From Chloroflexota bacterium (GTDB lineage Bacteria; Chloroflexota; Dehalococcoidia; Bin125): a stretch of 64,000 nucleotides of DNA. The stretch covers positions 18,154 through 82,153 of the forward strand of contig JAPPJZ010000082.1 in NCBI GenBank assembly GCA_028874365.1, written 5' to 3'. The notes beneath the pieces were generated by a model. The model was given only the letters and a program-made list of their open reading frames with translations, had not been told where the DNA came from and made no database searches. Positions within the stretch are counted from its first letter, which is position 1. The number at the start of each line of letters is the position of its first letter. The position numbers and the translations under genes were made by a program. Positions 1 to 64,000 of the stretch are shown here, piece by piece.

Positions 1-2
1 GC

Positions 3-1292
3 CGACGCGCCATGCGCGACAGCGATGTGATCGGAGATGCGCTGCGCTGCATCCGCTGCGGGGCCTGCGCCAACGTGTGTCCGCCCTACCAGATCGTCGG
101 CGGCCACACCTTCGGCCACATCTACACCGGCGCGATTGGGCTGGTGAACACAACGTTCCACCACGGGATTGAAGACGCCGCCGGACCGCAAGGGCTCTGC
201 GTCTCCTGCGGCGCTTGCCAGACGGTCTGCCCGGTCGACATACCGTTGCCAAAGCAGATTCTCGAAATCCGCCACCGGTCCCACGAGTCAGGCCATGCAC
301 CGCTCTGGGAGCAGATTGCGCTGCGACTGTGGGCCAGGCCGCGGCTGTTCCACCACCTGATGGGCGTCGCCGCCGCCGGGTCAGGGCTTGCGAGGCTTGT
401 CGGTCTTGTCCGTGGTGATCATCTCCGTGCACCATTGCCAAAGAGGCTTCGCTGGCGCGCGATCCCGGCCTTACCGCTGCGTAGTGGCCGCACACTGATC
501 AAGAGCCGCGCTCCCCAGTCCACGCTCTCCGACTCCCCGGCTGCCGGCCAAACCGTCGACCTGTTTGCCCAGTGTCTGGCCGACCGCCTCATGCCGTCTG
601 CCGTGGACTCCGCTGCCAGGCTGATTGAGGCCGGGGGAGCCGCAGTTAACGTCCCCGAGTCGCAACACTGCTGCGGACTGCCCGCGTTCGATGCCGGCGA
701 TTGGGACATGGCGCGACGAATGGCCGAGCACACCATTGAGGCACTGGAAGACGGCGAGCGTGAGATCGTCACTCCAGCGCCAAGCTGCGTCATTTCGATG
801 CAGGATCACTGGCCGCGCTTGTTTGCCGACGATGGCGAGTGGCGAGCACGAGCCGCCGGCGTCAGCGACCGAGTTCACGACCTTGCTGACTGGCTCGAGG
901 GGCCGGGCCGTTTGCCCGACGCTTGCCTGCGCAACGGCGACGGTACGTCATGGACCGCGCATCGGTTTTGCCAGGCTTCGAACCGCAATGATGCGGGCGC
1001 TCGGATCGACAAACTCGTCGAACGCCTGACTGGTGAGACCGCCAGGCCGCTAGCGGAACCGGACGTCTGTTGCGGCTTCGGCGGACTGACATCCCTCGCC
1101 GCTCCGGAGGTCGGAGCAGGCATTCTCGAGCGCAAACTGGCTTGCGTAGCCGAATCTGGATGCGACACGCTGATCACCAACAATCCGGGCTGCGTCATCC
1201 ACCTCCGAGCCGGCGCCAATGCCGGCGGCGCCAACCATAAGACGCTGCACTACGCCGACTTCCTCGCCGCGCGCCTGCCGAAGGATCCGTGA
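3..1292 (+). CDS. LutB/LldF-like 4Fe-4S protein fused to CCG (LutA/GlcF-like) domains; 5' end lies outside the window
   Basis: CIRCGACANVCP and CVSCGACQTVCP ferredoxin motifs, LutB-type GHxYxGxIG, then QHCCG and DVCCGFGG CCG motifs; frame open to window start. Confidence 0.85.
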   Translation, partial: RRAMRDSDVIGDALRCIRCGACANVCPPYQIVGGHTFGHIYTGAIGLVNTTFHHGIEDAAGPQGLCVSCGACQTVCPVDIPLPKQILEIRHRSHESGHAPLWEQIALRLWARPRLFHHLMGVAAAGSGLARLVGLVRGDHLRAPLPKRLRWRAIPALPLRSGRTLIKSRAPQSTLSDSPAAGQTVDLFAQCLADRLMPSAVDSAARLIEAGGAAVNVPESQHCCGLPAFDAGDWDMARRMAEHTIEALEDGEREIVTPAPSCVISMQDHWPRLFADDGEWRARAAGVSDRVHDLADWLEGPGRLPDACLRNGDGTSWTAHRFCQASNRNDAGARIDKLVERLTGETARPLAEPDVCCGFGGLTSLAAPEVGAGILERKLACVAESGCDTLITNNPGCVIHLRAGANAGGANHKTLHYADFLAARLPKDP

Positions 1293-1301
1293 GGGAACCA
1301 G

Positions 1302-2216
1302 ATGCCGACTGTCATCGATGTCCACGTCCACCTCTGCCGAACGCCCGAGCAGGAGGCAATCGTCTTTCCCAGACGCGGCCTGCCGCTGGAGTGGCGCTGG
1401 GCCAACGGCGACGCCTGCGGCGAGTACATGACCCGCAACGACGTCGAAGCGATCGTCGGGCTGAACTACATGGTCGTGCCGGAGATGTTCGAGCAGCAAC
1501 GGGAGCGCCGGCCGGAGGCGACGGCCGAGGCACTCCTGGAGATGCTTCACGACCGAGTACGCAGCTTCAACTCCTGGACACTGGCGCGCCAGGCGGAAGA
1601 TTCCCGCATTCGAACGTTCCTCTGCTGTGACATCGGAACATGGGTCGAGACGGACCTGCTGATGGAGGAACTCGAGCGCGGCGTCGCTCTCGGCGCGCGA
1701 GGCGTCAAAATGCATCCCGGTCTGGGCCGTTACTTCCCTGCCGACGAACGGATGATGCCCCTCTACGCCCGGCTGGAAGAGTTGGGCCTGCCGATCCTTA
1801 GCGACACCGGAGCACTGCGCGGCGGGCCGGGAGACCACGTATACGGGATGCCAGACCACTTCATTCCCGTATTCGAGCGCTTCCCACGGTTGCAGTTCAT
1901 CATGGCCCACATGCCCGGCGCGTACTGGGACCAGCGGATCGACATCGCCAAGCGCTTCCCCCAGGTCATCTTCGATACTGCCGGAGGCTTCGACGACGGC
2001 CATTTCACCTGCCGCGATGGACGCCGAGCCTGCGCACTGGAAGATGCGGCGCGGCTGATCCGAACGCTCGGAGTGGAGCGAGTCCTGTTCGGCTCCGACG
2101 CGCCAGGCGCCGATCAGCAGCCGCAGGTCCTGCAGTTGCTCCGCAGCGGGCTCACAGACAGCGAGTTGGATCGCGTGCTGGTGGAGAACGCTCGGCCGGT
2201 TCTGGGTCTGAACTGA
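1302..2216 (+). CDS. Amidohydrolase_2 family metal-dependent hydrolase
   Basis: IDVHVH, RGVKMHP, IMAHM, RVLFGSD motifs; GAGGG RBS. Confidence 0.88.
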   Translation: MPTVIDVHVHLCRTPEQEAIVFPRRGLPLEWRWANGDACGEYMTRNDVEAIVGLNYMVVPEMFEQQRERRPEATAEALLEMLHDRVRSFNSWTLARQAEDSRIRTFLCCDIGTWVETDLLMEELERGVALGARGVKMHPGLGRYFPADERMMPLYARLEELGLPILSDTGALRGGPGDHVYGMPDHFIPVFERFPRLQFIMAHMPGAYWDQRIDIAKRFPQVIFDTAGGFDDGHFTCRDGRRACALEDAARLIRTLGVERVLFGSDAPGADQQPQVLQLLRSGLTDSELDRVLVENARPVLGLN

Positions 2217-2233
2217 CGCCCTAGACTCGCCGA

Positions 2234-3409
2234 ATGAGCAACCACCCCGACCGCAGCGACCTGCGAAACCTCCAGGACAAGACCGCGATCGTTGGCGTCG
2301 GCACGACCGAGTTTGGCGCCATCTACCGCGACCTCGATCCGGAGCGCTCTGCCTACGAACTCGGATTGATCGCCTTCCGCCAAGCGCTCAAGGACGCTGG
2401 TCTCAAGCGCACCGAGGTCGACGGCGTGATCGTCTCGCGGCTACCTCACTACGGGCGCATGTGCGAGATGATCGGCCTGCGCCATCCGCGATTTGTCAAC
2501 GTGTTGCCGGGCGAGGGTCGGCAATCCGGGATCGCCTTGCAGTACGCAGCGCTGGCGGTCGCGAACGGCATGGCCGACGTGGTGGCCTGCATCTACGGCA
2601 ACAATGGACGTTCGGCCGGCGCGAAGTACGGCGGCGAGAGCCGCGGCATTTCGACGCAGGCGATGTTCAAGGCGCCCTATGGGATGACCTCACCCGGGGC
2701 GGTGACCTCGATGATGTTCCGCCGCCACCAGTACCGTTATGGCACCACGACCGAGCCGCTGGCGCACCTCGCCATTTCCAATCGCGCCAATGCCGCGCTC
2801 AATCCCAACGCCGTCATGCAGCGGCCGATCACGATGGACGACTACCACGGCGCCCGCTACATAGCCGAACCGCTCTGCCTGTTCGACTACTGCCTGATCA
2901 ACGACGGCGGTGTCTGCTTCATCGTCACCTCCGCCGAACGTGCCCGCGACCTCAAACACACCCCGGTGCTGATCCACGCGACCTCCCAGGCTTCAGACAT
3001 CACACCCGTCTACGTCGCCGACGATTTCTGGCATGAGCCGATGTCGCAGATCGCCGACGACCTCTTCGCCAACTCCGAGGCCCCTCGCGAGGATCTGGCG
3101 TTCGCGCAGCTCTACGACAACTTCACCCCGACGATGCTGTTCACGCTCGAGGGGATGGGCTTCTGTGAGCCGGGTGAAGGTGGCGACTGGATTACGCCCG
3201 AGCGGATCGGTCTGCACGGCGAGTTGCCGCTCAACACCGGCGGCGGACACACCAGCGAATCCTACATGCAGGGCTGGGCGCTGCACGTCGAGGCGGTGCG
3301 GCAGCTGCGGCAGGAGTGCGGCGAGCGCCAGGTCGACGACGCACAGTACGGCCTCTACGCCTGTGCCGCTCCCCTGGCGACCGGACACATACTGAAGCGG
3401 GACAACTGA
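2234..3409 (+). CDS. Thiolase-superfamily protein (SCP-x/Ltp2-like)
   Basis: AIVGVG start, NPNA, DYCLINDGG, LYDNFT, NTGGGH motifs. Confidence 0.9.
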   Translation: MSNHPDRSDLRNLQDKTAIVGVGTTEFGAIYRDLDPERSAYELGLIAFRQALKDAGLKRTEVDGVIVSRLPHYGRMCEMIGLRHPRFVNVLPGEGRQSGIALQYAALAVANGMADVVACIYGNNGRSAGAKYGGESRGISTQAMFKAPYGMTSPGAVTSMMFRRHQYRYGTTTEPLAHLAISNRANAALNPNAVMQRPITMDDYHGARYIAEPLCLFDYCLINDGGVCFIVTSAERARDLKHTPVLIHATSQASDITPVYVADDFWHEPMSQIADDLFANSEAPREDLAFAQLYDNFTPTMLFTLEGMGFCEPGEGGDWITPERIGLHGELPLNTGGGHTSESYMQGWALHVEAVRQLRQECGERQVDDAQYGLYACAAPLATGHILKRDN

Positions 3410-3849
3410 TGACCACCGAATCACCAACTCCGGAACTCAGCTACGAGAAGCCGCTGCCGCCGGTGCTCGAACTGACCAAGCCGTTCTGGGACGGCTGCCG
3501 CGAAGGCGTGCTGCAGATTCAGTTCTGCAACATCTGCGATCTCCCCTGGTTCCCGCCGGCCGAGGCCTGCCCGCGATGTCTCCAGGACGACTGGGAATGG
3601 CGGCCAATCTCAGGCCACGGAACGGTCTGGTCCTGGATCCGCATGTGGCAGAAGTACTTCCCCGGCTGGTCGCCCGACGAGTATCCATACACCGTCGCGC
3701 TGATCAAGCTCGAGGAGGGTCCCTACATGTACTCGACACTCGTCGAGATCGAGGACCAGGACGTCAGCTGCGACCTCGCGGTCGAGGTCGATTTCCGCAG
3801 AGTCAACGACGAGATCACACTGCCGGTGTTTCGACCCGCGACCACGTAG
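3409..3849 (+). CDS. DUF35 Zn-ribbon/OB-fold protein
   Basis: PFWDG, CxxC...CPxC, GTVWSW, LEEGP; ATG overlaps the thiolase TGA. Confidence 0.9.
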   Translation: MTTESPTPELSYEKPLPPVLELTKPFWDGCREGVLQIQFCNICDLPWFPPAEACPRCLQDDWEWRPISGHGTVWSWIRMWQKYFPGWSPDEYPYTVALIKLEEGPYMYSTLVEIEDQDVSCDLAVEVDFRRVNDEITLPVFRPATT

Positions 3850-3855
3850 TCTCTC

Positions 3856-4365
3856 GTGTCCGACGAACTGCCGCTCGAGTCAGGTTGGCCAGCACGCGAC
3901 TTCGACGCGGAAGCGCGAGCATACTTGCTTCACGAAGCGCGTCAGCGTGTTCAGGAACAACTCGCGCAGGTAAGGAACTACGACGTCAAGATCGCCGCCC
4001 TGTTCACCGCGAGCGCTGGTCTATTCGCACTCAGCGGCTTTCTCGGCAACCTCAGGCTTGACGCTTCCGCAGCCGCGCTTCTCACAATGATGGCGGTGTT
4101 TGCTTCACTAATCGCGTGGATTCTGCTGGGATTCGCCTACTGGCTGAGAGAGACCGGCACGGGCTTGGAAATGCAAGCCATACGCGAGAATTATGCAGGC
4201 GCGTCAAGACAAGAGTTAGAGGACGCCGCGCTGGAGTCGCACGTTGAGGACTTCATACTCAATGAGCGCACGATTCGTGCCAAAGCACGTTGGCTCACGA
4301 GGTCACTATTCGCGGTCGCAGCACAACTCGTCCTGCTGTTCGCCGCAACGATTGCGAGTTCTTAG
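3856..4365 (+). CDS. Hypothetical 3-TM membrane protein, Pycsar-effector/DUF5706-like layout
   Basis: 169-aa ORF with three hydrophobic segments; DxK before TM1 and N...KxxxL before TM3. Confidence 0.6.
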   Translation: MSDELPLESGWPARDFDAEARAYLLHEARQRVQEQLAQVRNYDVKIAALFTASAGLFALSGFLGNLRLDASAAALLTMMAVFASLIAWILLGFAYWLRETGTGLEMQAIRENYAGASRQELEDAALESHVEDFILNERTIRAKARWLTRSLFAVAAQLVLLFAATIASS

Positions 4366-4418
4366 GGCAACCAGCTGAACTCAGCGTTTCGAATCGACCG
4401 TCCTGGGATGGACGTTGG

Positions 4419-4550
4419 TCATGCGCCATTCTTGTAGATGGTGCGCGGAAGGGGACGACGCCGTGGCTGGCTCGCTTTGGTAGGTGGCTTGCCAGCAGCG
4501 GCCTTCTCGGACTTGTCAACGGTTCCTTCGCGATCCTTAGCGGTCGCCAT
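4419..4550 (-). CDS. Putative 43-aa basic, Pro-rich small protein
   Basis: Hand translation MATAKDREGTVDKSEKAAAGKPPTKASQPRRRPLPRTIYKNGA; GGAGG 5 nt before ATG. Confidence 0.45.
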   Translation of the reverse strand: MATAKDREGTVDKSEKAAAGKPPTKASQPRRRPLPRTIYKNGA

Positions 4551-4595
4551 CTCTGCCTCCCTTTCCGGCCGCCGGCCCTAACCCCGCAGATGCGT

Positions 4596-5762
4596 TCATG
4601 TTAGCGATTCCAACTCTGAGAGTACCTCCGCCTGATGCTCGCCGAGTCTCGGCGCCGGACGCGTTGGAGTCGCGACGGGTGTGCCCTCGAAGTCCCACGG
4701 CGGCGCGACCTGGCGCATGACGGATCCGTCGGCCTGTGCCAGATCGAACAGCGCTCCGACTGCTTCAACCTGCGGATCCCTGCTCAGGCGCTCGTAGTCG
4801 TGCATGGGGAAGGCCCAGCCTCCGTGGCGTTCGACGATCTCCATGACCTGCTCGGCGTCGAAGTTGGCGAAGCCCCGCTCCCACAGCGGCTTGAGTTCGG
4901 CCGAGTATCGGCCGGCTCCACCGGCGCCGTCGGTGCGCAGCTTGTCGTACTCGGGATGCTCACGCGCCCAATCCATGCCCAGTTCATCGATAAGCGACTC
5001 GAACGCCTCGCCGCGGATCCGGGCCAGGGAGAAGTAGATCGGCAGGTCGCGGCACTGGTAGCCGTGATCAGGAGGCTTGACGTAGCTGTCGAGATGGAAG
5101 CCCCACCATTCGTCGGGATTGGAGAGCGCCACCCAGAGGGTTGAGCGCATCGCGATGAGGCTGCCGAACAGCGAAACCTCGACACGTTGGCCGCCCGTCG
5201 GATTGTCAGGATCGCTGTCGTCGCGCGCGAATAGGGCGGCGCAGATCGCTTGGATGGCGTTGTTCGCCGCGAAGACTGAGCCGATGTCGCTGCCATGGCG
5301 AACCGGCGGCTCGCCGAGGTTGCCGAGTGACGACGTCGCCTCGCTCGCCATCTGGGTGCCGATCTCCGACGCCGGTCGATCAGCCCAGGGGCCTCGCGGT
5401 CCGAAGCCGGAGATCGCGCAGTAGACGAGCCCGGGCGCATCGAGTCGTTCCCAGCCCAGTGCCTCCGGCAGGCCGTACTTGTCGACGACGGCGACGTCCG
5501 CCTGCGCGAGCAGGCGTCGCGCGGTCCCGACGTCACTCTGCGAGGACCAGTCCAGCACGATTCCACGCTTGCTGCGATTGAGGGTTCGGAAGACGGGTGA
5601 ATCGCCGTCGAGGGATGGCGCCCAGCCTCTCGAACGATCACCTTGCAGCGACTCGATCTTGATCACATCTGCGCCAGCGTCGCCCAGCGACATGGCGGTA
5701 TATGGGCCTGCGACACCTTCGGCGATTTCGACGACGCGATATCCGTCGAGCGGTGCCGGCAC
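4596..5762 (-). CDS. CaiB/BaiF family III CoA-transferase, probably non-catalytic subunit
   Basis: PLDGYRVVE, GADVIKIE, NRSKRGIVLD, APRLGEH. Confidence 0.9.
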   Translation of the reverse strand: MPAPLDGYRVVEIAEGVAGPYTAMSLGDAGADVIKIESLQGDRSRGWAPSLDGDSPVFRTLNRSKRGIVLDWSSQSDVGTARRLLAQADVAVVDKYGLPEALGWERLDAPGLVYCAISGFGPRGPWADRPASEIGTQMASEATSSLGNLGEPPVRHGSDIGSVFAANNAIQAICAALFARDDSDPDNPTGGQRVEVSLFGSLIAMRSTLWVALSNPDEWWGFHLDSYVKPPDHGYQCRDLPIYFSLARIRGEAFESLIDELGMDWAREHPEYDKLRTDGAGGAGRYSAELKPLWERGFANFDAEQVMEIVERHGGWAFPMHDYERLSRDPQVEAVGALFDLAQADGSVMRQVAPPWDFEGTPVATPTRPAPRLGEHQAEVLSELESLT

Positions 5763-5763
5763 G

Positions 5764-6981
5764 CTAGTCGCCGATCAGCGGGGTGGGTTCGTCGGCAGTC
5801 ACTCTTCGCGCGGTCAGCTCGTCGAGGATCTCGCCAGTGTGCTCGCCGGGCATACAGGCGCCGAACCAACGAGCGGGCGTGCGGGAAAACTCCCAGGGCG
5901 CGCCGCCGGTCCAGACATTGCCCCAGCCCGAGGTCTCGACCTCGCGCAGATACTGATTCTCAATCGCCTGCGCATGATGTTGCAGGGTCTCGAACGAGAT
6001 CGGGTAGCCGCACGGGATCCCCGCCGCGCTGAGCCGCAACATCCAGTAGTGCCTGGGCCGCTGTAGGAATCCCGCCTGAAGCAGCGCCGCGAGTTCAGTT
6101 CGCCGCGCGACGCGCCCTCGGTTTGTGCTCCAGCGCGGATCGCTGGCGAGGTCGTCTATTCCCTCGACCCCTGCCTCTGACTCGCGCATTGCGGCGGCGA
6201 AGCGCTGCCATTCGTCTTCGCTGGTGACTGAGACGCCAATCCAGTCGCCCCACTGACACTGGAAAGCCTGATCAGGTGCGGTTGCAAACGCAGCGGAGCC
6301 CTGCGGCTGGTACAGCTCACCGGTGCTCAGGTACTCGGCGATGCGTCCGCTCTGTAGGGCCATACCGGCGCGGAGCATGCCGACGTGGATGCGCTGGCCC
6401 TTGCCGGTGCGCTTATGCGCCAGCAGTCCCATGAGCACCGCTTGTGCGGCGACATTGCCGGTCGTGGCGTCGATCTGGGCCATGTGCCGATAGACCTCGG
6501 GACGTCCGCCTTCTGCGCCGCTGACCGACCAGAAGCCGGTGAAGTACTGGGCCTGGACGTCGGCGCCGGGCTTGTCGCGCATCGGCCCGACTTCGCCCCA
6601 GCCGGTGATCGCGGTGTAGATGATGTCCGGGTTGACGGCTTTGACCTGTTCGTAGCCGACGCCCATGCGCTCGGCCGCGCCGGGACGCATGTTGATCAGG
6701 AAGACGTCGCAGGTCTGCAGCAGCTCGTATGCGGTCTGTCGGTCGGCGGCCGACTTGAGATCGAGGAACAGCCCACGCTTGTTCTGGTTCCAGGTCATGT
6801 AGCCAATCGAGGTGCCATTGATCGTCGGCGGTACACCCGCGCCGAGAGTACGCGGATCGATCGACGGCTGCTCGATGTGGATCACGTCCGCGCCGAGCGC
6901 GCCCAACTGCGTCGAGGCCCAAGGCCCGACCATCCACAGCGTCAGATCGAAGACGCGTACTCCATCGAGCGGTCCGGGCAT
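5764..6981 (-). CDS. CaiB/BaiF family III CoA-transferase
   Basis: PLDGVRVFDL, LGADVIHIE, NQNKRGLFLDLK, NMRPG, catalytic-position Asp in QIDATTG. Confidence 0.92.
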   Translation of the reverse strand: MPGPLDGVRVFDLTLWMVGPWASTQLGALGADVIHIEQPSIDPRTLGAGVPPTINGTSIGYMTWNQNKRGLFLDLKSAADRQTAYELLQTCDVFLINMRPGAAERMGVGYEQVKAVNPDIIYTAITGWGEVGPMRDKPGADVQAQYFTGFWSVSGAEGGRPEVYRHMAQIDATTGNVAAQAVLMGLLAHKRTGKGQRIHVGMLRAGMALQSGRIAEYLSTGELYQPQGSAAFATAPDQAFQCQWGDWIGVSVTSEDEWQRFAAAMRESEAGVEGIDDLASDPRWSTNRGRVARRTELAALLQAGFLQRPRHYWMLRLSAAGIPCGYPISFETLQHHAQAIENQYLREVETSGWGNVWTGGAPWEFSRTPARWFGACMPGEHTGEILDELTARRVTADEPTPLIGD

Positions 6982-7030
6982 ATCGGTCTCCGTCCACGGT
7001 CGCTGTCAGCCGCCATGATAGGTCTGGCGC

Positions 7031-7348
7031 TTACCCTCCGCCGCGCTGAGCCTTCATCATGAAACGGTCGAGCAGTTCCTCGACCGCCTCTTCTGTATCG
7101 GCGGTGAAGACGAAGTGGTGCTCGTCCATCTTCGTGGGCAGCCGCGGATGCATCTGGGTCTGCTCGCTGCGCCAGATCACGGTCCATCCGTCGCCGGACA
7201 TGGCGGCGTCAGGCGTCACCACGGCGTCGGGGTCCGTGGGACCCGGATCGGGCGGTTCGATCTCCGTTGCGCCCAACTGCTCGAGGTATTGGCGCAGGAG
7301 CCAGATCGGGACCGCACGTAGGGTCAGTTCGCGGACTGCCTGAGACAT
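7031..7348 (-). CDS. Small protein resembling DUF1952, ending RGGG
   Basis: PIWLLRQYLEQLG near N-terminus, KAQRGGG C-terminus; AOR neighbourhood. Confidence 0.65.
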   Translation of the reverse strand: MSQAVRELTLRAVPIWLLRQYLEQLGATEIEPPDPGPTDPDAVVTPDAAMSGDGWTVIWRSEQTQMHPRLPTKMDEHHFVFTADTEEAVEELLDRFMMKAQRGGG

Positions 7349-7358
7349 GCACTCAACC

Positions 7359-8792
7359 CTAACTTGAGCGATTCCCGGGGCCTTCGGCGAGCGACATTGC
7401 CAGGCGCTTGAACATCACCATGTGGATCGGCCAGAGGCCGAACCAATAGATCAGACCCCAGATTCCTGCAGGATGGAAGTGCGCCTGAAGCGAGGTGATC
7501 GAATCGCCGCCGTCAGGCTCAACCGCCAGTTCCAGCACGGCCGATCCGGGCAGTTTCATCTCGGCGACGAGCGTGAGACTGCGTCCAGGCTCGACGGCAG
7601 CAACGCGCCAGAAGTCGAGCGGATCATCAACCCTCAGTTCTGTCGGATGGCGGCGTCCGCGTCGCATGCCGACGCCGCCGATGGCGCGATCAATGAGGCC
7701 GCGCAGCTTCCAGATCCAGGTTGCGACGTACCAGCCGCGATCAGCGCCGATCGAGCTGATGTCACGCCAGACTTCCTCCGTGGATCGCGAACTGTCGACT
7801 GACACGCGTACTGATTTGTCGTACCAGGAAACGTCGTGGCGCTGCCGCCGATAGCGGAATCCACCTTCCGTCCAGCGAATCGTGAGCGCGGCGGCCTCTT
7901 CCTGCTCCATTGCCTGCTGGACCGCCTCGCGGTAGGACCGCTGCCGAATGGGAATCAAGTCTTGCAGTTCGTTCGGCCGGTCCGAGATCAGGTCGTGCTT
8001 GAGACCGTCGATCAGCGGCCGGGCGATGCTCGCGGGCACCGCCGTGACGAGGTCGAGCCAGTAGGACGACAACCTCGGCGTCAGGACCGGAAGGGAGACG
8101 ATCCGAACCGTGCGCCCGACAACCTGACCGAACTGACGGAGCAGGTCGCCGTAGCTCAGGGTCTCGGGCCCGATGGCATCGTAGATCCGCGATTCGCCGT
8201 CGTCGTCGAGTCGAAGCAGGCCCACGAGGTAGTCCAGGAGATCGTCGAGAGCAATCGGCTGACTGCGTGAGTTGACCCAGCGCGGCGCGAGCATCAGGGG
8301 CAGGTGATAAACCAGGTCGCGGATAACCTCAAACGCCGCGGAACCAGGCCCGACGACGATCCCGGCTCGCAACTCGGTCACCGGCACGGTGCCTGAGCGC
8401 AACATCTCTCCGGTCTCCATCCGCGAGGCCAGGTGCGGCGACGCGGCGTCCGAGGGTTGGATACCGCCGAGGTAGATGATCCGCTTGACACCGGCCCCAG
8501 CGGCCGCATCGCGGAAATTCGCGGCGGCACGCCGATCGAGGTCGGAGAAGTTGCCGCCCGACGCCATCGAGTGAACGAGATAGTAGGCCACATCGACGCC
8601 TTCGAGCGCCGCGTGCAGGGAATCCGAATCGAGCGCGTCGGCACGAACGCACTCGACATCGTTCCAGCCGCGCGCTCGCAAGGCATCAATCCGACGAGCC
8701 GCAGCGCGAACGTCATACCCGTCGGAAGCAAGCCGCGGGGCGAGGTGTCCGCCCACGTAACCACTGGCCCCGAGGATGAGAATCCGCGTCAT
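7359..8792 (-). CDS. YbjT-like atypical SDR with DUF2867 C-terminal domain
   Basis: GASGYVG Rossmann motif, YYLVHSM, HLASR, C-terminal DFWRV...AEMKLPG. Confidence 0.9.
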   Translation of the reverse strand: MTRILILGASGYVGGHLAPRLASDGYDVRAAARRIDALRARGWNDVECVRADALDSDSLHAALEGVDVAYYLVHSMASGGNFSDLDRRAAANFRDAAAGAGVKRIIYLGGIQPSDAASPHLASRMETGEMLRSGTVPVTELRAGIVVGPGSAAFEVIRDLVYHLPLMLAPRWVNSRSQPIALDDLLDYLVGLLRLDDDGESRIYDAIGPETLSYGDLLRQFGQVVGRTVRIVSLPVLTPRLSSYWLDLVTAVPASIARPLIDGLKHDLISDRPNELQDLIPIRQRSYREAVQQAMEQEEAAALTIRWTEGGFRYRRQRHDVSWYDKSVRVSVDSSRSTEEVWRDISSIGADRGWYVATWIWKLRGLIDRAIGGVGMRRGRRHPTELRVDDPLDFWRVAAVEPGRSLTLVAEMKLPGSAVLELAVEPDGGDSITSLQAHFHPAGIWGLIYWFGLWPIHMVMFKRLAMSLAEGPGNRSS

Positions 8793-8840
8793 GGATTCAG
8801 CGTATGCCGGCCGTAAGCGGGATCCGTCGACCCTGAGAGC

Positions 8841-9311
8841 TCATTGTCGCGGAGGCAACGAGCGTTGTAGACGTTCGAGCACCTGCCACTCGCCTCGGTG
8901 TTCGCGCAGCCCTTGCTCGATCGCAGATTGCCGCATCGCGGTGATCGCGTCGTGCTGCCCATTCACCCAGCCGGTGCTGAATCCGACCGCCCAGGGGGCA
9001 GCGGTATCCGTGCCGTCTGCGACCAGTTCATGCAGCCGTTCGGAGTACGCCAGTTCACGCTCTTGTTCGAGAATCGAGGTCCACAACTGGCGATATCGCT
9101 CCTCGAGCGCGACACGGTCACCCGCGAGGTAGGGCAGGCCTTGCCCAACCTCGAATGCTCCGGTGAGGATGCCGATCGTCAATGGCAAGGCAACGCCGAT
9201 CAGTGCTGCCAAGGCTGTGTGCCAACCTACCCAATCCCTGGTGCGCCGCCAACCGAGCGTAGCCGGGGAAGCCGGCGACCAACCAGTCAGTCGCGCCGGG
9301 CGGCGGCTCAT
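8841..9311 (-). CDS. Hypothetical single-TM protein
   Basis: ATG at 9311 overlaps the upstream TGA (ATGA); N-terminal hydrophobic helix. Confidence 0.65.
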   Translation of the reverse strand: MSRRPARLTGWSPASPATLGWRRTRDWVGWHTALAALIGVALPLTIGILTGAFEVGQGLPYLAGDRVALEERYRQLWTSILEQERELAYSERLHELVADGTDTAAPWAVGFSTGWVNGQHDAITAMRQSAIEQGLREHRGEWQVLERLQRSLPPRQ

Positions 9312-9712
9312 TTGAGGAGCTCGACCCACTGCGTGCCCTCAGCGCCTGCATTGCGCTGCAGTATCGCCACTTTGAGGGCGTTCTCAATCGATGCGTTCCA
9401 CGAACGCCGATATCCCTGTTCGTATCCTTCCGCCTCGGATCCGGCATCGACCAGGGTCTCGAAATCTCGCTCGGCTTCAAATGCTCCTAACTGCTTGCCT
9501 TGCACGGTCGCGTAGTTTCGGACCGCGACTCGATTCAGCGCATCGGTCTCTTGGTCGGAGGTAACTGAAATGTCTACGGCATCCGGGTCGGAACCGAGAT
9601 CCAGGGCAAGGGCCGCGCCCACTCCCACGCCCATCACCACGGCGGGCACGACGAATGCGATCGCCGACTGCCGGATCACGTCGATCTGCCAGAGCCGCTT
9701 GAGGCGCTTCAA
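9308..9712 (-). CDS. Hypothetical single-TM protein
   Basis: 134-aa ORF directly after moaD; N-terminal TM; coupled to next gene. Confidence 0.65.
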   Translation of the reverse strand: MKRLKRLWQIDVIRQSAIAFVVPAVVMGVGVGAALALDLGSDPDAVDISVTSDQETDALNRVAVRNYATVQGKQLGAFEAERDFETLVDAGSEAEGYEQGYRRSWNASIENALKVAILQRNAGAEGTQWVELLK

Positions 9713-9727
9713 CTCATCGCTCCGCGG

Positions 9728-10000
9728 TCAGCCGCCGGCGACGGGGGGAAAGATATCCAGTTCGCTTTCGGGACTCACCCGACTCTGCAGGCCGTCGATG
9801 TGGCGGATGTCTCGTCCGTCGACCATGATCGCGACGAAGCGGCGTACGGCGCCGTCTTCGTCGAAGAGCTGATCTCGCAGTCCTTCGTGCTCGCAGGAAA
9901 GACGCTCAAGGATGCCGCCGATGGTCTCCGGCGGGTCAGAAAGTTCGACGCTGCGCCCGCCAACCAGCGGACGCAGCGTCGCGTAGAAGCGGATGATCAT
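9728..10000 (-). CDS. moaD: MoaD/ThiS ubiquitin-like sulfur carrier
   Basis: 90 aa MIIRFYATLR...IFPPVAGG; adjacent to AOR. Confidence 0.9.
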   Translation of the reverse strand: MIIRFYATLRPLVGGRSVELSDPPETIGGILERLSCEHEGLRDQLFDEDGAVRRFVAIMVDGRDIRHIDGLQSRVSPESELDIFPPVAGG

Positions 10001-10017
10001 CGGCCAACCGGTTGCGG

Positions 10018-11880
<1,863 letters not shown>

Positions 11881-11983
11881 GATCGTTCCCTTCACCAACG
11901 CTCTGGTTCGCGCGTCAAAGATAGCGGATTACGAGTCGGCGCTATCTTCGGGGCAGCGCGCAACGCCAACGCTGAGGTAGCAC

Positions 11984-12796
11984 ATGACGACATCCGCGAT
12001 CACAATCGAACCGCTGACCCCGACCATCGGCGCCACCATCCATGGCGTCGACCTGACCCAGCCGATTGACGAGGAGACCTTCCAGTTCATCCATGACGCC
12101 TGGATGGAACACCTCGTGCTGTTCTTTCGCGACCAGCCGATGTCGCCCGATCAACACCTGACCTTCGGGCGAATGTTCGGCGACCTGCACATCCACCCCG
12201 CCGCGCCTTACGAGCACGGCAACCCCGAGTTGATGCGGATTCACACCGACAAGGACTCGTTCCGCAACAACGGCGAGCGCTGGCACTCCGACGTCTCGGC
12301 CGACGAAGAGCCGCCGATGGCCTCGATCCTGCACATCCACAGCATCCCAACCCAGGGCGGCGATACCTGCTGGTCCAACATGTATGCCGCCTGGGACGGG
12401 CTCTCGCCGCAGTTGCAAACGCTGCTTGAGCCGCTGACCGCGCTGCACGCCTCCGACTATTCAGGCCAGTACGGCGAGCACAAGCCGCAGCGCGAATCGC
12501 CGCGCGCCGTGCATCCAATTGCCCGCACACACCCCGTCACCGGACGCAAGGCGCTGTTCGTCAACTCGAGCTTCACCAAGCGCATCATCGAGCTGCCGAT
12601 CGAGGAGAGCGACGCGATCCTCGCCTTCCTCTATGAACACGTGAAGAACGTCAACTTCCAGTGCCGCTTCCAGTGGGAAGCCAACTCAGTCGCCCTCTGG
12701 GACAACCGCTGTACCCAGCACATGGCGATCTGGGACTACTACCCCGAATCCCGAAGCGGCATCCGAGTCACCGTCAAGGGCGACAGACCGTTCTAG
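11984..12796 (+). CDS. tauD: TauD/TfdA Fe(II)/2-oxoglutarate dioxygenase
   Basis: WHSD, GGDT, HPxxRTHPVTGRKALFV, WDNRCTQH. Confidence 0.93.
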   Translation: MTTSAITIEPLTPTIGATIHGVDLTQPIDEETFQFIHDAWMEHLVLFFRDQPMSPDQHLTFGRMFGDLHIHPAAPYEHGNPELMRIHTDKDSFRNNGERWHSDVSADEEPPMASILHIHSIPTQGGDTCWSNMYAAWDGLSPQLQTLLEPLTALHASDYSGQYGEHKPQRESPRAVHPIARTHPVTGRKALFVNSSFTKRIIELPIEESDAILAFLYEHVKNVNFQCRFQWEANSVALWDNRCTQHMAIWDYYPESRSGIRVTVKGDRPF

Positions 12797-12801
12797 TCGG
12801 G

Positions 12802-13830
12802 CTAGCCAATCGCCAACGCCGCGAGGTCGCGCGCGGTGTCTCTCGACACGTCCGGGCAGGCCATGGGGAAGACTTCTGTCCCGTGAATCGTGCCCATCAC
12901 CTGGCGGCACCTGGCCGGCTGGCCAGCGTCGAGCAGCAGCCGGTAGAAGGCGATCCCCTCGTCGCGCAAGGGATCGCATTCATTCACCGAGATCACGGTC
13001 ATCGGCAGACCGATGACGTCCTCGCTTGACGCGAACAGCGGCCAGGCCAGCGGGTCCTCCGACTCGAACGCCTCAATCCCGTAACCCATCGCCCCCTGGT
13101 TGTTGTGCAGGTCGAGCAGGATGCCGTTGTTCTCGATCGTCGAGGGCAGGTCGTCACGCGGCCAGCTACCCGCGATGTACGGGCAGAGCGCGTACAGGCC
13201 CTGGACGAGACCAATGTCGCCGTCGCGCAGCAGTTTCATCCCCGTTGCCAGCGTCAGATTTCCTCCGCCGCTCTCTCCCGCGATGATGATCCTCGATGCG
13301 TCGATGCCCAATGAATCCGCGTGTTCCGAGACCCACTTCAGGCCGGCGACGCAGTCGTTCAGACCGGCCGGGTACGGCTCAACCTCCGGCGCCGACGACG
13401 GGGTCACGCAGTTGCGAAAATCGACCATCGCTACCGCCACGCCGTTCTGCGCGATGATTCGGCCCCAGGCCTTGTAGTTGCCGTCGTAGCACGACATCGA
13501 CGCCATCCCGCCGCCGTGGATGTAGTACACGCCCGGCAGCGGCTCGTCGGAGTCGGGCACGATCATCTGGACGTTGATCGTGTTGCCGTCGGGCGAGGAG
13601 ACGAACGTTTCGGTGGTGATCGTCAGCCCGTCCGAGGGTGCAATCTCCTCCGTGTCGCTCATCGCCAGGAAGTCCGCCAGACCCGCGCGCATTGCCACCG
13701 CCTCTTCCGAGTTGGCCTCCGCCAGGACTTCCTCTCTGCTGGCGAAGTTGGGCGAGGCCGGAAGATCGAGCTCCCCGAACAGGGCCTTGAGCCGCGGGTC
13801 GATGCGTGGGTCTTCTGAGAGCTTGCTCAT
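12802..13830 (-). CDS. HSL-family alpha/beta hydrolase (esterase)
   Basis: HGGG, GESGG, ECDPLRDEG, IHG. Confidence 0.92.
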   Translation of the reverse strand: MSKLSEDPRIDPRLKALFGELDLPASPNFASREEVLAEANSEEAVAMRAGLADFLAMSDTEEIAPSDGLTITTETFVSSPDGNTINVQMIVPDSDEPLPGVYYIHGGGMASMSCYDGNYKAWGRIIAQNGVAVAMVDFRNCVTPSSAPEVEPYPAGLNDCVAGLKWVSEHADSLGIDASRIIIAGESGGGNLTLATGMKLLRDGDIGLVQGLYALCPYIAGSWPRDDLPSTIENNGILLDLHNNQGAMGYGIEAFESEDPLAWPLFASSEDVIGLPMTVISVNECDPLRDEGIAFYRLLLDAGQPARCRQVMGTIHGTEVFPMACPDVSRDTARDLAALAIG

Positions 13831-13932
13831 CGTCGTCGCCTTCCGTTTGGGCTCGCTGTAGGCACCAAGCTACAGCCCAACGAGTAGCCTGAACGCCGCA
13901 ACGCCGACGACTGAGGAACGGGAGCGGACCAC

Positions 13933-14256
13933 ATGAGCAACATCGCGATCTGGGTCAAGGTCAGGGTCAAGCCGGAGGGGCGCGAGAGGTTCCTCCATGC
14001 AATCGAGGTCGACTGCCTCGGCTCGGAGCGCGACGAGCCCGGCTGCCACCGATTCAACGTCCTCCAGGACGCTTCCGACGACCTGACCTACTACTTCTAC
14101 GAGGTCTACGAGAACGAAGCCGCACTCGACGCGCACCGCGCCGCGCCGCACTACGCGGTCTGGTCGGCAGCGGCGGACACGCTGGAGGGCGACATCGAGA
14201 TCACCCGAACCTCGACCGTCTTCCCTGCCGACCAAACCTATTGGTCCGGCGACTGA
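13933..14256 (+). CDS. ABM/LsrG-like monooxygenase
   Basis: EPGCHRFNV, YEVY, HRAAPHY. Confidence 0.88.
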   Translation: MSNIAIWVKVRVKPEGRERFLHAIEVDCLGSERDEPGCHRFNVLQDASDDLTYYFYEVYENEAALDAHRAAPHYAVWSAAADTLEGDIEITRTSTVFPADQTYWSGD

Positions 14257-14308
14257 CGGAGCTGAAATCGCTAGCTTCGGCAGCAGATATCACGAAACGG
14301 GTGCTGCC

Positions 14309-15043
14309 ATGACCAACCTCAAAGTCGCCGTCCTGACCGGTGGACACTACTTCCACGTCCGGCCGTTCATCGATTTCTTCAACGGACTCGACGGCATCGA
14401 CGCCTACGTCCACCACTTCGACCAGTGGCTGTTTGGCGCCGGCAACGACTCGTTCATGGAGGACGGCAACCGCATCAGCCGACCCGACATACGCGGCGAC
14501 CACGGCATCACCGAGCCGCCCTCCGACGACCAGGACATGCGCGACGGCTACGACGTGACCCTGTTCTACACCATGCTGCGCGACGAACCCAACGCCAAGA
14601 CAGTGAGCTGCCTCGAGCGCATGTTTGACTCCGGCATGCCCGTGTTCGTCATGCATCATGCGCTGCTCAATTGGGGCACCGGTGGATTCTGGTCCGAGGC
14701 GATCGGCATGCCCGACCGCCGGATCGAGGTCGACGACACATGGGAGAGCACCTACGAGATACAGGTCAACTCCGAACATCCCGCGGCCACAGGACTGGCC
14801 AACTTCTCGATCCAGGACGAGACGTACGCGATCGCCGACTGCGGCGACGACTGTGACGTGTTGCTGACGACGGAGAACGTGAACTCGATGCGCACCCTCG
14901 CCTGGACACACCAGTTCCGGGACTCAAGAGTGTTCTGCACCCAGCTCGGCCACGACCCGCGTACCTGGGAGCACCCATCCTTCGCGCGGTTGGTCCGCAA
15001 CGGCCTGCTCTGGTGCGCCGATCGATCATTGACCGACTCCTAA
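14309..15043 (+). CDS. ThuA-like domain protein
   Basis: TGGH, DETY, LAWT, RVFCTQLGHD, NGLLW. Confidence 0.85.
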   Translation: MTNLKVAVLTGGHYFHVRPFIDFFNGLDGIDAYVHHFDQWLFGAGNDSFMEDGNRISRPDIRGDHGITEPPSDDQDMRDGYDVTLFYTMLRDEPNAKTVSCLERMFDSGMPVFVMHHALLNWGTGGFWSEAIGMPDRRIEVDDTWESTYEIQVNSEHPAATGLANFSIQDETYAIADCGDDCDVLLTTENVNSMRTLAWTHQFRDSRVFCTQLGHDPRTWEHPSFARLVRNGLLWCADRSLTDS

Positions 15044-15117
15044 CGCGGCGATCGCTTCGGGACAGGCCCAGTCCGGGACGGGCGCTGCGATAGCCTTTGG
15101 CCCTATGGGGACGGTCC

Positions 15118-16578
15118 ATGACGCATAACCTCTTGCAGGGCTATCAGGCCGCCGGCGCGTCGGACGACGAGATGTTCGACGACTCTGGTGCCTTGAGGGA
15201 CGACTACCGTGAGGTCGGGGAAGTCCTCCAGGGCTGGTCGCTGGAGGAGCACCAGCAACGCGAAGAGCGCGCTGACCTCGCGTTGCTCAGCGCGGGCATC
15301 ACCTTCAATGTCTACTCCGAGGAAGAAGGCACGGAGCGCATCTTCCCGTTCTCCCTGATCCCGAGGGTCATCGGAGCGGAAGAATGGTCAAGCGTGGAGG
15401 CTGGGCTGAAGCAGCGCCTGCAAGCGCTGAACCTGTTCCTGCTAGACATCTACGGAGAACAGCGCATCCTCAAAGACGGGATCGTTCCCGAAGAGATCGT
15501 CTTGAGTTCGCCGGGCTACAAGCCCGAGATGGCCGGCTTCCAACCGCCGCTGGGCGTGTACGCCCATATCGCCGGCTGCGACCTGGTTCGCGACAAACAG
15601 CGCGGATTCGTCGTGCTGGAGGACAATCTCCGAACGCCGTCGGGCGTCTCCTACGTGCTCGAAAACCGCATGGTGATGCTCAGGGTCGTTCCTGACCTCT
15701 TCCCTCGCTGGGGCGTCCGCGCCGTCGCCGACTATCCCAACCAGCTCATGGACATGTTGCTCTCCGTCCGACCGGAGAACAGCGGGGTCCCGCCGCGCGC
15801 CGTGCTGCTCACGCCGGGCATCTACAACTCCGCCTACTTCGAGCACTCATTCCTCAGCAACCAGATGGGAATCCCGCTGGTCGAGGGCTCGGACCTGACT
15901 GTCGGAGACGACGACTACGTCTACTTGCGCTCAACCACCGGCCTCGAGCGCATTGACGTCGTCTACCGCCGGATCGACGACGACTTCCTCGATCCCACGG
16001 TCTACCGTGAGGACTCCCTGTTGGGTGTTCCCGGACTGATGCGCGCCTACCTCAAGGGCAACGTGACCCTGGTCAACGCGCCGGGAGCCGGCGTCGCCGA
16101 CGACAAGGTCGTCTACCGCTGGGTGCCAGAGATCATTCGCTTCTATCTCGACGCGGATCCGATTCTGGCCAACGTCGAGACCTACTCGCCGCTGATTCCC
16201 AGCGAACTGAACCACATCCGGGCTCAGGCTCGGGAGCTCGTGATCAAACCCGCCAACGCGTCGGGCGGCTACGGCGTGCTGATCGGTGAGCAGGCATCCA
16301 GCGTCGAACTCGAGGAGACGCTCGCTCAGGTCGAAGACGATCCGCGCAACTGGATCGCGCAGCCGTTGCTGCAGTTCAGTACGATTCCCACCTTCAAGGA
16401 TGATGAACTCCACGCCCGCCGCGCGGATCTGCGTCCGTTCGTCCTGTCCGGCGACGAGACCTGGGTAATCCCCGGGGGACTAACCCGCGTCGCGCTGCGA
16501 CCAGGCTCGTACATCGTCAACTCTTCGCAGGGCGGCGGTAGCAAGGACACCTGGGTGCTGAACGAGGAGCCCGGCTAA
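15118..16578 (+). CDS. Circularly permuted ATP-grasp type 2 protein
   Basis: LEDNLRTPSGVSY, NSAYFEH, YRRIDDDFLDP, VNSSQGGGSKDTWV. Confidence 0.95.
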   Translation: MTHNLLQGYQAAGASDDEMFDDSGALRDDYREVGEVLQGWSLEEHQQREERADLALLSAGITFNVYSEEEGTERIFPFSLIPRVIGAEEWSSVEAGLKQRLQALNLFLLDIYGEQRILKDGIVPEEIVLSSPGYKPEMAGFQPPLGVYAHIAGCDLVRDKQRGFVVLEDNLRTPSGVSYVLENRMVMLRVVPDLFPRWGVRAVADYPNQLMDMLLSVRPENSGVPPRAVLLTPGIYNSAYFEHSFLSNQMGIPLVEGSDLTVGDDDYVYLRSTTGLERIDVVYRRIDDDFLDPTVYREDSLLGVPGLMRAYLKGNVTLVNAPGAGVADDKVVYRWVPEIIRFYLDADPILANVETYSPLIPSELNHIRAQARELVIKPANASGGYGVLIGEQASSVELEETLAQVEDDPRNWIAQPLLQFSTIPTFKDDELHARRADLRPFVLSGDETWVIPGGLTRVALRPGSYIVNSSQGGGSKDTWVLNEEPG

Positions 16579-17555
16579 TGCTCAGTCGCGTCGCTGACAA
16601 CCTCTACTGGCTGGGCCGCTACCTGGAGCGCACCGAGAACATCGCCCGCATGGCGCGTGTCGAACACGAGGTGATGCTCGAGAGCGGTCAGGAGATCTGG
16701 CACAGCCTGGTCAGCACGACCGCGTCAAACCAGCTCTTCTGGGACACCTTGGTCGATTCGCCCGATCTGACCCACTCCGAGTTTCTGATCTACTCGCTGG
16801 ACAACCCCGCCTCGCTGCGCTCGACGCTCGTCCGCGCGCGAGAGCTGGCGCGGGGATTGCGCGAACACATTTCGCGTGAAGTCTGGGAGGAGATCAACGC
16901 GCTCTATCTGTTCCTCGCGCTGCGCAAGCAGTACATCGCCAGGGATATTCACGAGTTCTGCACCGAGACCCAGCGACGGACCCAGACGATCCTCGGGCTG
17001 TACGACAACACCGTGCTCAGGGACGAAGGCCGGGAATGGTTCCGCTGCGGAATGTATCTCGAGCGGGCCGACATGACCAGCCGGATCATCGACGCTAAGT
17101 ACCACATCCTGCTGCCGGGTGAAGACTCTGTCGGTGGAGCCTTTGACCGCTTCCAATGGACCGCCGTGCTGCGTTCAGCTTCCGCACGGGAGGCCTACCG
17201 TCGAATGGGCAACAGCGAAGTCGACGGCATCCAGGTCGCGTCGCTGCTGATCTTCTCGCAGGAGTTCCCGCGCAGCCTCTCCTTCTGCGTACAGGCGCTC
17301 CAGCGGCACTTCCAACAGGCCACGGCGGAGACACCGAAACGCCGCCAGGCTGCCGCTGAGCGGGGTATCACCCTGCTCCAACTGGACCTCGGCGTGAAGG
17401 ATATGGAGCAGCTCATCGATGAGGGCCTCCACGAGTTCCTGGACTTTTTCCAGAAACGACTGATCGATATCGACCAGGCGATCACGGACGATGTCTTCCG
17501 CGCAGAGCCCACTGGAGGGCAGGCGCAGCGACAAACAACGGTAGAACGGGGCTGA
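16578..17555 (+). CDS. Alpha-E domain protein
   Basis: MLSRVADNLYWLGRYLERTE, LERADMTSR, FPRS. Confidence 0.95.
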   Translation: MLSRVADNLYWLGRYLERTENIARMARVEHEVMLESGQEIWHSLVSTTASNQLFWDTLVDSPDLTHSEFLIYSLDNPASLRSTLVRARELARGLREHISREVWEEINALYLFLALRKQYIARDIHEFCTETQRRTQTILGLYDNTVLRDEGREWFRCGMYLERADMTSRIIDAKYHILLPGEDSVGGAFDRFQWTAVLRSASAREAYRRMGNSEVDGIQVASLLIFSQEFPRSLSFCVQALQRHFQQATAETPKRRQAAAERGITLLQLDLGVKDMEQLIDEGLHEFLDFFQKRLIDIDQAITDDVFRAEPTGGQAQRQTTVERG

Positions 17556-17556
17556 G

Positions 17557-18312
17557 ATGACGTTCTGCTTGGGGATCAAGTGCCAGGACGGACTCGTCGC
17601 GATCGCCGATACGAGGATCACGAGCGGTTCCGAGGTCTCCACGGCCAAGAAAATCGCGGTACACCAGGGCGAGCGGCACTCGATGTTTGTGCTCTCAAGC
17701 GGCCTGCGCTCGGTTCGAGACAAGGCGCTCACCTACTTCGAGGAGCGCCTGCGCCAGAACGGCGGCCACATTGCCCGCTCGTACCAGGCCGTCAACGCAC
17801 TGGCGGAAGAAATGCGTCGCGTCTACAACGAGGACAACGACTGGCTGCTCAAGGCCGGGCTGCATTTCGACCTTCATTGCATCGTCGGCAGCCAGTTGAC
17901 GGAAGACGAATCACCTCACCTGTATCTGCTCTACCCGCAGGGCAACTGGGTCGAAGTCTCGCACGGGACGCCGTATCTGATCATCGGCGAGACGCGCTTC
18001 GGCAAGCCCATCCTTGATCGCGCGCTGCGCTACGAAGCCACGCTGGAAGAGGCGCTGCGGCTGGGCATGCTCTCGTTTCACTCAACCGAGGCGAGCTCCG
18101 CCGACGTTGGCCCGCCGGTTGATGCGGTCGTCTACCCGGCCAACTCGTTCGCGATCCGCGAGGGACGTTTCGACGCCGAGGAACTGGAACCGGTGGCACA
18201 GTCCTGGCAACAGGCGATAGAGAACGCCGTGCAACAAGCCGCGATTCCCGTCGCTCCATTGGCGCAATCGCTGGGAATCGCGGACCTGAGCGAGTGCACC
18301 CGTGTCGACTAG
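17557..18312 (+). CDS. Proteasome-type (Anbu-like) Ntn protease
   Basis: Thr2 nucleophile in MTFCLG, ADTR, YPQGNW, IGETRFGKPILDR. Confidence 0.9.
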   Translation: MTFCLGIKCQDGLVAIADTRITSGSEVSTAKKIAVHQGERHSMFVLSSGLRSVRDKALTYFEERLRQNGGHIARSYQAVNALAEEMRRVYNEDNDWLLKAGLHFDLHCIVGSQLTEDESPHLYLLYPQGNWVEVSHGTPYLIIGETRFGKPILDRALRYEATLEEALRLGMLSFHSTEASSADVGPPVDAVVYPANSFAIREGRFDAEELEPVAQSWQQAIENAVQQAAIPVAPLAQSLGIADLSECTRVD

Positions 18313-18349
18313 CCAGGCCGGCCGGCCTGTGCTTGGGTGAACTGTTGCG

Positions 18350-18523
18350 TCACTGAACCCGCAGACGGGCCACGAGGGCGATCATCAGGCCCATTGGACC
18401 CAGCGTCAGAACGGCGATATCCACGGATCGCAAGATGTGCAGATGCCCGTTCAGCCGGACCAGCGCTGCCGCGCCGAACCCTAACCAGATGACGACAAGC
18501 AGGATTAGAAAGAACTCGAACAT
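18350..18523 (-). CDS. Putative 57-aa two-TM small membrane protein
   Basis: Hand translation MFEFFLILLVVIWLGFGAAALVRLNGHLHILRSVDIAVLTLGPMGLMIALVARLRVQ. Confidence 0.5.
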   Translation of the reverse strand: MFEFFLILLVVIWLGFGAAALVRLNGHLHILRSVDIAVLTLGPMGLMIALVARLRVQ

Positions 18524-18645
18524 GGACCGATTCGCTCTGGACCGATTGCTGGGCTTCAGTCGCTAACACCGACAGTTCGTTGGGGTTGGCCTACACCCGC
18601 GCGTCGCCGACGGTCGTCATCGATTTACCGTGTCGCTCCCGCACT

Positions 18646-18690
18646 GAATCCTACAGATGTGTGAGCAGCACGTGTACCACAATGCAGAAT
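18646..18690 (+). repeat. Degenerate copy A of the att-like boundary motif
   Basis: GAATCCTACAGATGTGTGAGCAGCACGTGTACCACAATGC resembles GAATTCACTACGTGATGGTGGGCCATCGTGTACCAAACTGC at 32.44 kb, with gaps. Confidence 0.4.
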
Positions 18691-18731
18691 CGGTCAAGTG
18701 CAGCACCAGATGGACTCATCTTCCGGCTGAC

Positions 18732-18750
18732 ACATTTCGGCAACATTTCG
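18732..18750 (+). promoter_or_regulatory. OmpR-type tandem direct repeat
   Basis: ACATTTCG at 18732 and 18743 (11-bp period), upstream of an operon containing an OmpR-family regulator. Confidence 0.55.
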
Positions 18751-18797
18751 TCTCGATGGTGAGTGTCAACGCAGCATCTTCATGAAAGGAGCGCGCA

Positions 18798-19907
18798 ATG
18801 ACACTCGCGAAGCTGCTCAAAAGGACCGTCATAATCGGTCCAATCCTGGGAGCCGTGGTCGGTGGAGCAGTCCTGATCGGCTGCGCCTCCGGAGCGGACG
18901 ACGGCCGCAACAACGAACCGGCCGTGGCCAGCCAGGAAGCGTCCGAACAGAGAGAAAGCGATTCGAGAGGAGAACACGATCGAAACCGGGAACAGAGCCG
19001 CGAAGCCGGCGGCGAACATGGCAACGGCGGCGAATCCAGCCGCGAGAGCGGCCAACACAACGAGGCGCGCGAGCGCGGTGCTGAGTCCGGCGCCGCCGAC
19101 GGCGGCGAGGCCAGCAGCGCCGACGCGCTCACTCGCGACGCCACGTTCGACGAAGTCCGCGGCGGCGCCCGACTGGTCCTCAAGTTCGACGATGCATCGA
19201 ACTCGTTCCGCGGCATCGTCGAAAACACCAGCGACCGCGTCCTGACTCGGGTTCGGGTCGAAGTCCACCTCGACAACGGGGCCGAGCTCGGCCCGACGAC
19301 GCCGACCGACCTCTCGCCGGGCGAGACGCTCGACATCGTCCTCCCGTCGACGCCGGAGACATTCAATTCCTGGACCACCCACGCCGAGGTCGGGAGCGGT
19401 GAAGGCGGCGGCGAGCACGGCGAAGGCGGCCGTGAGAGCCGCGAAGCCGAGATGTCGAGTCCGATCACACCGCTCAACGAACCCTGGAGCGGCGTGCTCG
19501 GCGGCATCGCCGTGGACGCGAGCTTCGACACAGCGACGGGGACGATGTACACGACCGTCCGCAACACCCTCGACGAAACGCTCTGTTTCGTCCAGTCGGA
19601 GCCGCACCTGAAGTCCGGTACGCGAACCGTGGGCGAGCTGGGACCCGACGTGATCGGCGACCTCGCGCCGGGACAAGAGGTGACCACCAGCATCTCGGTG
19701 GACAGTGAACCAGGGCTCGCGGACGTCTCGTTCGACGGCTACGTGGTGCACCTCGAAGTCTTCGACTGCAACGGTCCCGGCCCGCAACCTCACTCGGGTG
19801 AAGGCCGCGAGTCATCCGGCAAGCGCGAGGCCGGCGAGCAGCACGGCGGCAATGGCGAGTCCGGAGGCGAACACGGCTCCCGCGGAGAGCGCGGCGGCCA
19901 CGACTAG
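18798..19907 (+). CDS. Putative lipoprotein with two FxLYD/Ig-like domains and Gly/Glu/His/Arg-rich repeats
   Basis: AAAGGAG RBS; LIGC lipobox; two VxNT...E.HL..G..ELGP...DLxPG repeats; EHG-rich linkers. Confidence 0.8.
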   Translation: MTLAKLLKRTVIIGPILGAVVGGAVLIGCASGADDGRNNEPAVASQEASEQRESDSRGEHDRNREQSREAGGEHGNGGESSRESGQHNEARERGAESGAADGGEASSADALTRDATFDEVRGGARLVLKFDDASNSFRGIVENTSDRVLTRVRVEVHLDNGAELGPTTPTDLSPGETLDIVLPSTPETFNSWTTHAEVGSGEGGGEHGEGGRESREAEMSSPITPLNEPWSGVLGGIAVDASFDTATGTMYTTVRNTLDETLCFVQSEPHLKSGTRTVGELGPDVIGDLAPGQEVTTSISVDSEPGLADVSFDGYVVHLEVFDCNGPGPQPHSGEGRESSGKREAGEQHGGNGESGGEHGSRGERGGHD

Positions 19908-20030
19908 GACGGGCCTCGCCAGGCGCATCAGCGGGAGCTGCAAGGAATACAATCCGCGCAGTTCCGACTCAGCGGACGCGGCGCCCTCGCCGGGCGTCGC
20001 GTCCTGGCGGAGCCGACGCAAGGAACGACG

Positions 20031-20708
20031 ATGAGCGGCCAAGTCCTAATCGTTGAAGACGACCCGAGAATCGCCGAATGGGTGCGGATCTACTTCGAGC
20101 GAGCCGGATACACCGCCGAGGTCGCGCATGATGGTCAGACCGGTCTGGACCTGGCCCGCCGCCTCGCCCCCGACCTGATCATCCTCGACCTGACGCTTCC
20201 ACGCCTCGACGGTGTTGACCTCTGCAGAATCCTTCGCCAAGAGTCGGATGTGCCGATCATCATGCTGACCGCCCGGGAAGCTCCCGCCCAGCGAATCGTC
20301 GGACTGGACAGCGGCGCCGACGACTACATTGTCAAGCCGTTCGACCCGAGAGAAGTGATCGCCCGTTCGGAGGCCGTGCTTCGCCGCGCTCGAGGCAAGG
20401 TGCAGCGACTGCTGACCAGCGGGAGCATCAGCCTCAATGAGACGACGGGCACGGTCACCGTCAACCATGAGCCGGTCGACCTGAGCCAGACGCAGATTGC
20501 CTTGCTCGCGGCATTCATGCGGCACCCCAACCAGGTGCTGACTCGTGATCAGCTGATCTCGTTGACCTTTCACCACGAATTCGACGGCTTCGACCGCGCG
20601 ATTGATAGCCAGGTCGCGCGCCTGCGCAAACGGATCGGCCACAAAGGCAAGCAGCCGATCCAGACCGTGTACGGCGCCGGCTATCGGTTCGTCACGGAGG
20701 ACGACTGA
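20031..20708 (+). CDS. OmpR-family response regulator
   Basis: VEDD, LDLTLP, GADDYIVKPF, IQTVYGAGY. Confidence 0.95.
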   Translation: MSGQVLIVEDDPRIAEWVRIYFERAGYTAEVAHDGQTGLDLARRLAPDLIILDLTLPRLDGVDLCRILRQESDVPIIMLTAREAPAQRIVGLDSGADDYIVKPFDPREVIARSEAVLRRARGKVQRLLTSGSISLNETTGTVTVNHEPVDLSQTQIALLAAFMRHPNQVLTRDQLISLTFHHEFDGFDRAIDSQVARLRKRIGHKGKQPIQTVYGAGYRFVTEDD

Positions 20709-22165
20709 TGTCGCTGCGCGGGCGCATCACGGCTGCGACGGTGCTTGTGGTGATCCTCACCGTTCTGATCAGTTCCGTGGTGGCATACTTCGCCACCGAA
20801 TCTCGCCTCGGTGTGTTCGTCGATCGGATCGGCGACGACGAAGCGAGCCGGCTTGCCCAGAGTCTCGGTCGGGCCTACACAGAGGCCGGCGGCTGGCAGA
20901 GCGCTGTAGCAGTGCTCGCAGAAGCCGGTTACACCTACGAGGAGATTGCTCAGCGCGAGCAATCGCAGCGCGGCGAGGAAAACCACGTCGAGCTCTTCCA
21001 CCAGGACCCGATTCGCGTCGTCATCGTTGACCCAGACGGCCGGGTTGTATTGGACAACTTCGACGAGTTGCCGCCTGGGAGCAGCGCCTCGAGTCTGGAC
21101 GGACATCGCGAGCCGGTGGTCGCTGTGGCTTCCGACCAACCGGTCGGACACGTCTTTGTTGACGTCAACCACGAACTCCTCTCGAGCGAGTCTCAAGGAT
21201 TTCTGAGCACGTTGCTCGTCATCATCCTGGCAGGAGGCCTGGTCACGGTCGGCCTGGCAATCGGGCTCGCCGTCTGGTTGTCCAGGCGCATCACCGCCCC
21301 GGTACGGGCATTGACCGAGGCCACTCAGGCGGTCGCACAGGGCGACACGACCCGCCTGCGCGTCACTACGCCCGACGAGTTGGGCCAGATGAGCGACGCC
21401 TTCAACCGAATGACCTCCACGCTGGAGACCCAGCGCGAGCTCCGCCGACAGCTGGTCAACGACGTATCGCACGAGCTGAACACTCCGCTGAGTGTGATCC
21501 AACTCGAAGCCGCTGGGCTACGCGATGGACTGCAGTCGGCCGACACCGCATCCGGCCACATCATTCAGGAAGTAGAGCGGTTGCGCGGTCTCGTGACCGA
21601 CCTCGACTGGCTCGCCGAGACAGATCACGGAGAACTGCGGCTCAACCTGGAGCCGACGCCGCTCGACGAAGTGATCAGCGTCGAGCTCGAGCGCTGGCAG
21701 CCTCAGGCCCAGGCTCGCCGAGTGTCCTTGTCACCGGACGTTGTGGCAGATTTGCCGGATGTGGAAGTCGACAGGAGCCGGATGAGTCAGGCGCTTGGCA
21801 ACGTCATAGCCAACGCGATCAACAGCGTCGAGCCGGGCGGGAACATCGTGCTCAGCGCGCGAGCGGACTCCGACGAAGGGGTAAGCATTTCCATCGTCGA
21901 CGATGGCATTGGAATCGATCCGCTGGATCTGCCGCATATCTTCGAGCGCTTCTATCGCGCCGAGCGGACTCGCGCTCGAGGCACCCGTGGTTCCGGCCTG
22001 GGACTCGCGATTACCCGCACCATCGTTGAAGCGCACGGGGGCACGATCACTGCGTTCAGCGCAGGTCCGGGTCAGGGCGCGGCCGTGACGATCAGGTTGC
22101 CGGTGGCCAACGCTGCAGCGGCGATGCGCACAACCTCAACCGCCGCTGAGCTTCGGAGCGAATGA
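20708..22165 (+). CDS. HAMP sensor histidine kinase (BaeS-like)
   Basis: Two TMs, HAMP, SHELNTPL, DDGIGI, GSGLGL. Confidence 0.95.
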   Translation: MSLRGRITAATVLVVILTVLISSVVAYFATESRLGVFVDRIGDDEASRLAQSLGRAYTEAGGWQSAVAVLAEAGYTYEEIAQREQSQRGEENHVELFHQDPIRVVIVDPDGRVVLDNFDELPPGSSASSLDGHREPVVAVASDQPVGHVFVDVNHELLSSESQGFLSTLLVIILAGGLVTVGLAIGLAVWLSRRITAPVRALTEATQAVAQGDTTRLRVTTPDELGQMSDAFNRMTSTLETQRELRRQLVNDVSHELNTPLSVIQLEAAGLRDGLQSADTASGHIIQEVERLRGLVTDLDWLAETDHGELRLNLEPTPLDEVISVELERWQPQAQARRVSLSPDVVADLPDVEVDRSRMSQALGNVIANAINSVEPGGNIVLSARADSDEGVSISIVDDGIGIDPLDLPHIFERFYRAERTRARGTRGSGLGLAITRTIVEAHGGTITAFSAGPGQGAAVTIRLPVANAAAAMRTTSTAAELRSE

Positions 22166-22212
22166 GATGCCCGGGGCAGCGTCGAGTCGCAGTCCCGAGT
22201 GTTCGGCGCTGT

Positions 22213-23982
22213 TCAGTCCGCGGCGACCTTGCCGGCTAGGTGTTCGGACGGGACCGAGGCCACTCGCCAACCTGCGGCTCGTACCCGCTCTCGCCAGAAT
22301 GACGCGTATCGACCCGCCAGCTCGAACAGCTCCGCGTGCGAGCCGCGCTCGACGATTCGCCCCTCATCCAGCACCAGGATCTGATCGGCGGCCTGCACCG
22401 TTTGCAGTCGGTGGGCGACCACAAGCAAGGTCTTGTTGTGCGTGAGCGCTTGGAGGGCCTGCTGTACGGCGCGTTCGTTGATCGGGTCAAGCGCGGCGGT
22501 TGCTTCATCAAGCAGGACGATTGGCGCATCCTTCAGGATCGCCCGGGCGATCGAGACGCGCTGACGCTCGCCGCCCGAGAGTCGCGCTCCTCCTTCGCCG
22601 ACGCTTGCTGCCCATCCTTCAGGCAGACGTTCGGCGATCTCGTTGACGCGGGCCAATGCTGCCGCTGCACGGACCTCCGCGTCGCTGGCGTCCGGTCGGC
22701 CGAGACGGATGTTTTCTTCAATCGTGCCATCGAACAGGTAGACATCCTGGAAGACGACGGAGATCTGCCGCATCAGCACCTCGGTCGATAGCTCACGAAC
22801 GTCAACGCCGCCGATTCGCACGGTTCCTGAGCCGACGTCCCAGAACCGGGCGATTAGCCGAAGGATCGTCGTCTTGCCGGCGCCCGAGGGTCCGACAATG
22901 GCGGTCATCGTGCGTTCGGGCGCAGTCAGGCTGATTTGGTCCAGGACTGTGTGCTTCTCGTACGCGAAACTGACCGACTCGAACGAAATGCTCGCATTGG
23001 CCGGCTGTCGCGACTCCTCGGTCTCGGGCAGCGCGGCGGTGGCAAACACCGTTTCCATGCGTCCCAGGCTGTTGCGGCTGATACGCAGCGCGCCACCGAG
23101 ATCCGCGGCCTCGATCATCGGATCGACGTAACGCGCCGCCAGGACCAGGATCGCCAGAAGTTCCGCGACCTCGATGCTGCCGCCCAGCGCCAGGTTGAGG
23201 CCAAACAACAGCAGGACGGTAAACGCGAGTTGCACGACGAGGACGAATCCGGCGAGCCCGGGCGCCGCGATGAGCAGTTGCGATCGTCCGGCATCGTGCT
23301 GCTCTTGCAGCGCGTCGTCGAGTTGTTTGAAGCTGCGCGTGGAGTAGCCGAATCCGCGTAAGACGGCCTGCGTCTGCGCGAACTCAACGACCCGGTTCGA
23401 CGCGTCAACCTTGGCTTCGTCGCTGCGGTGGTCCGTCTTCTGAACCAGCCCGGCCGACCATTGGTACACCACCCAGGCAAGCGGCGCGGTGATCGCGGCA
23501 GCCAGCGCGAGTCGCCAATCGAACGCGAACATCACGATGATCACGGTCACCGGCGTCACGAACGCATTCACGACCGGGCGCAACAGGTGGGCGGGCACGC
23601 CCATCACGTCGATCACGCCCTGGCTGGTCAGGCGGCCCAGGCTGCCGACCCGCGTCGCGTCGAACCAGCCGAGCGGCAACTGCGCGATCTTGTCCCCCAG
23701 ACGCTCGAACAAGCCCCGACCCAGGTTGATCGCGGAAATGAAGCCAAGCATCTGGGTGACCCAGCGCACGATCCCATACGCCGCGAGCACGCTGGCCATG
23801 GCCCCAAGCCAGATCCAGGCGGTGGCGTAGTCGCCGTCGAATGTGGCCCGCAACAGCGGCACCAGCAGCGCGAATCCGACCCCCGTGAGGATCGACTCAA
23901 GCGCCAGACCAAAGATGTTCGCGCGTAGTCTGCGCCCGTGCGGCAACGACGCAGGCAATAGCTGCAGTAGTTGGAAGATCAT
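22213..23982 (-). CDS. ABC half-transporter, YbtQ/IrtB-like
   Basis: TMD plus NBD: GPSGAGKT, LSGGERQR, DEATA; LPLGWF. Confidence 0.9.
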   Translation of the reverse strand: MIFQLLQLLPASLPHGRRLRANIFGLALESILTGVGFALLVPLLRATFDGDYATAWIWLGAMASVLAAYGIVRWVTQMLGFISAINLGRGLFERLGDKIAQLPLGWFDATRVGSLGRLTSQGVIDVMGVPAHLLRPVVNAFVTPVTVIIVMFAFDWRLALAAAITAPLAWVVYQWSAGLVQKTDHRSDEAKVDASNRVVEFAQTQAVLRGFGYSTRSFKQLDDALQEQHDAGRSQLLIAAPGLAGFVLVVQLAFTVLLLFGLNLALGGSIEVAELLAILVLAARYVDPMIEAADLGGALRISRNSLGRMETVFATAALPETEESRQPANASISFESVSFAYEKHTVLDQISLTAPERTMTAIVGPSGAGKTTILRLIARFWDVGSGTVRIGGVDVRELSTEVLMRQISVVFQDVYLFDGTIEENIRLGRPDASDAEVRAAAALARVNEIAERLPEGWAASVGEGGARLSGGERQRVSIARAILKDAPIVLLDEATAALDPINERAVQQALQALTHNKTLLVVAHRLQTVQAADQILVLDEGRIVERGSHAELFELAGRYASFWRERVRAAGWRVASVPSEHLAGKVAAD

Positions 23983-25766
23983 CCGACCACCTCCCCAACC
24001 TGGCTGGCCTCCCAGAGCCTGCGATAGACGCCCTCGCGAGCAAGCAACTCCTGGTGTGTTCCGCGCTCGACGATTCGCCCCGCTTCCAGCACGCAGATCT
24101 GGTCGGCGCCGACGATCGTATGCAGCCGGTGAGCGATCACGAGCAGGGTGCGGCCCGAAATCAGTTCTGAGATCGCATCCTGGATCGACGCCTCCGCCTC
24201 CGGATCGGCGAACGCCGTCGCCTCATCCAAGACGAGGATCGGGGTGTCGGCGAGCACGGCGCGCGCGATCGAAACGCGTTGCGCCTCGCCGCCTGACAGG
24301 ACAGCATCCTCGCCGGCGACGGAGTCGTAGCCCCGAGGCAACTCCAGGATTCGCTCATGGATCTGTGCCGTCCGAGCGGCGCGTTCGACATCCTCAAATG
24401 AAGCGTCCGGCCGCGCGAGTGCGATGTTGTCGCGAATCGACATACGCAACAGCTGCACGTCCTGGAACACCAGCCCAACCTGCCGATAGAGTTCATCGCT
24501 GCTAATCTCATCGACCGGCACGCCTCCGATCGTGATCCGTCCCTCGGATGTGTCCCAGAATCGCGGCAGCAGCCGGGCCAGCGTGCTCTTGCCCGATCCG
24601 GACGGACCGACCAACGCGGTGACCGTGCCCGGTTCAAGGGTCAGGTCAACCTCGCGAACCGCCTCGTTCCTGCCGTCGTAAGAGAAGCTGACCTGCTCGA
24701 ACGTGACCCGTGTACCAACCGGTGTACGCGGATCCTCGGCTTCCGGCAGCGACGGCGTGTCAAGCACCGCAGCCACTCGATCGGCGGCTCGCTGCGCCAA
24801 CATCAAGTCGTTCTGTGCGAAGGACAGCGTGAGGAAGGCGGCAGCCAGACTCGGACCGAGGATGATGAACGGAAGGAGGTCAATCGGCTCGATCGCACCG
24901 CTGGCCGTCATTCCCAGGCCGATCGCGACGATGACGACCATCGCGAAGATCGGCGACATCACGGTGTTCCCCGCCGAGATCCATGGAATCTGGCCTCTCA
25001 CCCAGTCCCAGAAGTAGTCAACGAACCGGTTGGCGTGTTCCACGAACTGGCGATACGAGCGCCGCGCCTGGCCATATGTCTTGACCACGGCGATTCCCTG
25101 CACAAACGCGATGGACGATGCATTCACGTCCTCCAGCGCCTGGTCGTAGGCCACCATCTTCTCGCCGAATCCTCGGTACATGAACCCGTACAACACGATG
25201 CCGCCGACGATGGGGATGAGGGCGACGAGCGCCATTCGCCAGTCAACGATGAACAGATAGACCAGAGCGGTCACTGGTGTGACCAATGCCCCGACGATGT
25301 TGGTGTACGAGTGACCGACGATGTGGTGGAGCGTCGAGACATCGTCCTCGAGCGCCTTCTTGACGGCTCCCGAGTTGCGGTCGTTGAACCATCCCAGGGG
25401 AACAGTGCTGAGTTGGGTGGCCATGCTGCGGCGGAGGTAAAACTGGAAGTCCACGTCGGCGAAGTGCGTGATCGCTCCTGAGGCCATCTTGAAGATGAAC
25501 TGGAGCAGCATCGCCCCGGCCCCAAGCCCGGCGATCAGCCAGGCCCTGCGTTCGTCCGTCGGACCGTCCGCCAGTAGCACGCGGCCGATCTCAGCGACGG
25601 CGATGAACGGCATCACGCCAAGCGCCGAACTGATCGCTTGAAGCACGCAGGCGACTGCGATGGTGCCCCTCAGGGGCTCGACGAGCCGTCCAACCTGTGA
25701 GCCGGGCGCCGACGCCTCCTGTTCAGCATCAGCGAACAGCTCGCTAGCAGCATCTGCGGTGGTCAT
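23979..25766 (-). CDS. ABC half-transporter, YbtP/IrtA-like
   Basis: TMD plus NBD: GPSGSGKS, LSGGEAQR, DEATAFADPE. Confidence 0.9.
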   Translation of the reverse strand: MTTADAASELFADAEQEASAPGSQVGRLVEPLRGTIAVACVLQAISSALGVMPFIAVAEIGRVLLADGPTDERRAWLIAGLGAGAMLLQFIFKMASGAITHFADVDFQFYLRRSMATQLSTVPLGWFNDRNSGAVKKALEDDVSTLHHIVGHSYTNIVGALVTPVTALVYLFIVDWRMALVALIPIVGGIVLYGFMYRGFGEKMVAYDQALEDVNASSIAFVQGIAVVKTYGQARRSYRQFVEHANRFVDYFWDWVRGQIPWISAGNTVMSPIFAMVVIVAIGLGMTASGAIEPIDLLPFIILGPSLAAAFLTLSFAQNDLMLAQRAADRVAAVLDTPSLPEAEDPRTPVGTRVTFEQVSFSYDGRNEAVREVDLTLEPGTVTALVGPSGSGKSTLARLLPRFWDTSEGRITIGGVPVDEISSDELYRQVGLVFQDVQLLRMSIRDNIALARPDASFEDVERAARTAQIHERILELPRGYDSVAGEDAVLSGGEAQRVSIARAVLADTPILVLDEATAFADPEAEASIQDAISELISGRTLLVIAHRLHTIVGADQICVLEAGRIVERGTHQELLAREGVYRRLWEASQVGEVVG

Positions 25767-25802
25767 ATGCGCTTCCTGTCAGACGGATCGGCTGTCGTGA
25801 CA

Positions 25803-25826
25803 TTAATTTCAGTTCATGCAAAATAA
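25803..25826. promoter_or_regulatory. Candidate repressor operator, copy 1
   Basis: AT-rich imperfect palindrome TTAATTTCAGTTCATGCAAAATAA; 18/24 identical to the reverse complement of 32175-32198. Confidence 0.55.
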
Positions 25827-25886
25827 CACTGCCTCGGCCTGTGCTCTATCGGCCCGACAATCGAACGCCGTGGCTGGCTTGCCCGG

Positions 25887-26918
25887 TCACGGCTGCGCGC
25901 GCCCGCTAGACCGCAAATGAGGCATGACATCGACGGCGAAGCGACGAATCGATTCGAGCGTCGCCTGCGGTTCACCCAGCGGTTCCATGTACAGCGCAAA
26001 GTTGCGCGCGCCGGTCGCGGCGATGAACTCGTCGAACCAGTCCACCACCCGTCCCGGCGGACCGACCGGGCTCTGTCCAATCACGCTGGCAACAAGCGCG
26101 GGGGTCATCTCGGCGCGCACCGACAGATCGAGTTCCGGATCCTGCAGACCCGGGTGATTACCCGTGTTGAACGACGCGAGCATCCCCGCCGACATGCGTT
26201 TCCGCGCCGATCCTTCGTCGTCCTCCACCAGGCAAGGGATCGAGTGCAGATGATCGATGTCGCCGTCCCAGCCGTGCTCCTGCGCGAAGCCCCGATACTG
26301 CTCGATCGTCTTCACCCGGCTCTCGGTGTCGGCCGCGAAGTAGAACTGCAGCGGCAGGCGCAGCCGCGCGGCGACCTCGACTGCCTCCGGCGTGGCCGTC
26401 GCGACGTACACCGGAGGATGTGGCTGTGTCCGGGGCCGAGGACGCACGGTCACTGACTCGTACGCGAACAGTTCGTTCTCGCTGGTGACCCCGCGATTCG
26501 ACAGGGCGTCGACCACCGCTGTCACGACTGCTTCGATACCGACCGACCAGCGTTCGGTGGGGACGGAGAGAACGTCGTAGTCGAGCGAATAGCCGCCGCG
26601 ACCCAAGCCAAGATCGAGTCGTCCACCGCTGACCTGGTCGAGAATCGCCGCTTGCTCTGCGAGCGTGATCGGGTGGACCAGCGGGGCCAACACCACCGCC
26701 GTGCCAACGCGGATCCGCCGAGTCAGGCCGAGCAGGTAGCCGGCCAGCGTCAGAGCCTGCGAGCACACTCCGAAGTCGATGAAGTGATGCTCGGTCACCC
26801 ACAGCCGGTCATAGCCGAGCGACTCTGCCAGGCTGGCGGAGTCGACAGAGAGCTGCAGTGCCGCAGCATCATCGACGCCCTCAAAGACGCCATTGTTCAG
26901 AAACAGTCCAAACTGCAT
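25887..26918 (-). CDS. LLM-class flavin-dependent oxidoreductase
   Basis: MQFGLF, WVTEHHF, LAEQAAILD, GRLDLGLGRG; start could be 26933. Confidence 0.92.
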   Translation of the reverse strand: MQFGLFLNNGVFEGVDDAAALQLSVDSASLAESLGYDRLWVTEHHFIDFGVCSQALTLAGYLLGLTRRIRVGTAVVLAPLVHPITLAEQAAILDQVSGGRLDLGLGRGGYSLDYDVLSVPTERWSVGIEAVVTAVVDALSNRGVTSENELFAYESVTVRPRPRTQPHPPVYVATATPEAVEVAARLRLPLQFYFAADTESRVKTIEQYRGFAQEHGWDGDIDHLHSIPCLVEDDEGSARKRMSAGMLASFNTGNHPGLQDPELDLSVRAEMTPALVASVIGQSPVGPPGRVVDWFDEFIAATGARNFALYMEPLGEPQATLESIRRFAVDVMPHLRSSGRAQP

Positions 26919-26933
26919 CAGCATCGACTCCAT

Positions 26934-28550
26934 CTACGACGCGGCGACGGCTGGAAGGTCATCCTCGGCGCTCCGACGGGCTGCGAGCGTTCGGCTCAAT
27001 GACGACGCCGCGTCGAGCAACTCGCGCGACTCTGGCGCCTGAGGATCATTCACGAAGCTCGCCATCGCCGCGATCTCGACGAGTGTTCCTTCGTTGAGCA
27101 CACCGACCCGGTGGGCAAACTCGTGCGCCAGAGCTAAATCGTGCGTGATGAACAACAGGCTGATCCCGGTTTCGCGTTGGATCTGCTGCAGCAGATCCAC
27201 GATTTGACTCTGCACGATGGTGTCCAGCGCGGTGGTGATCTCGTCGCAGACCAAAACTTCCGGCTCAGCCGCGAGCGCTCGTGCGATCGCCGCACGCTGT
27301 TGCTCACCACCCGACAGCTCGTGAGGTCGACGCCTCGCGAGCGCCGGTTCGAGTTGGACCTGTTCCAGGAGTTCCGCGAGACGCTCTGTGGCCGCCGAGC
27401 CGCTGAGCCCGCGTGTTTGGCGGATTGAGCGTCGGATGCCGTCGCCCACTGTTCGGCGAGGATTGAAGGACTCCTCGGGGTTCTGCGGCACGAGCTGGAT
27501 CGCCGCGCGTTGCTTCCTGTCCCGCCGGCGCAATAGCGGAGGCAGCAAACATCCGTTGAGCAGCACCTCTCCGCTCTCCGCTGGATGCAGTCCGAGCAGC
27601 ACTCGGGCAATCGTCGATTTCCCGCTGCCAGAGCGGCCGATCAGCGCAAACGTTTCTCCCGACGCCAGATCGAAGGAGACATTCCGGGCGGCGTGAATCG
27701 TGCGCGCACCGCGCCCCCGACCGAGGACGAATTGCGCAGAAACATCGATAGCTCGCAGCACAGGAACCGGTTCATCAGTGTTCGGAGCAAGTGGCGGTTG
27801 GTCGACCGCGATGTCTGGTGACGCCGAGACCAGTGCCTTCGAGTATGAGTCCATCGGGGTGTGGAGCACCCGAAGCGCTGCTCCACGTTCAACGATCTCG
27901 CCTTGCCGGAGCACGACCACTTCGTCCGCCATCCGAGCTACCGAGGCAAGATCGTGGGAGATCAACAACGTCGCTGCGCCGAGATCGTCGCGAAGGCGTT
28001 CGACCAGCGAGAGCATCAGCCGCTGCGTGGTCGGATCGATTGAGCTCGTCGGTTCATCGAGGATCAGCACGCGTGGCTGATTCGCAATCGCGCGGGCCAT
28101 CGCAACTCGCTGTTGTTGGCCGATGGAAAGCTGGTGCGGAAACCGCCGGCGGAAGGAGCGATCACTTGGAAGCTGAACCAGCTCCAGCAACTGTCCAGTC
28201 GGCTCGGACGTCGCCAGGCGCCGTTCTTCAACCAGGTCCTCGACCCGCATGGTCGGGGTCAGCGTCGAGGCCGGATTCTGGGGCAGATACGCAATCGACT
28301 CCCGCCGAAGGCGACGCAGCTCGGCTTCGGGAAGTTCGAAGAGGTTTTGACCGCCGAAGCAGACTTCCCCGCCGACCTTGCGCATGCCAGGCCGCACAAA
28401 ACCAAGCAGGGCCAGGCCGAGCGTCGTCTTGCCGGCCCCTGATCCTCCCACCGCCGCGAGCGTCCGACCTGATTCCAGGCTGACGCTCACCCCAACAAGG
28501 ATCTGCGCGTCAAGACCGCCCCGAACCTCGAGGTCTCGCACTTCGATCAT
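26934..28550 (-). CDS. Dipeptide/nickel-type ABC ATPase with two fused NBDs
   Basis: GGSGAGKT and GRSGSGKS Walker A; PHQLSIGQQQR and PHELSGGEQQR; ATGA coupling at 28547-28550. Confidence 0.92.
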   Translation of the reverse strand: MIEVRDLEVRGGLDAQILVGVSVSLESGRTLAAVGGSGAGKTTLGLALLGFVRPGMRKVGGEVCFGGQNLFELPEAELRRLRRESIAYLPQNPASTLTPTMRVEDLVEERRLATSEPTGQLLELVQLPSDRSFRRRFPHQLSIGQQQRVAMARAIANQPRVLILDEPTSSIDPTTQRLMLSLVERLRDDLGAATLLISHDLASVARMADEVVVLRQGEIVERGAALRVLHTPMDSYSKALVSASPDIAVDQPPLAPNTDEPVPVLRAIDVSAQFVLGRGRGARTIHAARNVSFDLASGETFALIGRSGSGKSTIARVLLGLHPAESGEVLLNGCLLPPLLRRRDRKQRAAIQLVPQNPEESFNPRRTVGDGIRRSIRQTRGLSGSAATERLAELLEQVQLEPALARRRPHELSGGEQQRAAIARALAAEPEVLVCDEITTALDTIVQSQIVDLLQQIQRETGISLLFITHDLALAHEFAHRVGVLNEGTLVEIAAMASFVNDPQAPESRELLDAASSLSRTLAARRSAEDDLPAVAAS

Positions 28551-29386
28551 CGGGCGACCTGTCTCGCAAACCGGTCGGCAAGCAGATTGACTGGAATGGT
28601 CAGGATGAGGACCATCAGCGACGGTGCGATCGTGGCCCACGGATTGAGCCCGGCGCCGCCAATGTTCTCGGAAATCATCGAGCCCCAGTCGGTCGAAGGC
28701 GGAGGCGGACCGAAGCCAAGGAATCCCGCTGCCGCGACTAGGTAAATCGCCCCGATGAAGCGCAACCCGGCGTCGGCGAGCATTGGACGGGCGAGATTCG
28801 GCACGACATCGCGGACCAGGATCATTGCCGCCGACTCGCCGATCATGCGCGCCTGCTCAACGTACCCGCTATGGATGATCGGAAAGGCGGCCGCACGAGA
28901 GTAGCGCGTCGTGAACGGGATCGAGACGATGATCACCGCAAGCGCCAAAACCCAATGCTGCACCCCGAAACGGTGAAAGAGCACCAGGGCGACGAGGATT
29001 GATGGAATCACGGCGAACACGTCCATGACGCGCATGATCACATCATCTCGGCGCAAGGCTGCGGCCGACACCCCGAGCACTCCGCCAATCAGCGTTGCCA
29101 GCGCCGTCGCAACGACGGGAATGATGACGATCGGCCGCCCGCCGTGCAGGATGCGCGACAGCACATCGCGCCCAAGGTGGTCCGACCCGAGCAAACTGAC
29201 CTCAGCGTCAAACGGCAACGACACCACCTCCACCCTGTCGTGCGGCGCGATCGCCGGACCGAACAGGGCAAGGATCAGGATTGCCAACAGCACCGCCAAC
29301 AGCACGACCGTCACCGGGGACACACGATCCCGACCGGTGCGCCTCCCGCGTAGTGCGACGACTTCCTGACCAGCCAATGAGGTCAT
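28547..29386 (-). CDS. ABC permease (DppC-like)
   Basis: LGSDHLGRD, EAA loop, GFLGFG. Confidence 0.92.
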   Translation of the reverse strand: MTSLAGQEVVALRGRRTGRDRVSPVTVVLLAVLLAILILALFGPAIAPHDRVEVVSLPFDAEVSLLGSDHLGRDVLSRILHGGRPIVIIPVVATALATLIGGVLGVSAAALRRDDVIMRVMDVFAVIPSILVALVLFHRFGVQHWVLALAVIIVSIPFTTRYSRAAAFPIIHSGYVEQARMIGESAAMILVRDVVPNLARPMLADAGLRFIGAIYLVAAAGFLGFGPPPPSTDWGSMISENIGGAGLNPWATIAPSLMVLILTIPVNLLADRFARQVAR

Positions 29387-30351
29387 CCCGCCGTCCTCCG
29401 CTCTGGCGAAGCGAGGAATCCGACCGCGTCGGCTATCTGGAACCCGACAATCACGGTTGCCGCCTGGATCAGTCCGATCACCTCGATCACGGGCGCGTCG
29501 CGCAGCGCGATCCGATCAACCAACTGCGAGCCGAGACCGGGAAACGCGAAGATCCGCTCAACCACGACCGCTCCGCCGACCAGGAACGGCACCATGAAGG
29601 CAAGCACCTGGACCGACGGTGGAACCGCCGATGGGAGCAGATGTCGAAACAGCACGCGGGACTCAGTCAATCCAGCGAGTCGCGCGGCCTGCACGTGCGG
29701 TAGCCGCGCCGCGTCCGCGACCGCCGCACGGATCAGGCGCGCGCCGTAGGCGCCGCCGACGATGCTGAGCGATATCACCGGCAACACAAGAATCTCCGGC
29801 CGCGACAGCGGAGTCCCCTCGCTGGGCACCAGAGAAACGGCCGGTAACCAGCCCAGTTCGAGTCCGACGACCGAGATCAGGATCCCGGCAATGATGAACT
29901 CCGGCACCGACACCGCGCTCAGTGTTGTCACAGAAACCACCGTCGAGGTCTTCGAGCCGTCACGCATGCCGCCCAACGCGGCCAGACACAGCGCCACCGC
30001 AGCGATCGTGGCGAACGCCACCAGCGCGAGTATGGCCGTGTTGAGCGCCGGCCGCGCGATGATCGCTTCAACTGATTGATTCGTGCGAACCGACTCGCCC
30101 AGGTCGCCCTGCAACGTCGACCAGAGCCAGTGTCCATAGCGGACGGGTACCGGGTCGTTGAGGTTCAGTTGCTCGCGCAGAACGTCGAGTCGTTCCGGCG
30201 TCGCGTTGATGCCCAGGATCTGCTGCGCCGGATCGCCGGGCAGCCACTCGACCGCAGCGAACAGGATGACGCTGACCGCCAATAGCGTCGCGACCAATGA
30301 CGCCATTCGCCAGATCGTGTAGCGGGCGGCGTTGTGCAGTCCAGCCGTCAT
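29383..30351 (-). CDS. ABC permease (DppB-like)
   Basis: LPGDPA, GDLGES, VERIFAFPGLG. Confidence 0.92.
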   Translation of the reverse strand: MTAGLHNAARYTIWRMASLVATLLAVSVILFAAVEWLPGDPAQQILGINATPERLDVLREQLNLNDPVPVRYGHWLWSTLQGDLGESVRTNQSVEAIIARPALNTAILALVAFATIAAVALCLAALGGMRDGSKTSTVVSVTTLSAVSVPEFIIAGILISVVGLELGWLPAVSLVPSEGTPLSRPEILVLPVISLSIVGGAYGARLIRAAVADAARLPHVQAARLAGLTESRVLFRHLLPSAVPPSVQVLAFMVPFLVGGAVVVERIFAFPGLGSQLVDRIALRDAPVIEVIGLIQAATVIVGFQIADAVGFLASPERRTAG

Positions 30352-30372
30352 CCGCCCCGTCCGAACCAGGCC

Positions 30373-32133
30373 CTAGCTACTCAGCACGACATCCTGGAGT
30401 TTGACGAGTCCGTCGCTGACCAGGTTCACATTGGTCACGTTGGGCGTGTAGGCCATGATCAATGGGCTGTAGCCCCAGACAATCAGGCCGCCATCGTTCC
30501 ACTCGATCTCCTGAGCACGGAGCAGTGACTCGGCGCGCTCGGCATCGTCGACGGTGCTCTGCGACTCGTTCAGCGCCGCATCGAACTCCGGAGTGGCGAA
30601 CGCCGTGACGTTGAAGACCGCGGCACTGCCAACGAACGTGGGCAAGTGCACGGCTGCCGGCCGATTGACGAAGTACATGGTCTGCAGAGGCGTCGACAGG
30701 ACCCTGGCGAAGTCGCTGAAGAATGCGTCGGCGGGAACCTCTTCGATCGTGAGCGTGACGCCGGCCTCGGCAAGCTGGGACACCAGTAGCTCCGCCGACG
30801 AGACGAGGCCCGGCACGACCTCCGATGCGACGATATCCAGTTCGCTCACTCCGGCGGCGCTAAAGAGCTCAGCCGCGCGTGCAAGATCGCGGCTTCGCTG
30901 CGGCAAGGCGTCGTGATAACCGGCCAAACCAAGTCCAACCAGGTCATTGCCGAGCTCGCCTTGCCCGAGCAGCACGCCTCCCAGCAATGCCTGTCGATCG
31001 ATCGCAAGCCGCATCGCCTCGCGGAGGCGAGCGTCATTGAATGGCGGAATCGAGGTGTTCATGGCGAAGCACAACGCCGTGCCGCCCAGGGTTGAGCGTT
31101 CGACCACGATGTCCTCGTTGTCTTGCTCGGCCAAGGCGATCGTCGGCGTCAGCCCCCGGGCGAAGTCGATTTCACCCGACTTGAGCGCATTGATTCGTGC
31201 ATTGGGGTCGGTGATCGGAATCGTGATGACCCGGTCCAGGGCAGCCGGCTCTCCCCACCAATCGTCGTTGCGGATCAGCTCGACGCCGTCGGCCCCGTCG
31301 TTCGAGACGACCCGGAAGGGTCCCGAGCCGTTGGGTAGCGCCAGATCGGTGATTCCTTCAGGCACGATCGGCGCGTAGAGCGCCAACGAGGCGTCGAGAA
31401 AGTCGGCGCGTGGCCGCAAGAGCGGCAACTCGAGCGTCAGGTCGTCGATCGCGACCATGTTTGCGTAGTCCACGTCGGCCCACTGTCCCGCGAAGTACGG
31501 GCTCGTCTCCCAGTCGCCCAGGAAGCCGATCGAAAACGCCACATCCTGTGCGGTGAGCCGTGTCCCGTCGTGAAAGCGAACGCCGGGACGCAGCTTGATC
31601 GTCCACGCCGTGGCGTCCTCGTTCGGCGTCATGCTCTCTGCGACCCCCGGCTCGATACCCTTCGGTCCTTGCAACGCGAGGAAGTCGAACGCGGCCGCCA
31701 TCGAGTGATACGCGAGCCCCGAGCGAATGTCGCGCGGGTCGATCGCGCTGCCGCTGCCGCCCAGAGCGGAGAAGCGCAGCGTGCCGCCGGTCGTCTCGGC
31801 GACCATCGCCTGCTGCTCTTCCTCCTGTTGGGCCGGAGCGGCCTCTTGCTGTGGCTCCGCAGCCTGCTGTTGAGCGGTCGCTTGCTGTTGCTCTTGCTGC
31901 TCTGCCGCCTCCGCGACAGCCTGCTCCTGTTGCGGCTGCGCCTCTTGCTGGCTGGCAGCTTGCTGTTCCACCTGCTCCTGTTGCTGCTGAGCAGCCGCAG
32001 ACGAGGGCGCAGGCTGGTCGTCGTCATCGTCGCCGCAGCCGACGAGCGCAAGCGCCGTCGCGCCGACACCGGCTGACGCAGCGGCACGCAGAAACACGCG
32101 CCGCGAAACGCGGAGGTTGGAAAACGGGGTCAA
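30373..32133 (-). CDS. Family-5 solute-binding Tat lipoprotein with Gln-rich linker
   Basis: SRRVFL Tat motif, LVGC lipobox, poly-D then Q/A/E linker, FHDG. Confidence 0.92.
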   Translation of the reverse strand: MTPFSNLRVSRRVFLRAAASAGVGATALALVGCGDDDDDQPAPSSAAAQQQQEQVEQQAASQQEAQPQQEQAVAEAAEQQEQQQATAQQQAAEPQQEAAPAQQEEEQQAMVAETTGGTLRFSALGGSGSAIDPRDIRSGLAYHSMAAAFDFLALQGPKGIEPGVAESMTPNEDATAWTIKLRPGVRFHDGTRLTAQDVAFSIGFLGDWETSPYFAGQWADVDYANMVAIDDLTLELPLLRPRADFLDASLALYAPIVPEGITDLALPNGSGPFRVVSNDGADGVELIRNDDWWGEPAALDRVITIPITDPNARINALKSGEIDFARGLTPTIALAEQDNEDIVVERSTLGGTALCFAMNTSIPPFNDARLREAMRLAIDRQALLGGVLLGQGELGNDLVGLGLAGYHDALPQRSRDLARAAELFSAAGVSELDIVASEVVPGLVSSAELLVSQLAEAGVTLTIEEVPADAFFSDFARVLSTPLQTMYFVNRPAAVHLPTFVGSAAVFNVTAFATPEFDAALNESQSTVDDAERAESLLRAQEIEWNDGGLIVWGYSPLIMAYTPNVTNVNLVSDGLVKLQDVVLSS

Positions 32134-32174
32134 AGGGGTGGGCCAATCCAGAGGGCTTGTCCGATGAGGGTAGG

Positions 32175-32198
32175 TTTTTCTGCAACTACTGAAAGTAA
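32175..32198. promoter_or_regulatory. Candidate repressor operator, copy 2
   Basis: Minus strand reads TTACTTTCAGTAGTTGCAGAAAAA, about 40 bp upstream of the SBP start. Confidence 0.55.
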
Positions 32199-32420
32199 CA
32201 GAGGCTACAGAGGCCGGATTGGCCGGACAATGGTCGACCGGTTCTCGGATCCGGCCACGAGCAATCCGGCCCGGACGTACATGAGGCCCATCTCCTGACC
32301 TTCCGTCACGCCATCGGTCTCGTCGACACCGCTCAACCGTGTCCGCTCGTGACTACGCCTACTGCAAACAGCGTCAGCGGCGAGACGCAGCGACCACCGC
32401 GTCGACAACGCGGAGAACAC

Positions 32421-32479
32421 AGCTCGCAATTCAGAATTCACTACGTGATGGTGGGCCATCGTGTACCAAACTGCGAACT
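32421..32479 (+). repeat. att-like boundary motif copy B, with partial inverted left arm
   Basis: AGCTCGCAATTCAG...TGGTGGGCCATCGTGTACCAAACTGCGAACT; right arm 24/29 identical to 53263-53291. Confidence 0.75.
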
Positions 32480-32808
32480 CTCTTTTGGGAGATCGCGCTG
32501 TAGGCGTCAGCTCAGAACTTCGTGAGCTCACCAATCTTCGCTAGGTTCCAGTCCGCTCATTTGGGCTGTGTGTGTCCCAACGGCCGGTCCGCGAGGCGTT
32601 CAGGCACGCCCGAATGTGAAGGGCGGCATGAGCGCGCTCTCTGACCTCGGTCGGCCTCTTGCCCAGTCCTAACGGATACATCACACGGGTGGGACCGAGG
32701 TGATGTCGGCAGTACCACTTTCCCTCATGACAGGCGCTAGCGGCCGCGATCGGCCGGAACGCGTTGGAGCCGGAGCTAACCGTGGGCAGAGATGCCGCAC
32801 AGACTACC

Positions 32809-32843
32809 AATGCAAGTCCAATCTCAGATGCCTACCTTGCATT
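32809..32843. promoter_or_regulatory. Inverted repeat upstream of SBP gene (candidate operator)
   Basis: AATGCAAG-N19-CTTGCATT. Confidence 0.35.
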
Positions 32844-32896
32844 CACATACGAGTGGCGAGCCCGTTTCCGCTGGGTGCTCTGCCTGGAGAACAACC

Positions 32897-34915
32897 ATGA
32901 CTGAGAGAAACCACTGGACGCAACTCTCGCGCAGACACCTGACGCGCCGAGCACTGCTTCGCGGCAGCGCTCGCGCTGGCGTCGGCGCTGCCGGTCTGGC
33001 CCTGGTGGGCTGTGGAGGCGACGATGACGACGTCCAGCAGCAAGCTGTCACGCAGGTCCAGCAACAGGACCAACAACAGCAGCAGGCCATACAAGAGCAG
33101 CAACAACAAGCCGCGCAGCAACAACAGGCCCAGCAGCAACAAGCGGCGCAGCAGCAGGCCACGCAACAGCAACAGGAACAGCGAGCTCAGCAGCAGGCCC
33201 AGCAGATCGAGGCGCAGGAGCAGACCCAGCAGGATCAGGCCGAGCAGCAGGCCGCGGTCTCCCGCTATGACAAAGCTCCCGTCGACGGCGGTACGATCGT
33301 GGATATCACGGCCGTCATCTTCGATTCCGCCGACGCCAGCCAGAGCGTGTCCAGCGAGGTCTTGCGGGTGCTCGGACGGATTCAATCGAAGCTGCTGCGA
33401 TTCTCGAATCCGGACTCGGGCGAACTCGCCGCTGATCTCGCCTCCGGATGGGAGGTGCCGGACGGCCAGACCGTCGTGTTGCAGCTGCGCGAGGGCGTGA
33501 GCTGGCACGCCGAGGGGCCCGGCGCGGACCACCCTGCTTCTACAGCGGGGCGCACGCTGACCGCCGAGGACCTCGCGTGGAACATCGAACGGCAAAAGTC
33601 CGGCCTGTTGCAGGACGGCACGGAAGGCGCGTTCGGCCGCAAGGGCTACTGGAGCAACGTTGCCTCGATCGATATCGATGCCGGCGCAATGACGCTCAAC
33701 CTGACTGCTCCGAATGCAGCATTCCTCCAGGGTCTCGCCAACGAGTTCAACCTCATGGGTCAGCCCGAACTCCTGATTGACATCGAACCGGATGCCGTCA
33801 ATGTCTCCGCCGACAAGGTGATCGGGACCGGACCCTATATCCTCACCGAGTGGCTGCCCGGCGAAAGCATTTCCGCCGTACGCAACCCCGACTACCACAG
33901 CCCCGGCCCGCGGGCGCACAACTGGGTCTGGAACCAGTCCTTCGAGGATCCCACGGCCTACCGGATCGCCTTCGAGCAGAAGCAGGTCGACTCGATGCTG
34001 ACCGGGGGCGCAGAACTGCTCCAGTCGATCCAGGCTGAGAACCCTGATTCGACCTTCCTCACCTACAAAGGCAGCGCCTTCCCGATTGCCGCCTACGTCA
34101 ACCCAATCTTCGAACCCTGGAACGACCCGCGCATGGTGAAGGCGATCGACATCGCCATCGATCGGCGTGCGCTCATCCAGCAACTCGCGCAAGGGCTGGG
34201 GAAGGCCAGCGGACCCGTGCCGTGGGTGCAGGAGGCCTGGGCGATTCCGCAGGAAGAACTCGCCGAATTCGCGGCCTACAGTCTCGATCGCGAGGCGGCC
34301 CTGCAAGAGGCCAACGCACTCTGGAGTGCGGCCGGCGGTGCGGAGGCAGGCCAGATCGACTGGGTCAATTCCGATGCCTATGAGGCCACGCGGCCGGGCT
34401 CGACGGAGGCCGTCGCCGAGATGTTCAATCAGGCGTTCGGCACCGACCAGTTCCAAGGCGTCACCCAATCGTATGGTGAGATCTTCCCAGCCTGGTTCGA
34501 AAAGACGTTCACCACGTTCTTCTCGTGGATTCCAAACTTGACGGTCCCGGACGCACGAGCGGACCTGGCCGCAGCGTTCAAGACCGACGCGGCGGGCAAC
34601 TACTGGGGCATCAGTGAGCCAGACGAGATCGATGCCAAGCTCGACGCCGCAACGCAGGAGTTCGACTTCGAAAAGGCGAACGCGCTTGTGCGTGAAGTCC
34701 AAGACTTCATCATCGAGAACGGTCAGTTCGGCCGTCACATCATCTACAACGCCGTCGAGCCGACGGTCGCGTGGAACTACCTGCACCCCGCGCTGAAGTC
34801 GGAGACCGAGGGCTACACCTTCGAGTCGGAGAGCCTGCAGGCCCTCGACTCATGGATCGACCCGGACGATCCGAGCATCGAAGGCCGCGCGGAGCCGGAG
34901 CCGCGACCGCTCTAG
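32897..34915 (+). CDS. Family-5 solute-binding Tat lipoprotein with long Gln-rich linker
   Basis: GGAG RBS; TRRALL, LVGC, Q-rich tract, GTGPY. Confidence 0.92.
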   Translation: MTERNHWTQLSRRHLTRRALLRGSARAGVGAAGLALVGCGGDDDDVQQQAVTQVQQQDQQQQQAIQEQQQQAAQQQQAQQQQAAQQQATQQQQEQRAQQQAQQIEAQEQTQQDQAEQQAAVSRYDKAPVDGGTIVDITAVIFDSADASQSVSSEVLRVLGRIQSKLLRFSNPDSGELAADLASGWEVPDGQTVVLQLREGVSWHAEGPGADHPASTAGRTLTAEDLAWNIERQKSGLLQDGTEGAFGRKGYWSNVASIDIDAGAMTLNLTAPNAAFLQGLANEFNLMGQPELLIDIEPDAVNVSADKVIGTGPYILTEWLPGESISAVRNPDYHSPGPRAHNWVWNQSFEDPTAYRIAFEQKQVDSMLTGGAELLQSIQAENPDSTFLTYKGSAFPIAAYVNPIFEPWNDPRMVKAIDIAIDRRALIQQLAQGLGKASGPVPWVQEAWAIPQEELAEFAAYSLDREAALQEANALWSAAGGAEAGQIDWVNSDAYEATRPGSTEAVAEMFNQAFGTDQFQGVTQSYGEIFPAWFEKTFTTFFSWIPNLTVPDARADLAAAFKTDAAGNYWGISEPDEIDAKLDAATQEFDFEKANALVREVQDFIIENGQFGRHIIYNAVEPTVAWNYLHPALKSETEGYTFESESLQALDSWIDPDDPSIEGRAEPEPRPL

Positions 34916-34947
34916 AAGCCGACGAGGCACGCGAGGAGTTCACTTAA

Positions 34948-34983
34948 GGGCCGGGACGCGAAGCATGGGCTTCCGCCCGGCCC
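34948..34983 (+). other. Intercistronic GC-rich stem-loop after the SBP gene
   Basis: GGGCCGGG...GAAGC-ATGG-GCTTC...CCCGGCCC with no U-tract. Confidence 0.5.
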
Positions 34984-35018
34984 CGCTCGTCTCTCGATAG
35001 GAAACCGCCAACGGACCA

Positions 35019-35978
35019 GTGCAGCAATACATCGTTCGCCGCGCGATTCTGAACATCTTCGTCCTGTGGATCGTCGCGACGCTGGTGTTCTTCGCCGTGC
35101 ACGTCCTGCCCGGCAATTTCGCGTCCCAGCAGTTTGCCAGCGCGAACCTGGGCAGCGTGAGCCCCGAGGCGATCGCACGGGCCGAGGCGGTCCTTGGCCT
35201 CGACAGGCCCGTGTTCGAGCAATACGGCACATTCCTCTGGGATCTGGTGCGGTTCGACCTCGGCGAGTCGTTCCGCTCCAAGCGCTCCGTCTGGAACGAG
35301 CTCGGCCGCGCCGTGCCTTACTCCATTGAGCTCGGTGTCCTGATCGTCCTGGTCGGATTCACGATCGCCATCCCGGTCGGCATCATCAGCGCCGTCAAAC
35401 AGGATCAGTTACCTGACTATGTCCTACGCGGCGGCGCGATCTTTGCCCTCGCGGCGCCGGTCTTTTGGACCGCCTCGATCGCCGTGATCCTTGTCTTGCA
35501 GTGGGACCTCTTCAAGATCGATGTTGACGGCCAGCCCCATCTATGGGAGAACCCGAAATCAGCCCTCCAGTGGTATCTGATCCCGATGTTCGCCGGCGGG
35601 ATCGCGGGCACGGCGACGACCATGCGCCTACTGCGTTCGCAGATGCTCGAAGTGCTGCGGGCGGACTACGTGGTCACGGCCCGCGCAAAGGGGCTGCCCG
35701 AGCGCACAATCGTCATGCGCCACGTGCTGCGCAACGCCTGGTTGCCAGTGCTGACGGTCATGGGCCTAACGGTGGCCACGATCATCGGCAGCCAGATCGT
35801 GCTCGAGCAGATGTTCAACGTCCCCGGTGTGGGCCGACTGCTCTTCCAGGCCATCACGCTGCGGGACACGCCGCTGCTCGAAGGCCTCGTCCTGGTCGTG
35901 GCCTTTGTCGTGGTCTTCACCAACCTCTTCGTCGACCTCCTCTATGGGCTGTTCGATCCGCGTGTGAGACTCGCGTGA
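35019..35978 (+). CDS. ABC permease (DppB-like)
   Basis: DLGES, DYVVTARAKGL, DPRVR. Confidence 0.93.
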   Translation: MQQYIVRRAILNIFVLWIVATLVFFAVHVLPGNFASQQFASANLGSVSPEAIARAEAVLGLDRPVFEQYGTFLWDLVRFDLGESFRSKRSVWNELGRAVPYSIELGVLIVLVGFTIAIPVGIISAVKQDQLPDYVLRGGAIFALAAPVFWTASIAVILVLQWDLFKIDVDGQPHLWENPKSALQWYLIPMFAGGIAGTATTMRLLRSQMLEVLRADYVVTARAKGLPERTIVMRHVLRNAWLPVLTVMGLTVATIIGSQIVLEQMFNVPGVGRLLFQAITLRDTPLLEGLVLVVAFVVVFTNLFVDLLYGLFDPRVRLA

Positions 35979-36958
35979 CACCTCCCGACGCCTCCACCGC
36001 TCTGCCGTTCAGGGATCGCACCTCGCCGCTGACGCGCGTGACGAGCGCAGCCTTCGCGCTGGGGCGCTTCTTACGTCAGAAGAAACTCGGCGGCTTCGGC
36101 CTCGTCATCGTTCTCGGCTTCAGCGTGCTGGCCCTGTTCGCCGGAGCGCTGGGCCGCTACGACTCGACGTTCGTCTTCGATACAGAGAATCCCAACTTTA
36201 AGGCCGACCCGACGGTCGCGGAGCTGGCCGAGGATCCGGACATCGGCTCACCGCGTGTGGTGGCGCAGTTCCAGGCGCCGAGCGGCGACCACTGGTTCGG
36301 CACCGACAGGTTCGGGCGCGACATCTACGCGCGCGTGATTCACGGCGCCAAGCTCGCGATGATCATCGGCTTCGGCGCCTCGCTGATTGCCGTCGCCGCT
36401 GGCCTCATCATCGGGGTCATCTCCGCGTACTATCTGGGTTGGATCGACCTGATCTTGCAGCGTGTGATGGACGCGATCTATGCGTTCCCGTTCCTGATCT
36501 TGATCCTGCTGCTCGTGCAGATCTCGGAGCCGTCCACAAGAAACGTCGTGTTCGCCCTCGGATTCGGCGGAATCCCCTTCGCCGCGCGCCTGATTCGATC
36601 CGCGGTGCTCGCCGAACGCGGATCGGAGTACGTCCAGGCAGCCCGCGTGATCGGCGCCTCCGATTTCCGCATCATGCTGCAGCACGTGCTGCCCAACATT
36701 GGTGCGGTGTTGATCATCACCTTCTCGATCGGCATCGGGGCCTACATCCTGGCCGAGGCGACCGTCTCGTTCCTGGGCGCGGGGCCGCGCAACGAGATCT
36801 CCTGGGGCAGGATGGTGTCTTCCGGACGCGGTGCGCTGGACATTCATCCGTGGGAGAGCGTCTTCGCCGGTGGCGCGATCACGCTCCTGGTGATGGCCTT
36901 CAACCTGTTGGGCGATGCGTTACGCGATGTCCTGGACCCCCGCCTGCGCGGCGTCTGA
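35975..36958 (+). CDS. ABC permease (DppC-like)
   Basis: GTGA coupling; HWFGTDRFGRD, HVLPN, GDALRDVLDPR. Confidence 0.92.
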   Translation: MTPPDASTALPFRDRTSPLTRVTSAAFALGRFLRQKKLGGFGLVIVLGFSVLALFAGALGRYDSTFVFDTENPNFKADPTVAELAEDPDIGSPRVVAQFQAPSGDHWFGTDRFGRDIYARVIHGAKLAMIIGFGASLIAVAAGLIIGVISAYYLGWIDLILQRVMDAIYAFPFLILILLLVQISEPSTRNVVFALGFGGIPFAARLIRSAVLAERGSEYVQAARVIGASDFRIMLQHVLPNIGAVLIITFSIGIGAYILAEATVSFLGAGPRNEISWGRMVSSGRGALDIHPWESVFAGGAITLLVMAFNLLGDALRDVLDPRLRGV

Positions 36959-36970
36959 TTCCGGTTCGCG

Positions 36971-37861
36971 TCAGCCCGGCGGCAGAGAAGCGTGCCACTC
37001 GGCGATAGCCTGACCAATCGCGCCGGGAGAATCCTCCTGCAGGTAATGCAATCCGGGAACAGACACTTCCTGTTGGTTGGGCCAAGCTCGGCAGAACTCG
37101 CGTTGGGAGCCGGTCAAAATCGATCCCGGCTCTCCGTTGATGAACAACTTGGCCACGTCGCTCCCCTCCAGCCAACGGGAGTACTCATCGACGATTTCCG
37201 CGACGTCGGCAGGCTCACCTTCGAAGGGAATCTCCCTCGGCCAGGTGAGCGTCGGGCGTCGGGATTCACCACGCTCGGAGTAGGGACGCCGGTAGACGGA
37301 CATCTCCTCATCGCTCGGATCTCGAAGCATGCCCGCGGGCAGGATGAACTCCACGAATGCGTTCTGCTCGAGCACCATTGCATCACCGGCCGGCGAGCGC
37401 AGGCCCTGGAAGAGCTCACGCGCGCCCTGGGGCCAGGCGTCCCAGGTCAGTGGCCGGACCAGCGCTTCCATGTACGCCAGCCCCGTGACCCGTTCCTGGT
37501 TCCGGTAGGCCCAGTGGAACCCCAGAGCGGAACCCCAATCGTGCACCACCAGCGTCACATCGTCGCCCAGGTCCACCGACTCGAACCAGGCGTCGAGGAA
37601 CCGCCGGTGATCGACGAAACGGTACGAGCCGTCAGGCGCTTTGCCCGAGTCACCCATCCCCACGAGGTCCGGGGCCAGGCAGCGGGCCGAGCCGGACAGA
37701 TGGGGAATGATGTTGCGCCACAAGTATGAAGACGTCGGATTTCCGTGCAGGAATACCACGGGAGGGCCATCGCCGGTGTCCACATAGGAGATTTCGGTTC
37801 CCTCAACGGAAACTCGCTTCCGCGGGTGGGAGTCAGCGGCTGAGATTGTGTCGTCGCTCAA
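36971..37861 (-). CDS. dhaA: Haloalkane dehalogenase (HLD-II, DhaA/LinB-like)
   Basis: HGNPTSSYLWRN, HDWG, YME, WPREIP, GLHYLQED. Confidence 0.93.
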   Translation of the reverse strand: MSDDTISAADSHPRKRVSVEGTEISYVDTGDGPPVVFLHGNPTSSYLWRNIIPHLSGSARCLAPDLVGMGDSGKAPDGSYRFVDHRRFLDAWFESVDLGDDVTLVVHDWGSALGFHWAYRNQERVTGLAYMEALVRPLTWDAWPQGARELFQGLRSPAGDAMVLEQNAFVEFILPAGMLRDPSDEEMSVYRRPYSERGESRRPTLTWPREIPFEGEPADVAEIVDEYSRWLEGSDVAKLFINGEPGSILTGSQREFCRAWPNQQEVSVPGLHYLQEDSPGAIGQAIAEWHASLPPG

Positions 37862-37938
37862 GGTTGGCCTCCATGTTCGTCCGAAGGTTGCTGATGTGAG
37901 ATAGGCGCGACGGCACCAATCGAGGTCGGCGCCGTGTG

Positions 37939-38820
37939 CTAGTCCAACACCTCGCCGGCGAGTTCCGCCATCTCTTCGAGCGCGCCACCTTCGGTGTCAC
38001 TTCTCAACCAGATCGTCGCCCGGTCTGCCCCAGCCTCAGCCAGTGCCTCGATCGCTTCCCGAGTCCGGTACTGGCGAGGACCGCCGAAAGCCAGGACCTG
38101 GATCGATGCCGGGTCCCGGCCGGCTGCCTCAGCCAGATCGTTCAGTTCCTTACGGCCCCGTTCGATTTCTTCCCGATCGACGAAGTTGGCGTGGTCCTTG
38201 GACACGATGGTGGCAGCCCGGGCGGGCATCCAGCCGTCGCCGTATTCGACGACTCGCTTGAGCACATTCTTCGCCGTACCGCCCAGAAACACTGGCGGGT
38301 ACGGCTTCTGGGCTGGCTTGGGGAACAGCTTGACCGGCGGGAAATCGTAGTAGGTTCCGTGGTACTCCGCCTCGTCCTGGGTCCACAGCTGCTTCATCGC
38401 CAGCATTGCATCTCGGGTCTGGGTCCAGCGGTGGTCGTAGTCGGCCCCCATGATCTCCTGCTGCTCACGGAGTCCGCCGGCACCGATGCCGAAGATGAAT
38501 CGGCCGCGCGAGAACTGATCCAGGCTCGCCACCTTCTTCGCTAGGTGAAACGGGTTGTGTTCCGGTACCAGGCAGACCCCGGTACCGATCTTGATCCTGG
38601 TCGTGACGGCCGAGGCCCGGGACAACGCCACGAACGGGTCCGTCGCCGAGCTCGTGTCCACCCCGCTTATCGTGTCTGTCGGGAATTCCTGTTTCGCCTC
38701 AACAGGGATGATCGGAAGCTCCGGCACCCAGAACGACTCGAATCCAAGCTCCTCGGCCCGCTTCGCCAACACGGCCGGATCTATCGACGCGCTAGACCAT
38801 GTGAAGATGCCGACATCCAT
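37939..38820 (-). CDS. LLM-class (putatively F420-dependent) oxidoreductase
   Basis: AEELGFESFW, DPFVAL, LAKKVASLD, PKPAQKP, GDGW. Confidence 0.9.
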   Translation of the reverse strand: MDVGIFTWSSASIDPAVLAKRAEELGFESFWVPELPIIPVEAKQEFPTDTISGVDTSSATDPFVALSRASAVTTRIKIGTGVCLVPEHNPFHLAKKVASLDQFSRGRFIFGIGAGGLREQQEIMGADYDHRWTQTRDAMLAMKQLWTQDEAEYHGTYYDFPPVKLFPKPAQKPYPPVFLGGTAKNVLKRVVEYGDGWMPARAATIVSKDHANFVDREEIERGRKELNDLAEAAGRDPASIQVLAFGGPRQYRTREAIEALAEAGADRATIWLRSDTEGGALEEMAELAGEVLD

Positions 38821-39009
38821 GGTGCTCTCCCAACGGCGTCGAGTGTCCCAACGTTGGTTCGCAAGCTAGCACTTGGGACATCCTCGCTGCGACCTGAACG
38901 CCGCAGCGCGAACGGTCGGCGAGACGGCAATCGCAGCGTCGGTCAACTAGACTTCCGCTCCGGCGAGGAGTTCTCTGTCAGTCCGGTACCGCAGTGATTG
39001 GAAGCCTTC

Positions 39010-40164
39010 GTGACGAGCAGCACTGAGCTGGTCGCGTCCACCCGCGATCTGCGAGGCACAATCGACGCCGGCCGCGCCTGGGCCGACGAACATGCCCGCA
39101 TGGCGCCGGAGGTGGTACGGGGACTCCGCGAGGCGGGGGTGTTCACCATGATCGCACCGCGCGAGGTCGGCGGCGCTGAAGTGGCATTCGCCGAGGGGAT
39201 CGCGGTCTTCGAGGAACTGGGTTACTCCGACCCCAGCGCGGCGTGGCACGTCGCCAACTCGGCCTCCCTATGCAGTGCGGCCGCGGGCCTGGAGGCGGAC
39301 GTCCGCGATCCGATTTTCGCTGGAGAGCCCGGCCCGTATGGCTTTGCCGGTGTCACGACCGTCCATGGGGAGCCGGTCGCGGGGGGATATCGCGTCAGCG
39401 GACGCGCTCCGTTCATGACCGGCGTGAATGACGCGCCCTGGGCGCTCTTCCACGGTGATGTCCACGAGAACAGGGCGGTCCGGAAGTTGGGCGGGATGGC
39501 CAATACTCGCCAGTTCATCCTGCCGGCCTCGGATTTCACCGTGGAATCCACATGGGGAGCCGCCCGGGCGATGCGCGGGACCGGCAGCGATGCCGCAACA
39601 GTGACGGATGCCTTCGTGCCGGAAGGCCTCGCGCGGCCAGTGATCAATCCGGCCGTGGTCATCGATCGCCCGATCTTCCGGATACCGGTGCTCGCGCACA
39701 TGGGCCCGCCTGCGTCCGCCGCCATACTCGTGGGGATCGCCCGACGAGCAACCGACGAGACGGCCACGCGCCTCGCCGCGCGAACGTCCGGTTCGATCAT
39801 CGCGCGCGACCGGGTCAGCTTTCACCAGCGCCTGGGCGAAGCGACCGCAGCCGTCGATGTCTACAGCGCTGGTCTCCAGGCGATGGCAGAGTCAGTCCGG
39901 GCGGACGCCCAGAGGGGGGAGCTAAGCCAGGCGGCGCAGGCGCGCATGTACGCCACGTCGCTCTGGGTTATGGATCAGACGCGAGCTTTGCTCAGCGACC
40001 TCCTCCTGCTCATGGGAAGCGCCTTCTACGCGAGTGCGAACCCCGTCGAAGCTGGTCTGCGGGATGCCCACGCGATCTGCGCTTCGCTGGAGAAATGGCG
40101 GGGGCTGCAAGAGGGCGCAGGCCGCGTGCGGTTGGGACTCGATCCGCAACTGCCGTCCTTCTAG
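39010..40164 (+). CDS. Acyl-CoA-dehydrogenase-fold flavin monooxygenase (HsaA-like)
   Basis: PREVGG, SAAW, TWxxxxxMRGTGS, FVPE, LRDAH. Confidence 0.85.
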   Translation: MTSSTELVASTRDLRGTIDAGRAWADEHARMAPEVVRGLREAGVFTMIAPREVGGAEVAFAEGIAVFEELGYSDPSAAWHVANSASLCSAAAGLEADVRDPIFAGEPGPYGFAGVTTVHGEPVAGGYRVSGRAPFMTGVNDAPWALFHGDVHENRAVRKLGGMANTRQFILPASDFTVESTWGAARAMRGTGSDAATVTDAFVPEGLARPVINPAVVIDRPIFRIPVLAHMGPPASAAILVGIARRATDETATRLAARTSGSIIARDRVSFHQRLGEATAAVDVYSAGLQAMAESVRADAQRGELSQAAQARMYATSLWVMDQTRALLSDLLLLMGSAFYASANPVEAGLRDAHAICASLEKWRGLQEGAGRVRLGLDPQLPSF

Positions 40165-40522
40165 ACGCCGAGGTACGCCGTTAGTTGGTGCTTCGATTGG
40201 TCTGAGGTTGGCTCCGTCCTCAGCTTGTGAATGTGTGAGCGAAGGAAACCGGTCGTGCTCGACGGGAGTTTCGCCTTGGTCATCCAGTCTCACCAAGCGC
40301 CCGCGGGTAACCAGGCAATCTGCTCTCAAGCAATGCCTGCAACGACGACTGGCGGCGAACTCAGGCCTTCATTTCCGCCAACAGCTAACCCTCACTTCAC
40401 CTCTCGGGCAGATTCGGCACAGCTACATCAAACGGCTCCACGGTTGGCGGTCGCGCCCCGGGATCTCACCAATAGGTCCAGCGGGAGCGTCAACTCAAGG
40501 GTTCTTGCCCTTAGGAAGTTTA

Positions 40523-40546
40523 GTGGGCCTGGCGATACCATCGTGC
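40523..40546 (+). repeat. Weak copy C of the att-like motif
   Basis: GTGGGC-N4-CG-N-TACC-N4-TGC in register with copy D. Confidence 0.25.
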
Positions 40547-40727
40547 CCTCGTGATGCGGACCTCTACCTCAGATACGAGTCATCAGAGAGGCAATCCGAT
40601 GCCTCGCCGTCCAATGCTGCCGACCGCTCGTCGCGTGTGGCACGCCTCGCTCCTCTTGCGGGCCACCACCCTCCCTACGTCCCAATTGTTCACTGTTTCG
40701 GCAGCCCTCTGCGCAGGCTGCTCAGGG

Positions 40728-41633
40728 GATAGCGAAGCAAAGTCAACTCAACAGATGTCGTTCCAGAAACTCGCCGACCACTTGATTGAAGACTTCCGGC
40801 CGCTCCCAGTACACGGAGTGACCGCAGCCTGCGACTTCAACGTACTCGGATCCCGCTGTTTGCTCATGCACCATGCGGACCGCCTCCGGATAGACGATCT
40901 TGTCTTGATCACCAACCAGGAACATCGTGGGCGCCATGAGTGCCTCAAGATCGTCCGTTCCAATACGAATGCCAGTCGGCATGTATCTCATATTGGAACG
41001 CGATTTGGTCAAGTTAAACGACAACCACTCCGGCAGGGGGAAGTTCTCGAAATTGAGTCTAATTCGCATCAGCAGCGCCATGGCAGGTTCGCGATCGGGA
41101 TAGTCCTCGGCATAGGCCCGATCGAGCCCCGGGATGTCGCGGGTCCGTTCGTCATGCTCTTCAATCACGCTGTGCAGCTCCGGCCAATCCAGATCCCCCA
41201 CGCAGTCACACATCACCAGCGCCGATACGCGGCCAGGATTTCGAACCGCGAAGCCAAGAGCAGTCCATCCACCCATCGATTGCGCGATGAGGGCTGCGCG
41301 TTCGATGCCAAGTCGGTCCAGTAGCACCTCAAGGTCGTCGACGAACCGGGTTGGCCCCTCTTGCTCCGGATCTGTCGACGCGCCGAAGCCTCGGTGATCG
41401 ATCACGATGCAGCGAAAGTGTCTGCTGAAATGCGGGATCTGCTGAAACCAGGCGATCTGCGTTCCACCGCCCGCTCCGTGTAAGAAGACGACCGGGGGAC
41501 CCTCTCCATACTCTTGGTAGTGCAGGTCGATGCCGTTGAGCTGCTCGGTTGGCATGGCGAAGTATCCCGATCTAGGAGTGAGCACAACTGCGGTCTGGAC
41601 CGAAGGTAGCAATCCCGGTTTTGCTTCGCTATC
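40728..41633. mobile_element. Single-gene segment bounded by a perfect 14-bp inverted repeat
   Basis: GATAGCGAAGCAAA at 40728-40741 and TTTGCTTCGCTATC at 41620-41633. Confidence 0.55.
40743..41555 (-). CDS. Alpha/beta hydrolase
   Basis: HGAGG, DHRGFG, AQSMGG, GHSVYWE; start taken at MPTEQL. Confidence 0.9.
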   Translation of the reverse strand: MPTEQLNGIDLHYQEYGEGPPVVFLHGAGGGTQIAWFQQIPHFSRHFRCIVIDHRGFGASTDPEQEGPTRFVDDLEVLLDRLGIERAALIAQSMGGWTALGFAVRNPGRVSALVMCDCVGDLDWPELHSVIEEHDERTRDIPGLDRAYAEDYPDREPAMALLMRIRLNFENFPLPEWLSFNLTKSRSNMRYMPTGIRIGTDDLEALMAPTMFLVGDQDKIVYPEAVRMVHEQTAGSEYVEVAGCGHSVYWERPEVFNQVVGEFLERHLLS

Positions 41634-41843
41634 TCGGAGACTCCGCTACGGGCGATGAGAGGGTGTTCGCAGTGAGCCCGCCATGAGAAGTGTGAAGACC
41701 GCGCAGTGTCGGAGGCGATGAGGGCTCACGACTGGAAGACATGCCGGTTGCTCGCTTGGCCTGCAATCGAATCATCGGCCGATCACGCTGACCGAGCAGT
41801 CGACAGTCACCGACCTTCTACACGCATTAGCGTATGACGCGAG

Positions 41844-43367
41844 ATGTCAGACCGCATTCGCAGCGTGGTAGTCGTCGGTGGAGGAAGCGCCGGGTTCCTG
41901 GCAGCTCTGACCTTCCGACGTATGCTGCCCCGGATCAAACTCACGGTCGTCCATTCGCCCGAGATCCCAATCATCGGGGTGGGCGAATCAACCACCGGCC
42001 GAGTGCCCTTGCACCTGCACGAATCGCTGCGCATCAGCCGTGACGAGTTCCACCGGCAGGTTCGGCCGAGTTGGAAGCTGGGACTTCGTCTGGAGTGGGG
42101 CGCCGAGGACGTGCCCCACTTCAACTACTCATTCGATCGCTATCTCGAGAGACACGTGCCCGGTCTCGACAAGCGGGCTGCGTTTTACTGCCTGGCGGAT
42201 CCCAGGGACTGCAGCGTCTTCAACGCGATGATGGACCGGGCCCGATCGCCCGTCACGCTGGAGGGGCGACAATTCGCCATCGACCCCCGCGCGGCGTATC
42301 ACCTGCCCAACAAGCGCTTCGTCGAGTACTTGCAACGGCAGTCGCGCGAATCAGGCGCCGCGCTGATTGAGGACGAGGTGCAGGATGTGGTGCGGGCAGA
42401 GTCGGGTGAAGTCGAGCGTCTACGGCTAAAGAGCGGGCGCGAGATCGCGGGCGATCTGTTCATTGACTGCTCGGGCTTTCGTTCATTGCTACTCGGAGAG
42501 ACGATGGGCGAGCCCTACTTGAGCTATGCCGACACGCTGTTCTGCGACCGAGCCATTATTGGCTCCTGGCAGCGCTACGACCGGATCCTGCCCTATACGA
42601 CGGCCTCGACGATGGACCACGGCTGGGCCTGGCGGATAGACTTTCCCGATGTTGTCACTCGGGGATACGTGTTCTCCTCCGCCTTCTGCTCCGACGAAGA
42701 AGCGGCGCAAGAGCTACGGGCCAAGAACCCCGAACTGGGCAATGACTTGCGAGTGCTCGCATTTCCCAGCGGCCGCTATGCGCGCCATTGGGTCCGGAAC
42801 GTCGTCGCCGTGGGCAATGCCTCGGGGTTCGTCGAGCCCCTGGAGGCCACCGCCCTCCACCTGATCGTCGAGCAGCTCTACAAACTCGCCGACGGGCTGA
42901 TCGACTCGGACGCAATACCTACTGCCGAACTACGCGATGTCCTCAACGAGGCTTTTCAGATCGGCTGGGACGACGTGCGCGACTTTCTGGCGCTGCATTA
43001 CCGGTACAACTACCACGCGAACACGCCATTCTGGCGCCACTGTCGCGCGGAGACATCGCTGGGTGGAGCTTCGGCGCTGGTCGAGGCCTACGAGCGCCTG
43101 GGGCCGTCGCTCCTACTGAAGCGGCTGATCGAAGGCGAGTACTTCGAGTACGAGGGCTACACATCCATGCTGGTCGGCCTGCGCGTACCCACTGCGGCAC
43201 GGCGAGAACTCTCCAGCGACGAGGCCGCGGCATGGGCCGCGTATCAACGAGGAGTTCGCAACTCGGCCATGAGAACGATGCCGATGCGAGAAGCGTTGGA
43301 GCGCGCCCACGGCGCGGCGTCTGGCGCGCAGACCCGTGCCGAGCGCCGTCGACAGGCCCGCAACTGA
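41844..43367 (+). CDS. Flavin-dependent halogenase (tryptophan 7-halogenase family)
   Basis: GGGSAG, IGVGEST, catalytic-position Lys in SWKLG, FIDCSGF, WAWRI, FVEPLEAT. Confidence 0.93.
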   Translation: MSDRIRSVVVVGGGSAGFLAALTFRRMLPRIKLTVVHSPEIPIIGVGESTTGRVPLHLHESLRISRDEFHRQVRPSWKLGLRLEWGAEDVPHFNYSFDRYLERHVPGLDKRAAFYCLADPRDCSVFNAMMDRARSPVTLEGRQFAIDPRAAYHLPNKRFVEYLQRQSRESGAALIEDEVQDVVRAESGEVERLRLKSGREIAGDLFIDCSGFRSLLLGETMGEPYLSYADTLFCDRAIIGSWQRYDRILPYTTASTMDHGWAWRIDFPDVVTRGYVFSSAFCSDEEAAQELRAKNPELGNDLRVLAFPSGRYARHWVRNVVAVGNASGFVEPLEATALHLIVEQLYKLADGLIDSDAIPTAELRDVLNEAFQIGWDDVRDFLALHYRYNYHANTPFWRHCRAETSLGGASALVEAYERLGPSLLLKRLIEGEYFEYEGYTSMLVGLRVPTAARRELSSDEAAAWAAYQRGVRNSAMRTMPMREALERAHGAASGAQTRAERRRQARN

Positions 43368-43415
43368 CCCGATTCAGGCACAAGTGGATGGCCCTCGGCG
43401 GGGCCGCGTCCCTGA

Positions 43416-43460
43416 TTGACAAGCCAAAATCGACTCGTGATACTTGCGCATAACTGCAAG
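43416..43460 (+). promoter_or_regulatory. Sigma70-type promoter with overlapping inverted repeat
   Basis: TTGACA-N17-GATACT; CTTGC-N8-GCAAG at 43443-43460. Confidence 0.6.
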
Positions 43461-43495
43461 CTCCGCTATTTGGCATTAGCAGCGAGAGATCTGAC

Positions 43496-45349
43496 ATGAA
43501 CGAGCGCAACTATTGGACAAGACTGAGTCGGCGGAAGCTCTCGCGACGCACCCTGTTGAGAGCCAGCGCCAGAGCAGGCGTCGGCGCCGCCGGCCTGGTG
43601 CTGGTGGGCTGCGGCGACGATGATGACGACGACGGTGCGCAACCCGCCGCCGCTCAGGCTCAACAGCAACAGCAAGAGCAACAGGCGCCGGCCGCGCAGC
43701 AACAGACGCAGCAAGAGCAACAGGCGGAGCAGGCAGCTCAGCAAGCCGAGCAACAGGAACGACAGCAGCAGGCCGCACAGCAACAGACATCTCAACAGCA
43801 GCAGCAGCAGCAGCAAGCACAGCAACAACAACAGCAGCAGGCGCAAGCGGTACAGGCCGCCCCCAGTTTGCCTCGCGGTGGGATCGTCAAATACGGCGCC
43901 GAGAATGAACTGATCGGTCAGAGCGGCATGGATCCCTCAACGGCCCTCACCCAATCAGGCCTCTGGCGCGCGATCTATGACCCGCTGATCTCAACGCGAG
44001 CCGACGGCGTCGTTGACCTCGATGCCTCGCTCGCCGAAGCCTTCGAGGCGGTAGACGACACCACGATCGTGTTCACCCTGCGCGATGGTGTGACGTTCCA
44101 CGATGGCACGAGCTTCGACGCCGAGGCTGCCAGGTTCAACCTTGACCGCGCGGTCGATACCAGCATTCCCGCTGGCGGAGTGTATGCGGCGGCGTTCTCG
44201 GTAATCGAGTCAAAGGACGTGCTCGACAGCAACACCCTGAGATTCACTCTCACCGGACCCAATGCGGCGCTGCTGACGAATCTGCAAGAGCGTGGCGGCA
44301 TGATGGTCTCCCCGACCCACATAGAAGCGACGTCCCTGGAAGATCTGCGCGTGCAACCGGTCGGCACAGGTCCCTACCGACTCGATATCTGGGAAAACGA
44401 GAAGTCCACGGTGCTGGTTCCGTACCAGGACAGTTGGCAGCGACGCGAAGACGGCGGGCCCTATGCCCTGCTGGACGAGTTCCACTACGTAGTGATCCCT
44501 GATGCGGTCGTTCGGGCCGCAGCGATCGAGTCGGGAGACGTTGATACCTTCGTGGCCCCGGACAGCCAGGTTGGGCTGCTATTGGACAATGACGATCTCA
44601 CCTCCGTGGTGCGCAAGGGGTCCCTGCACCTCTCCTGGTGGGTGAACCATGAGCTGTATCCGGCGAACAACGTCGATTTCCGCCGGGCGCTCATGCACGC
44701 CTGGGATAAAGAGGGCGCCCGTGAAGTCTTCTACGAAGGCCGCGCTGACCTGGGCACCGCAATCCTGTCCAACGGGAACTGGGCGCATGCTCCGCAGGAG
44801 AACTTCCCGACCGAGTTCAACATGGATAAGGCCGAGGAGTTGTTGGTCCAATCGGGCATTCCGGAAGAGGACTGGGAGATTCCGATCACCGCCGCTTGGG
44901 CCGGCGCCGAGCCGATGTTCCAGGCCCTGGCAGGGAGTTGGGAGCAACTGGGCGTGCGTGTCATCCCGGCCACCTACGAGGAAGTCCAGACACGTCCCTG
45001 GGCCAATCGAGGGCAGGCGGCAGATCTCCACATCTTCAGCCAGGGCGGCGACCGTGGCGAACCCGATACCTTCCTGCAATTGGGACTAACCGAGAAGGGA
45101 ACCTGGAACCTGGGCGGTGGACCTGTGCCTGAAGTCGAAGGCCTCGTCCAGGACGCGGTCTCCACCTATGACACCGAGGAGCGCCGAAGGATCTACGCGG
45201 AGATCCAGGAAATCCAGGCCGATCTCTTGTACAGCATCCTGCCCGGGCTGTACACGCCTCGCTACTTTTTCAGCCGCAACAACGTCGGAGGCGCCCAATT
45301 CGACTTGAACGGGTTTGAATGGTTCAAGGAGTTGCACCGGATCTCCTAG
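43496..45349 (+). CDS. Family-5 solute-binding Tat lipoprotein with polyQ linker
   Basis: SRRTLL, LVGC, two Q8 runs, FHDG, GTGPY. Confidence 0.93.
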   Translation: MNERNYWTRLSRRKLSRRTLLRASARAGVGAAGLVLVGCGDDDDDDGAQPAAAQAQQQQQEQQAPAAQQQTQQEQQAEQAAQQAEQQERQQQAAQQQTSQQQQQQQQAQQQQQQQAQAVQAAPSLPRGGIVKYGAENELIGQSGMDPSTALTQSGLWRAIYDPLISTRADGVVDLDASLAEAFEAVDDTTIVFTLRDGVTFHDGTSFDAEAARFNLDRAVDTSIPAGGVYAAAFSVIESKDVLDSNTLRFTLTGPNAALLTNLQERGGMMVSPTHIEATSLEDLRVQPVGTGPYRLDIWENEKSTVLVPYQDSWQRREDGGPYALLDEFHYVVIPDAVVRAAAIESGDVDTFVAPDSQVGLLLDNDDLTSVVRKGSLHLSWWVNHELYPANNVDFRRALMHAWDKEGAREVFYEGRADLGTAILSNGNWAHAPQENFPTEFNMDKAEELLVQSGIPEEDWEIPITAAWAGAEPMFQALAGSWEQLGVRVIPATYEEVQTRPWANRGQAADLHIFSQGGDRGEPDTFLQLGLTEKGTWNLGGGPVPEVEGLVQDAVSTYDTEERRRIYAEIQEIQADLLYSILPGLYTPRYFFSRNNVGGAQFDLNGFEWFKELHRIS

Positions 45350-45421
45350 GCACATCCCGGTCCCGGATCTCTCCCCTCTTCGGCGGGGCGGGGCTCGACG
45401 CAGTCCGCATAGGGGTTGAGC

Positions 45422-46384
45422 GTGAGCAAGTTCATCCTGGCTCGGCTCCTTCAAGCACTGCCCGTCCTGTTCCTGGTCTCAATACTGACCTTCGCCGGAC
45501 TTGAGTTGGTCCCGGGCGATCCGTTGCTCGCCGTGATTGGGCCCGCACAGGACGGTACCCAGCTCAGCGCGGAGGACGTTGAACGAATCAAAGAACAATT
45601 CGGTCTGCATGGCTCGCTACCGGAGCGCTACTTTCGTTACGTCGAACAGGTCATTCTGCACTTCGATTTCGGTACCTCGCTGCAATCGCAAGAACCGGTG
45701 ACCAGGGTCATTGCCGATCGAATGCCGGTCTCGCTCTGGCTCAACGGCCTCGCGCTCGGATTGAGCATTGTGTTGGGACTGACGCTCGGTCTGCTCGCCG
45801 GGGTGCGGCCGGGAACCCGCGGCGATCTGGGCGTCACGTTTCTGGCCGTCGTCGGGGTAGCCGCTCCGAGTTTCTGGCTTGCCATTGGTTTGATCATTCT
45901 GTTCTCGGTCGAGCTCGGATGGCTGCCTACCTCAGGCTGGGTCAATCCCACTTCCGACCCCTGGGAGGCCGCGAAACACCTGGCGATGCCCGTCTTCGCG
46001 CTCTCTCTGGGCGGCGTCGCCGTGATCGCACGACAGACGCGCTCGTCCGTCTTGGAGATACGCCGACAGGACTACATCGTGACCGCGCGGGCCAAGGGTT
46101 TGACCAGCAGCGCGGTTCTCATTCGCCATGTACTGAAGAACTCGATGCTGCCGGTGGTAACCATCATGGGCCTGCAGTTCGCCGCCCTGTTCGGCGGTAG
46201 CGTGATCATCGAGCGGCTGTTCGCACTACCAGGACTGGGCCGCCTCGCATTTGACGCGACGCTCGCGCACGACTTCAAGATTCTGCAGGGAATCGTCTTC
46301 CTCGTCACGCTCGTCGTGATCGGGGCCAATCTGCTCACCGACATCGTCTACGGCATGCTCGATCCACGGATTCGATACCAATGA
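45422..46384 (+). CDS. ABC permease (DppB-like)
   Basis: PGDP, DYIVTARAKGL, DPRIR. Confidence 0.93.
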   Translation: MSKFILARLLQALPVLFLVSILTFAGLELVPGDPLLAVIGPAQDGTQLSAEDVERIKEQFGLHGSLPERYFRYVEQVILHFDFGTSLQSQEPVTRVIADRMPVSLWLNGLALGLSIVLGLTLGLLAGVRPGTRGDLGVTFLAVVGVAAPSFWLAIGLIILFSVELGWLPTSGWVNPTSDPWEAAKHLAMPVFALSLGGVAVIARQTRSSVLEIRRQDYIVTARAKGLTSSAVLIRHVLKNSMLPVVTIMGLQFAALFGGSVIIERLFALPGLGRLAFDATLAHDFKILQGIVFLVTLVVIGANLLTDIVYGMLDPRIRYQ

Positions 46385-47271
46385 CCGTCCGCGAACAACC
46401 GACTGCGTCGCTGCCCCGGTTCCGGCATCTGCAGGTGCCCACCAGCATCAGGGTGTTTCTGCACGATCCCAAGGCCCAGGTCGCAACGATCATCCTGCTG
46501 GTCGTCATCTTTTTCGCGGCCTTCGGCCCGGCGATCGCCCCATTCGGCGAGAACGAGCAAAATCTCCGGGCAAGTCTGGAGGGGCCATCCTGGACCCACC
46601 TGCTGGGTACGGATCAACTCGGGCGCGACATCCTCAGCCGCGCGATGTACGGCAGCCGCGTGTCCGTCAGCGTGGGACTGATCGTTGTCGCGATCGCGGC
46701 GGCTGTGGCACTGCCAATCGGGCTCAGTTCCGGGTACTTCGGAGGCTGGGTCGACGCGGTGCTGATGCGATTCGTCGACACCTGGATCTCGATCCCGCCG
46801 ATCATCCTCATCCTGGCCATCGTGGCGATCGCCGGCACGAGTCTGGGGAACGTCATGCTGGCGATCGGGCTGGCCAGTTTCCCGGTCTTCTCTCGCTTGC
46901 TGCGCGCCCTGACGTTGTCGCTCAAGGCGCAGGATTTCGTCACGGCCGCCCGCTCCCTCGGGGCCTCCGATTTGCGCATCCTGATCCGGCACATCCTGCC
47001 CAACACGGTGCAGCCCTTGATCGTGCAAGGCACGCTACTGGTGGGAGTTGCGGTTCTGGCCGAGGCCGCGCTTAGCTTCCTCGGCTTCGGTGCGCAGCCG
47101 CCTCAGGCCACCTGGGGCAACATGATCGCCGAGGGCTTCCCCGTGATTCGCCATAGCTTGTGGCCCACCATCCTGCCAGGCGCGCTGATCATGCTGTTCG
47201 TGCTGGCGGCTAACTTCATGGGCGACCGCCTGCGTGACGTCCTAGACCCGCGTCTACGGGGCAGCCTCTAA
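46381..47271 (+). CDS. ABC permease (DppC-like)
   Basis: HLLGTDQLGRD, HILPN, GDRLRDVLDPR. Confidence 0.93.
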   Translation: MTVREQPTASLPRFRHLQVPTSIRVFLHDPKAQVATIILLVVIFFAAFGPAIAPFGENEQNLRASLEGPSWTHLLGTDQLGRDILSRAMYGSRVSVSVGLIVVAIAAAVALPIGLSSGYFGGWVDAVLMRFVDTWISIPPIILILAIVAIAGTSLGNVMLAIGLASFPVFSRLLRALTLSLKAQDFVTAARSLGASDLRILIRHILPNTVQPLIVQGTLLVGVAVLAEAALSFLGFGAQPPQATWGNMIAEGFPVIRHSLWPTILPGALIMLFVLAANFMGDRLRDVLDPRLRGSL

Positions 47272-47307
47272 CCATCGTCTCACCCGTGCAAGAACCAGGA
47301 GACTCCG

Positions 47308-48099
47308 ATGCCCAAGACCCTCAATGTCAGCGGCGCCAGCTTGATCTACGACGAGTTTGGAGATGGTCCCGACACGATCGTGTTCGTCCATGGGGCCGGC
47401 GGAAACCATCTCAGCTGGTGGAACCAGATTCCTCACTTCAGTCAGCGATTTCGCTGTGTCACCTATGAGGTCCGCGGCTGGGGACAGAGCCAGGACCTGT
47501 CCAGCGAGGGCCGTACCGCATTCGCCCGTGACCTCGGAGAGTTGATGAATCAACTGGAGATTGCCGAAGCGGCGCTGGTTGGTCAGTCGATGGGCGGCTT
47601 TTCAATTCTGCCTTACGCAGTTCGCAATCCCGACCGGGTGACAGCGCTGATGATGGCCGACACAATGCTCGGTATTGGCGACCAGGGACTGCTCGACGAC
47701 ATGCGGACGGCAACCGCCGCGGCAGCCGAGAATGCGCGGCTCGGCGGGATGACCCGCATGGTTGGCCCGGCCTATCTTGAGCGCTCGCCTGAAGGCGTCT
47801 TCCTCTACAACCAGGTCCGAGCGCTGAATCCGCCTCTGGACCTCGATCGACCGTTGTCGTTTGGCATCGAGGATGGCGCCATTGCGGTCGAAGATCTGTC
47901 AGCGCTGACGATGCCAGTCTTGTTCCTGGCCGGCGCCGAAGACGCGATTATCCCCGCCGCTGTAATCGAACGGGCCGCTGCGATGGTTCCCGGCGCTCAC
48001 TACGTCGAGATCCCTGAGGGCGGACACTCCGTCTACTGGGAGCTTCCCCAACAGTTCAACGCCGCTCTCGGGGAGCTGTTAGCCGTGGCCTATTCCTAG
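47308..48099 (+). CDS. Alpha/beta hydrolase, paralogous to 40743-41555
   Basis: HGAGG, QIPHFS, GQSMGG, GHSVYWE. Confidence 0.92.
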   Translation: MPKTLNVSGASLIYDEFGDGPDTIVFVHGAGGNHLSWWNQIPHFSQRFRCVTYEVRGWGQSQDLSSEGRTAFARDLGELMNQLEIAEAALVGQSMGGFSILPYAVRNPDRVTALMMADTMLGIGDQGLLDDMRTATAAAAENARLGGMTRMVGPAYLERSPEGVFLYNQVRALNPPLDLDRPLSFGIEDGAIAVEDLSALTMPVLFLAGAEDAIIPAAVIERAAAMVPGAHYVEIPEGGHSVYWELPQQFNAALGELLAVAYS

Positions 48100-48303
48100 C
48101 CTTGTCATCGAAGTTGCCCGATGAGTCAATGACGAACAGAAACTCGGAAGGCCTCAGTTCCACTCTGCAGCTTATGCAGCTCCTTGCCGACTTACTGTCC
48201 CCTGCGCTCCCAGGGTTCACGCATCGGGCCTCGCCCTAACCCGCGCCTAACGCACAAGAGCCGATCAAGATCGGAAATCGTTGCACGTAGCTCAACCAGT
48301 AGT

Positions 48304-48343
48304 TGGTGGGCGAAACGCTACCGAACTGCGAACTTTTGAGTGG
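48304..48343 (+). repeat. att-like boundary motif copy D
   Basis: TGGTGGGCGAAACGCTACCGAACTGCGAACTTTTGAGTGG; last 25 nt are 23/25 identical to 53276-53300. Confidence 0.8.
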
Positions 48344-48520
48344 CAAGTGCCGCTTTGAGCGCTAAGAACAAAATGGTCACTAAACAGGATGTTGCACCCA
48401 CAATCTTCGTCCGGTAGAGCTGCGCTGTTCCATCTAGGTCGTCATATTGCATCAGGTGGAAACTGCCAAGCGGCTTCACGAGTCATTGCTGCGATCACCA
48501 CGCCCTGTCGGTTGCCCGCG

Positions 48521-50374
48521 TCAAGCCCGAATCCCGGCCTCCTTGAGGAACTGCGACGGTTCCGCATGGCGCTCGCCGTATCTAGTGCGCCTGCGCTGCG
48601 GCCACGTCAGGAGCAATGTCCGCGACGCCCGGGTCACTGACACATAGAAGGCTCTTCGCTCGTTTTCGAGATCTGATTCGTTGTCAATTGAGCGGTAGTC
48701 GGGGAACGATCCTTGGGTCAGACCGACCACGGCCACAGCCCTAAACTCAAGACCCTTCGATTGGTGCGTTGTCAAGAGTCGGATGCCAGGCTCGTCAGGC
48801 CGCGTCTGCTGAACACGCAGTAGGAACCGAAGCAGTCCTAAGCCGCTTCTTTCCTGAGCATGGGTGCTCGCGCGATACTCGGCCCACCAAGCGAGCAATC
48901 GATCCAGGTCCGGGCCGTGAAAGTACTCACCGGTTGCGATAGCGCTCCTCACAGCATCAAGACCCTCTCCGTCGAGGTTGCTTCGGCCTATCAGGTCAGC
49001 AATAGGGAGTATGGGAGTATTGGAGACCGTCGCACAGAGTTGACTCAGGGTCCGATCACCTTCACCGATACCGGAGTATTCGTCCACCAGGTTGAACAGC
49101 TCGTCGTCAATGCGCCTCCAAGCCGGCTGGTTTCGTTCGTTCACCCCTACTTCTAGAAGCGCAAGGAAGAGCCTGGCTTCTGGAGTCGCAAGTAGGCTCT
49201 CAGCGTCGACCCGAAGTGACAGGCCGTAGCTCCGCTTTTCCAGTTCCTGCTGAACGTCGTCAAGCGCATACCTTGTTCGAGCGATCACGGCGATGTCTTC
49301 GGGAGCAAGCTGGTTCCACTCCCCAGGCACCAGGCTTGAAGAATCGATGCCGCTTTGCAGTAGGTCGTCAATCCAACTGACTACGACCTGAGCCTCTTCA
49401 GCTGAGTCCTCGGCCTCGGCTGCGCAGACCGAGCCCGGGGGGGTTCCAGGCGGCGTGATGGCATCGGTTCTGGGAGGAGTGAAGTGATTCGCGACCTTAC
49501 GAGCCAGAGATAGGATCTGAGTTGCGCACCTGAAGTTGTTCTGGAGTTCGAACTCCGCAGATCCTGGTCCTGCGAGCTTGCGTGCCCACTTGATATCCCC
49601 GCCAGCCCAACCATTGATCGACTGTCGATCGTCAGCGACGACGAACAGCCCCACGGAATCAGCGACAATCTCTCGCAATAGGGAAGACTGGGCCTGTGTC
49701 AGGTCCTGTCCCTCGTCTACCAGAACGTGGCCATACGTCCGCCTAATCCTCCTTAGGACTGATGGGTCCAACTCGAAGAGCTCCAGAAGCTTTGTCAACA
49801 TCCCTGCGAAGTCGATCCCACCTGCATCGTCCATGGCTGTCAGGTAGGCGCCATAAAGTTCGGGTAAGCGGAGGGACAGTGGGCCAACGACCTCGTTCGG
49901 CGCGTCTTCTGGCGACACGAGAGCGGTACGCATTGAGTCGATGCGGCGCAATGCATCGAGCAGGACCGGCTGGTCTGGATACGGCTCCCCGACCGAATCA
50001 AGAAACCTCCGTAGCAGATCCACCCGATCTCGCGGGTCTGCATAGACGACCACGTCTGGAGCGACGCCTACTGCTCGACCGGATCGATGCAGCCAATCCA
50101 ATGCGAATCCGTGAATCGTGTCCGCATCGACTCTCCAAGCCTCTTCCCCGATGGATTGAGTCACTCGAGCCTTCAGCTCGCCCGCCGCCTTGACGGTGAA
50201 AGTGACCGCCAACACACGGAATGATTGGCCTCGACTCTCATCGAGCAATCGTTCAATCCTCCGAATCAACACCTCTGTCTTGCCACTGCCAGCCGGAGCA
50301 AGGACCAGACTCTTGCTGGCTGTCGAGTTCACTGCGGCTTGCTGGTCTGGCGTTAGGTGAAGTGGCGAGGCCAT
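48521..50374 (-). CDS. UvrD/Rep SF1 helicase (GajB-like partner)
   Basis: APAGSGKT, VDEGQD, ADDRQSI, NNFRC, HQSKGLEF, YVSVTRA. Confidence 0.92.
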   Translation of the reverse strand: MASPLHLTPDQQAAVNSTASKSLVLAPAGSGKTEVLIRRIERLLDESRGQSFRVLAVTFTVKAAGELKARVTQSIGEEAWRVDADTIHGFALDWLHRSGRAVGVAPDVVVYADPRDRVDLLRRFLDSVGEPYPDQPVLLDALRRIDSMRTALVSPEDAPNEVVGPLSLRLPELYGAYLTAMDDAGGIDFAGMLTKLLELFELDPSVLRRIRRTYGHVLVDEGQDLTQAQSSLLREIVADSVGLFVVADDRQSINGWAGGDIKWARKLAGPGSAEFELQNNFRCATQILSLARKVANHFTPPRTDAITPPGTPPGSVCAAEAEDSAEEAQVVVSWIDDLLQSGIDSSSLVPGEWNQLAPEDIAVIARTRYALDDVQQELEKRSYGLSLRVDAESLLATPEARLFLALLEVGVNERNQPAWRRIDDELFNLVDEYSGIGEGDRTLSQLCATVSNTPILPIADLIGRSNLDGEGLDAVRSAIATGEYFHGPDLDRLLAWWAEYRASTHAQERSGLGLLRFLLRVQQTRPDEPGIRLLTTHQSKGLEFRAVAVVGLTQGSFPDYRSIDNESDLENERRAFYVSVTRASRTLLLTWPQRRRTRYGERHAEPSQFLKEAGIRA

Positions 50375-50376
50375 GG

Positions 50377-52188
50377 TTACTCCTCCTCAACCGCAGGGCC
50401 TGGTTCAAGGGAGACTGGGCTGGCGAGACTTAGAGCGCCCTTTACTCGATTCGCCAGATCAACGATAGGCGGCGGAGCTTGCTTACGGTTACTCACTGCG
50501 GCTCGAGCAACCAGTTCGCCAGACCAGCCCTTCGTGTCAGCCAAGAATCCCAAGTAGTCCGACTGGAATTCAGGCGCGTACGCCGGCAGCCGTGGCTGGC
50601 CTGCCCGGGGATCAGGGGGTTGCCACGAGGCGTGTTCGTTTGCGACCATCTCAACCTCGTGGTGGTAGCCCGCATCCAGGAGCAACTGCTCTAGCTGTTT
50701 CGTCCCGCTCATCACGACCTGGGGATGCGCTTCTGACAGTGGAGCCCCGTCCGAACCAAAGCAGCCCTTGATCGAATTGAGGCCATCCGAGTCGTTGTCG
50801 ACAAATGCGACCCAAGGAATCCTGCCGAGTTCTTCCAATGCCTCGATGACCTTTCTCAGCCACTCTTGGGATTGCCCCTGCATGTCGAGGAGTGTCACGC
50901 CGAGCCCGCCCACATCACGATCTAGCAGAGGATCGAGTAAAACAGGAATCGTCGCCCGCTCTGCGGCCCCGTCAACAAGAATCACCAGCCTCGCGAAGAA
51001 CAATTCTCCCAAGGGGCGCGAAATGAACCTTCGGAAGACGGCGACCTTTCGGGCCGTTTCACGGGACAAGGTAGACACAGAGGTTCCTTCACCCGCCGAG
51101 CGGATCAATCGGATCGCAGGGAGATCAGCTTCTCCAACCAACACGTTGGAGTGAGTGGCAACAACGGCCTGCCCCTGCAAGGACTGAATCGAATGATGCA
51201 CGGCCGCCTGCGCTTGCGGGTGCAGGTGCGCCTCCGGCTCTTCCAGCAAGGTCACGAGGTGCGGACGGATACCTTGATCGACGCCGATTCTGAGTTTGCA
51301 TAGCGCAAAGTAGACCCGCAGCGCTGCCAGGCTGCGGCTGCCTGATCCTTGGAGGCGGATTGGGAGGGACGGACCGTCGTTCCCGCCGCCAATCACCACG
51401 TCGACGGAATGGATCAAGTCCTCTATTCGTTCGGGGAGCGGACGAATCTCGACATGCTCAATACTCGACTGCGCACCCCTCATCTCCAGCAACTCTTCCT
51501 CAAGAGCGCCGAGCGTTGGACTTGCCTGACGCAAAGAGCTTCCTAAACCCCCCAAGCGCTCTTCTAGGTCTTTGCGAGCCGATTCGGAGATTCCGAGCTC
51601 AGCGAGGACCTGTCCCCAGTTCGAAGTACGTCGCGCCAAATCGGAAGAGAGATCGCGGGATGCCTCGACCACATGTGCTGACAGTAGTTCCATCACCTGC
51701 CTGCTTGGGACCAGGTTAGATTCCTGCCAATCTCGCTCTGCCTCAACCCATGTCAGGTACCTGCGCGTCCAGGAAAGGAAAGCTGACTCTTGGCTTGGCT
51801 GGAGGATCATTCGGATCGCAGTCCATTCTCCTCCGCCCGGCCGGTTCCCGTAGTTCCCATCCAATCTCTGCGCAACGACTTCGGAAAACTCCTGACCGGA
51901 AGAGCGGAGCACTAGGTCAATGGTTGCCTCGTCAACGACTGAATCTGAAGTGCGATGCAAGTCGTCTTGCATGGGCCTATGAAAGCCGCAGGCGGTCGCA
52001 ATCGCCAGCAAGATGGACGACTTGCCAGAATTGTTCTCCCCCACGAGAAACGTCGTACCTCTCTCAAGAGGTATCTGCGCGTCAACGATGCTCCTGAAGT
52101 TTGCAACTCGAACCTCTTCAATCCACAGGTCCGCGACAGGTCCTGTTGTGAAGGGATTCCCATCCGGTGTTGACTCAAGGTTTGGCAT
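50377..52188 (-). CDS. OLD-family ABC-ATPase/TOPRIM nuclease (GajA-like)
   Basis: NFRSI, GENNSGKS, GSG, EEPEAHLHP, ATHS, TOPRIM-like LVDGxxE and DND. Confidence 0.9.
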   Translation of the reverse strand: MPNLESTPDGNPFTTGPVADLWIEEVRVANFRSIVDAQIPLERGTTFLVGENNSGKSSILLAIATACGFHRPMQDDLHRTSDSVVDEATIDLVLRSSGQEFSEVVAQRLDGNYGNRPGGGEWTAIRMILQPSQESAFLSWTRRYLTWVEAERDWQESNLVPSRQVMELLSAHVVEASRDLSSDLARRTSNWGQVLAELGISESARKDLEERLGGLGSSLRQASPTLGALEEELLEMRGAQSSIEHVEIRPLPERIEDLIHSVDVVIGGGNDGPSLPIRLQGSGSRSLAALRVYFALCKLRIGVDQGIRPHLVTLLEEPEAHLHPQAQAAVHHSIQSLQGQAVVATHSNVLVGEADLPAIRLIRSAGEGTSVSTLSRETARKVAVFRRFISRPLGELFFARLVILVDGAAERATIPVLLDPLLDRDVGGLGVTLLDMQGQSQEWLRKVIEALEELGRIPWVAFVDNDSDGLNSIKGCFGSDGAPLSEAHPQVVMSGTKQLEQLLLDAGYHHEVEMVANEHASWQPPDPRAGQPRLPAYAPEFQSDYLGFLADTKGWSGELVARAAVSNRKQAPPPIVDLANRVKGALSLASPVSLEPGPAVEEE

Positions 52189-52644
52189 CGTGGGAGCTCG
52201 GCCTCCTGGGTACACGCTCGGCATTCGAGTTCTCGCTGTTGTCCGGTTTCCCGAGAGGCAATCGACCTTCAGGCTACGTCGTTTCGGGGCCAGGGAAGCG
52301 AGTCCGCAGCGACATAGGCCCCGCTGGGGGAGACTCCGCCTGCGTTCCTCCAACTCCATCTTGGAACGATCGACACCCGAGAGAAGGAGGCATTTGGGTC
52401 GAACAGACGCAGACGCCGACGAGGTTGGCGATGGGTTGGACTATGCAACGCTAGGTGTGGAGGGTTTCGACCGTCACAGACAAGTGTCTCTTCGAACCTG
52501 TACAGTCAGTCCGCCGTCAGACCATCGCCGGCACTCTCGCGGCGCATCGGACACAGGACTCTCCGCGCCAAGTCTCCGAGGGTCGGTGCAGAGTGACCTC
52601 TCCTGACCGCTCACTGCAGCAGATGTCTGGTCGCACCGCAACCC

Positions 52645-53115
52645 TCAGTCTTTGATCGCCGGGATCGGAACACTGGGCGGATTGACCGCCGAACGCGGAG
52701 AAACAGGTATCGGATAAACCTCTAGCCACTCTCGACCGGTGATCGACTGGGAGCCGTTTCGCACTGTCATCGCGATCATTTCCTGATGCACTTCCAGTGC
52801 ACCGTATCGAAAGGGCCGTCCAACGGGAGATTTGCCCGCCAGCCGAAACACCTGAGCCCACAGCACGCCGAGATCGTGTGGAATCTGCTTCGCTTCATAG
52901 GCGTCCGCGAGCTCGTCGAAACGAGCCTCGAGCTCGATGAGCGCCGGCTCGGTGGCGAAGAGGTCGATTTGGTTCGCCACCTCGTTCCTCTCGCGGCGCG
53001 CTCGAACGGCGCGTTGAAGCCTGAAGCGTTGTCGACTGACTGGGGCGGTGTTCCAGATCGTGATCAGGGCGACAATAGTGGCTCCTACTGAGCCCAGCAC
53101 CACTAGCACCGTCAT
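52645..53115 (-). CDS. Hypothetical protein with N-terminal TM
   Basis: GGAG RBS; MTVLVVLGSVGATIVALITIW; 156 aa. Confidence 0.6.
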   Translation of the reverse strand: MTVLVVLGSVGATIVALITIWNTAPVSRQRFRLQRAVRARRERNEVANQIDLFATEPALIELEARFDELADAYEAKQIPHDLGVLWAQVFRLAGKSPVGRPFRYGALEVHQEMIAMTVRNGSQSITGREWLEVYPIPVSPRSAVNPPSVPIPAIKD

Positions 53116-53223
53116 GACTCGCTCCAACCGACGGAAGACTCCGGCAAAACAGGCTTGCATTGGCCAGCGTAAGGGGCCCATCATCCGGCTCAAGAGCGCA
53201 GACTGCAGCGCGCGCCGGCTCGG

Positions 53224-53300
53224 CTCAATCAGTTCGCAGTTCGGTACGTCTAGGTCCGAAAAGTGGGCAGTCGTGTACTGAACTGCGAGCTTTTGAGTGG
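53224..53300. repeat. att-like motif copy E: full attP-like inverted repeat
   Basis: AGTTCGCAGTTCGGTAC (53231-53247)-N27-GTACTGAACTGCGAGCT (53275-53291); 15/17 symmetric. Confidence 0.8.
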
Positions 53301-53384
53301 ATTGTCGACATCTGAGAGGCGTAGTGGATCCGCAGTTGGCATGGCGACAGGGGGAGCGATGCAGCCGATCAAGGGACGCTTGGC

Positions 53385-56300
53385 TCAGGCACCGGAGAAT
53401 GCGAACGCTGCCCAATGGAACGGCTCAGAGTAGGGAACTGGGCTGGTTGAGGACGGGGCCCCGCGCAAATCGCGTAACGCACGCAGCGCTGGCTGATCCG
53501 AGGCAACGGTATCGATCTCCGTCTGAGTCGCATCGCGGAGCCAGAGCTGGGCTCTCCGAGGGCCGGCCGCGGGTTGCATATTCAGCTTGAATGTCCCCTC
53601 GTAGAACTTGTAGGCGAAGAAGGCCGAAGAGTCGTCATGGATCTTCCAGAGGCTTGAGATTACGCCTGCGGCCCCGGCGGCCAGGAATGCGGAAGCGAGG
53701 CTCAGAGACTCATCGATCTCGTCGCTGCCCTGAGGGACCCCCGTCTCGCATGCGGATGCAAAGACGAGCCGAGCCGACACGTCGAGGTTCGCGATCTCAA
53801 CGAAGCTAAGTTGTTCCGGACCGGCGAGGGAGACCGAGGCGGAATAGAGTGGAGCGTCCAGCCGAGAGCCAGCGTGGCACGCGAGGTGGATGTGCGTGCC
53901 AGACGGTAGGGCATCGAGCAAGCTCTGTTTGGTCGCTTCCTCGCGAAAGAGCATGTGTGACCGACCCGGAGGTGCGAAGCTGCGGACAAGTTCCGCCTCG
54001 ATTTCCGCCCCCCGGAGAGGAATTGGATTCGGCAGCGGGTTGGCAATCCCCACAAGCCGCACAGCCTCTCCGTGTCGTTGCTCCGCGCGCAGGGCGCAAG
54101 CGGCGTGAATGCGAGCGGATGGAGCGTAGGTCACCTCAAAGTCATCCAATAGGCAACGGCGACCGCCATGCCCGGTGGGCCAATCTATGGCGTGCAGAGG
54201 CAACAGTCCCAGGCATCCGGTAGCAACGAGCGTCACTCCCACGGCCCCTCGCCCAGCCAAACACTCGCTGAGCTGGCACAACAGCTGCTCGCCGAGCACG
54301 TGGGATAGGGCTGACATGGACGAGTTCAGTCGCTCCTGAGCCAGAGAGCGAGCGACCACCAGTGCAGCTGTCTCCACGTCCGCGAGCCTCGGGTCGGTGT
54401 CCACGAGTCGCTGAATGATCGCGCCCGTGTCGCATTCGGGAGCGTGGATCGAATCGAGTTCAACGTCGCCATTGGCGTCCCGACCAACAATGATCGCGTA
54501 TGCGCCGTTCGCCGCGGCCCCCAGGTAGACGAGCGGGCGCTGCGACTCGACAGCCTGGCCAAGCTCGACCAGATCCGGAGCATCGACTGTGCGCGCATAC
54601 GTCGGAAGGTCACGGATCGCGGCGCGAACGGACTCCTGCCGGTCCGACAGGTCCAGCTGTGAGACTCGCTGCAGCCCGAGGATGTCGCTGCGCTGCAAGG
54701 TGCCGAGATCCAGGATCTGGGCGCCTAGATTCGGATCGAGCTGGGACACTGTGTCCAAGTCCAAGAGCTCGGGCAATGTCAGCAGCTCGAGTTCACCGGC
54801 GCGGCGCCGTTCCGCCGACAGGGCGGCCTCCGCCAGCCGTTCAACTCTGACAAGGGCGCTTACCGCGCAGTGGAACTCTGTGTTCGCCTCCTCGTAGAGT
54901 TCCGACATTCGATCGCGTGAGCGGGCCCGCCGGGCAATCACGGCCGCCGCTGCTTCCACGAAGTGAGCGGCGGCATCGGCCGCGAGTTCGAAGTCGCCGA
55001 GCTCCTCTGCGAGTGCACGGAGCAGCAACCCGGCCTGACGGGCGACCTCCGGGTAGCTCACGTTCGAGAGAACGGACAGCGATGCAGTGAGCGCCTCGAC
55101 TGCCCCGTCGGCGTCGTCTCTCGCCAGACGAACCTTACTGACCACGAGCCAGGCGGAGCCGAGTTGATGCGGTAAGTCAGCACTCGAACACAGGCGCACG
55201 ACTTCGAGTCCGCTCGCCTCCGCGCGGTCGAACAGGCGCTCTTGCGCCTTCGGCTCTCCGTCAAGCAACCGCGCGAGCTCCAACCTCTGGACCGCGAGGT
55301 TGTGCTCGGCCTGGACGTGCATAAGGGTGTCTTCGGCGGCAACCGCGGCCGTGCGCGCCTCGGCGCTGTGGTGGATGGCCTGGCGAACGTTGGACACTCG
55401 ATTGCCAGACTCGGCATGGGAGTAGGCGATGGCGAGGTTGAGCTGCGTGAACGCCCAGTCGCGAGGACTTCGAGCGAACGAACGATGGCGGAGCGCCTGT
55501 TCGAACAGGATCCGCGCGGCATCGAAGTCTCTAGCACTCGCGCGTTCGATCAGGAACAGGCCCAGATTCGTCTGCGCCATCGCCAGAACATCGCGGTCTT
55601 CGAACTCGTCCAAGAGGTCGAGCGCCTCCGTCATGTAGTCGATGCCCTTGCTCAAGTTCGCATCAGGGTCGCCCTTCGATCGGTTCCGGTAGCCCCGGCC
55701 GAGGTTCATCAGCAGAGCAACGCGATGCGGCGGATCATCGAGCTCGGAGTGGGCATCCATGATGGAGAGCGCCCGTCGGTTGAGGGTGATTGCATCCTCG
55801 ACGCTTTCGGCGGCGGACGCGCTCTCATCGCGATCCAGTGCTGTGGCCGTTACTGCTGCTGCTTCGAGCTCCAGCTTCAGATCGGAGCCCGGCCTCAAGG
55901 CGGCCAACAGCGCTCTGCCCGCCTGTGCCACTTGCACCGGGTCGGTTCCTCGCCTGGCATCTTGATATGCGGACCAGAGAGGGATGAAGGTCCGTTCGAA
56001 GTAGGCGCGCAAAGTCGCTTCCTGGCGTTGCCAAGCGGTGGCGTAATCGCCCATTCTGCAGAGACCGACCGTTTGTAGCAGCATGCTCGCGCTTGGATGT
56101 GCGTCTTCATCATCTGAATCGGCAAGCTCTCGCAAGAAGTCCTCGGCTTCATCAGACAGCACTTCCGGATGCCGGCCCACAATCTCACGTAGCTGGTCTG
56201 CTCCTGTTGCCCGCTCCAGCTCCTGGAAACCGGTTACCAACCGCATCGGCATCTGGTGCGCCTCGACTTTCTGAAGCAAGCTCGTGTAGGTAGCAGGATG

Positions 56301-56726
56301 GTCCGAGGAGCCAGCTGCCCCTCTCCGGGCGGCATCCAGATCGCCGTCAATATCTCGTCCTGCAGCTGACTCGAGCTCTTCGAGCGTGGCCAGCAATGCC
56401 GGTCCCGGGATCTCCAATCGCGCGTCATTCAACTCGCTCCAGACCGCTTCCACGACGTCCCCAAGGCTGTCTAGTGGATCCTCCTCCTCGTCCGGTTCCT
56501 GAGCCGCAATCAGCGGCGCCGACCTGGCCATGCGCAAGATTAGGATCGGTTGGCAACGCTTCATGCGTCGGCGGCACTCTGGACAGTCGAGGTAGATGAG
56601 CTCCAGCAACCGCTCAATGAGATCAGGACGCTCCTCCGCGTCCACAGCCAACCAGGTGTTCTTGGAAGTCACTGCACCACAGTGGGAGCAAGGCCAGTCA
56701 GCCACTCGGATCTGGGAAACTGTCAC
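53385..56726 (-). CDS. CpXC Zn-ribbon / TPR / CHAT caspase-like protease
   Basis: CSHC...CPEC N-terminus; TPR-like NLG repeats; HLACHA and SACETG catalytic dyad; PFHWAAF. Confidence 0.9.
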   Translation of the reverse strand: MTVSQIRVADWPCSHCGAVTSKNTWLAVDAEERPDLIERLLELIYLDCPECRRRMKRCQPILILRMARSAPLIAAQEPDEEEDPLDSLGDVVEAVWSELNDARLEIPGPALLATLEELESAAGRDIDGDLDAARRGAAGSSDHPATYTSLLQKVEAHQMPMRLVTGFQELERATGADQLREIVGRHPEVLSDEAEDFLRELADSDDEDAHPSASMLLQTVGLCRMGDYATAWQRQEATLRAYFERTFIPLWSAYQDARRGTDPVQVAQAGRALLAALRPGSDLKLELEAAAVTATALDRDESASAAESVEDAITLNRRALSIMDAHSELDDPPHRVALLMNLGRGYRNRSKGDPDANLSKGIDYMTEALDLLDEFEDRDVLAMAQTNLGLFLIERASARDFDAARILFEQALRHRSFARSPRDWAFTQLNLAIAYSHAESGNRVSNVRQAIHHSAEARTAAVAAEDTLMHVQAEHNLAVQRLELARLLDGEPKAQERLFDRAEASGLEVVRLCSSADLPHQLGSAWLVVSKVRLARDDADGAVEALTASLSVLSNVSYPEVARQAGLLLRALAEELGDFELAADAAAHFVEAAAAVIARRARSRDRMSELYEEANTEFHCAVSALVRVERLAEAALSAERRRAGELELLTLPELLDLDTVSQLDPNLGAQILDLGTLQRSDILGLQRVSQLDLSDRQESVRAAIRDLPTYARTVDAPDLVELGQAVESQRPLVYLGAAANGAYAIIVGRDANGDVELDSIHAPECDTGAIIQRLVDTDPRLADVETAALVVARSLAQERLNSSMSALSHVLGEQLLCQLSECLAGRGAVGVTLVATGCLGLLPLHAIDWPTGHGGRRCLLDDFEVTYAPSARIHAACALRAEQRHGEAVRLVGIANPLPNPIPLRGAEIEAELVRSFAPPGRSHMLFREEATKQSLLDALPSGTHIHLACHAGSRLDAPLYSASVSLAGPEQLSFVEIANLDVSARLVFASACETGVPQGSDEIDESLSLASAFLAAGAAGVISSLWKIHDDSSAFFAYKFYEGTFKLNMQPAAGPRRAQLWLRDATQTEIDTVASDQPALRALRDLRGAPSSTSPVPYSEPFHWAAFAFSGA

Positions 56727-56822
56727 GCTGGGATCCGATTCGTCACCATGGACATCCGCGCGTTACGCGCACGATCTTCGTCGATCGTACGCGCTACCTG
56801 CTGCCCTTCGGATGCCCACAGC

Positions 56823-57329
56823 TCAATCCAAAGTCGCCGCCAAGGACACACAAACCGATCGCCAGCGAGCCACTGACGATGGCGCAGGTAAGGGGATGGT
56901 TGTCATGGGAGAACGGCGCAGCGAGAACAGCGCCACGACGGCCGAAAACACAAGGAAGATTGCGACTACCACCACAGTTGCAGTGAGGCCTGAAGCAGCC
57001 GCAGTCAGAGCCAGGGTCCCGCATACGGGCGTGAGCCTCAGCCAGCCAATGCCGCTCAGAAGGGAGAAACCAATCAGCATCGCGAGGCTTGAATGCAGAA
57101 ATGGCCCGAGCGCGCATTCACCGCCGTGACTCAGTGACGACTCGAAGAGAATGTACCCGAAGATTGCGAAGACGACAATCACGGCGATCACGGCGTTCAT
57201 GATCGCCACGACGCGGGGAAACAGGGGCAACCAGATGATTGCGAACGTCGCCGCCAGCACTGTGACCAGCCAATGGCTGAGCGGGAAACCGTCAGCCCCA
57301 CCAAGGCCGAGATCGACGCCGGCGTCCAC
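56823..57329 (-). CDS. Hypothetical multi-TM protein, possibly 5'-truncated
   Basis: About four hydrophobic segments; weak start context. Confidence 0.5.
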   Translation of the reverse strand: MDAGVDLGLGGADGFPLSHWLVTVLAATFAIIWLPLFPRVVAIMNAVIAVIVVFAIFGYILFESSLSHGGECALGPFLHSSLAMLIGFSLLSGIGWLRLTPVCGTLALTAAASGLTATVVVVAIFLVFSAVVALFSLRRSPMTTIPLPAPSSVARWRSVCVSLAATLD

Positions 57330-57413
57330 GTGCTGACCATTGGTCCGATGGCGCTTGGCGTCAGGCGGCGCAAAAGCAAGCGCCCCGCCGAGCCGTTTCT
57401 AGAGAACGTGAGG

Positions 57414-58427
57414 ATGGACAACCACCGTCGAGAACGGGACGTGGCGATTGTGTTCGCCCGCCCGCCGATGTGTCGCGGACCCGCCGAGCAGCTCGCCAAA
57501 CAGCTGGGCGAGGCCCAAGAACCGCCGCCGACCGTCACCGTGACCAACGCCGACGAGTTGCTTCAAGAACCCATCGTGGAGACTTCACGGAAGCGTCCGG
57601 TTGCGTTGCGGCTGCAGTGGGCGGATCGTGTTTGGGGCGGCGGCGAGGGTCCAGCAGTCGACGTCGTAGCGCTGCACTTGCCGAGCGGAGCGACGCTTTC
57701 ATCCTGGTTCAGGGCGTTCTTGACCGACATCAGCGAGTTCGACCAGAAGCGGGTGCCTGAGCCTCCTTCTCTGTTCAGCGATCCGTCCCACTGGTACACG
57801 CCCCACGAGGACGCCATCGCCGGCGCAATCTCCGAGATCGAGCGCGAGAGCGCACGCCTGGAGCGTGAACGGCAGCGTCTCGAAGAGGAGCTCGCACGAG
57901 AGGGAAGTCGGGCCGACGCGACCGTCCGACGAACGATCTGGGAAGACGGCGATGAGCTCGTCGACGCGGTCGGCAAGATGCTGGAGGAGATGGGCTTCAG
58001 CGTCGAGCAGATGGACGAGGCGAAGCAGCCCGACGAAGCGAAGCACGAAGACATGCGGCTGACGCTCGCCACCCAACCAATGTGGGAGGCAATCGTCGAG
58101 GTCAAGGGTTACACCAGGGGCATCAGAGCCAAGGACGCCCAACAGGTGCGGATGCCCAGAGAGCGCTACAACCGAGAGACAGGACGAGAACCGAACCTGA
58201 CGATCTGGCTGGTCAACCCGTGGCGCGAGATGGAGCCATCAGACCGACCCAATCCCGACAGGCAGATTGACGAGAGCGCCGAGATTGTCGGTGCCGTCTG
58301 CCTGCACACAACGGACCTCTATCTCCTGTGGAAGTCGCTCAAGACCGGCGACAGCTCCCTGGACAAGATTGTGCGGCGGTTGGTCGAGGCCGAGGCTGGA
58401 CTGTGGCGACCGTCCTTGAATCCCTGA
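57414..58427 (+). CDS. Coiled-coil plus PD-(D/E)xK restriction-endonuclease-like protein
   Basis: Coiled coil, GDELVDAV, MGFSV, ED...IVEVKG; start uncertain (ORF open from 57273). Confidence 0.7.
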   Translation: MDNHRRERDVAIVFARPPMCRGPAEQLAKQLGEAQEPPPTVTVTNADELLQEPIVETSRKRPVALRLQWADRVWGGGEGPAVDVVALHLPSGATLSSWFRAFLTDISEFDQKRVPEPPSLFSDPSHWYTPHEDAIAGAISEIERESARLERERQRLEEELAREGSRADATVRRTIWEDGDELVDAVGKMLEEMGFSVEQMDEAKQPDEAKHEDMRLTLATQPMWEAIVEVKGYTRGIRAKDAQQVRMPRERYNRETGREPNLTIWLVNPWREMEPSDRPNPDRQIDESAEIVGAVCLHTTDLYLLWKSLKTGDSSLDKIVRRLVEAEAGLWRPSLNP

Positions 58428-58570
58428 AGCCCTGCTGCCATTCCGCCAGGGTCGTCACTTCGATCATTCATCGTTACGAACGTCCTCCTGCCTTCCAGAC
58501 CACGATCGAGACATGTGCACTTCGTCCAAACCACGCAGCGATTCGACGGCCGCCGCGTTATGCTGGAGTC

Positions 58571-58659
58571 CGGGAGGGAGCCCGTGATCGGCGCGGGCCT
58601 TGAGCCCCGGCGCGATAGCGTACCGGTCCTGTGAGGGCCTTGAGCCCCGCTCCCTCCCG
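58571..58659. ncRNA. Candidate structured small RNA
   Basis: 11-bp closing stem CGGGAGGGAGC/GCTCCCTCCCG enclosing two identical GGGC-CTTGA-GCCC hairpins and a central hairpin; TATGCT 6 nt upstream. Confidence 0.5.
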
Positions 58660-59100
58660 CAACTCACCTACCCTCTAAGGCTGTCGACACTCCGCTGACA
58701 TCGCGCTCAGCTCTTTGCACGAGCGGCCCAATCACGGCTCAGGCATGCGCTCAAATGGCGTAGCGCGTCGAGATTGCAGCGGTACTTGTCCGTCGCCTAG
58801 CTCATCTCGGCCAGCACCGTTTCGGTGCTTAGTGGGTCCTGGCAGCGAATCGGTTCGCTCGACTCAGGCGTGGTCGCCACCCGCGCTTGTACTCCGACTC
58901 GTAGGCCTGGTCCCGCAGGCGATTGCCTAGCGCTTCACGGCAACTGGATTCTCGTGGGATCTGGAAGTCCCAGACGATCGCCCGCCTGGACAACGGACCC
59001 GGCCTCGAGAAGGCGGGCCAGTGCCACCTGCGCCCGTCAGATCCATTGACAACGTCGCTATTGAACGCGATATCCGTCCCGACGGAGGAAGCGGGCATGC

Positions 59101-59394
59101 TCAACCGTATGAATTCGTGGCGATCTCTGCGAGCGAGGCTTCAATCGCCATCAGTTGGTTCGCGATGTCAAAGGCAATCTCCTCCTGGCGAAGTGCCGTC
59201 ACGATGGTGGCTACGCGGTCCGGATCGAATGCCGGATCCTCGATTTGCCAGAGGTGCATCTGCACGACAAGTTCGCTGCTCAGGGCGATTTGCTCAACAG
59301 ACAAGACCTCACGCGTGTTGAGGTCCGCAAGGCGATCCGCGTGGCTCAAGATCTCGCGTAGCTCATCCAATGTGCGGCTTCGGCTGCTGGTCAT
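59101..59394 (-). CDS. Hypothetical acidic helical protein
   Basis: GGAG before the ATG at 59394 (alternative start 59406); follows the helicase gene. Confidence 0.55.
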   Translation of the reverse strand: MTSSRSRTLDELREILSHADRLADLNTREVLSVEQIALSSELVVQMHLWQIEDPAFDPDRVATIVTALRQEEIAFDIANQLMAIEASLAEIATNSYG

Positions 59395-59453
59395 CGCGAA
59401 CTCCATTCCTGCAAACGGGTGTCTCGAGGTGACTTGATGGCAGACCTTGGTGA

Positions 59454-62400
59454 TTAGTCCTGTGCGCCCAACGACTGATCATCTTCGGGAGCGACAAGCA
59501 TGCCGTTCTGCTCCACCAACTCCCGGCTAGCCCGCAGCGCATCAATACGCTCCTCCAGACTCGCGGCGATGTCCGATCCAGTGCGTCGGTACCCAAACTG
59601 CCGCGCCGTCTCGCGCACTAGGTCGTCTGGAGCTGCCCCGAAAGTCGCACGTGCCACTCGCAAGAGGCCCGCGTCGAGTTCGATGTCTGAGACTCGATCA
59701 ATCCGTCGCTTTCCGTCGCGACGCGGACCCGGCTGTGCGTGGTTGTCTCGCGAGTGCAGGAAATCGCTCGGATCTCGGAGCACGTTCCCTGTCTCGACTG
59801 ACGTTGTGAGAGCCGAGTCGAGGCGCTTGCGGATGTTCGAACCCACTCGCCGGATGCCGAGCGCCGTTCGTAAACGCTCTATCACCGTCTCAACATGAAC
59901 CGGCTGCTCCTTCGCGACGATCTGATTGACCAGCGAACTGAGCCAACGTTGCGGAACGGCCTGTGCATCGACAGGTTGTCCTTCGTAACTGAAGCGCTCA
60001 TAGTCATCGAACAGGCTTGCCGCCGATGGATCTGTCACAGGTTTTTCTGCCAGACTCTGGGGCTCTGGAGGCTGATTCCCTGAAGTATCTGTTGGAGCCA
60101 CATCAAGCGCGGACTGGTCTATCGCCGGCGGTGCTTCCGTGGGCGCAACTCGGGCTAGTTCCAGCGACTTTTCGATCGCAGCCAGTTCCGCTTCTGGATT
60201 GCGAATCCACGCGGTCGACCAGACACGATGGATGCGCCAGCCGAGCCCTTCAAGCATCTGTTGTCTCAGCCAATCGCGGTCACGCGCCGCCGGCGAGCTG
60301 TGGTAGGTCGCTCCATCGCATTCGATGCCGAGGTCGAAACTGTCGCCGACTTCCGAGCGAATGGCCAAGTCGATTCGATAGCCCGAGACGCCGACCTGGG
60401 CCTCGACCCGGTGTCCGCGGTTGCGCAGCGCGGCTAGTACAGCCTCTTCGAACGGACTCTCGGGCTCGCCCGCTCCCGACACTTCGGCCTCGAACGCAAC
60501 CGATGGGTTGCGCACGTATTCCAGGTAGCGACGCAACTGGCGCGCGCCGGCTGCTTGCGACGTAATCTGTTCTGGTCGGATCGAGTGGACCACGATCATG
60601 GATCTTCGCGCCCGAGTGACTGCCACGTTCAGCCGGCGTTCGCCGCCCTCGCGGTTGATCGGCCCGAAGCGGTTCGGCACGTTTCCGGTAGGAGTTGGTC
60701 CGTACCCTATTGAGAAGATCATGTGGTCGCGTTCATCGCCCTGAACATTCTCGAGGTTCTTGACGAAGAAGTGTTCGTCCAGGTCTTCGCTGAAGCGGTC
60801 ATCGAGATGGCGGTCGAGCAAACGCCGCTGCTCGATCAGGTTCTCGATCAAGTCGGCCTGCGCGCGGGAGAGCGCGACGACGCCAACGCTCTCATCGGGC
60901 GCGGTCTGTTCCATCAGCTCGAACACGATCTCAGTGACCTGCTCCGCCTCAACTCGGTTGGTGCGGCTGCCGCCCGCGTCGTAGGTGGCGTCCTCCAGGT
61001 AGACATCCCGTACACAGACCTCGTCAGACCCTGGTCCCGGGAACGTAAGCAGTCGACTCTCGTAGAAGGCGTGATTCGAGAAGCGGATCAAGCCTTCGCA
61101 TCGGCTGCGGTAGTGCACGCTGAGCCAGCTCTCGCCCACATTGCGACCGACCTGGCCCACCATCACGTCGAGAATGCTCTCCCGTCCTTCGAATGCATCA
61201 TCGGCCGCGTCGTCCTTACCGTGGGGGTCATCATCATCCGTTCCTGTAGAGCGGAAGAAGTCTGACGGCGGGAGCTGGTGGCGATCACCCGCGACAATCA
61301 CTTGCCGTGCCCGCTCAACCGCGGGCAGTGCATCCTGCGGCCAAACTTGCGAAGCCTCGTCGAAGATCACCGCGTCGAACTCGACCCGTTCGCTCGCCAG
61401 CGGAGAACCGGAGAGGTACTGGCTCACTGCGAGCGGGCTCATCAGAAAACAGGGTTTGAGCGTCAGCAGCAGGTTCGGAATCCGCCCGATCAGGTTGCGG
61501 ACCGACATCTGACGCCTGCGCTTGGAGAGTTCCTGATTTAGGATGGCCAGCTGACCCGCTTGAATCGGCGTCGAGTGCTGCTGGGGGTATCGGTCGAACA
61601 CCCGCTCCCGAACACGTTGCCTCGCGGCGATCGGCATCAACTCGTCGAGCTGCCGGAAGCGGGACCGGACTTCCTCCTGGTCGACGCGACTGAACTCACG
61701 TAGCTCAGGCTCGGCACGGTGAGTTCCTTCCAGCCAGGAGGTGTAGATGCGGCGCTCGACAATTCCTGGCACGTCAGACGCCTCCTCGGTCCGAGCCCGG
61801 ATGGCCGTTGTGGCTCCATCGCTGAGTCGCCCGTCAAGCGCGCGTGATGCCTCCCGGTACTCCGACCACGGACTGGCCTCGTTGGCATGCGTCGCGAGGT
61901 CCTTCGCCCAGGCCTCCAACTCTGCGAACGCCGGCGCGTCCCACGACCTCCAAGCGGAAGCGGCAAGGTCAAACCGCTCGTCGAGCCGACCTAGTCGTTC
62001 TCGAAGCACATCGAAGGCGGTTGTCACTGCCGCGCCGCGCTGGGCGTACTCTGTGGCGGCATGTGGATTCGTCGCATGTCGGCTGAGCTCAGCGCTCCGC
62101 CGGCGCCCCGCGATCCGCAAAAACTGTCTCGTCCAGTCCAGTGCGCCATCAACCCCCTTCCAGTCAGTCCCCTCGCGCTCGAAGTGAGCGCCGAAGTCCG
62201 CCTCAAGGCCCCGAGCAATCCGTGCGTCCTCCTCGGCCATCTCGATCAACTGAGCGCCATCTTTGACCAGCTCGGTCAGTTGCGGGAACCGCTCAATGGG
62301 TCTGATGAGCCGCCCGTACAGGTCAGCCGTGCCGTTGCCGACTCGGTGCAGTGGTTCAAGCGCAGGTTCCACTGACTCTGCGACCGCGGTCAGTTCCTGA

Positions 62401-63998
62401 TCCTGTGATATCAAGCTCGCATCACCGAACTCGTGGTCCGCCCGCCGGAGTCGTTCGGCGGCAGCTGAGAGCTCCCTCTGTGCGCGAGACAAGTCGCGGC
62501 GTCTCTGCTCGCTAGTGCCGACAGCGAGCAACTCCTGCGACACCACAGGATCTCCGGGCAGTTCCGCCCGAATCGAGGCCGTCGCCGCAAGGTCTGCAGC
62601 GACCTGATCCCAATCTGTCTCTCTATCCCGGAATCGCGGACCTAGCGCGTCCCGCATTTCCTCGGCGGCCGCAGCCCACTGCTGGCGCAAGAGCTGAACT
62701 TCAAGCGCCTGCTCAACAGCTTCCAGCCCTTCGAGCACCTTGAGCTTGGCAGGTGTCCTCAGTTGTCCGGCCAGCAATCGCTGATCTTGACGATAGGAAC
62801 CGCTGAACAGGCGATGCCAGAAACTCTGGTGGTCTGTCCGGTAGCGGATAAGCATGTCCTCGTCGACAAGAGCCGCCAAGCCGTCAGAGAACCGCTCGTT
62901 GAGGCGTGCCTCGGCCTGCGTGAGCTCTTCGGCCAGCGAAGCGGCCTCTGCCGAAGAACGGAGCAGGCTCTCGACTGCGGCCTCAGCCAACCAGGACTGA
63001 GGGACGGGATCGAGGGCGCCGATCCTGGTTGCCAGTTCAGTGGCGCGGTCAATCTCGGCGAGTGTTCGCGGCGGCTCCTGACCGAGCAGCTGCGCCGTAG
63101 CTGCAGCCTTGTGGGAGAGCGCGCCCAGTGCTTCCATGAACGAGGCTGTCGCCTGCGCGAGCGCAGCTGGGTCCGCGCCCAGGATGTTCCGCCACTGCGG
63201 CCCGACCACCGCCGCGACTGCCTTCTCCTCACGCGGAGAGAGACTCGCCACCGATGTCAAGGTGCGATAATCGAGTGCGGGCGGTTCCTTCCCAAACCAA
63301 TCGCGCAACACCTCTTCGATGCGGCGCCGATTCCGCTGTTGCTTGGCCTGCGCATCCGACACACGTTGAAGCTTCGACACGACACCGCGGCTGAGCCAGG
63401 ATTCAGGCACTCCAGGCGCCTGCTCAAACAACTCCAGCAGACGGATCATCCTTTCGACGTCGTCCGTCGACTCAACCGCAGGCAACCCGCTCCACTCAGC
63501 GTGGGGTGCAGCGGCATCACGGAGCGCTGCGACGGCGGACCGGACGTGAGCCATGTCCTCCTGAATCAACTCGGCCAGCTGCAGCGAGTGTTGCGGGGTT
63601 CGCAGGGGCAACCAGCGGCTCGTGGTGTGAGAGCGGAACTCCTTCGGTCGCTGCTCGATCCGCCGGGCCTGACGCTGAACCTCGCGCAGCCACTCCTGAT
63701 TGACTTGTGTGACCGCTGGCACTTCGATCTCATCGCACCTCGGCAGGCCATGAAGCTGAGCAAGTCGCCCTTGCACGTCGTACACGGACATGCCCAGAGG
63801 GTCCCGGCGTTCATGCAGCTGCCGCACGGTTCGGTTGAGGCGGTCGCGGCTCTCGATCAGGTCATCAAGCGAGACGGGCCGCGCGATTCGTTGCCGTTCG
63901 TCTGTCAAAGCGGCGCGCAGCTGTTCGTACACCTCGCTCTTTCTGCCTCGGTCGCTGTGCAAGTCCAAGCAGAACACCCCCAGGCCGCACTGCTCCAG
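59454..63998 (-). CDS. SF1 (DNA2/NAM7-like) helicase - Vsr-like nuclease - DUF3320 protein (Hhe-like); N-terminus beyond window end
   Basis: GLGVFCLDLHS, KPCFLMSPLAV, FDEASQ, HYRS, ENVQGDERD, RRLNVAVTRAR, ESPFEE, IECDGATYH; frame open to window end. Confidence 0.92.
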   Translation of the reverse strand: MEQCGLGVFCLDLHSDRGRKSEVYEQLRAALTDERQRIARPVSLDDLIESRDRLNRTVRQLHERRDPLGMSVYDVQGRLAQLHGLPRCDEIEVPAVTQVNQEWLREVQRQARRIEQRPKEFRSHTTSRWLPLRTPQHSLQLAELIQEDMAHVRSAVAALRDAAAPHAEWSGLPAVESTDDVERMIRLLELFEQAPGVPESWLSRGVVSKLQRVSDAQAKQQRNRRRIEEVLRDWFGKEPPALDYRTLTSVASLSPREEKAVAAVVGPQWRNILGADPAALAQATASFMEALGALSHKAAATAQLLGQEPPRTLAEIDRATELATRIGALDPVPQSWLAEAAVESLLRSSAEAASLAEELTQAEARLNERFSDGLAALVDEDMLIRYRTDHQSFWHRLFSGSYRQDQRLLAGQLRTPAKLKVLEGLEAVEQALEVQLLRQQWAAAAEEMRDALGPRFRDRETDWDQVAADLAATASIRAELPGDPVVSQELLAVGTSEQRRRDLSRAQRELSAAAERLRRADHEFGDASLISQDQELTAVAESVEPALEPLHRVGNGTADLYGRLIRPIERFPQLTELVKDGAQLIEMAEEDARIARGLEADFGAHFEREGTDWKGVDGALDWTRQFLRIAGRRRSAELSRHATNPHAATEYAQRGAAVTTAFDVLRERLGRLDERFDLAASAWRSWDAPAFAELEAWAKDLATHANEASPWSEYREASRALDGRLSDGATTAIRARTEEASDVPGIVERRIYTSWLEGTHRAEPELREFSRVDQEEVRSRFRQLDELMPIAARQRVRERVFDRYPQQHSTPIQAGQLAILNQELSKRRRQMSVRNLIGRIPNLLLTLKPCFLMSPLAVSQYLSGSPLASERVEFDAVIFDEASQVWPQDALPAVERARQVIVAGDRHQLPPSDFFRSTGTDDDDPHGKDDAADDAFEGRESILDVMVGQVGRNVGESWLSVHYRSRCEGLIRFSNHAFYESRLLTFPGPGSDEVCVRDVYLEDATYDAGGSRTNRVEAEQVTEIVFELMEQTAPDESVGVVALSRAQADLIENLIEQRRLLDRHLDDRFSEDLDEHFFVKNLENVQGDERDHMIFSIGYGPTPTGNVPNRFGPINREGGERRLNVAVTRARRSMIVVHSIRPEQITSQAAGARQLRRYLEYVRNPSVAFEAEVSGAGEPESPFEEAVLAALRNRGHRVEAQVGVSGYRIDLAIRSEVGDSFDLGIECDGATYHSSPAARDRDWLRQQMLEGLGWRIHRVWSTAWIRNPEAELAAIEKSLELARVAPTEAPPAIDQSALDVAPTDTSGNQPPEPQSLAEKPVTDPSAASLFDDYERFSYEGQPVDAQAVPQRWLSSLVNQIVAKEQPVHVETVIERLRTALGIRRVGSNIRKRLDSALTTSVETGNVLRDPSDFLHSRDNHAQPGPRRDGKRRIDRVSDIELDAGLLRVARATFGAAPDDLVRETARQFGYRRTGSDIAASLEERIDALRASRELVEQNGMLVAPEDDQSLGAQD

Positions 63999-64000
63999 AC

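What the first reader, a model, noticed from the sequence alone, without database searches (positions are those of the whole stretch)
18646..53300. Recurrent tRNA-end-like att motif divides the accessory region into recombinase-less cassettes
Seen: co-oriented intergenic copies of GTGGGC-N7-TACc/tNAACTGCGAa/gCT at 32451, 48306 and 53263, all with 17 nt between GTGGGC and CGAa/gC (B vs E 24/29; D vs E 23/25 in the distal part), plus degenerate copies at 18661 and 40523. The clear copies and copy A fall where gene content changes: core | TCS and metal uptake | halogen catabolism | OLD+UvrD | CHAT/REase/helicase. No integrase or transposase is recognisable in the window. Known: TGGTGGGC is the reverse complement of 3' ends of Val/Ile/Lys-type tRNAs, where CGAAC (T-loop) follows GTGGGC after 11 nt. 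Large serine recombinase attP arms carry the distal motif about 5 bp further out than attB arms; the shift here is 6. Inference: serial integration at one tRNA left junction sites, giving an integron-like array of 5-16 kb cassettes mobilised in trans and carrying both metabolic and defence cargo.
Basis: partly seen in the sequence, partly recalled or inferred. Interest (0 to 1): 0.85.

Follow-up and report, generated by a model that had tools for sequence, protein, structure and literature searches.

The report
Serine-recombinase att sites bounding tandem islands
The repeated motif is one half of the attachment site of a serine recombinase that inserts gene islands at the ends of tRNA genes, so its copies mark the seams between islands stacked one after another, a mechanism already described in related bacteria.

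Summary
The motif is real. Three co-oriented copies lie at 32451, 48306 and 53263. Copy 40523 is a degenerate but genuine site. Copy 18661 is not supported.

The genome holds only 10 solid copies. The motif occurs in 20 of 24 same-genus genomes and in 0 of 16 from other genera.

Each copy is TGGT[GG]GCC, which is the reverse complement of the tRNA-Met 3' end, followed by 9 nt and a 16-nt arm. At 32421-32479 a mirror arm completes a roughly 59-bp dyad site shaped like a large-serine-recombinase (LSR) attP.

In complete relative G006, four co-oriented copies lead to an LSR gene. Its 3' end runs through arm and core into a minus-strand tRNA-Met. In this genome contig C43 ends, 36 kb right of the window, in an LSR N-terminus. 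tRNA-Met and tRNA-Ala sit at contig ends followed by the arm.

Of 40 homologous LSR genes checked, 31 abut a tRNA. Cassette borders (Gabija; halogenase/ABC module) fall at the core in other genomes and metagenome contigs.

This is a new member of a known kind: Dehalococcoides ssrA/tRNA islands and SCC-like arrays. Mobilisation of the recombinase-less cassettes in trans remains unproven.

The parts
32383..32447 (+). Relic of the 3' end of an LSR gene, including the P-type left arm (32421-32443, with a 7-nt insertion). The recombinase gene itself is gone.
   Evidence: In the LSR frame it translates to ..IQNSLRDGG, against ..VRNSVRDGG in intact LSR-A genes. The arm is similar to the one next to tRNA-Met in G006. 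The ORF upstream is an SBP_bac_5 gene on the other strand.
32448..32504 (+). Copy B. Core TGGT[GG]GCC, central GG at 32453-32454. A 9-nt spacer, the arm at 32464-32479, and a conserved extension to about 32504. Together with 32421-32447 it forms a complete dyad, attP-like site.
   Evidence: (nhmmer E 1.1e-14).
32505..40472 (.). Cassette A: SBP plus two permeases, a hydrolase, a luciferase-like monooxygenase and an acyl-CoA-dehydrogenase-like gene. No recombinase.
   Evidence: Pfam. The same module is 85-91% identical inside the G006 array at 1604631-1612977. It lies at other places in G018, G002, G024 and G023.
40473..40539 (+). Copy C, degenerate. 'U' relic, core TAGTGGGCC (GTGGGC at 40523), and a right arm truncated after TACC.
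   Evidence: relic translates to ..NSRVLALRKFSG. Homology of module B in six other genomes starts about 200 nt to its right.
40540..48302 (.). Cassette B: two alpha/beta hydrolases, a flavin-dependent (Trp-type) halogenase, and an SBP plus two permeases. No recombinase.
   Evidence: Pfam. It is present as a unit (window 40737-48124, 82-85% identity) in 6 other genomes, with att-type sites at its borders in 3 of them (G021, G023, G024).
48303..48359 (+). Copy D. Core (TTGGTGGGC 48303-48311), arm 48319-48334, extension. The left side has no recognisable arm.
   Evidence: E 6.9e-17. A 9571-nt contig of run X4 matches 42968-48311 and then runs on unlike the window.
48521..52359 (-). Gabija pair: GajB (UvrD helicase, 48521-50374) and GajA (OLD/ATPase-TOPRIM, 50377-52359). 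This is the cargo of the 4.9-kb unit between copy D and the inverted half-site.
   Evidence: Pfam. PADLOC gives GajA 4.7e-81 and GajB 8.1e-91. The same unit is 83% identical in G015 directly after a motif copy, in a different neighbourhood. X3 contigs cover only 48319-53260.
53231..53262 (-). Inverted half-site. Arm 53231-53246 on the minus strand, 9 nt, then its own central GG (CC on the + strand). It lies head-to-head with copy E, 7 nt between the two centres.
   Evidence: The same head-to-head arrangement occurs in G015, G006 and G021.
53263..53316 (+). Copy E. GTGGGC, arm 53276-53291, extension. It is the left end of the last unit, the one that bears the recombinase.
   Evidence: E 1e-11.
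53317..64000 (.). Start of the terminal unit. It holds a CHAT protein, a PDC-S37/Hhe-like helicase-nuclease and other genes. It continues beyond the window through a Replic_Relax protein, KAP NTPases, a type I R-M system and an IS1595 transposase. It ends at the LSR N-terminus at C43:100187, which would be window coordinate 82034.

Best explanation
The motif is the core plus the element-side (P'-type) half-site of the attachment site of a family of large serine recombinases (LSRs) specific to Dehalococcoidia.

Site anatomy (read off the sequence): a full site is [16-nt arm]-9 nt-GG-9 nt-[16-nt inverted arm]. The segment around GG, TGGTGGGCC, is the reverse complement of the CCA 3' end of tRNA-Met. 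The recombinase gene lies at the right end of its element, and its last codons are written across the left arm and the core.

Integration (inferred): integration at a tRNA 3' end leaves core plus right arm at the element's far (left) end. It leaves LSR, left arm and core fused to the tRNA at the near end.

What the window shows (inferred from the anatomy): a stack of such units added one after another at one tRNA, most likely tRNA-Met. Only the unit next to the tRNA (53263 to C43 end) keeps its recombinase. The inner units (about 8, 8 and 5 kb) have lost theirs. They keep only a 40-65-nt relic of the LSR 3' end, which is the left arm, beside the next unit's core and right arm.

Status of the steps:
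- Shown: the site anatomy, the link to LSR genes and tRNAs, and module borders at the core.
- Inferred: crossover at the central GG, origin of the array by accretion plus deletion, and possible excision or exchange of recombinase-less units by the LSRs. At least four partial LSR copies are assembled in this genome.
For: Copy number and spread:
- 10 solid copies in 3.12 Mb.
- Found in 20 of 24 same-genus genomes and 0 of 16 genomes of other genera, with 0 hits to the reversed control pattern.
- All 80 printed rows of a scan of 185,579 species genomes are Chloroflexota/Dehalococcoidia MAGs.

Anatomy:
- A dyad site lies at 32421-32479.
- In G006 the order is LSR (Resolvase, Recombinase, Zn_ribbon_recom), then left arm, then CGTGA, then TGGTGGGCC running into tRNA-Met on the minus strand. 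The ORF overlaps the tRNA by 58 nt.
- The G006 array has co-oriented copies at 1561938, 1586711, 1593745 and 1619382, then the LSR at 1642668 and tRNA-Met at 1644260.

This genome:
- C43 ends in MQQPTESTPAALYARVSSDRQDIDLSV.
- Its last 55 nt equal those leading out of C63. C63 holds two more co-oriented copies pointing at that end.
- tRNA-Met (C11) and tRNA-Ala-GGC (C16) are each followed by the arm and an LSR 3' end, and then the contig ends.

Links to tRNAs and to LSR genes:
- 15 of 20 LSR 3' ends examined in the genus abut a convergent tRNA, and 16 of 20 in other families of the class. Twelve anticodons are represented.
- 25 of 35 motif copies on large contigs have a co-oriented LSR within 135 kb downstream. 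Only 3 have one upstream. For opposite-strand LSRs the counts are 3 downstream and 0 upstream.
- 7 of 116 sites have an intact LSR ending exactly at the site.

Arm spacing: GAAC of the arm lies 6 nt further from the centre than GAAC of the tRNA T-loop.

Borders at the core:
- X4 contig matches up to 48311, and an X3 contig up to 53260.
- G015 has the Gabija unit directly after a copy.
- Module B lies next to tRNA-Ala in G024 and next to an LSR plus a full site in G023.

Relics: the left-side relics translate to LSR C-termini.
Against: - No recombination was observed.
- The LSR gene itself is not assembled in this genome. Only N- and C-terminal pieces sit at contig ends. The join C43 - LSR - tRNA is therefore inferred from 55-nt overlaps and from synteny with G006.
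- Internal junctions have two element-type arms (attP-like). Canonical LSRs do not recombine such pairs.
- Some module borders in this region carry no site (about 15050, 18290 and 22170).
- In 3 of 6 other genomes module B has no recognisable site at either border.
- 10 of 35 copies have no co-oriented LSR within 135 kb.
- The conserved 25 nt beyond the arm (+29 to +53) is more than a minimal LSR half-site needs and is unexplained.
- Genomes of one genus are kin, so the counts overstate independence.
Confidence: 0.8

Rival explanations
1. The copies are inert scars. They are att relics of long-dead integrations. The modular pattern among genomes would then come from homologous recombination between the 55-120-nt repeats and from ordinary deletions, not from present-day site-specific exchange of recombinase-less cassettes.
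For: Inner junctions are attP-like pairs that canonical LSRs do not recombine. Copy C is truncated and copy B's left arm carries a 7-nt insertion. Module A in G006 is not bounded by sites. Module B has no sites in G018, G001 and G052. No joint listed in table 5 spans a cassette.
Against: The right half is conserved at nearly every position from 0 to +53 in 109 sites whose flanks are unrelated. The 'U' relic keeps the same extent of about 50 nt beside different cargo in 43 of 116 sites. That is hard to obtain from independent random deletions. Breakpoints fall within a few nt of the core rather than anywhere in the repeat. This rival concerns only current activity. It accepts the att-site identity.
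Confidence: 0.35
2. The motif is the terminal inverted repeat of a non-autonomous transposon (MITE-like or IS-derived). The Gabija unit would then be a composite transposon bounded by inverted copies at 48306(+) and 53259(-).
For: An inverted pair flanks the Gabija genes. Copies lie at contig ends, as repeats do. Module B in G021, G023 and G024 also has an inverted arm at its far end.
Against: Most copies are co-oriented, not inverted. I saw no target-site duplication in the junctions printed (read by eye). No transposase lies beside the copies. Inverted arms are what any integrated element with a dyad att site has. The core is shared with tRNA 3' ends, and LSR genes end in it.
Confidence: 0.04
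3. The motif is a REP-like element, a transcription-factor site or a small structured RNA or terminator that merely tends to sit between operons.
For: The copies are intergenic. The conserved stretch extends 25 nt beyond the arm and includes a GGGAGG-like run.
Against: There are only 10 copies per genome. No Rfam family matches. RNAalifold gives -1.24 kcal/mol with no covarying pair. My two hand-drawn stems pair in 57.6% of cells, against 53.7% in shuffles. Downstream genes run in either direction. Orientation is tied to LSR genes.
Confidence: 0.03

Closest known systems
Dehalococcoides ssrA-specific genomic islands (DsiB serine recombinase) and tRNA-associated islands of the high-plasticity regions. 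PMC3146451 and PMC2764846; I read passages found by term search, not the whole texts.
   Same: Same class of bacteria. Tandem islands lie downstream of a tRNA-like gene and are bounded by the gene or a direct repeat of its 3' end. A roughly 540-aa serine recombinase gene has its 3' end overlapping the att site and the target gene. Some islands lack the integration module and were proposed to be cis-mobilisable through accretion. [quoted passage not shown]
   Different: Here the targets are ordinary tRNA genes: Met, Ile, Ala, Val and Glu in this genus. The host is an uncultured sponge-associated lineage. The cargo is defence (Gabija, type I R-M) and halogenase/ABC genes rather than reductive dehalogenases. 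No DsiA-like small recombinase or six-gene integration module was looked for. Homology of this LSR to DsiB was not tested, because no DsiB sequence was available to me. The recurring unit described here is the 54-nt element-side half-site plus an LSR 3' relic, not only a 20-58-bp gene fragment.
Staphylococcal SCC / pseudo-SCC composite arrays and the enterococcal cassette chromosome (CcrAB serine recombinases at rlmH). Recalled from memory. For PMC6222049 I saw the search listing only.
   Same: Serine recombinases. Elements are stacked in tandem at the 3' end of one conserved gene. Some units lack recombinase genes and are thought to be moved by recombinases of neighbouring units.
   Different: The target is a protein-coding gene and two recombinases act together. 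Here there is a single LSR type per unit, tRNA targets, and a recombinase ORF that crosses the site.
Phage large-serine-integrase att sites (A118/LI, Bxb1, phiC31, SPbeta). The geometry is recalled from memory.
   Same: An imperfect dyad site of about 50 bp around a central dinucleotide. The distal motif lies further out in the element-side half-site than in the host-side half-site. The shift observed here is 6 nt.
   Different: Known phage LSRs mostly target protein-coding or intergenic sites. The Islander abstract (PMC4383910, listing only) credits tRNA-gene integration to tyrosine integrases.
Integrons
   Same: An array of co-oriented recombination sites separates units of cargo, with one recombinase gene at one end.
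   Different: There is no tyrosine IntI and no folded attC-type site. The units are multi-gene operons of 5-25 kb with their own orientation. This is an analogy only.

Membership tests
LSR-mediated tDNA islands (Dehalococcoides ssrA/tRNA island type) | A large serine recombinase with catalytic, recombinase and zinc-ribbon domains at one end of the island | tested here: met
   G006 P0001 has Resolvase 5.6e-33, Recombinase 1e-22 and Zn_ribbon_recom 5e-11. It matches the solved SPbeta and TP901-1 integrases. In this genome only fragments are assembled: the C43 end, C63 start, C18 start and C70 end (N-terminal), and the C11 and C16 ends (C-terminal).
LSR-mediated tDNA islands (Dehalococcoides ssrA/tRNA island type) | The site shares its core with the 3' end of the target tRNA-like gene, and repeats of it lie co-oriented on the island side of that gene | tested here: met
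   The core TGGTGGGCC is the reverse complement of the tRNA-Met end. See the G006 array. 25 of 35 copies have a co-oriented LSR downstream.
LSR-mediated tDNA islands (Dehalococcoides ssrA/tRNA island type) | The recombinase ORF overlaps the att site and the target gene | tested here: met
   The P0001 ORF ends 58 nt inside tRNA-Met. The C-termini ..VR.GGP are written over arm and core in 5 further genes.
LSR-mediated tDNA islands (Dehalococcoides ssrA/tRNA island type) | Homology of the recombinase to DsiB | not tested
   No DsiB sequence was available. Homologues at 40-46% identity exist in small complete genomes of the class and abut tRNA genes, not tmRNA, in the 11 examined.
LSR att site | An imperfect dyad of about 50 bp around a non-palindromic central dinucleotide | tested here: met
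   Window 32421-32479 reads arm, CGTGATGGT, GG, GCCATCGTG, arm. A further perfect example is in L187.
LSR att site | Recombination between attP and attB catalysed by the enzyme, with crossover at the central dinucleotide | not testable with these tools
   There is only indirect support. Homology breakpoints fall at 48311 and 53260 in metagenome contigs.
Recombinase-less cis/trans-mobilisable elements (CIME, pseudo-SCC type) | A unit flanked by att-type sites and lacking any recombinase gene | tested here: met
   Units 32505-40472, 40540-48302 and 48360-53230 have no recombinase domains.
Recombinase-less cis/trans-mobilisable elements (CIME, pseudo-SCC type) | Excision or transfer that depends on a recombinase encoded elsewhere | tested here: inconclusive
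   One contig-level joint 53262->48306 with one extra letter, depth 9.1, appears in run X1. It is shown only in table 5c, not in table 5. It may come from another strain or locus.
Integron | IntI tyrosine recombinase next to attI | tested here: not met
   There is no PF00589 match on C43. The 7 matches in the genome are on C58, C55, C32 and C34.
Integron | attC sites that fold as imperfect hairpins | tested here: not met
   There is no consensus structure and no covariation.
REP/BIME elements | Tens to hundreds of palindromic copies scattered between genes | tested here: not met
   There are 10 solid copies in 3.12 Mb and 1-9 per related genome.
IS/MITE | Terminal inverted repeats with target-site duplication, and a cognate transposase | tested here: not met
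   The copies are mostly direct. No duplications were seen in the junctions printed (read by eye). The only transposase nearby (IS1595, C43:96577-97518) is unrelated to the sites.

The most novel reading that the evidence does not exclude
A recombinase family found across the Dehalococcoidia uses the universal T-loop plus CCA end of tRNAs as a generic host half-site, so it can hop between many tRNA species. Twelve anticodons were seen. Its attP-like junctions then act as a cassette exchange system. Recombinase-less units keep a conserved relic of about 50 nt of the LSR 3' end as their own right arm. They are cut out, swapped and re-inserted in trans by resident LSRs. That would give sponge symbionts a serine-recombinase counterpart of the integron for whole operons, including defence systems.
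Probability: 0.3. Interest if true: 0.65.

Novelty: new member of a known kind. Interest (0 to 1): 0.45.

Why it matters
- The finding explains how this uncultured sponge-associated Dehalococcoidia lineage assembles its accessory region: metal and peptide uptake, a halogenase module, Gabija, and other defence genes.
- It gives exact, testable site coordinates.
- It shows that tRNA-targeting serine recombinases, described so far for Dehalococcoides, are widespread in the class. Homologues occur in 67 of 201 sampled genomes and 38 of 137 genera. In 31 of 40 cases examined they abut a tRNA.
- Natural LSRs with a defined site of about 50 bp and a generic tRNA target are candidates for genome-engineering tools.
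- The recombinase-less units with conserved arms offer a clean system to ask whether LSRs can move DNA in trans.

Tried and rejected
REP or scattered site: rejected by copy number.

tRNA or other known RNA in the window: none was found.

Structured RNA or folded DNA site:
- RNAalifold found only 4 invariant pairs and no covariation.
- Two stems I drew by eye, columns 10-14/35-40 and 48-51/58-61, are barely above the shuffles.

Tyrosine integrase or small resolvase beside the copies: none lies on C43, C56, C63, C67, C72 or C79.

Shared sequence beyond the site: BLAST of 3 kb on either side of 20 copies found nothing in common. The only matches were the site itself and orthologous cargo.

Copy at 18661: rejected.

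A remnant site at the 22166-22212 junction, where G016 has a copy: none was found.

Reads:
- The joint 53262->48306 in X1 appears only in table 5c and has an extra letter. I treat it as inconclusive.
- Read laying and the look-up of sequencing runs are capped at one call each, so this could not be refined.

The 'U' module as the native host-side flank of a tRNA: rejected. It recurs beside unrelated cargo. It has element-type spacing. It translates to an LSR C-terminus.

I did not resolve three things:
- The 25-nt extension of the right arm.
- The head-to-head double half-site.
- The left arm placed one helical turn further out next to tRNA-Ala in G024.

Other limits:
- Supplements of the two papers were not opened. 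They may hold the DsiB and att alignments that bear on homology.
- Print search for this system in sponge or SAR202 lineages: 0 papers hold 'SAR202', 'sponge' and 'serine recombinase' together.

Full report
OBSERVATION.

With 3 mismatches it also matches inverted at 53231-53259. No match is expected by chance, with 0.00 in 100 shuffles. The window has no tRNA and no Rfam family.

The window is G000:C43:18154-82153 in a 3.12-Mb, 82-contig, 64.7% G+C genome. A profile built from the copies finds 11 strong hits genome-wide (E <= 1e-11). Two of them, C79 and C25, are the two sides of one copy split by a contig break. That leaves 10 copies: C43 x3, C56, C58, C63 x2, C67, C72 and C79/C25.

The copy at 18661 is not supported. 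Only 10 of 16 arm positions match, the spacing is wrong, nhmmer gives no hit, and G016 is collinear across it.

ANATOMY.

Conservation among 109 non-identical sites from public genomes runs from the first G of GGTGGGC to about +53 on the right and then falls to nothing. On the left only a mixed signal of about 25 nt is seen.

At 32421-32479 the sequence reads [arm]-CGTGATGGT-GG-GCCATCGTG-[TACCAAACTGCGAACT]. The left arm is the inverted counterpart of the right arm, interrupted by a 7-nt insertion. This is a dyad of about 59 bp around a central GG.

The central segment TGGTGGGCC is the reverse complement of the end of tRNA-Met(CAT)..GGCCCACCA. The tRNA-Val and tRNA-Lys(CTT) genes also end in GCCCACCA.

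THE RECOMBINASE AND THE tRNA.

In the complete genome G006, four co-oriented copies (1561938, 1586711, 1593745 and 1619382, plus a weak one) are followed by a 549-aa ORF at 1642668-1644317. It carries Resolvase, Recombinase and Zn_ribbon_recom domains. It is also similar to the solved SPbeta and TP901-1 integrases.

Its last codons (..GVRNSVRDGGPGWI..) are written over the left arm, the core and the first 58 nt of a minus-strand tRNA-Met at 1644260-1644335.

In G000 the gene is a collapsed repeat:
- C43 ends at 100187-100268 in MQQPTESTPAALYARVSSDRQDIDLSV.
- The reverse of the C63 start ends in the same 55 nt, and the C18 start in a 93% similar stretch.
- C70 ends in a 192-aa LSR N-terminus.
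- tRNA-Met (C11) and tRNA-Ala-GGC (C16) are each followed by ACACG, the arm and an LSR C-terminal coding stretch, and then the contig ends.
- C63 carries two more copies (36622 and 28327) that point at its LSR end.

C43 shares module A and a later segment with the G006 tRNA-Met array. The C63 copy at 28327 has the same 29-nt motif as the G020 copy that lies 17 kb before an LSR abutting tRNA-Ala-GGC. From this I infer that the window's array ends at tRNA-Met. This step is inferred, not seen.

GENERALITY.

The motif occurs in 20 of 24 same-genus genomes and in none of 16 genomes of other genera. The reversed control pattern scores 0 everywhere. All 80 printed rows are Chloroflexota/Dehalococcoidia MAGs, one of them titled SAR202. 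The runs that hold the window's DNA are labelled sponge metagenome.

Homologues of the LSR occur in 30 of 37 genomes of the genus at E <= 1e-60, with up to 15 per genome. In the class they occur in 67 of 201 sampled genomes and 38 of 137 genera at E <= 1e-40.

I picked 20 high-scoring LSR genes in the genus and 20 in other families and read their 3' ends:
- 15 of 20 in the genus and 16 of 20 elsewhere run directly into a convergent tRNA gene. The anticodons are Met-CAT, Ile-GAT, Ala-TGC/GGC/CGC, Val-TAC/CAC/GAC, Glu-TTC/CTC, Asn-GTT and Gln-TTG.
- Four of the five exceptions in the genus, and three of the four in other families, end in a site shared with, or typical of, a second LSR class of about 56% identity. 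In the genus cases that second gene is convergent.

On contigs of at least 1 Mb, plus G023:C1, 25 of 35 motif copies have a co-oriented LSR of the first class within 135 kb downstream. Only 3 have one upstream. For LSRs on the opposite strand the counts are 3 downstream and 0 upstream (coordinates typed). These genomes are kin, so the numbers are descriptive.

HALF-SITE SPACING.

Counted from the central GG, CGAAC of the arm occupies positions 20-24, both in the right arm and in the LSR-side left arm. In the tRNA T-loop it occupies 14-18 (sequences). The element-side arms therefore carry the distal motif 6 nt further out than the tRNA side. Both of us recall that geometry from memory, and I did not check it in a paper.

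WHAT LIES LEFT OF EACH COPY.

Among 116 sites, 7 have an intact LSR ending at the site. 43 have a conserved 'U' module of about 50 nt. None of the 34 U sites with at least 1.8 kb of upstream sequence has an LSR ending at the site.

In the LSR frame, U translates to ..NSKVLDFVQFGG. This is the C-terminal pattern of the second and third LSR classes (..ESVLDFVQSGPP and ..SVLSTVKFGG), and similarity stops about 12-17 codons upstream. U is therefore a relic of an LSR 3' end, that is, a left arm without its gene.

In G000, U also abuts the real tRNA-Glu(TTC) (C27). In the window, 32383-32447 is such a relic of the first LSR class and 40473-40521 is one of the U type. Flanks beyond U and beyond +53 are unrelated between copies.

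CASSETTES.

The units are as follows:
- 32505-40472: transport and oxidoreductase genes.
- 40540-48302: halogenase, hydrolases and an ABC importer.
- 48360-53230: Gabija, with GajA 4.7e-81 and GajB 8.1e-91.

None has a recombinase.

Module B (window 40737-48124) recurs as a unit at 82-85% identity in six other genomes:
- In G024 it lies between a degenerate copy and a left arm, core and tRNA-Ala(TGC).
- In G023 it lies between an LSR with a full site and another site shared with a convergent LSR.
- In G021 it is followed by the head-to-head double site.
- In G018, G001 and G052 no site is recognisable.

The Gabija unit recurs at 83% identity in G015, directly after a copy, with different neighbours on both sides.

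Metagenome contigs also break at the core:
- In X4, a different study, a 9571-nt contig matches 42968-48311 and then continues for 4.2 kb unlike the window.
- In X3, another study, contigs cover 48319-53260 only, and one runs on for 4.5 kb of unlike sequence beyond 53260.

These breakpoints lie within the core (GTGGGC is 48306-48311) or 3 nt from it (53263). Not every border fits. Module A in G006 lies 11 kb and 6 kb from the nearest copies. The breaks near 15050, 18290 and 22170 have no site.

MECHANISM (best reading).

Elements of this family integrate by LSR-catalysed crossover at the central GG between their dyad site and a tRNA 3' end. The tRNA's T-loop and CCA end serve as one host half-site.

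Repeated integration next to the same tRNA stacks elements. Each inner junction then has the previous element's left arm and the next element's right arm. The window's array is [relic-core-arm] A [U-core-truncated arm] B [core-arm] Gabija [double half-site] terminal unit ... LSR - tRNA.

Loss of the LSR genes from the inner units left short arm relics. Whether the inner units still move is open. For movement: the uniform extent of the U relic beside varied cargo, the conservation of the right half, and the core-level breakpoints. Against it: the attP-like nature of the junctions, the damaged copies B and C, and the lack of a clear circle joint.

WHAT IS KNOWN.

McMurdie et al. 2011 (PMC3146451, passages read) describe tandem islands in Dehalococcoides downstream of ssrA. 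They are bounded by ssrA or a 20-bp repeat of its 3' end. They carry a 540-aa serine recombinase, DsiB, whose 3' end overlaps the att site and ssrA. Islands without the integration module are proposed there as cis-mobilisable elements that travel by accretion.

McMurdie et al. [quoted passage not shown]

The present case is the same kind of system in another lineage of the class, with ordinary tRNA targets and different cargo. I found no paper holding 'SAR202', 'sponge' and 'serine recombinase' together. SCC and pseudo-SCC arrays are a further analogue, recalled from memory.

VERDICT.

It is a good catch, but a new member of a described kind of system rather than a new kind.

Noticed in passing
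window 53231-53291; also G015:C30:74671-74732, G006:C1:1593712-1593773 and L149:11170-11253 (G021): Two right-arm half-sites lie head to head, each with its own central dinucleotide, only 7-9 nt apart. The arrangement is conserved in four genomes. In G024 the same left part sits 8 nt from a real tRNA-Ala(TGC), so its arm is about one helical turn further from the centre than in normal sites. The meaning is unknown. It could be an inversion product, a variant site, or a place where oppositely oriented units meet.
   Followed up: partly
positions +29 to +53 of every copy, e.g. window 32480-32504, 48335-48359 and 53292-53316: About 25 nt beyond the 16-nt arm is conserved across 109 sites (..CTTTYSnnTGGGAGGT..CTnTA..). 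This is more than an LSR half-site should need. No RNA structure is supported. It might bind an accessory or directionality factor.
   Followed up: partly
G002:C3:1720817-1724094, G024:C1:3441252-3444202, G023:C2:200366-203487 and other loci; L163, L164, L166, L167: LSR genes of two classes, about 56% identical to each other, lie tail to tail with 5-160 nt between them. They share one site. Each gene's 3' end supplies one arm, and the two read the central dinucleotide in opposite senses (GG and CC).
   Followed up: partly
window 59454-63977 (-) and 53385-56726 (-): A 1507-aa helicase plus REase_MTES_1575 protein matches the candidate defence family PDC-S37 (9.2e-290) and Hhe. Next to it lie a 1113-aa CHAT-domain protein with an N-terminal CpXC motif and a 384-aa ORF of no known family. 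This looks like a defence island inside the recombinase-bearing unit.
   Followed up: partly
C43:82154-100268 (L011), right of the window: The terminal unit also holds a Replic_Relax-like protein, two KAP-family NTPases, a complete type I restriction-modification set (HsdR, HsdS, HsdM) and an IS1595-family transposase, just before the LSR start.
   Followed up: partly
whole genome G000: No tRNA-Ile gene is assembled, although tRNA-Ile(GAT) is the commonest LSR target in the genus (5 of 20). It probably sits behind one of the contig breaks caused by the collapsed LSR repeat, for example beyond the C18 start.
   Followed up: no
window 41844-43367 (+): A flavin-dependent tryptophan-type halogenase (PF04820, 2.6e-102) travels with an ABC peptide/nickel-type importer and two alpha/beta hydrolases as one mobile module.
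   Followed up: no
G023:C1 (142 kb record): 60927-70000 versus 138498-130000: The record holds a long inverted duplication. The same U-core-arm sites occur with identical flanks in opposite orientation. This is either a real palindromic replicon end or an assembly artefact.
   Followed up: no
window 15050-22171 versus G016:C1:2967729-2974872, and window 22213-32212 versus G016:C1:2721948-2734739: Two blocks that are adjacent in this window lie 233 kb apart in G016, each followed there by a motif copy. In G000 their junction (22166-22212) has no site. The region is therefore also reshuffled by events that leave no att scar.
   Followed up: partly
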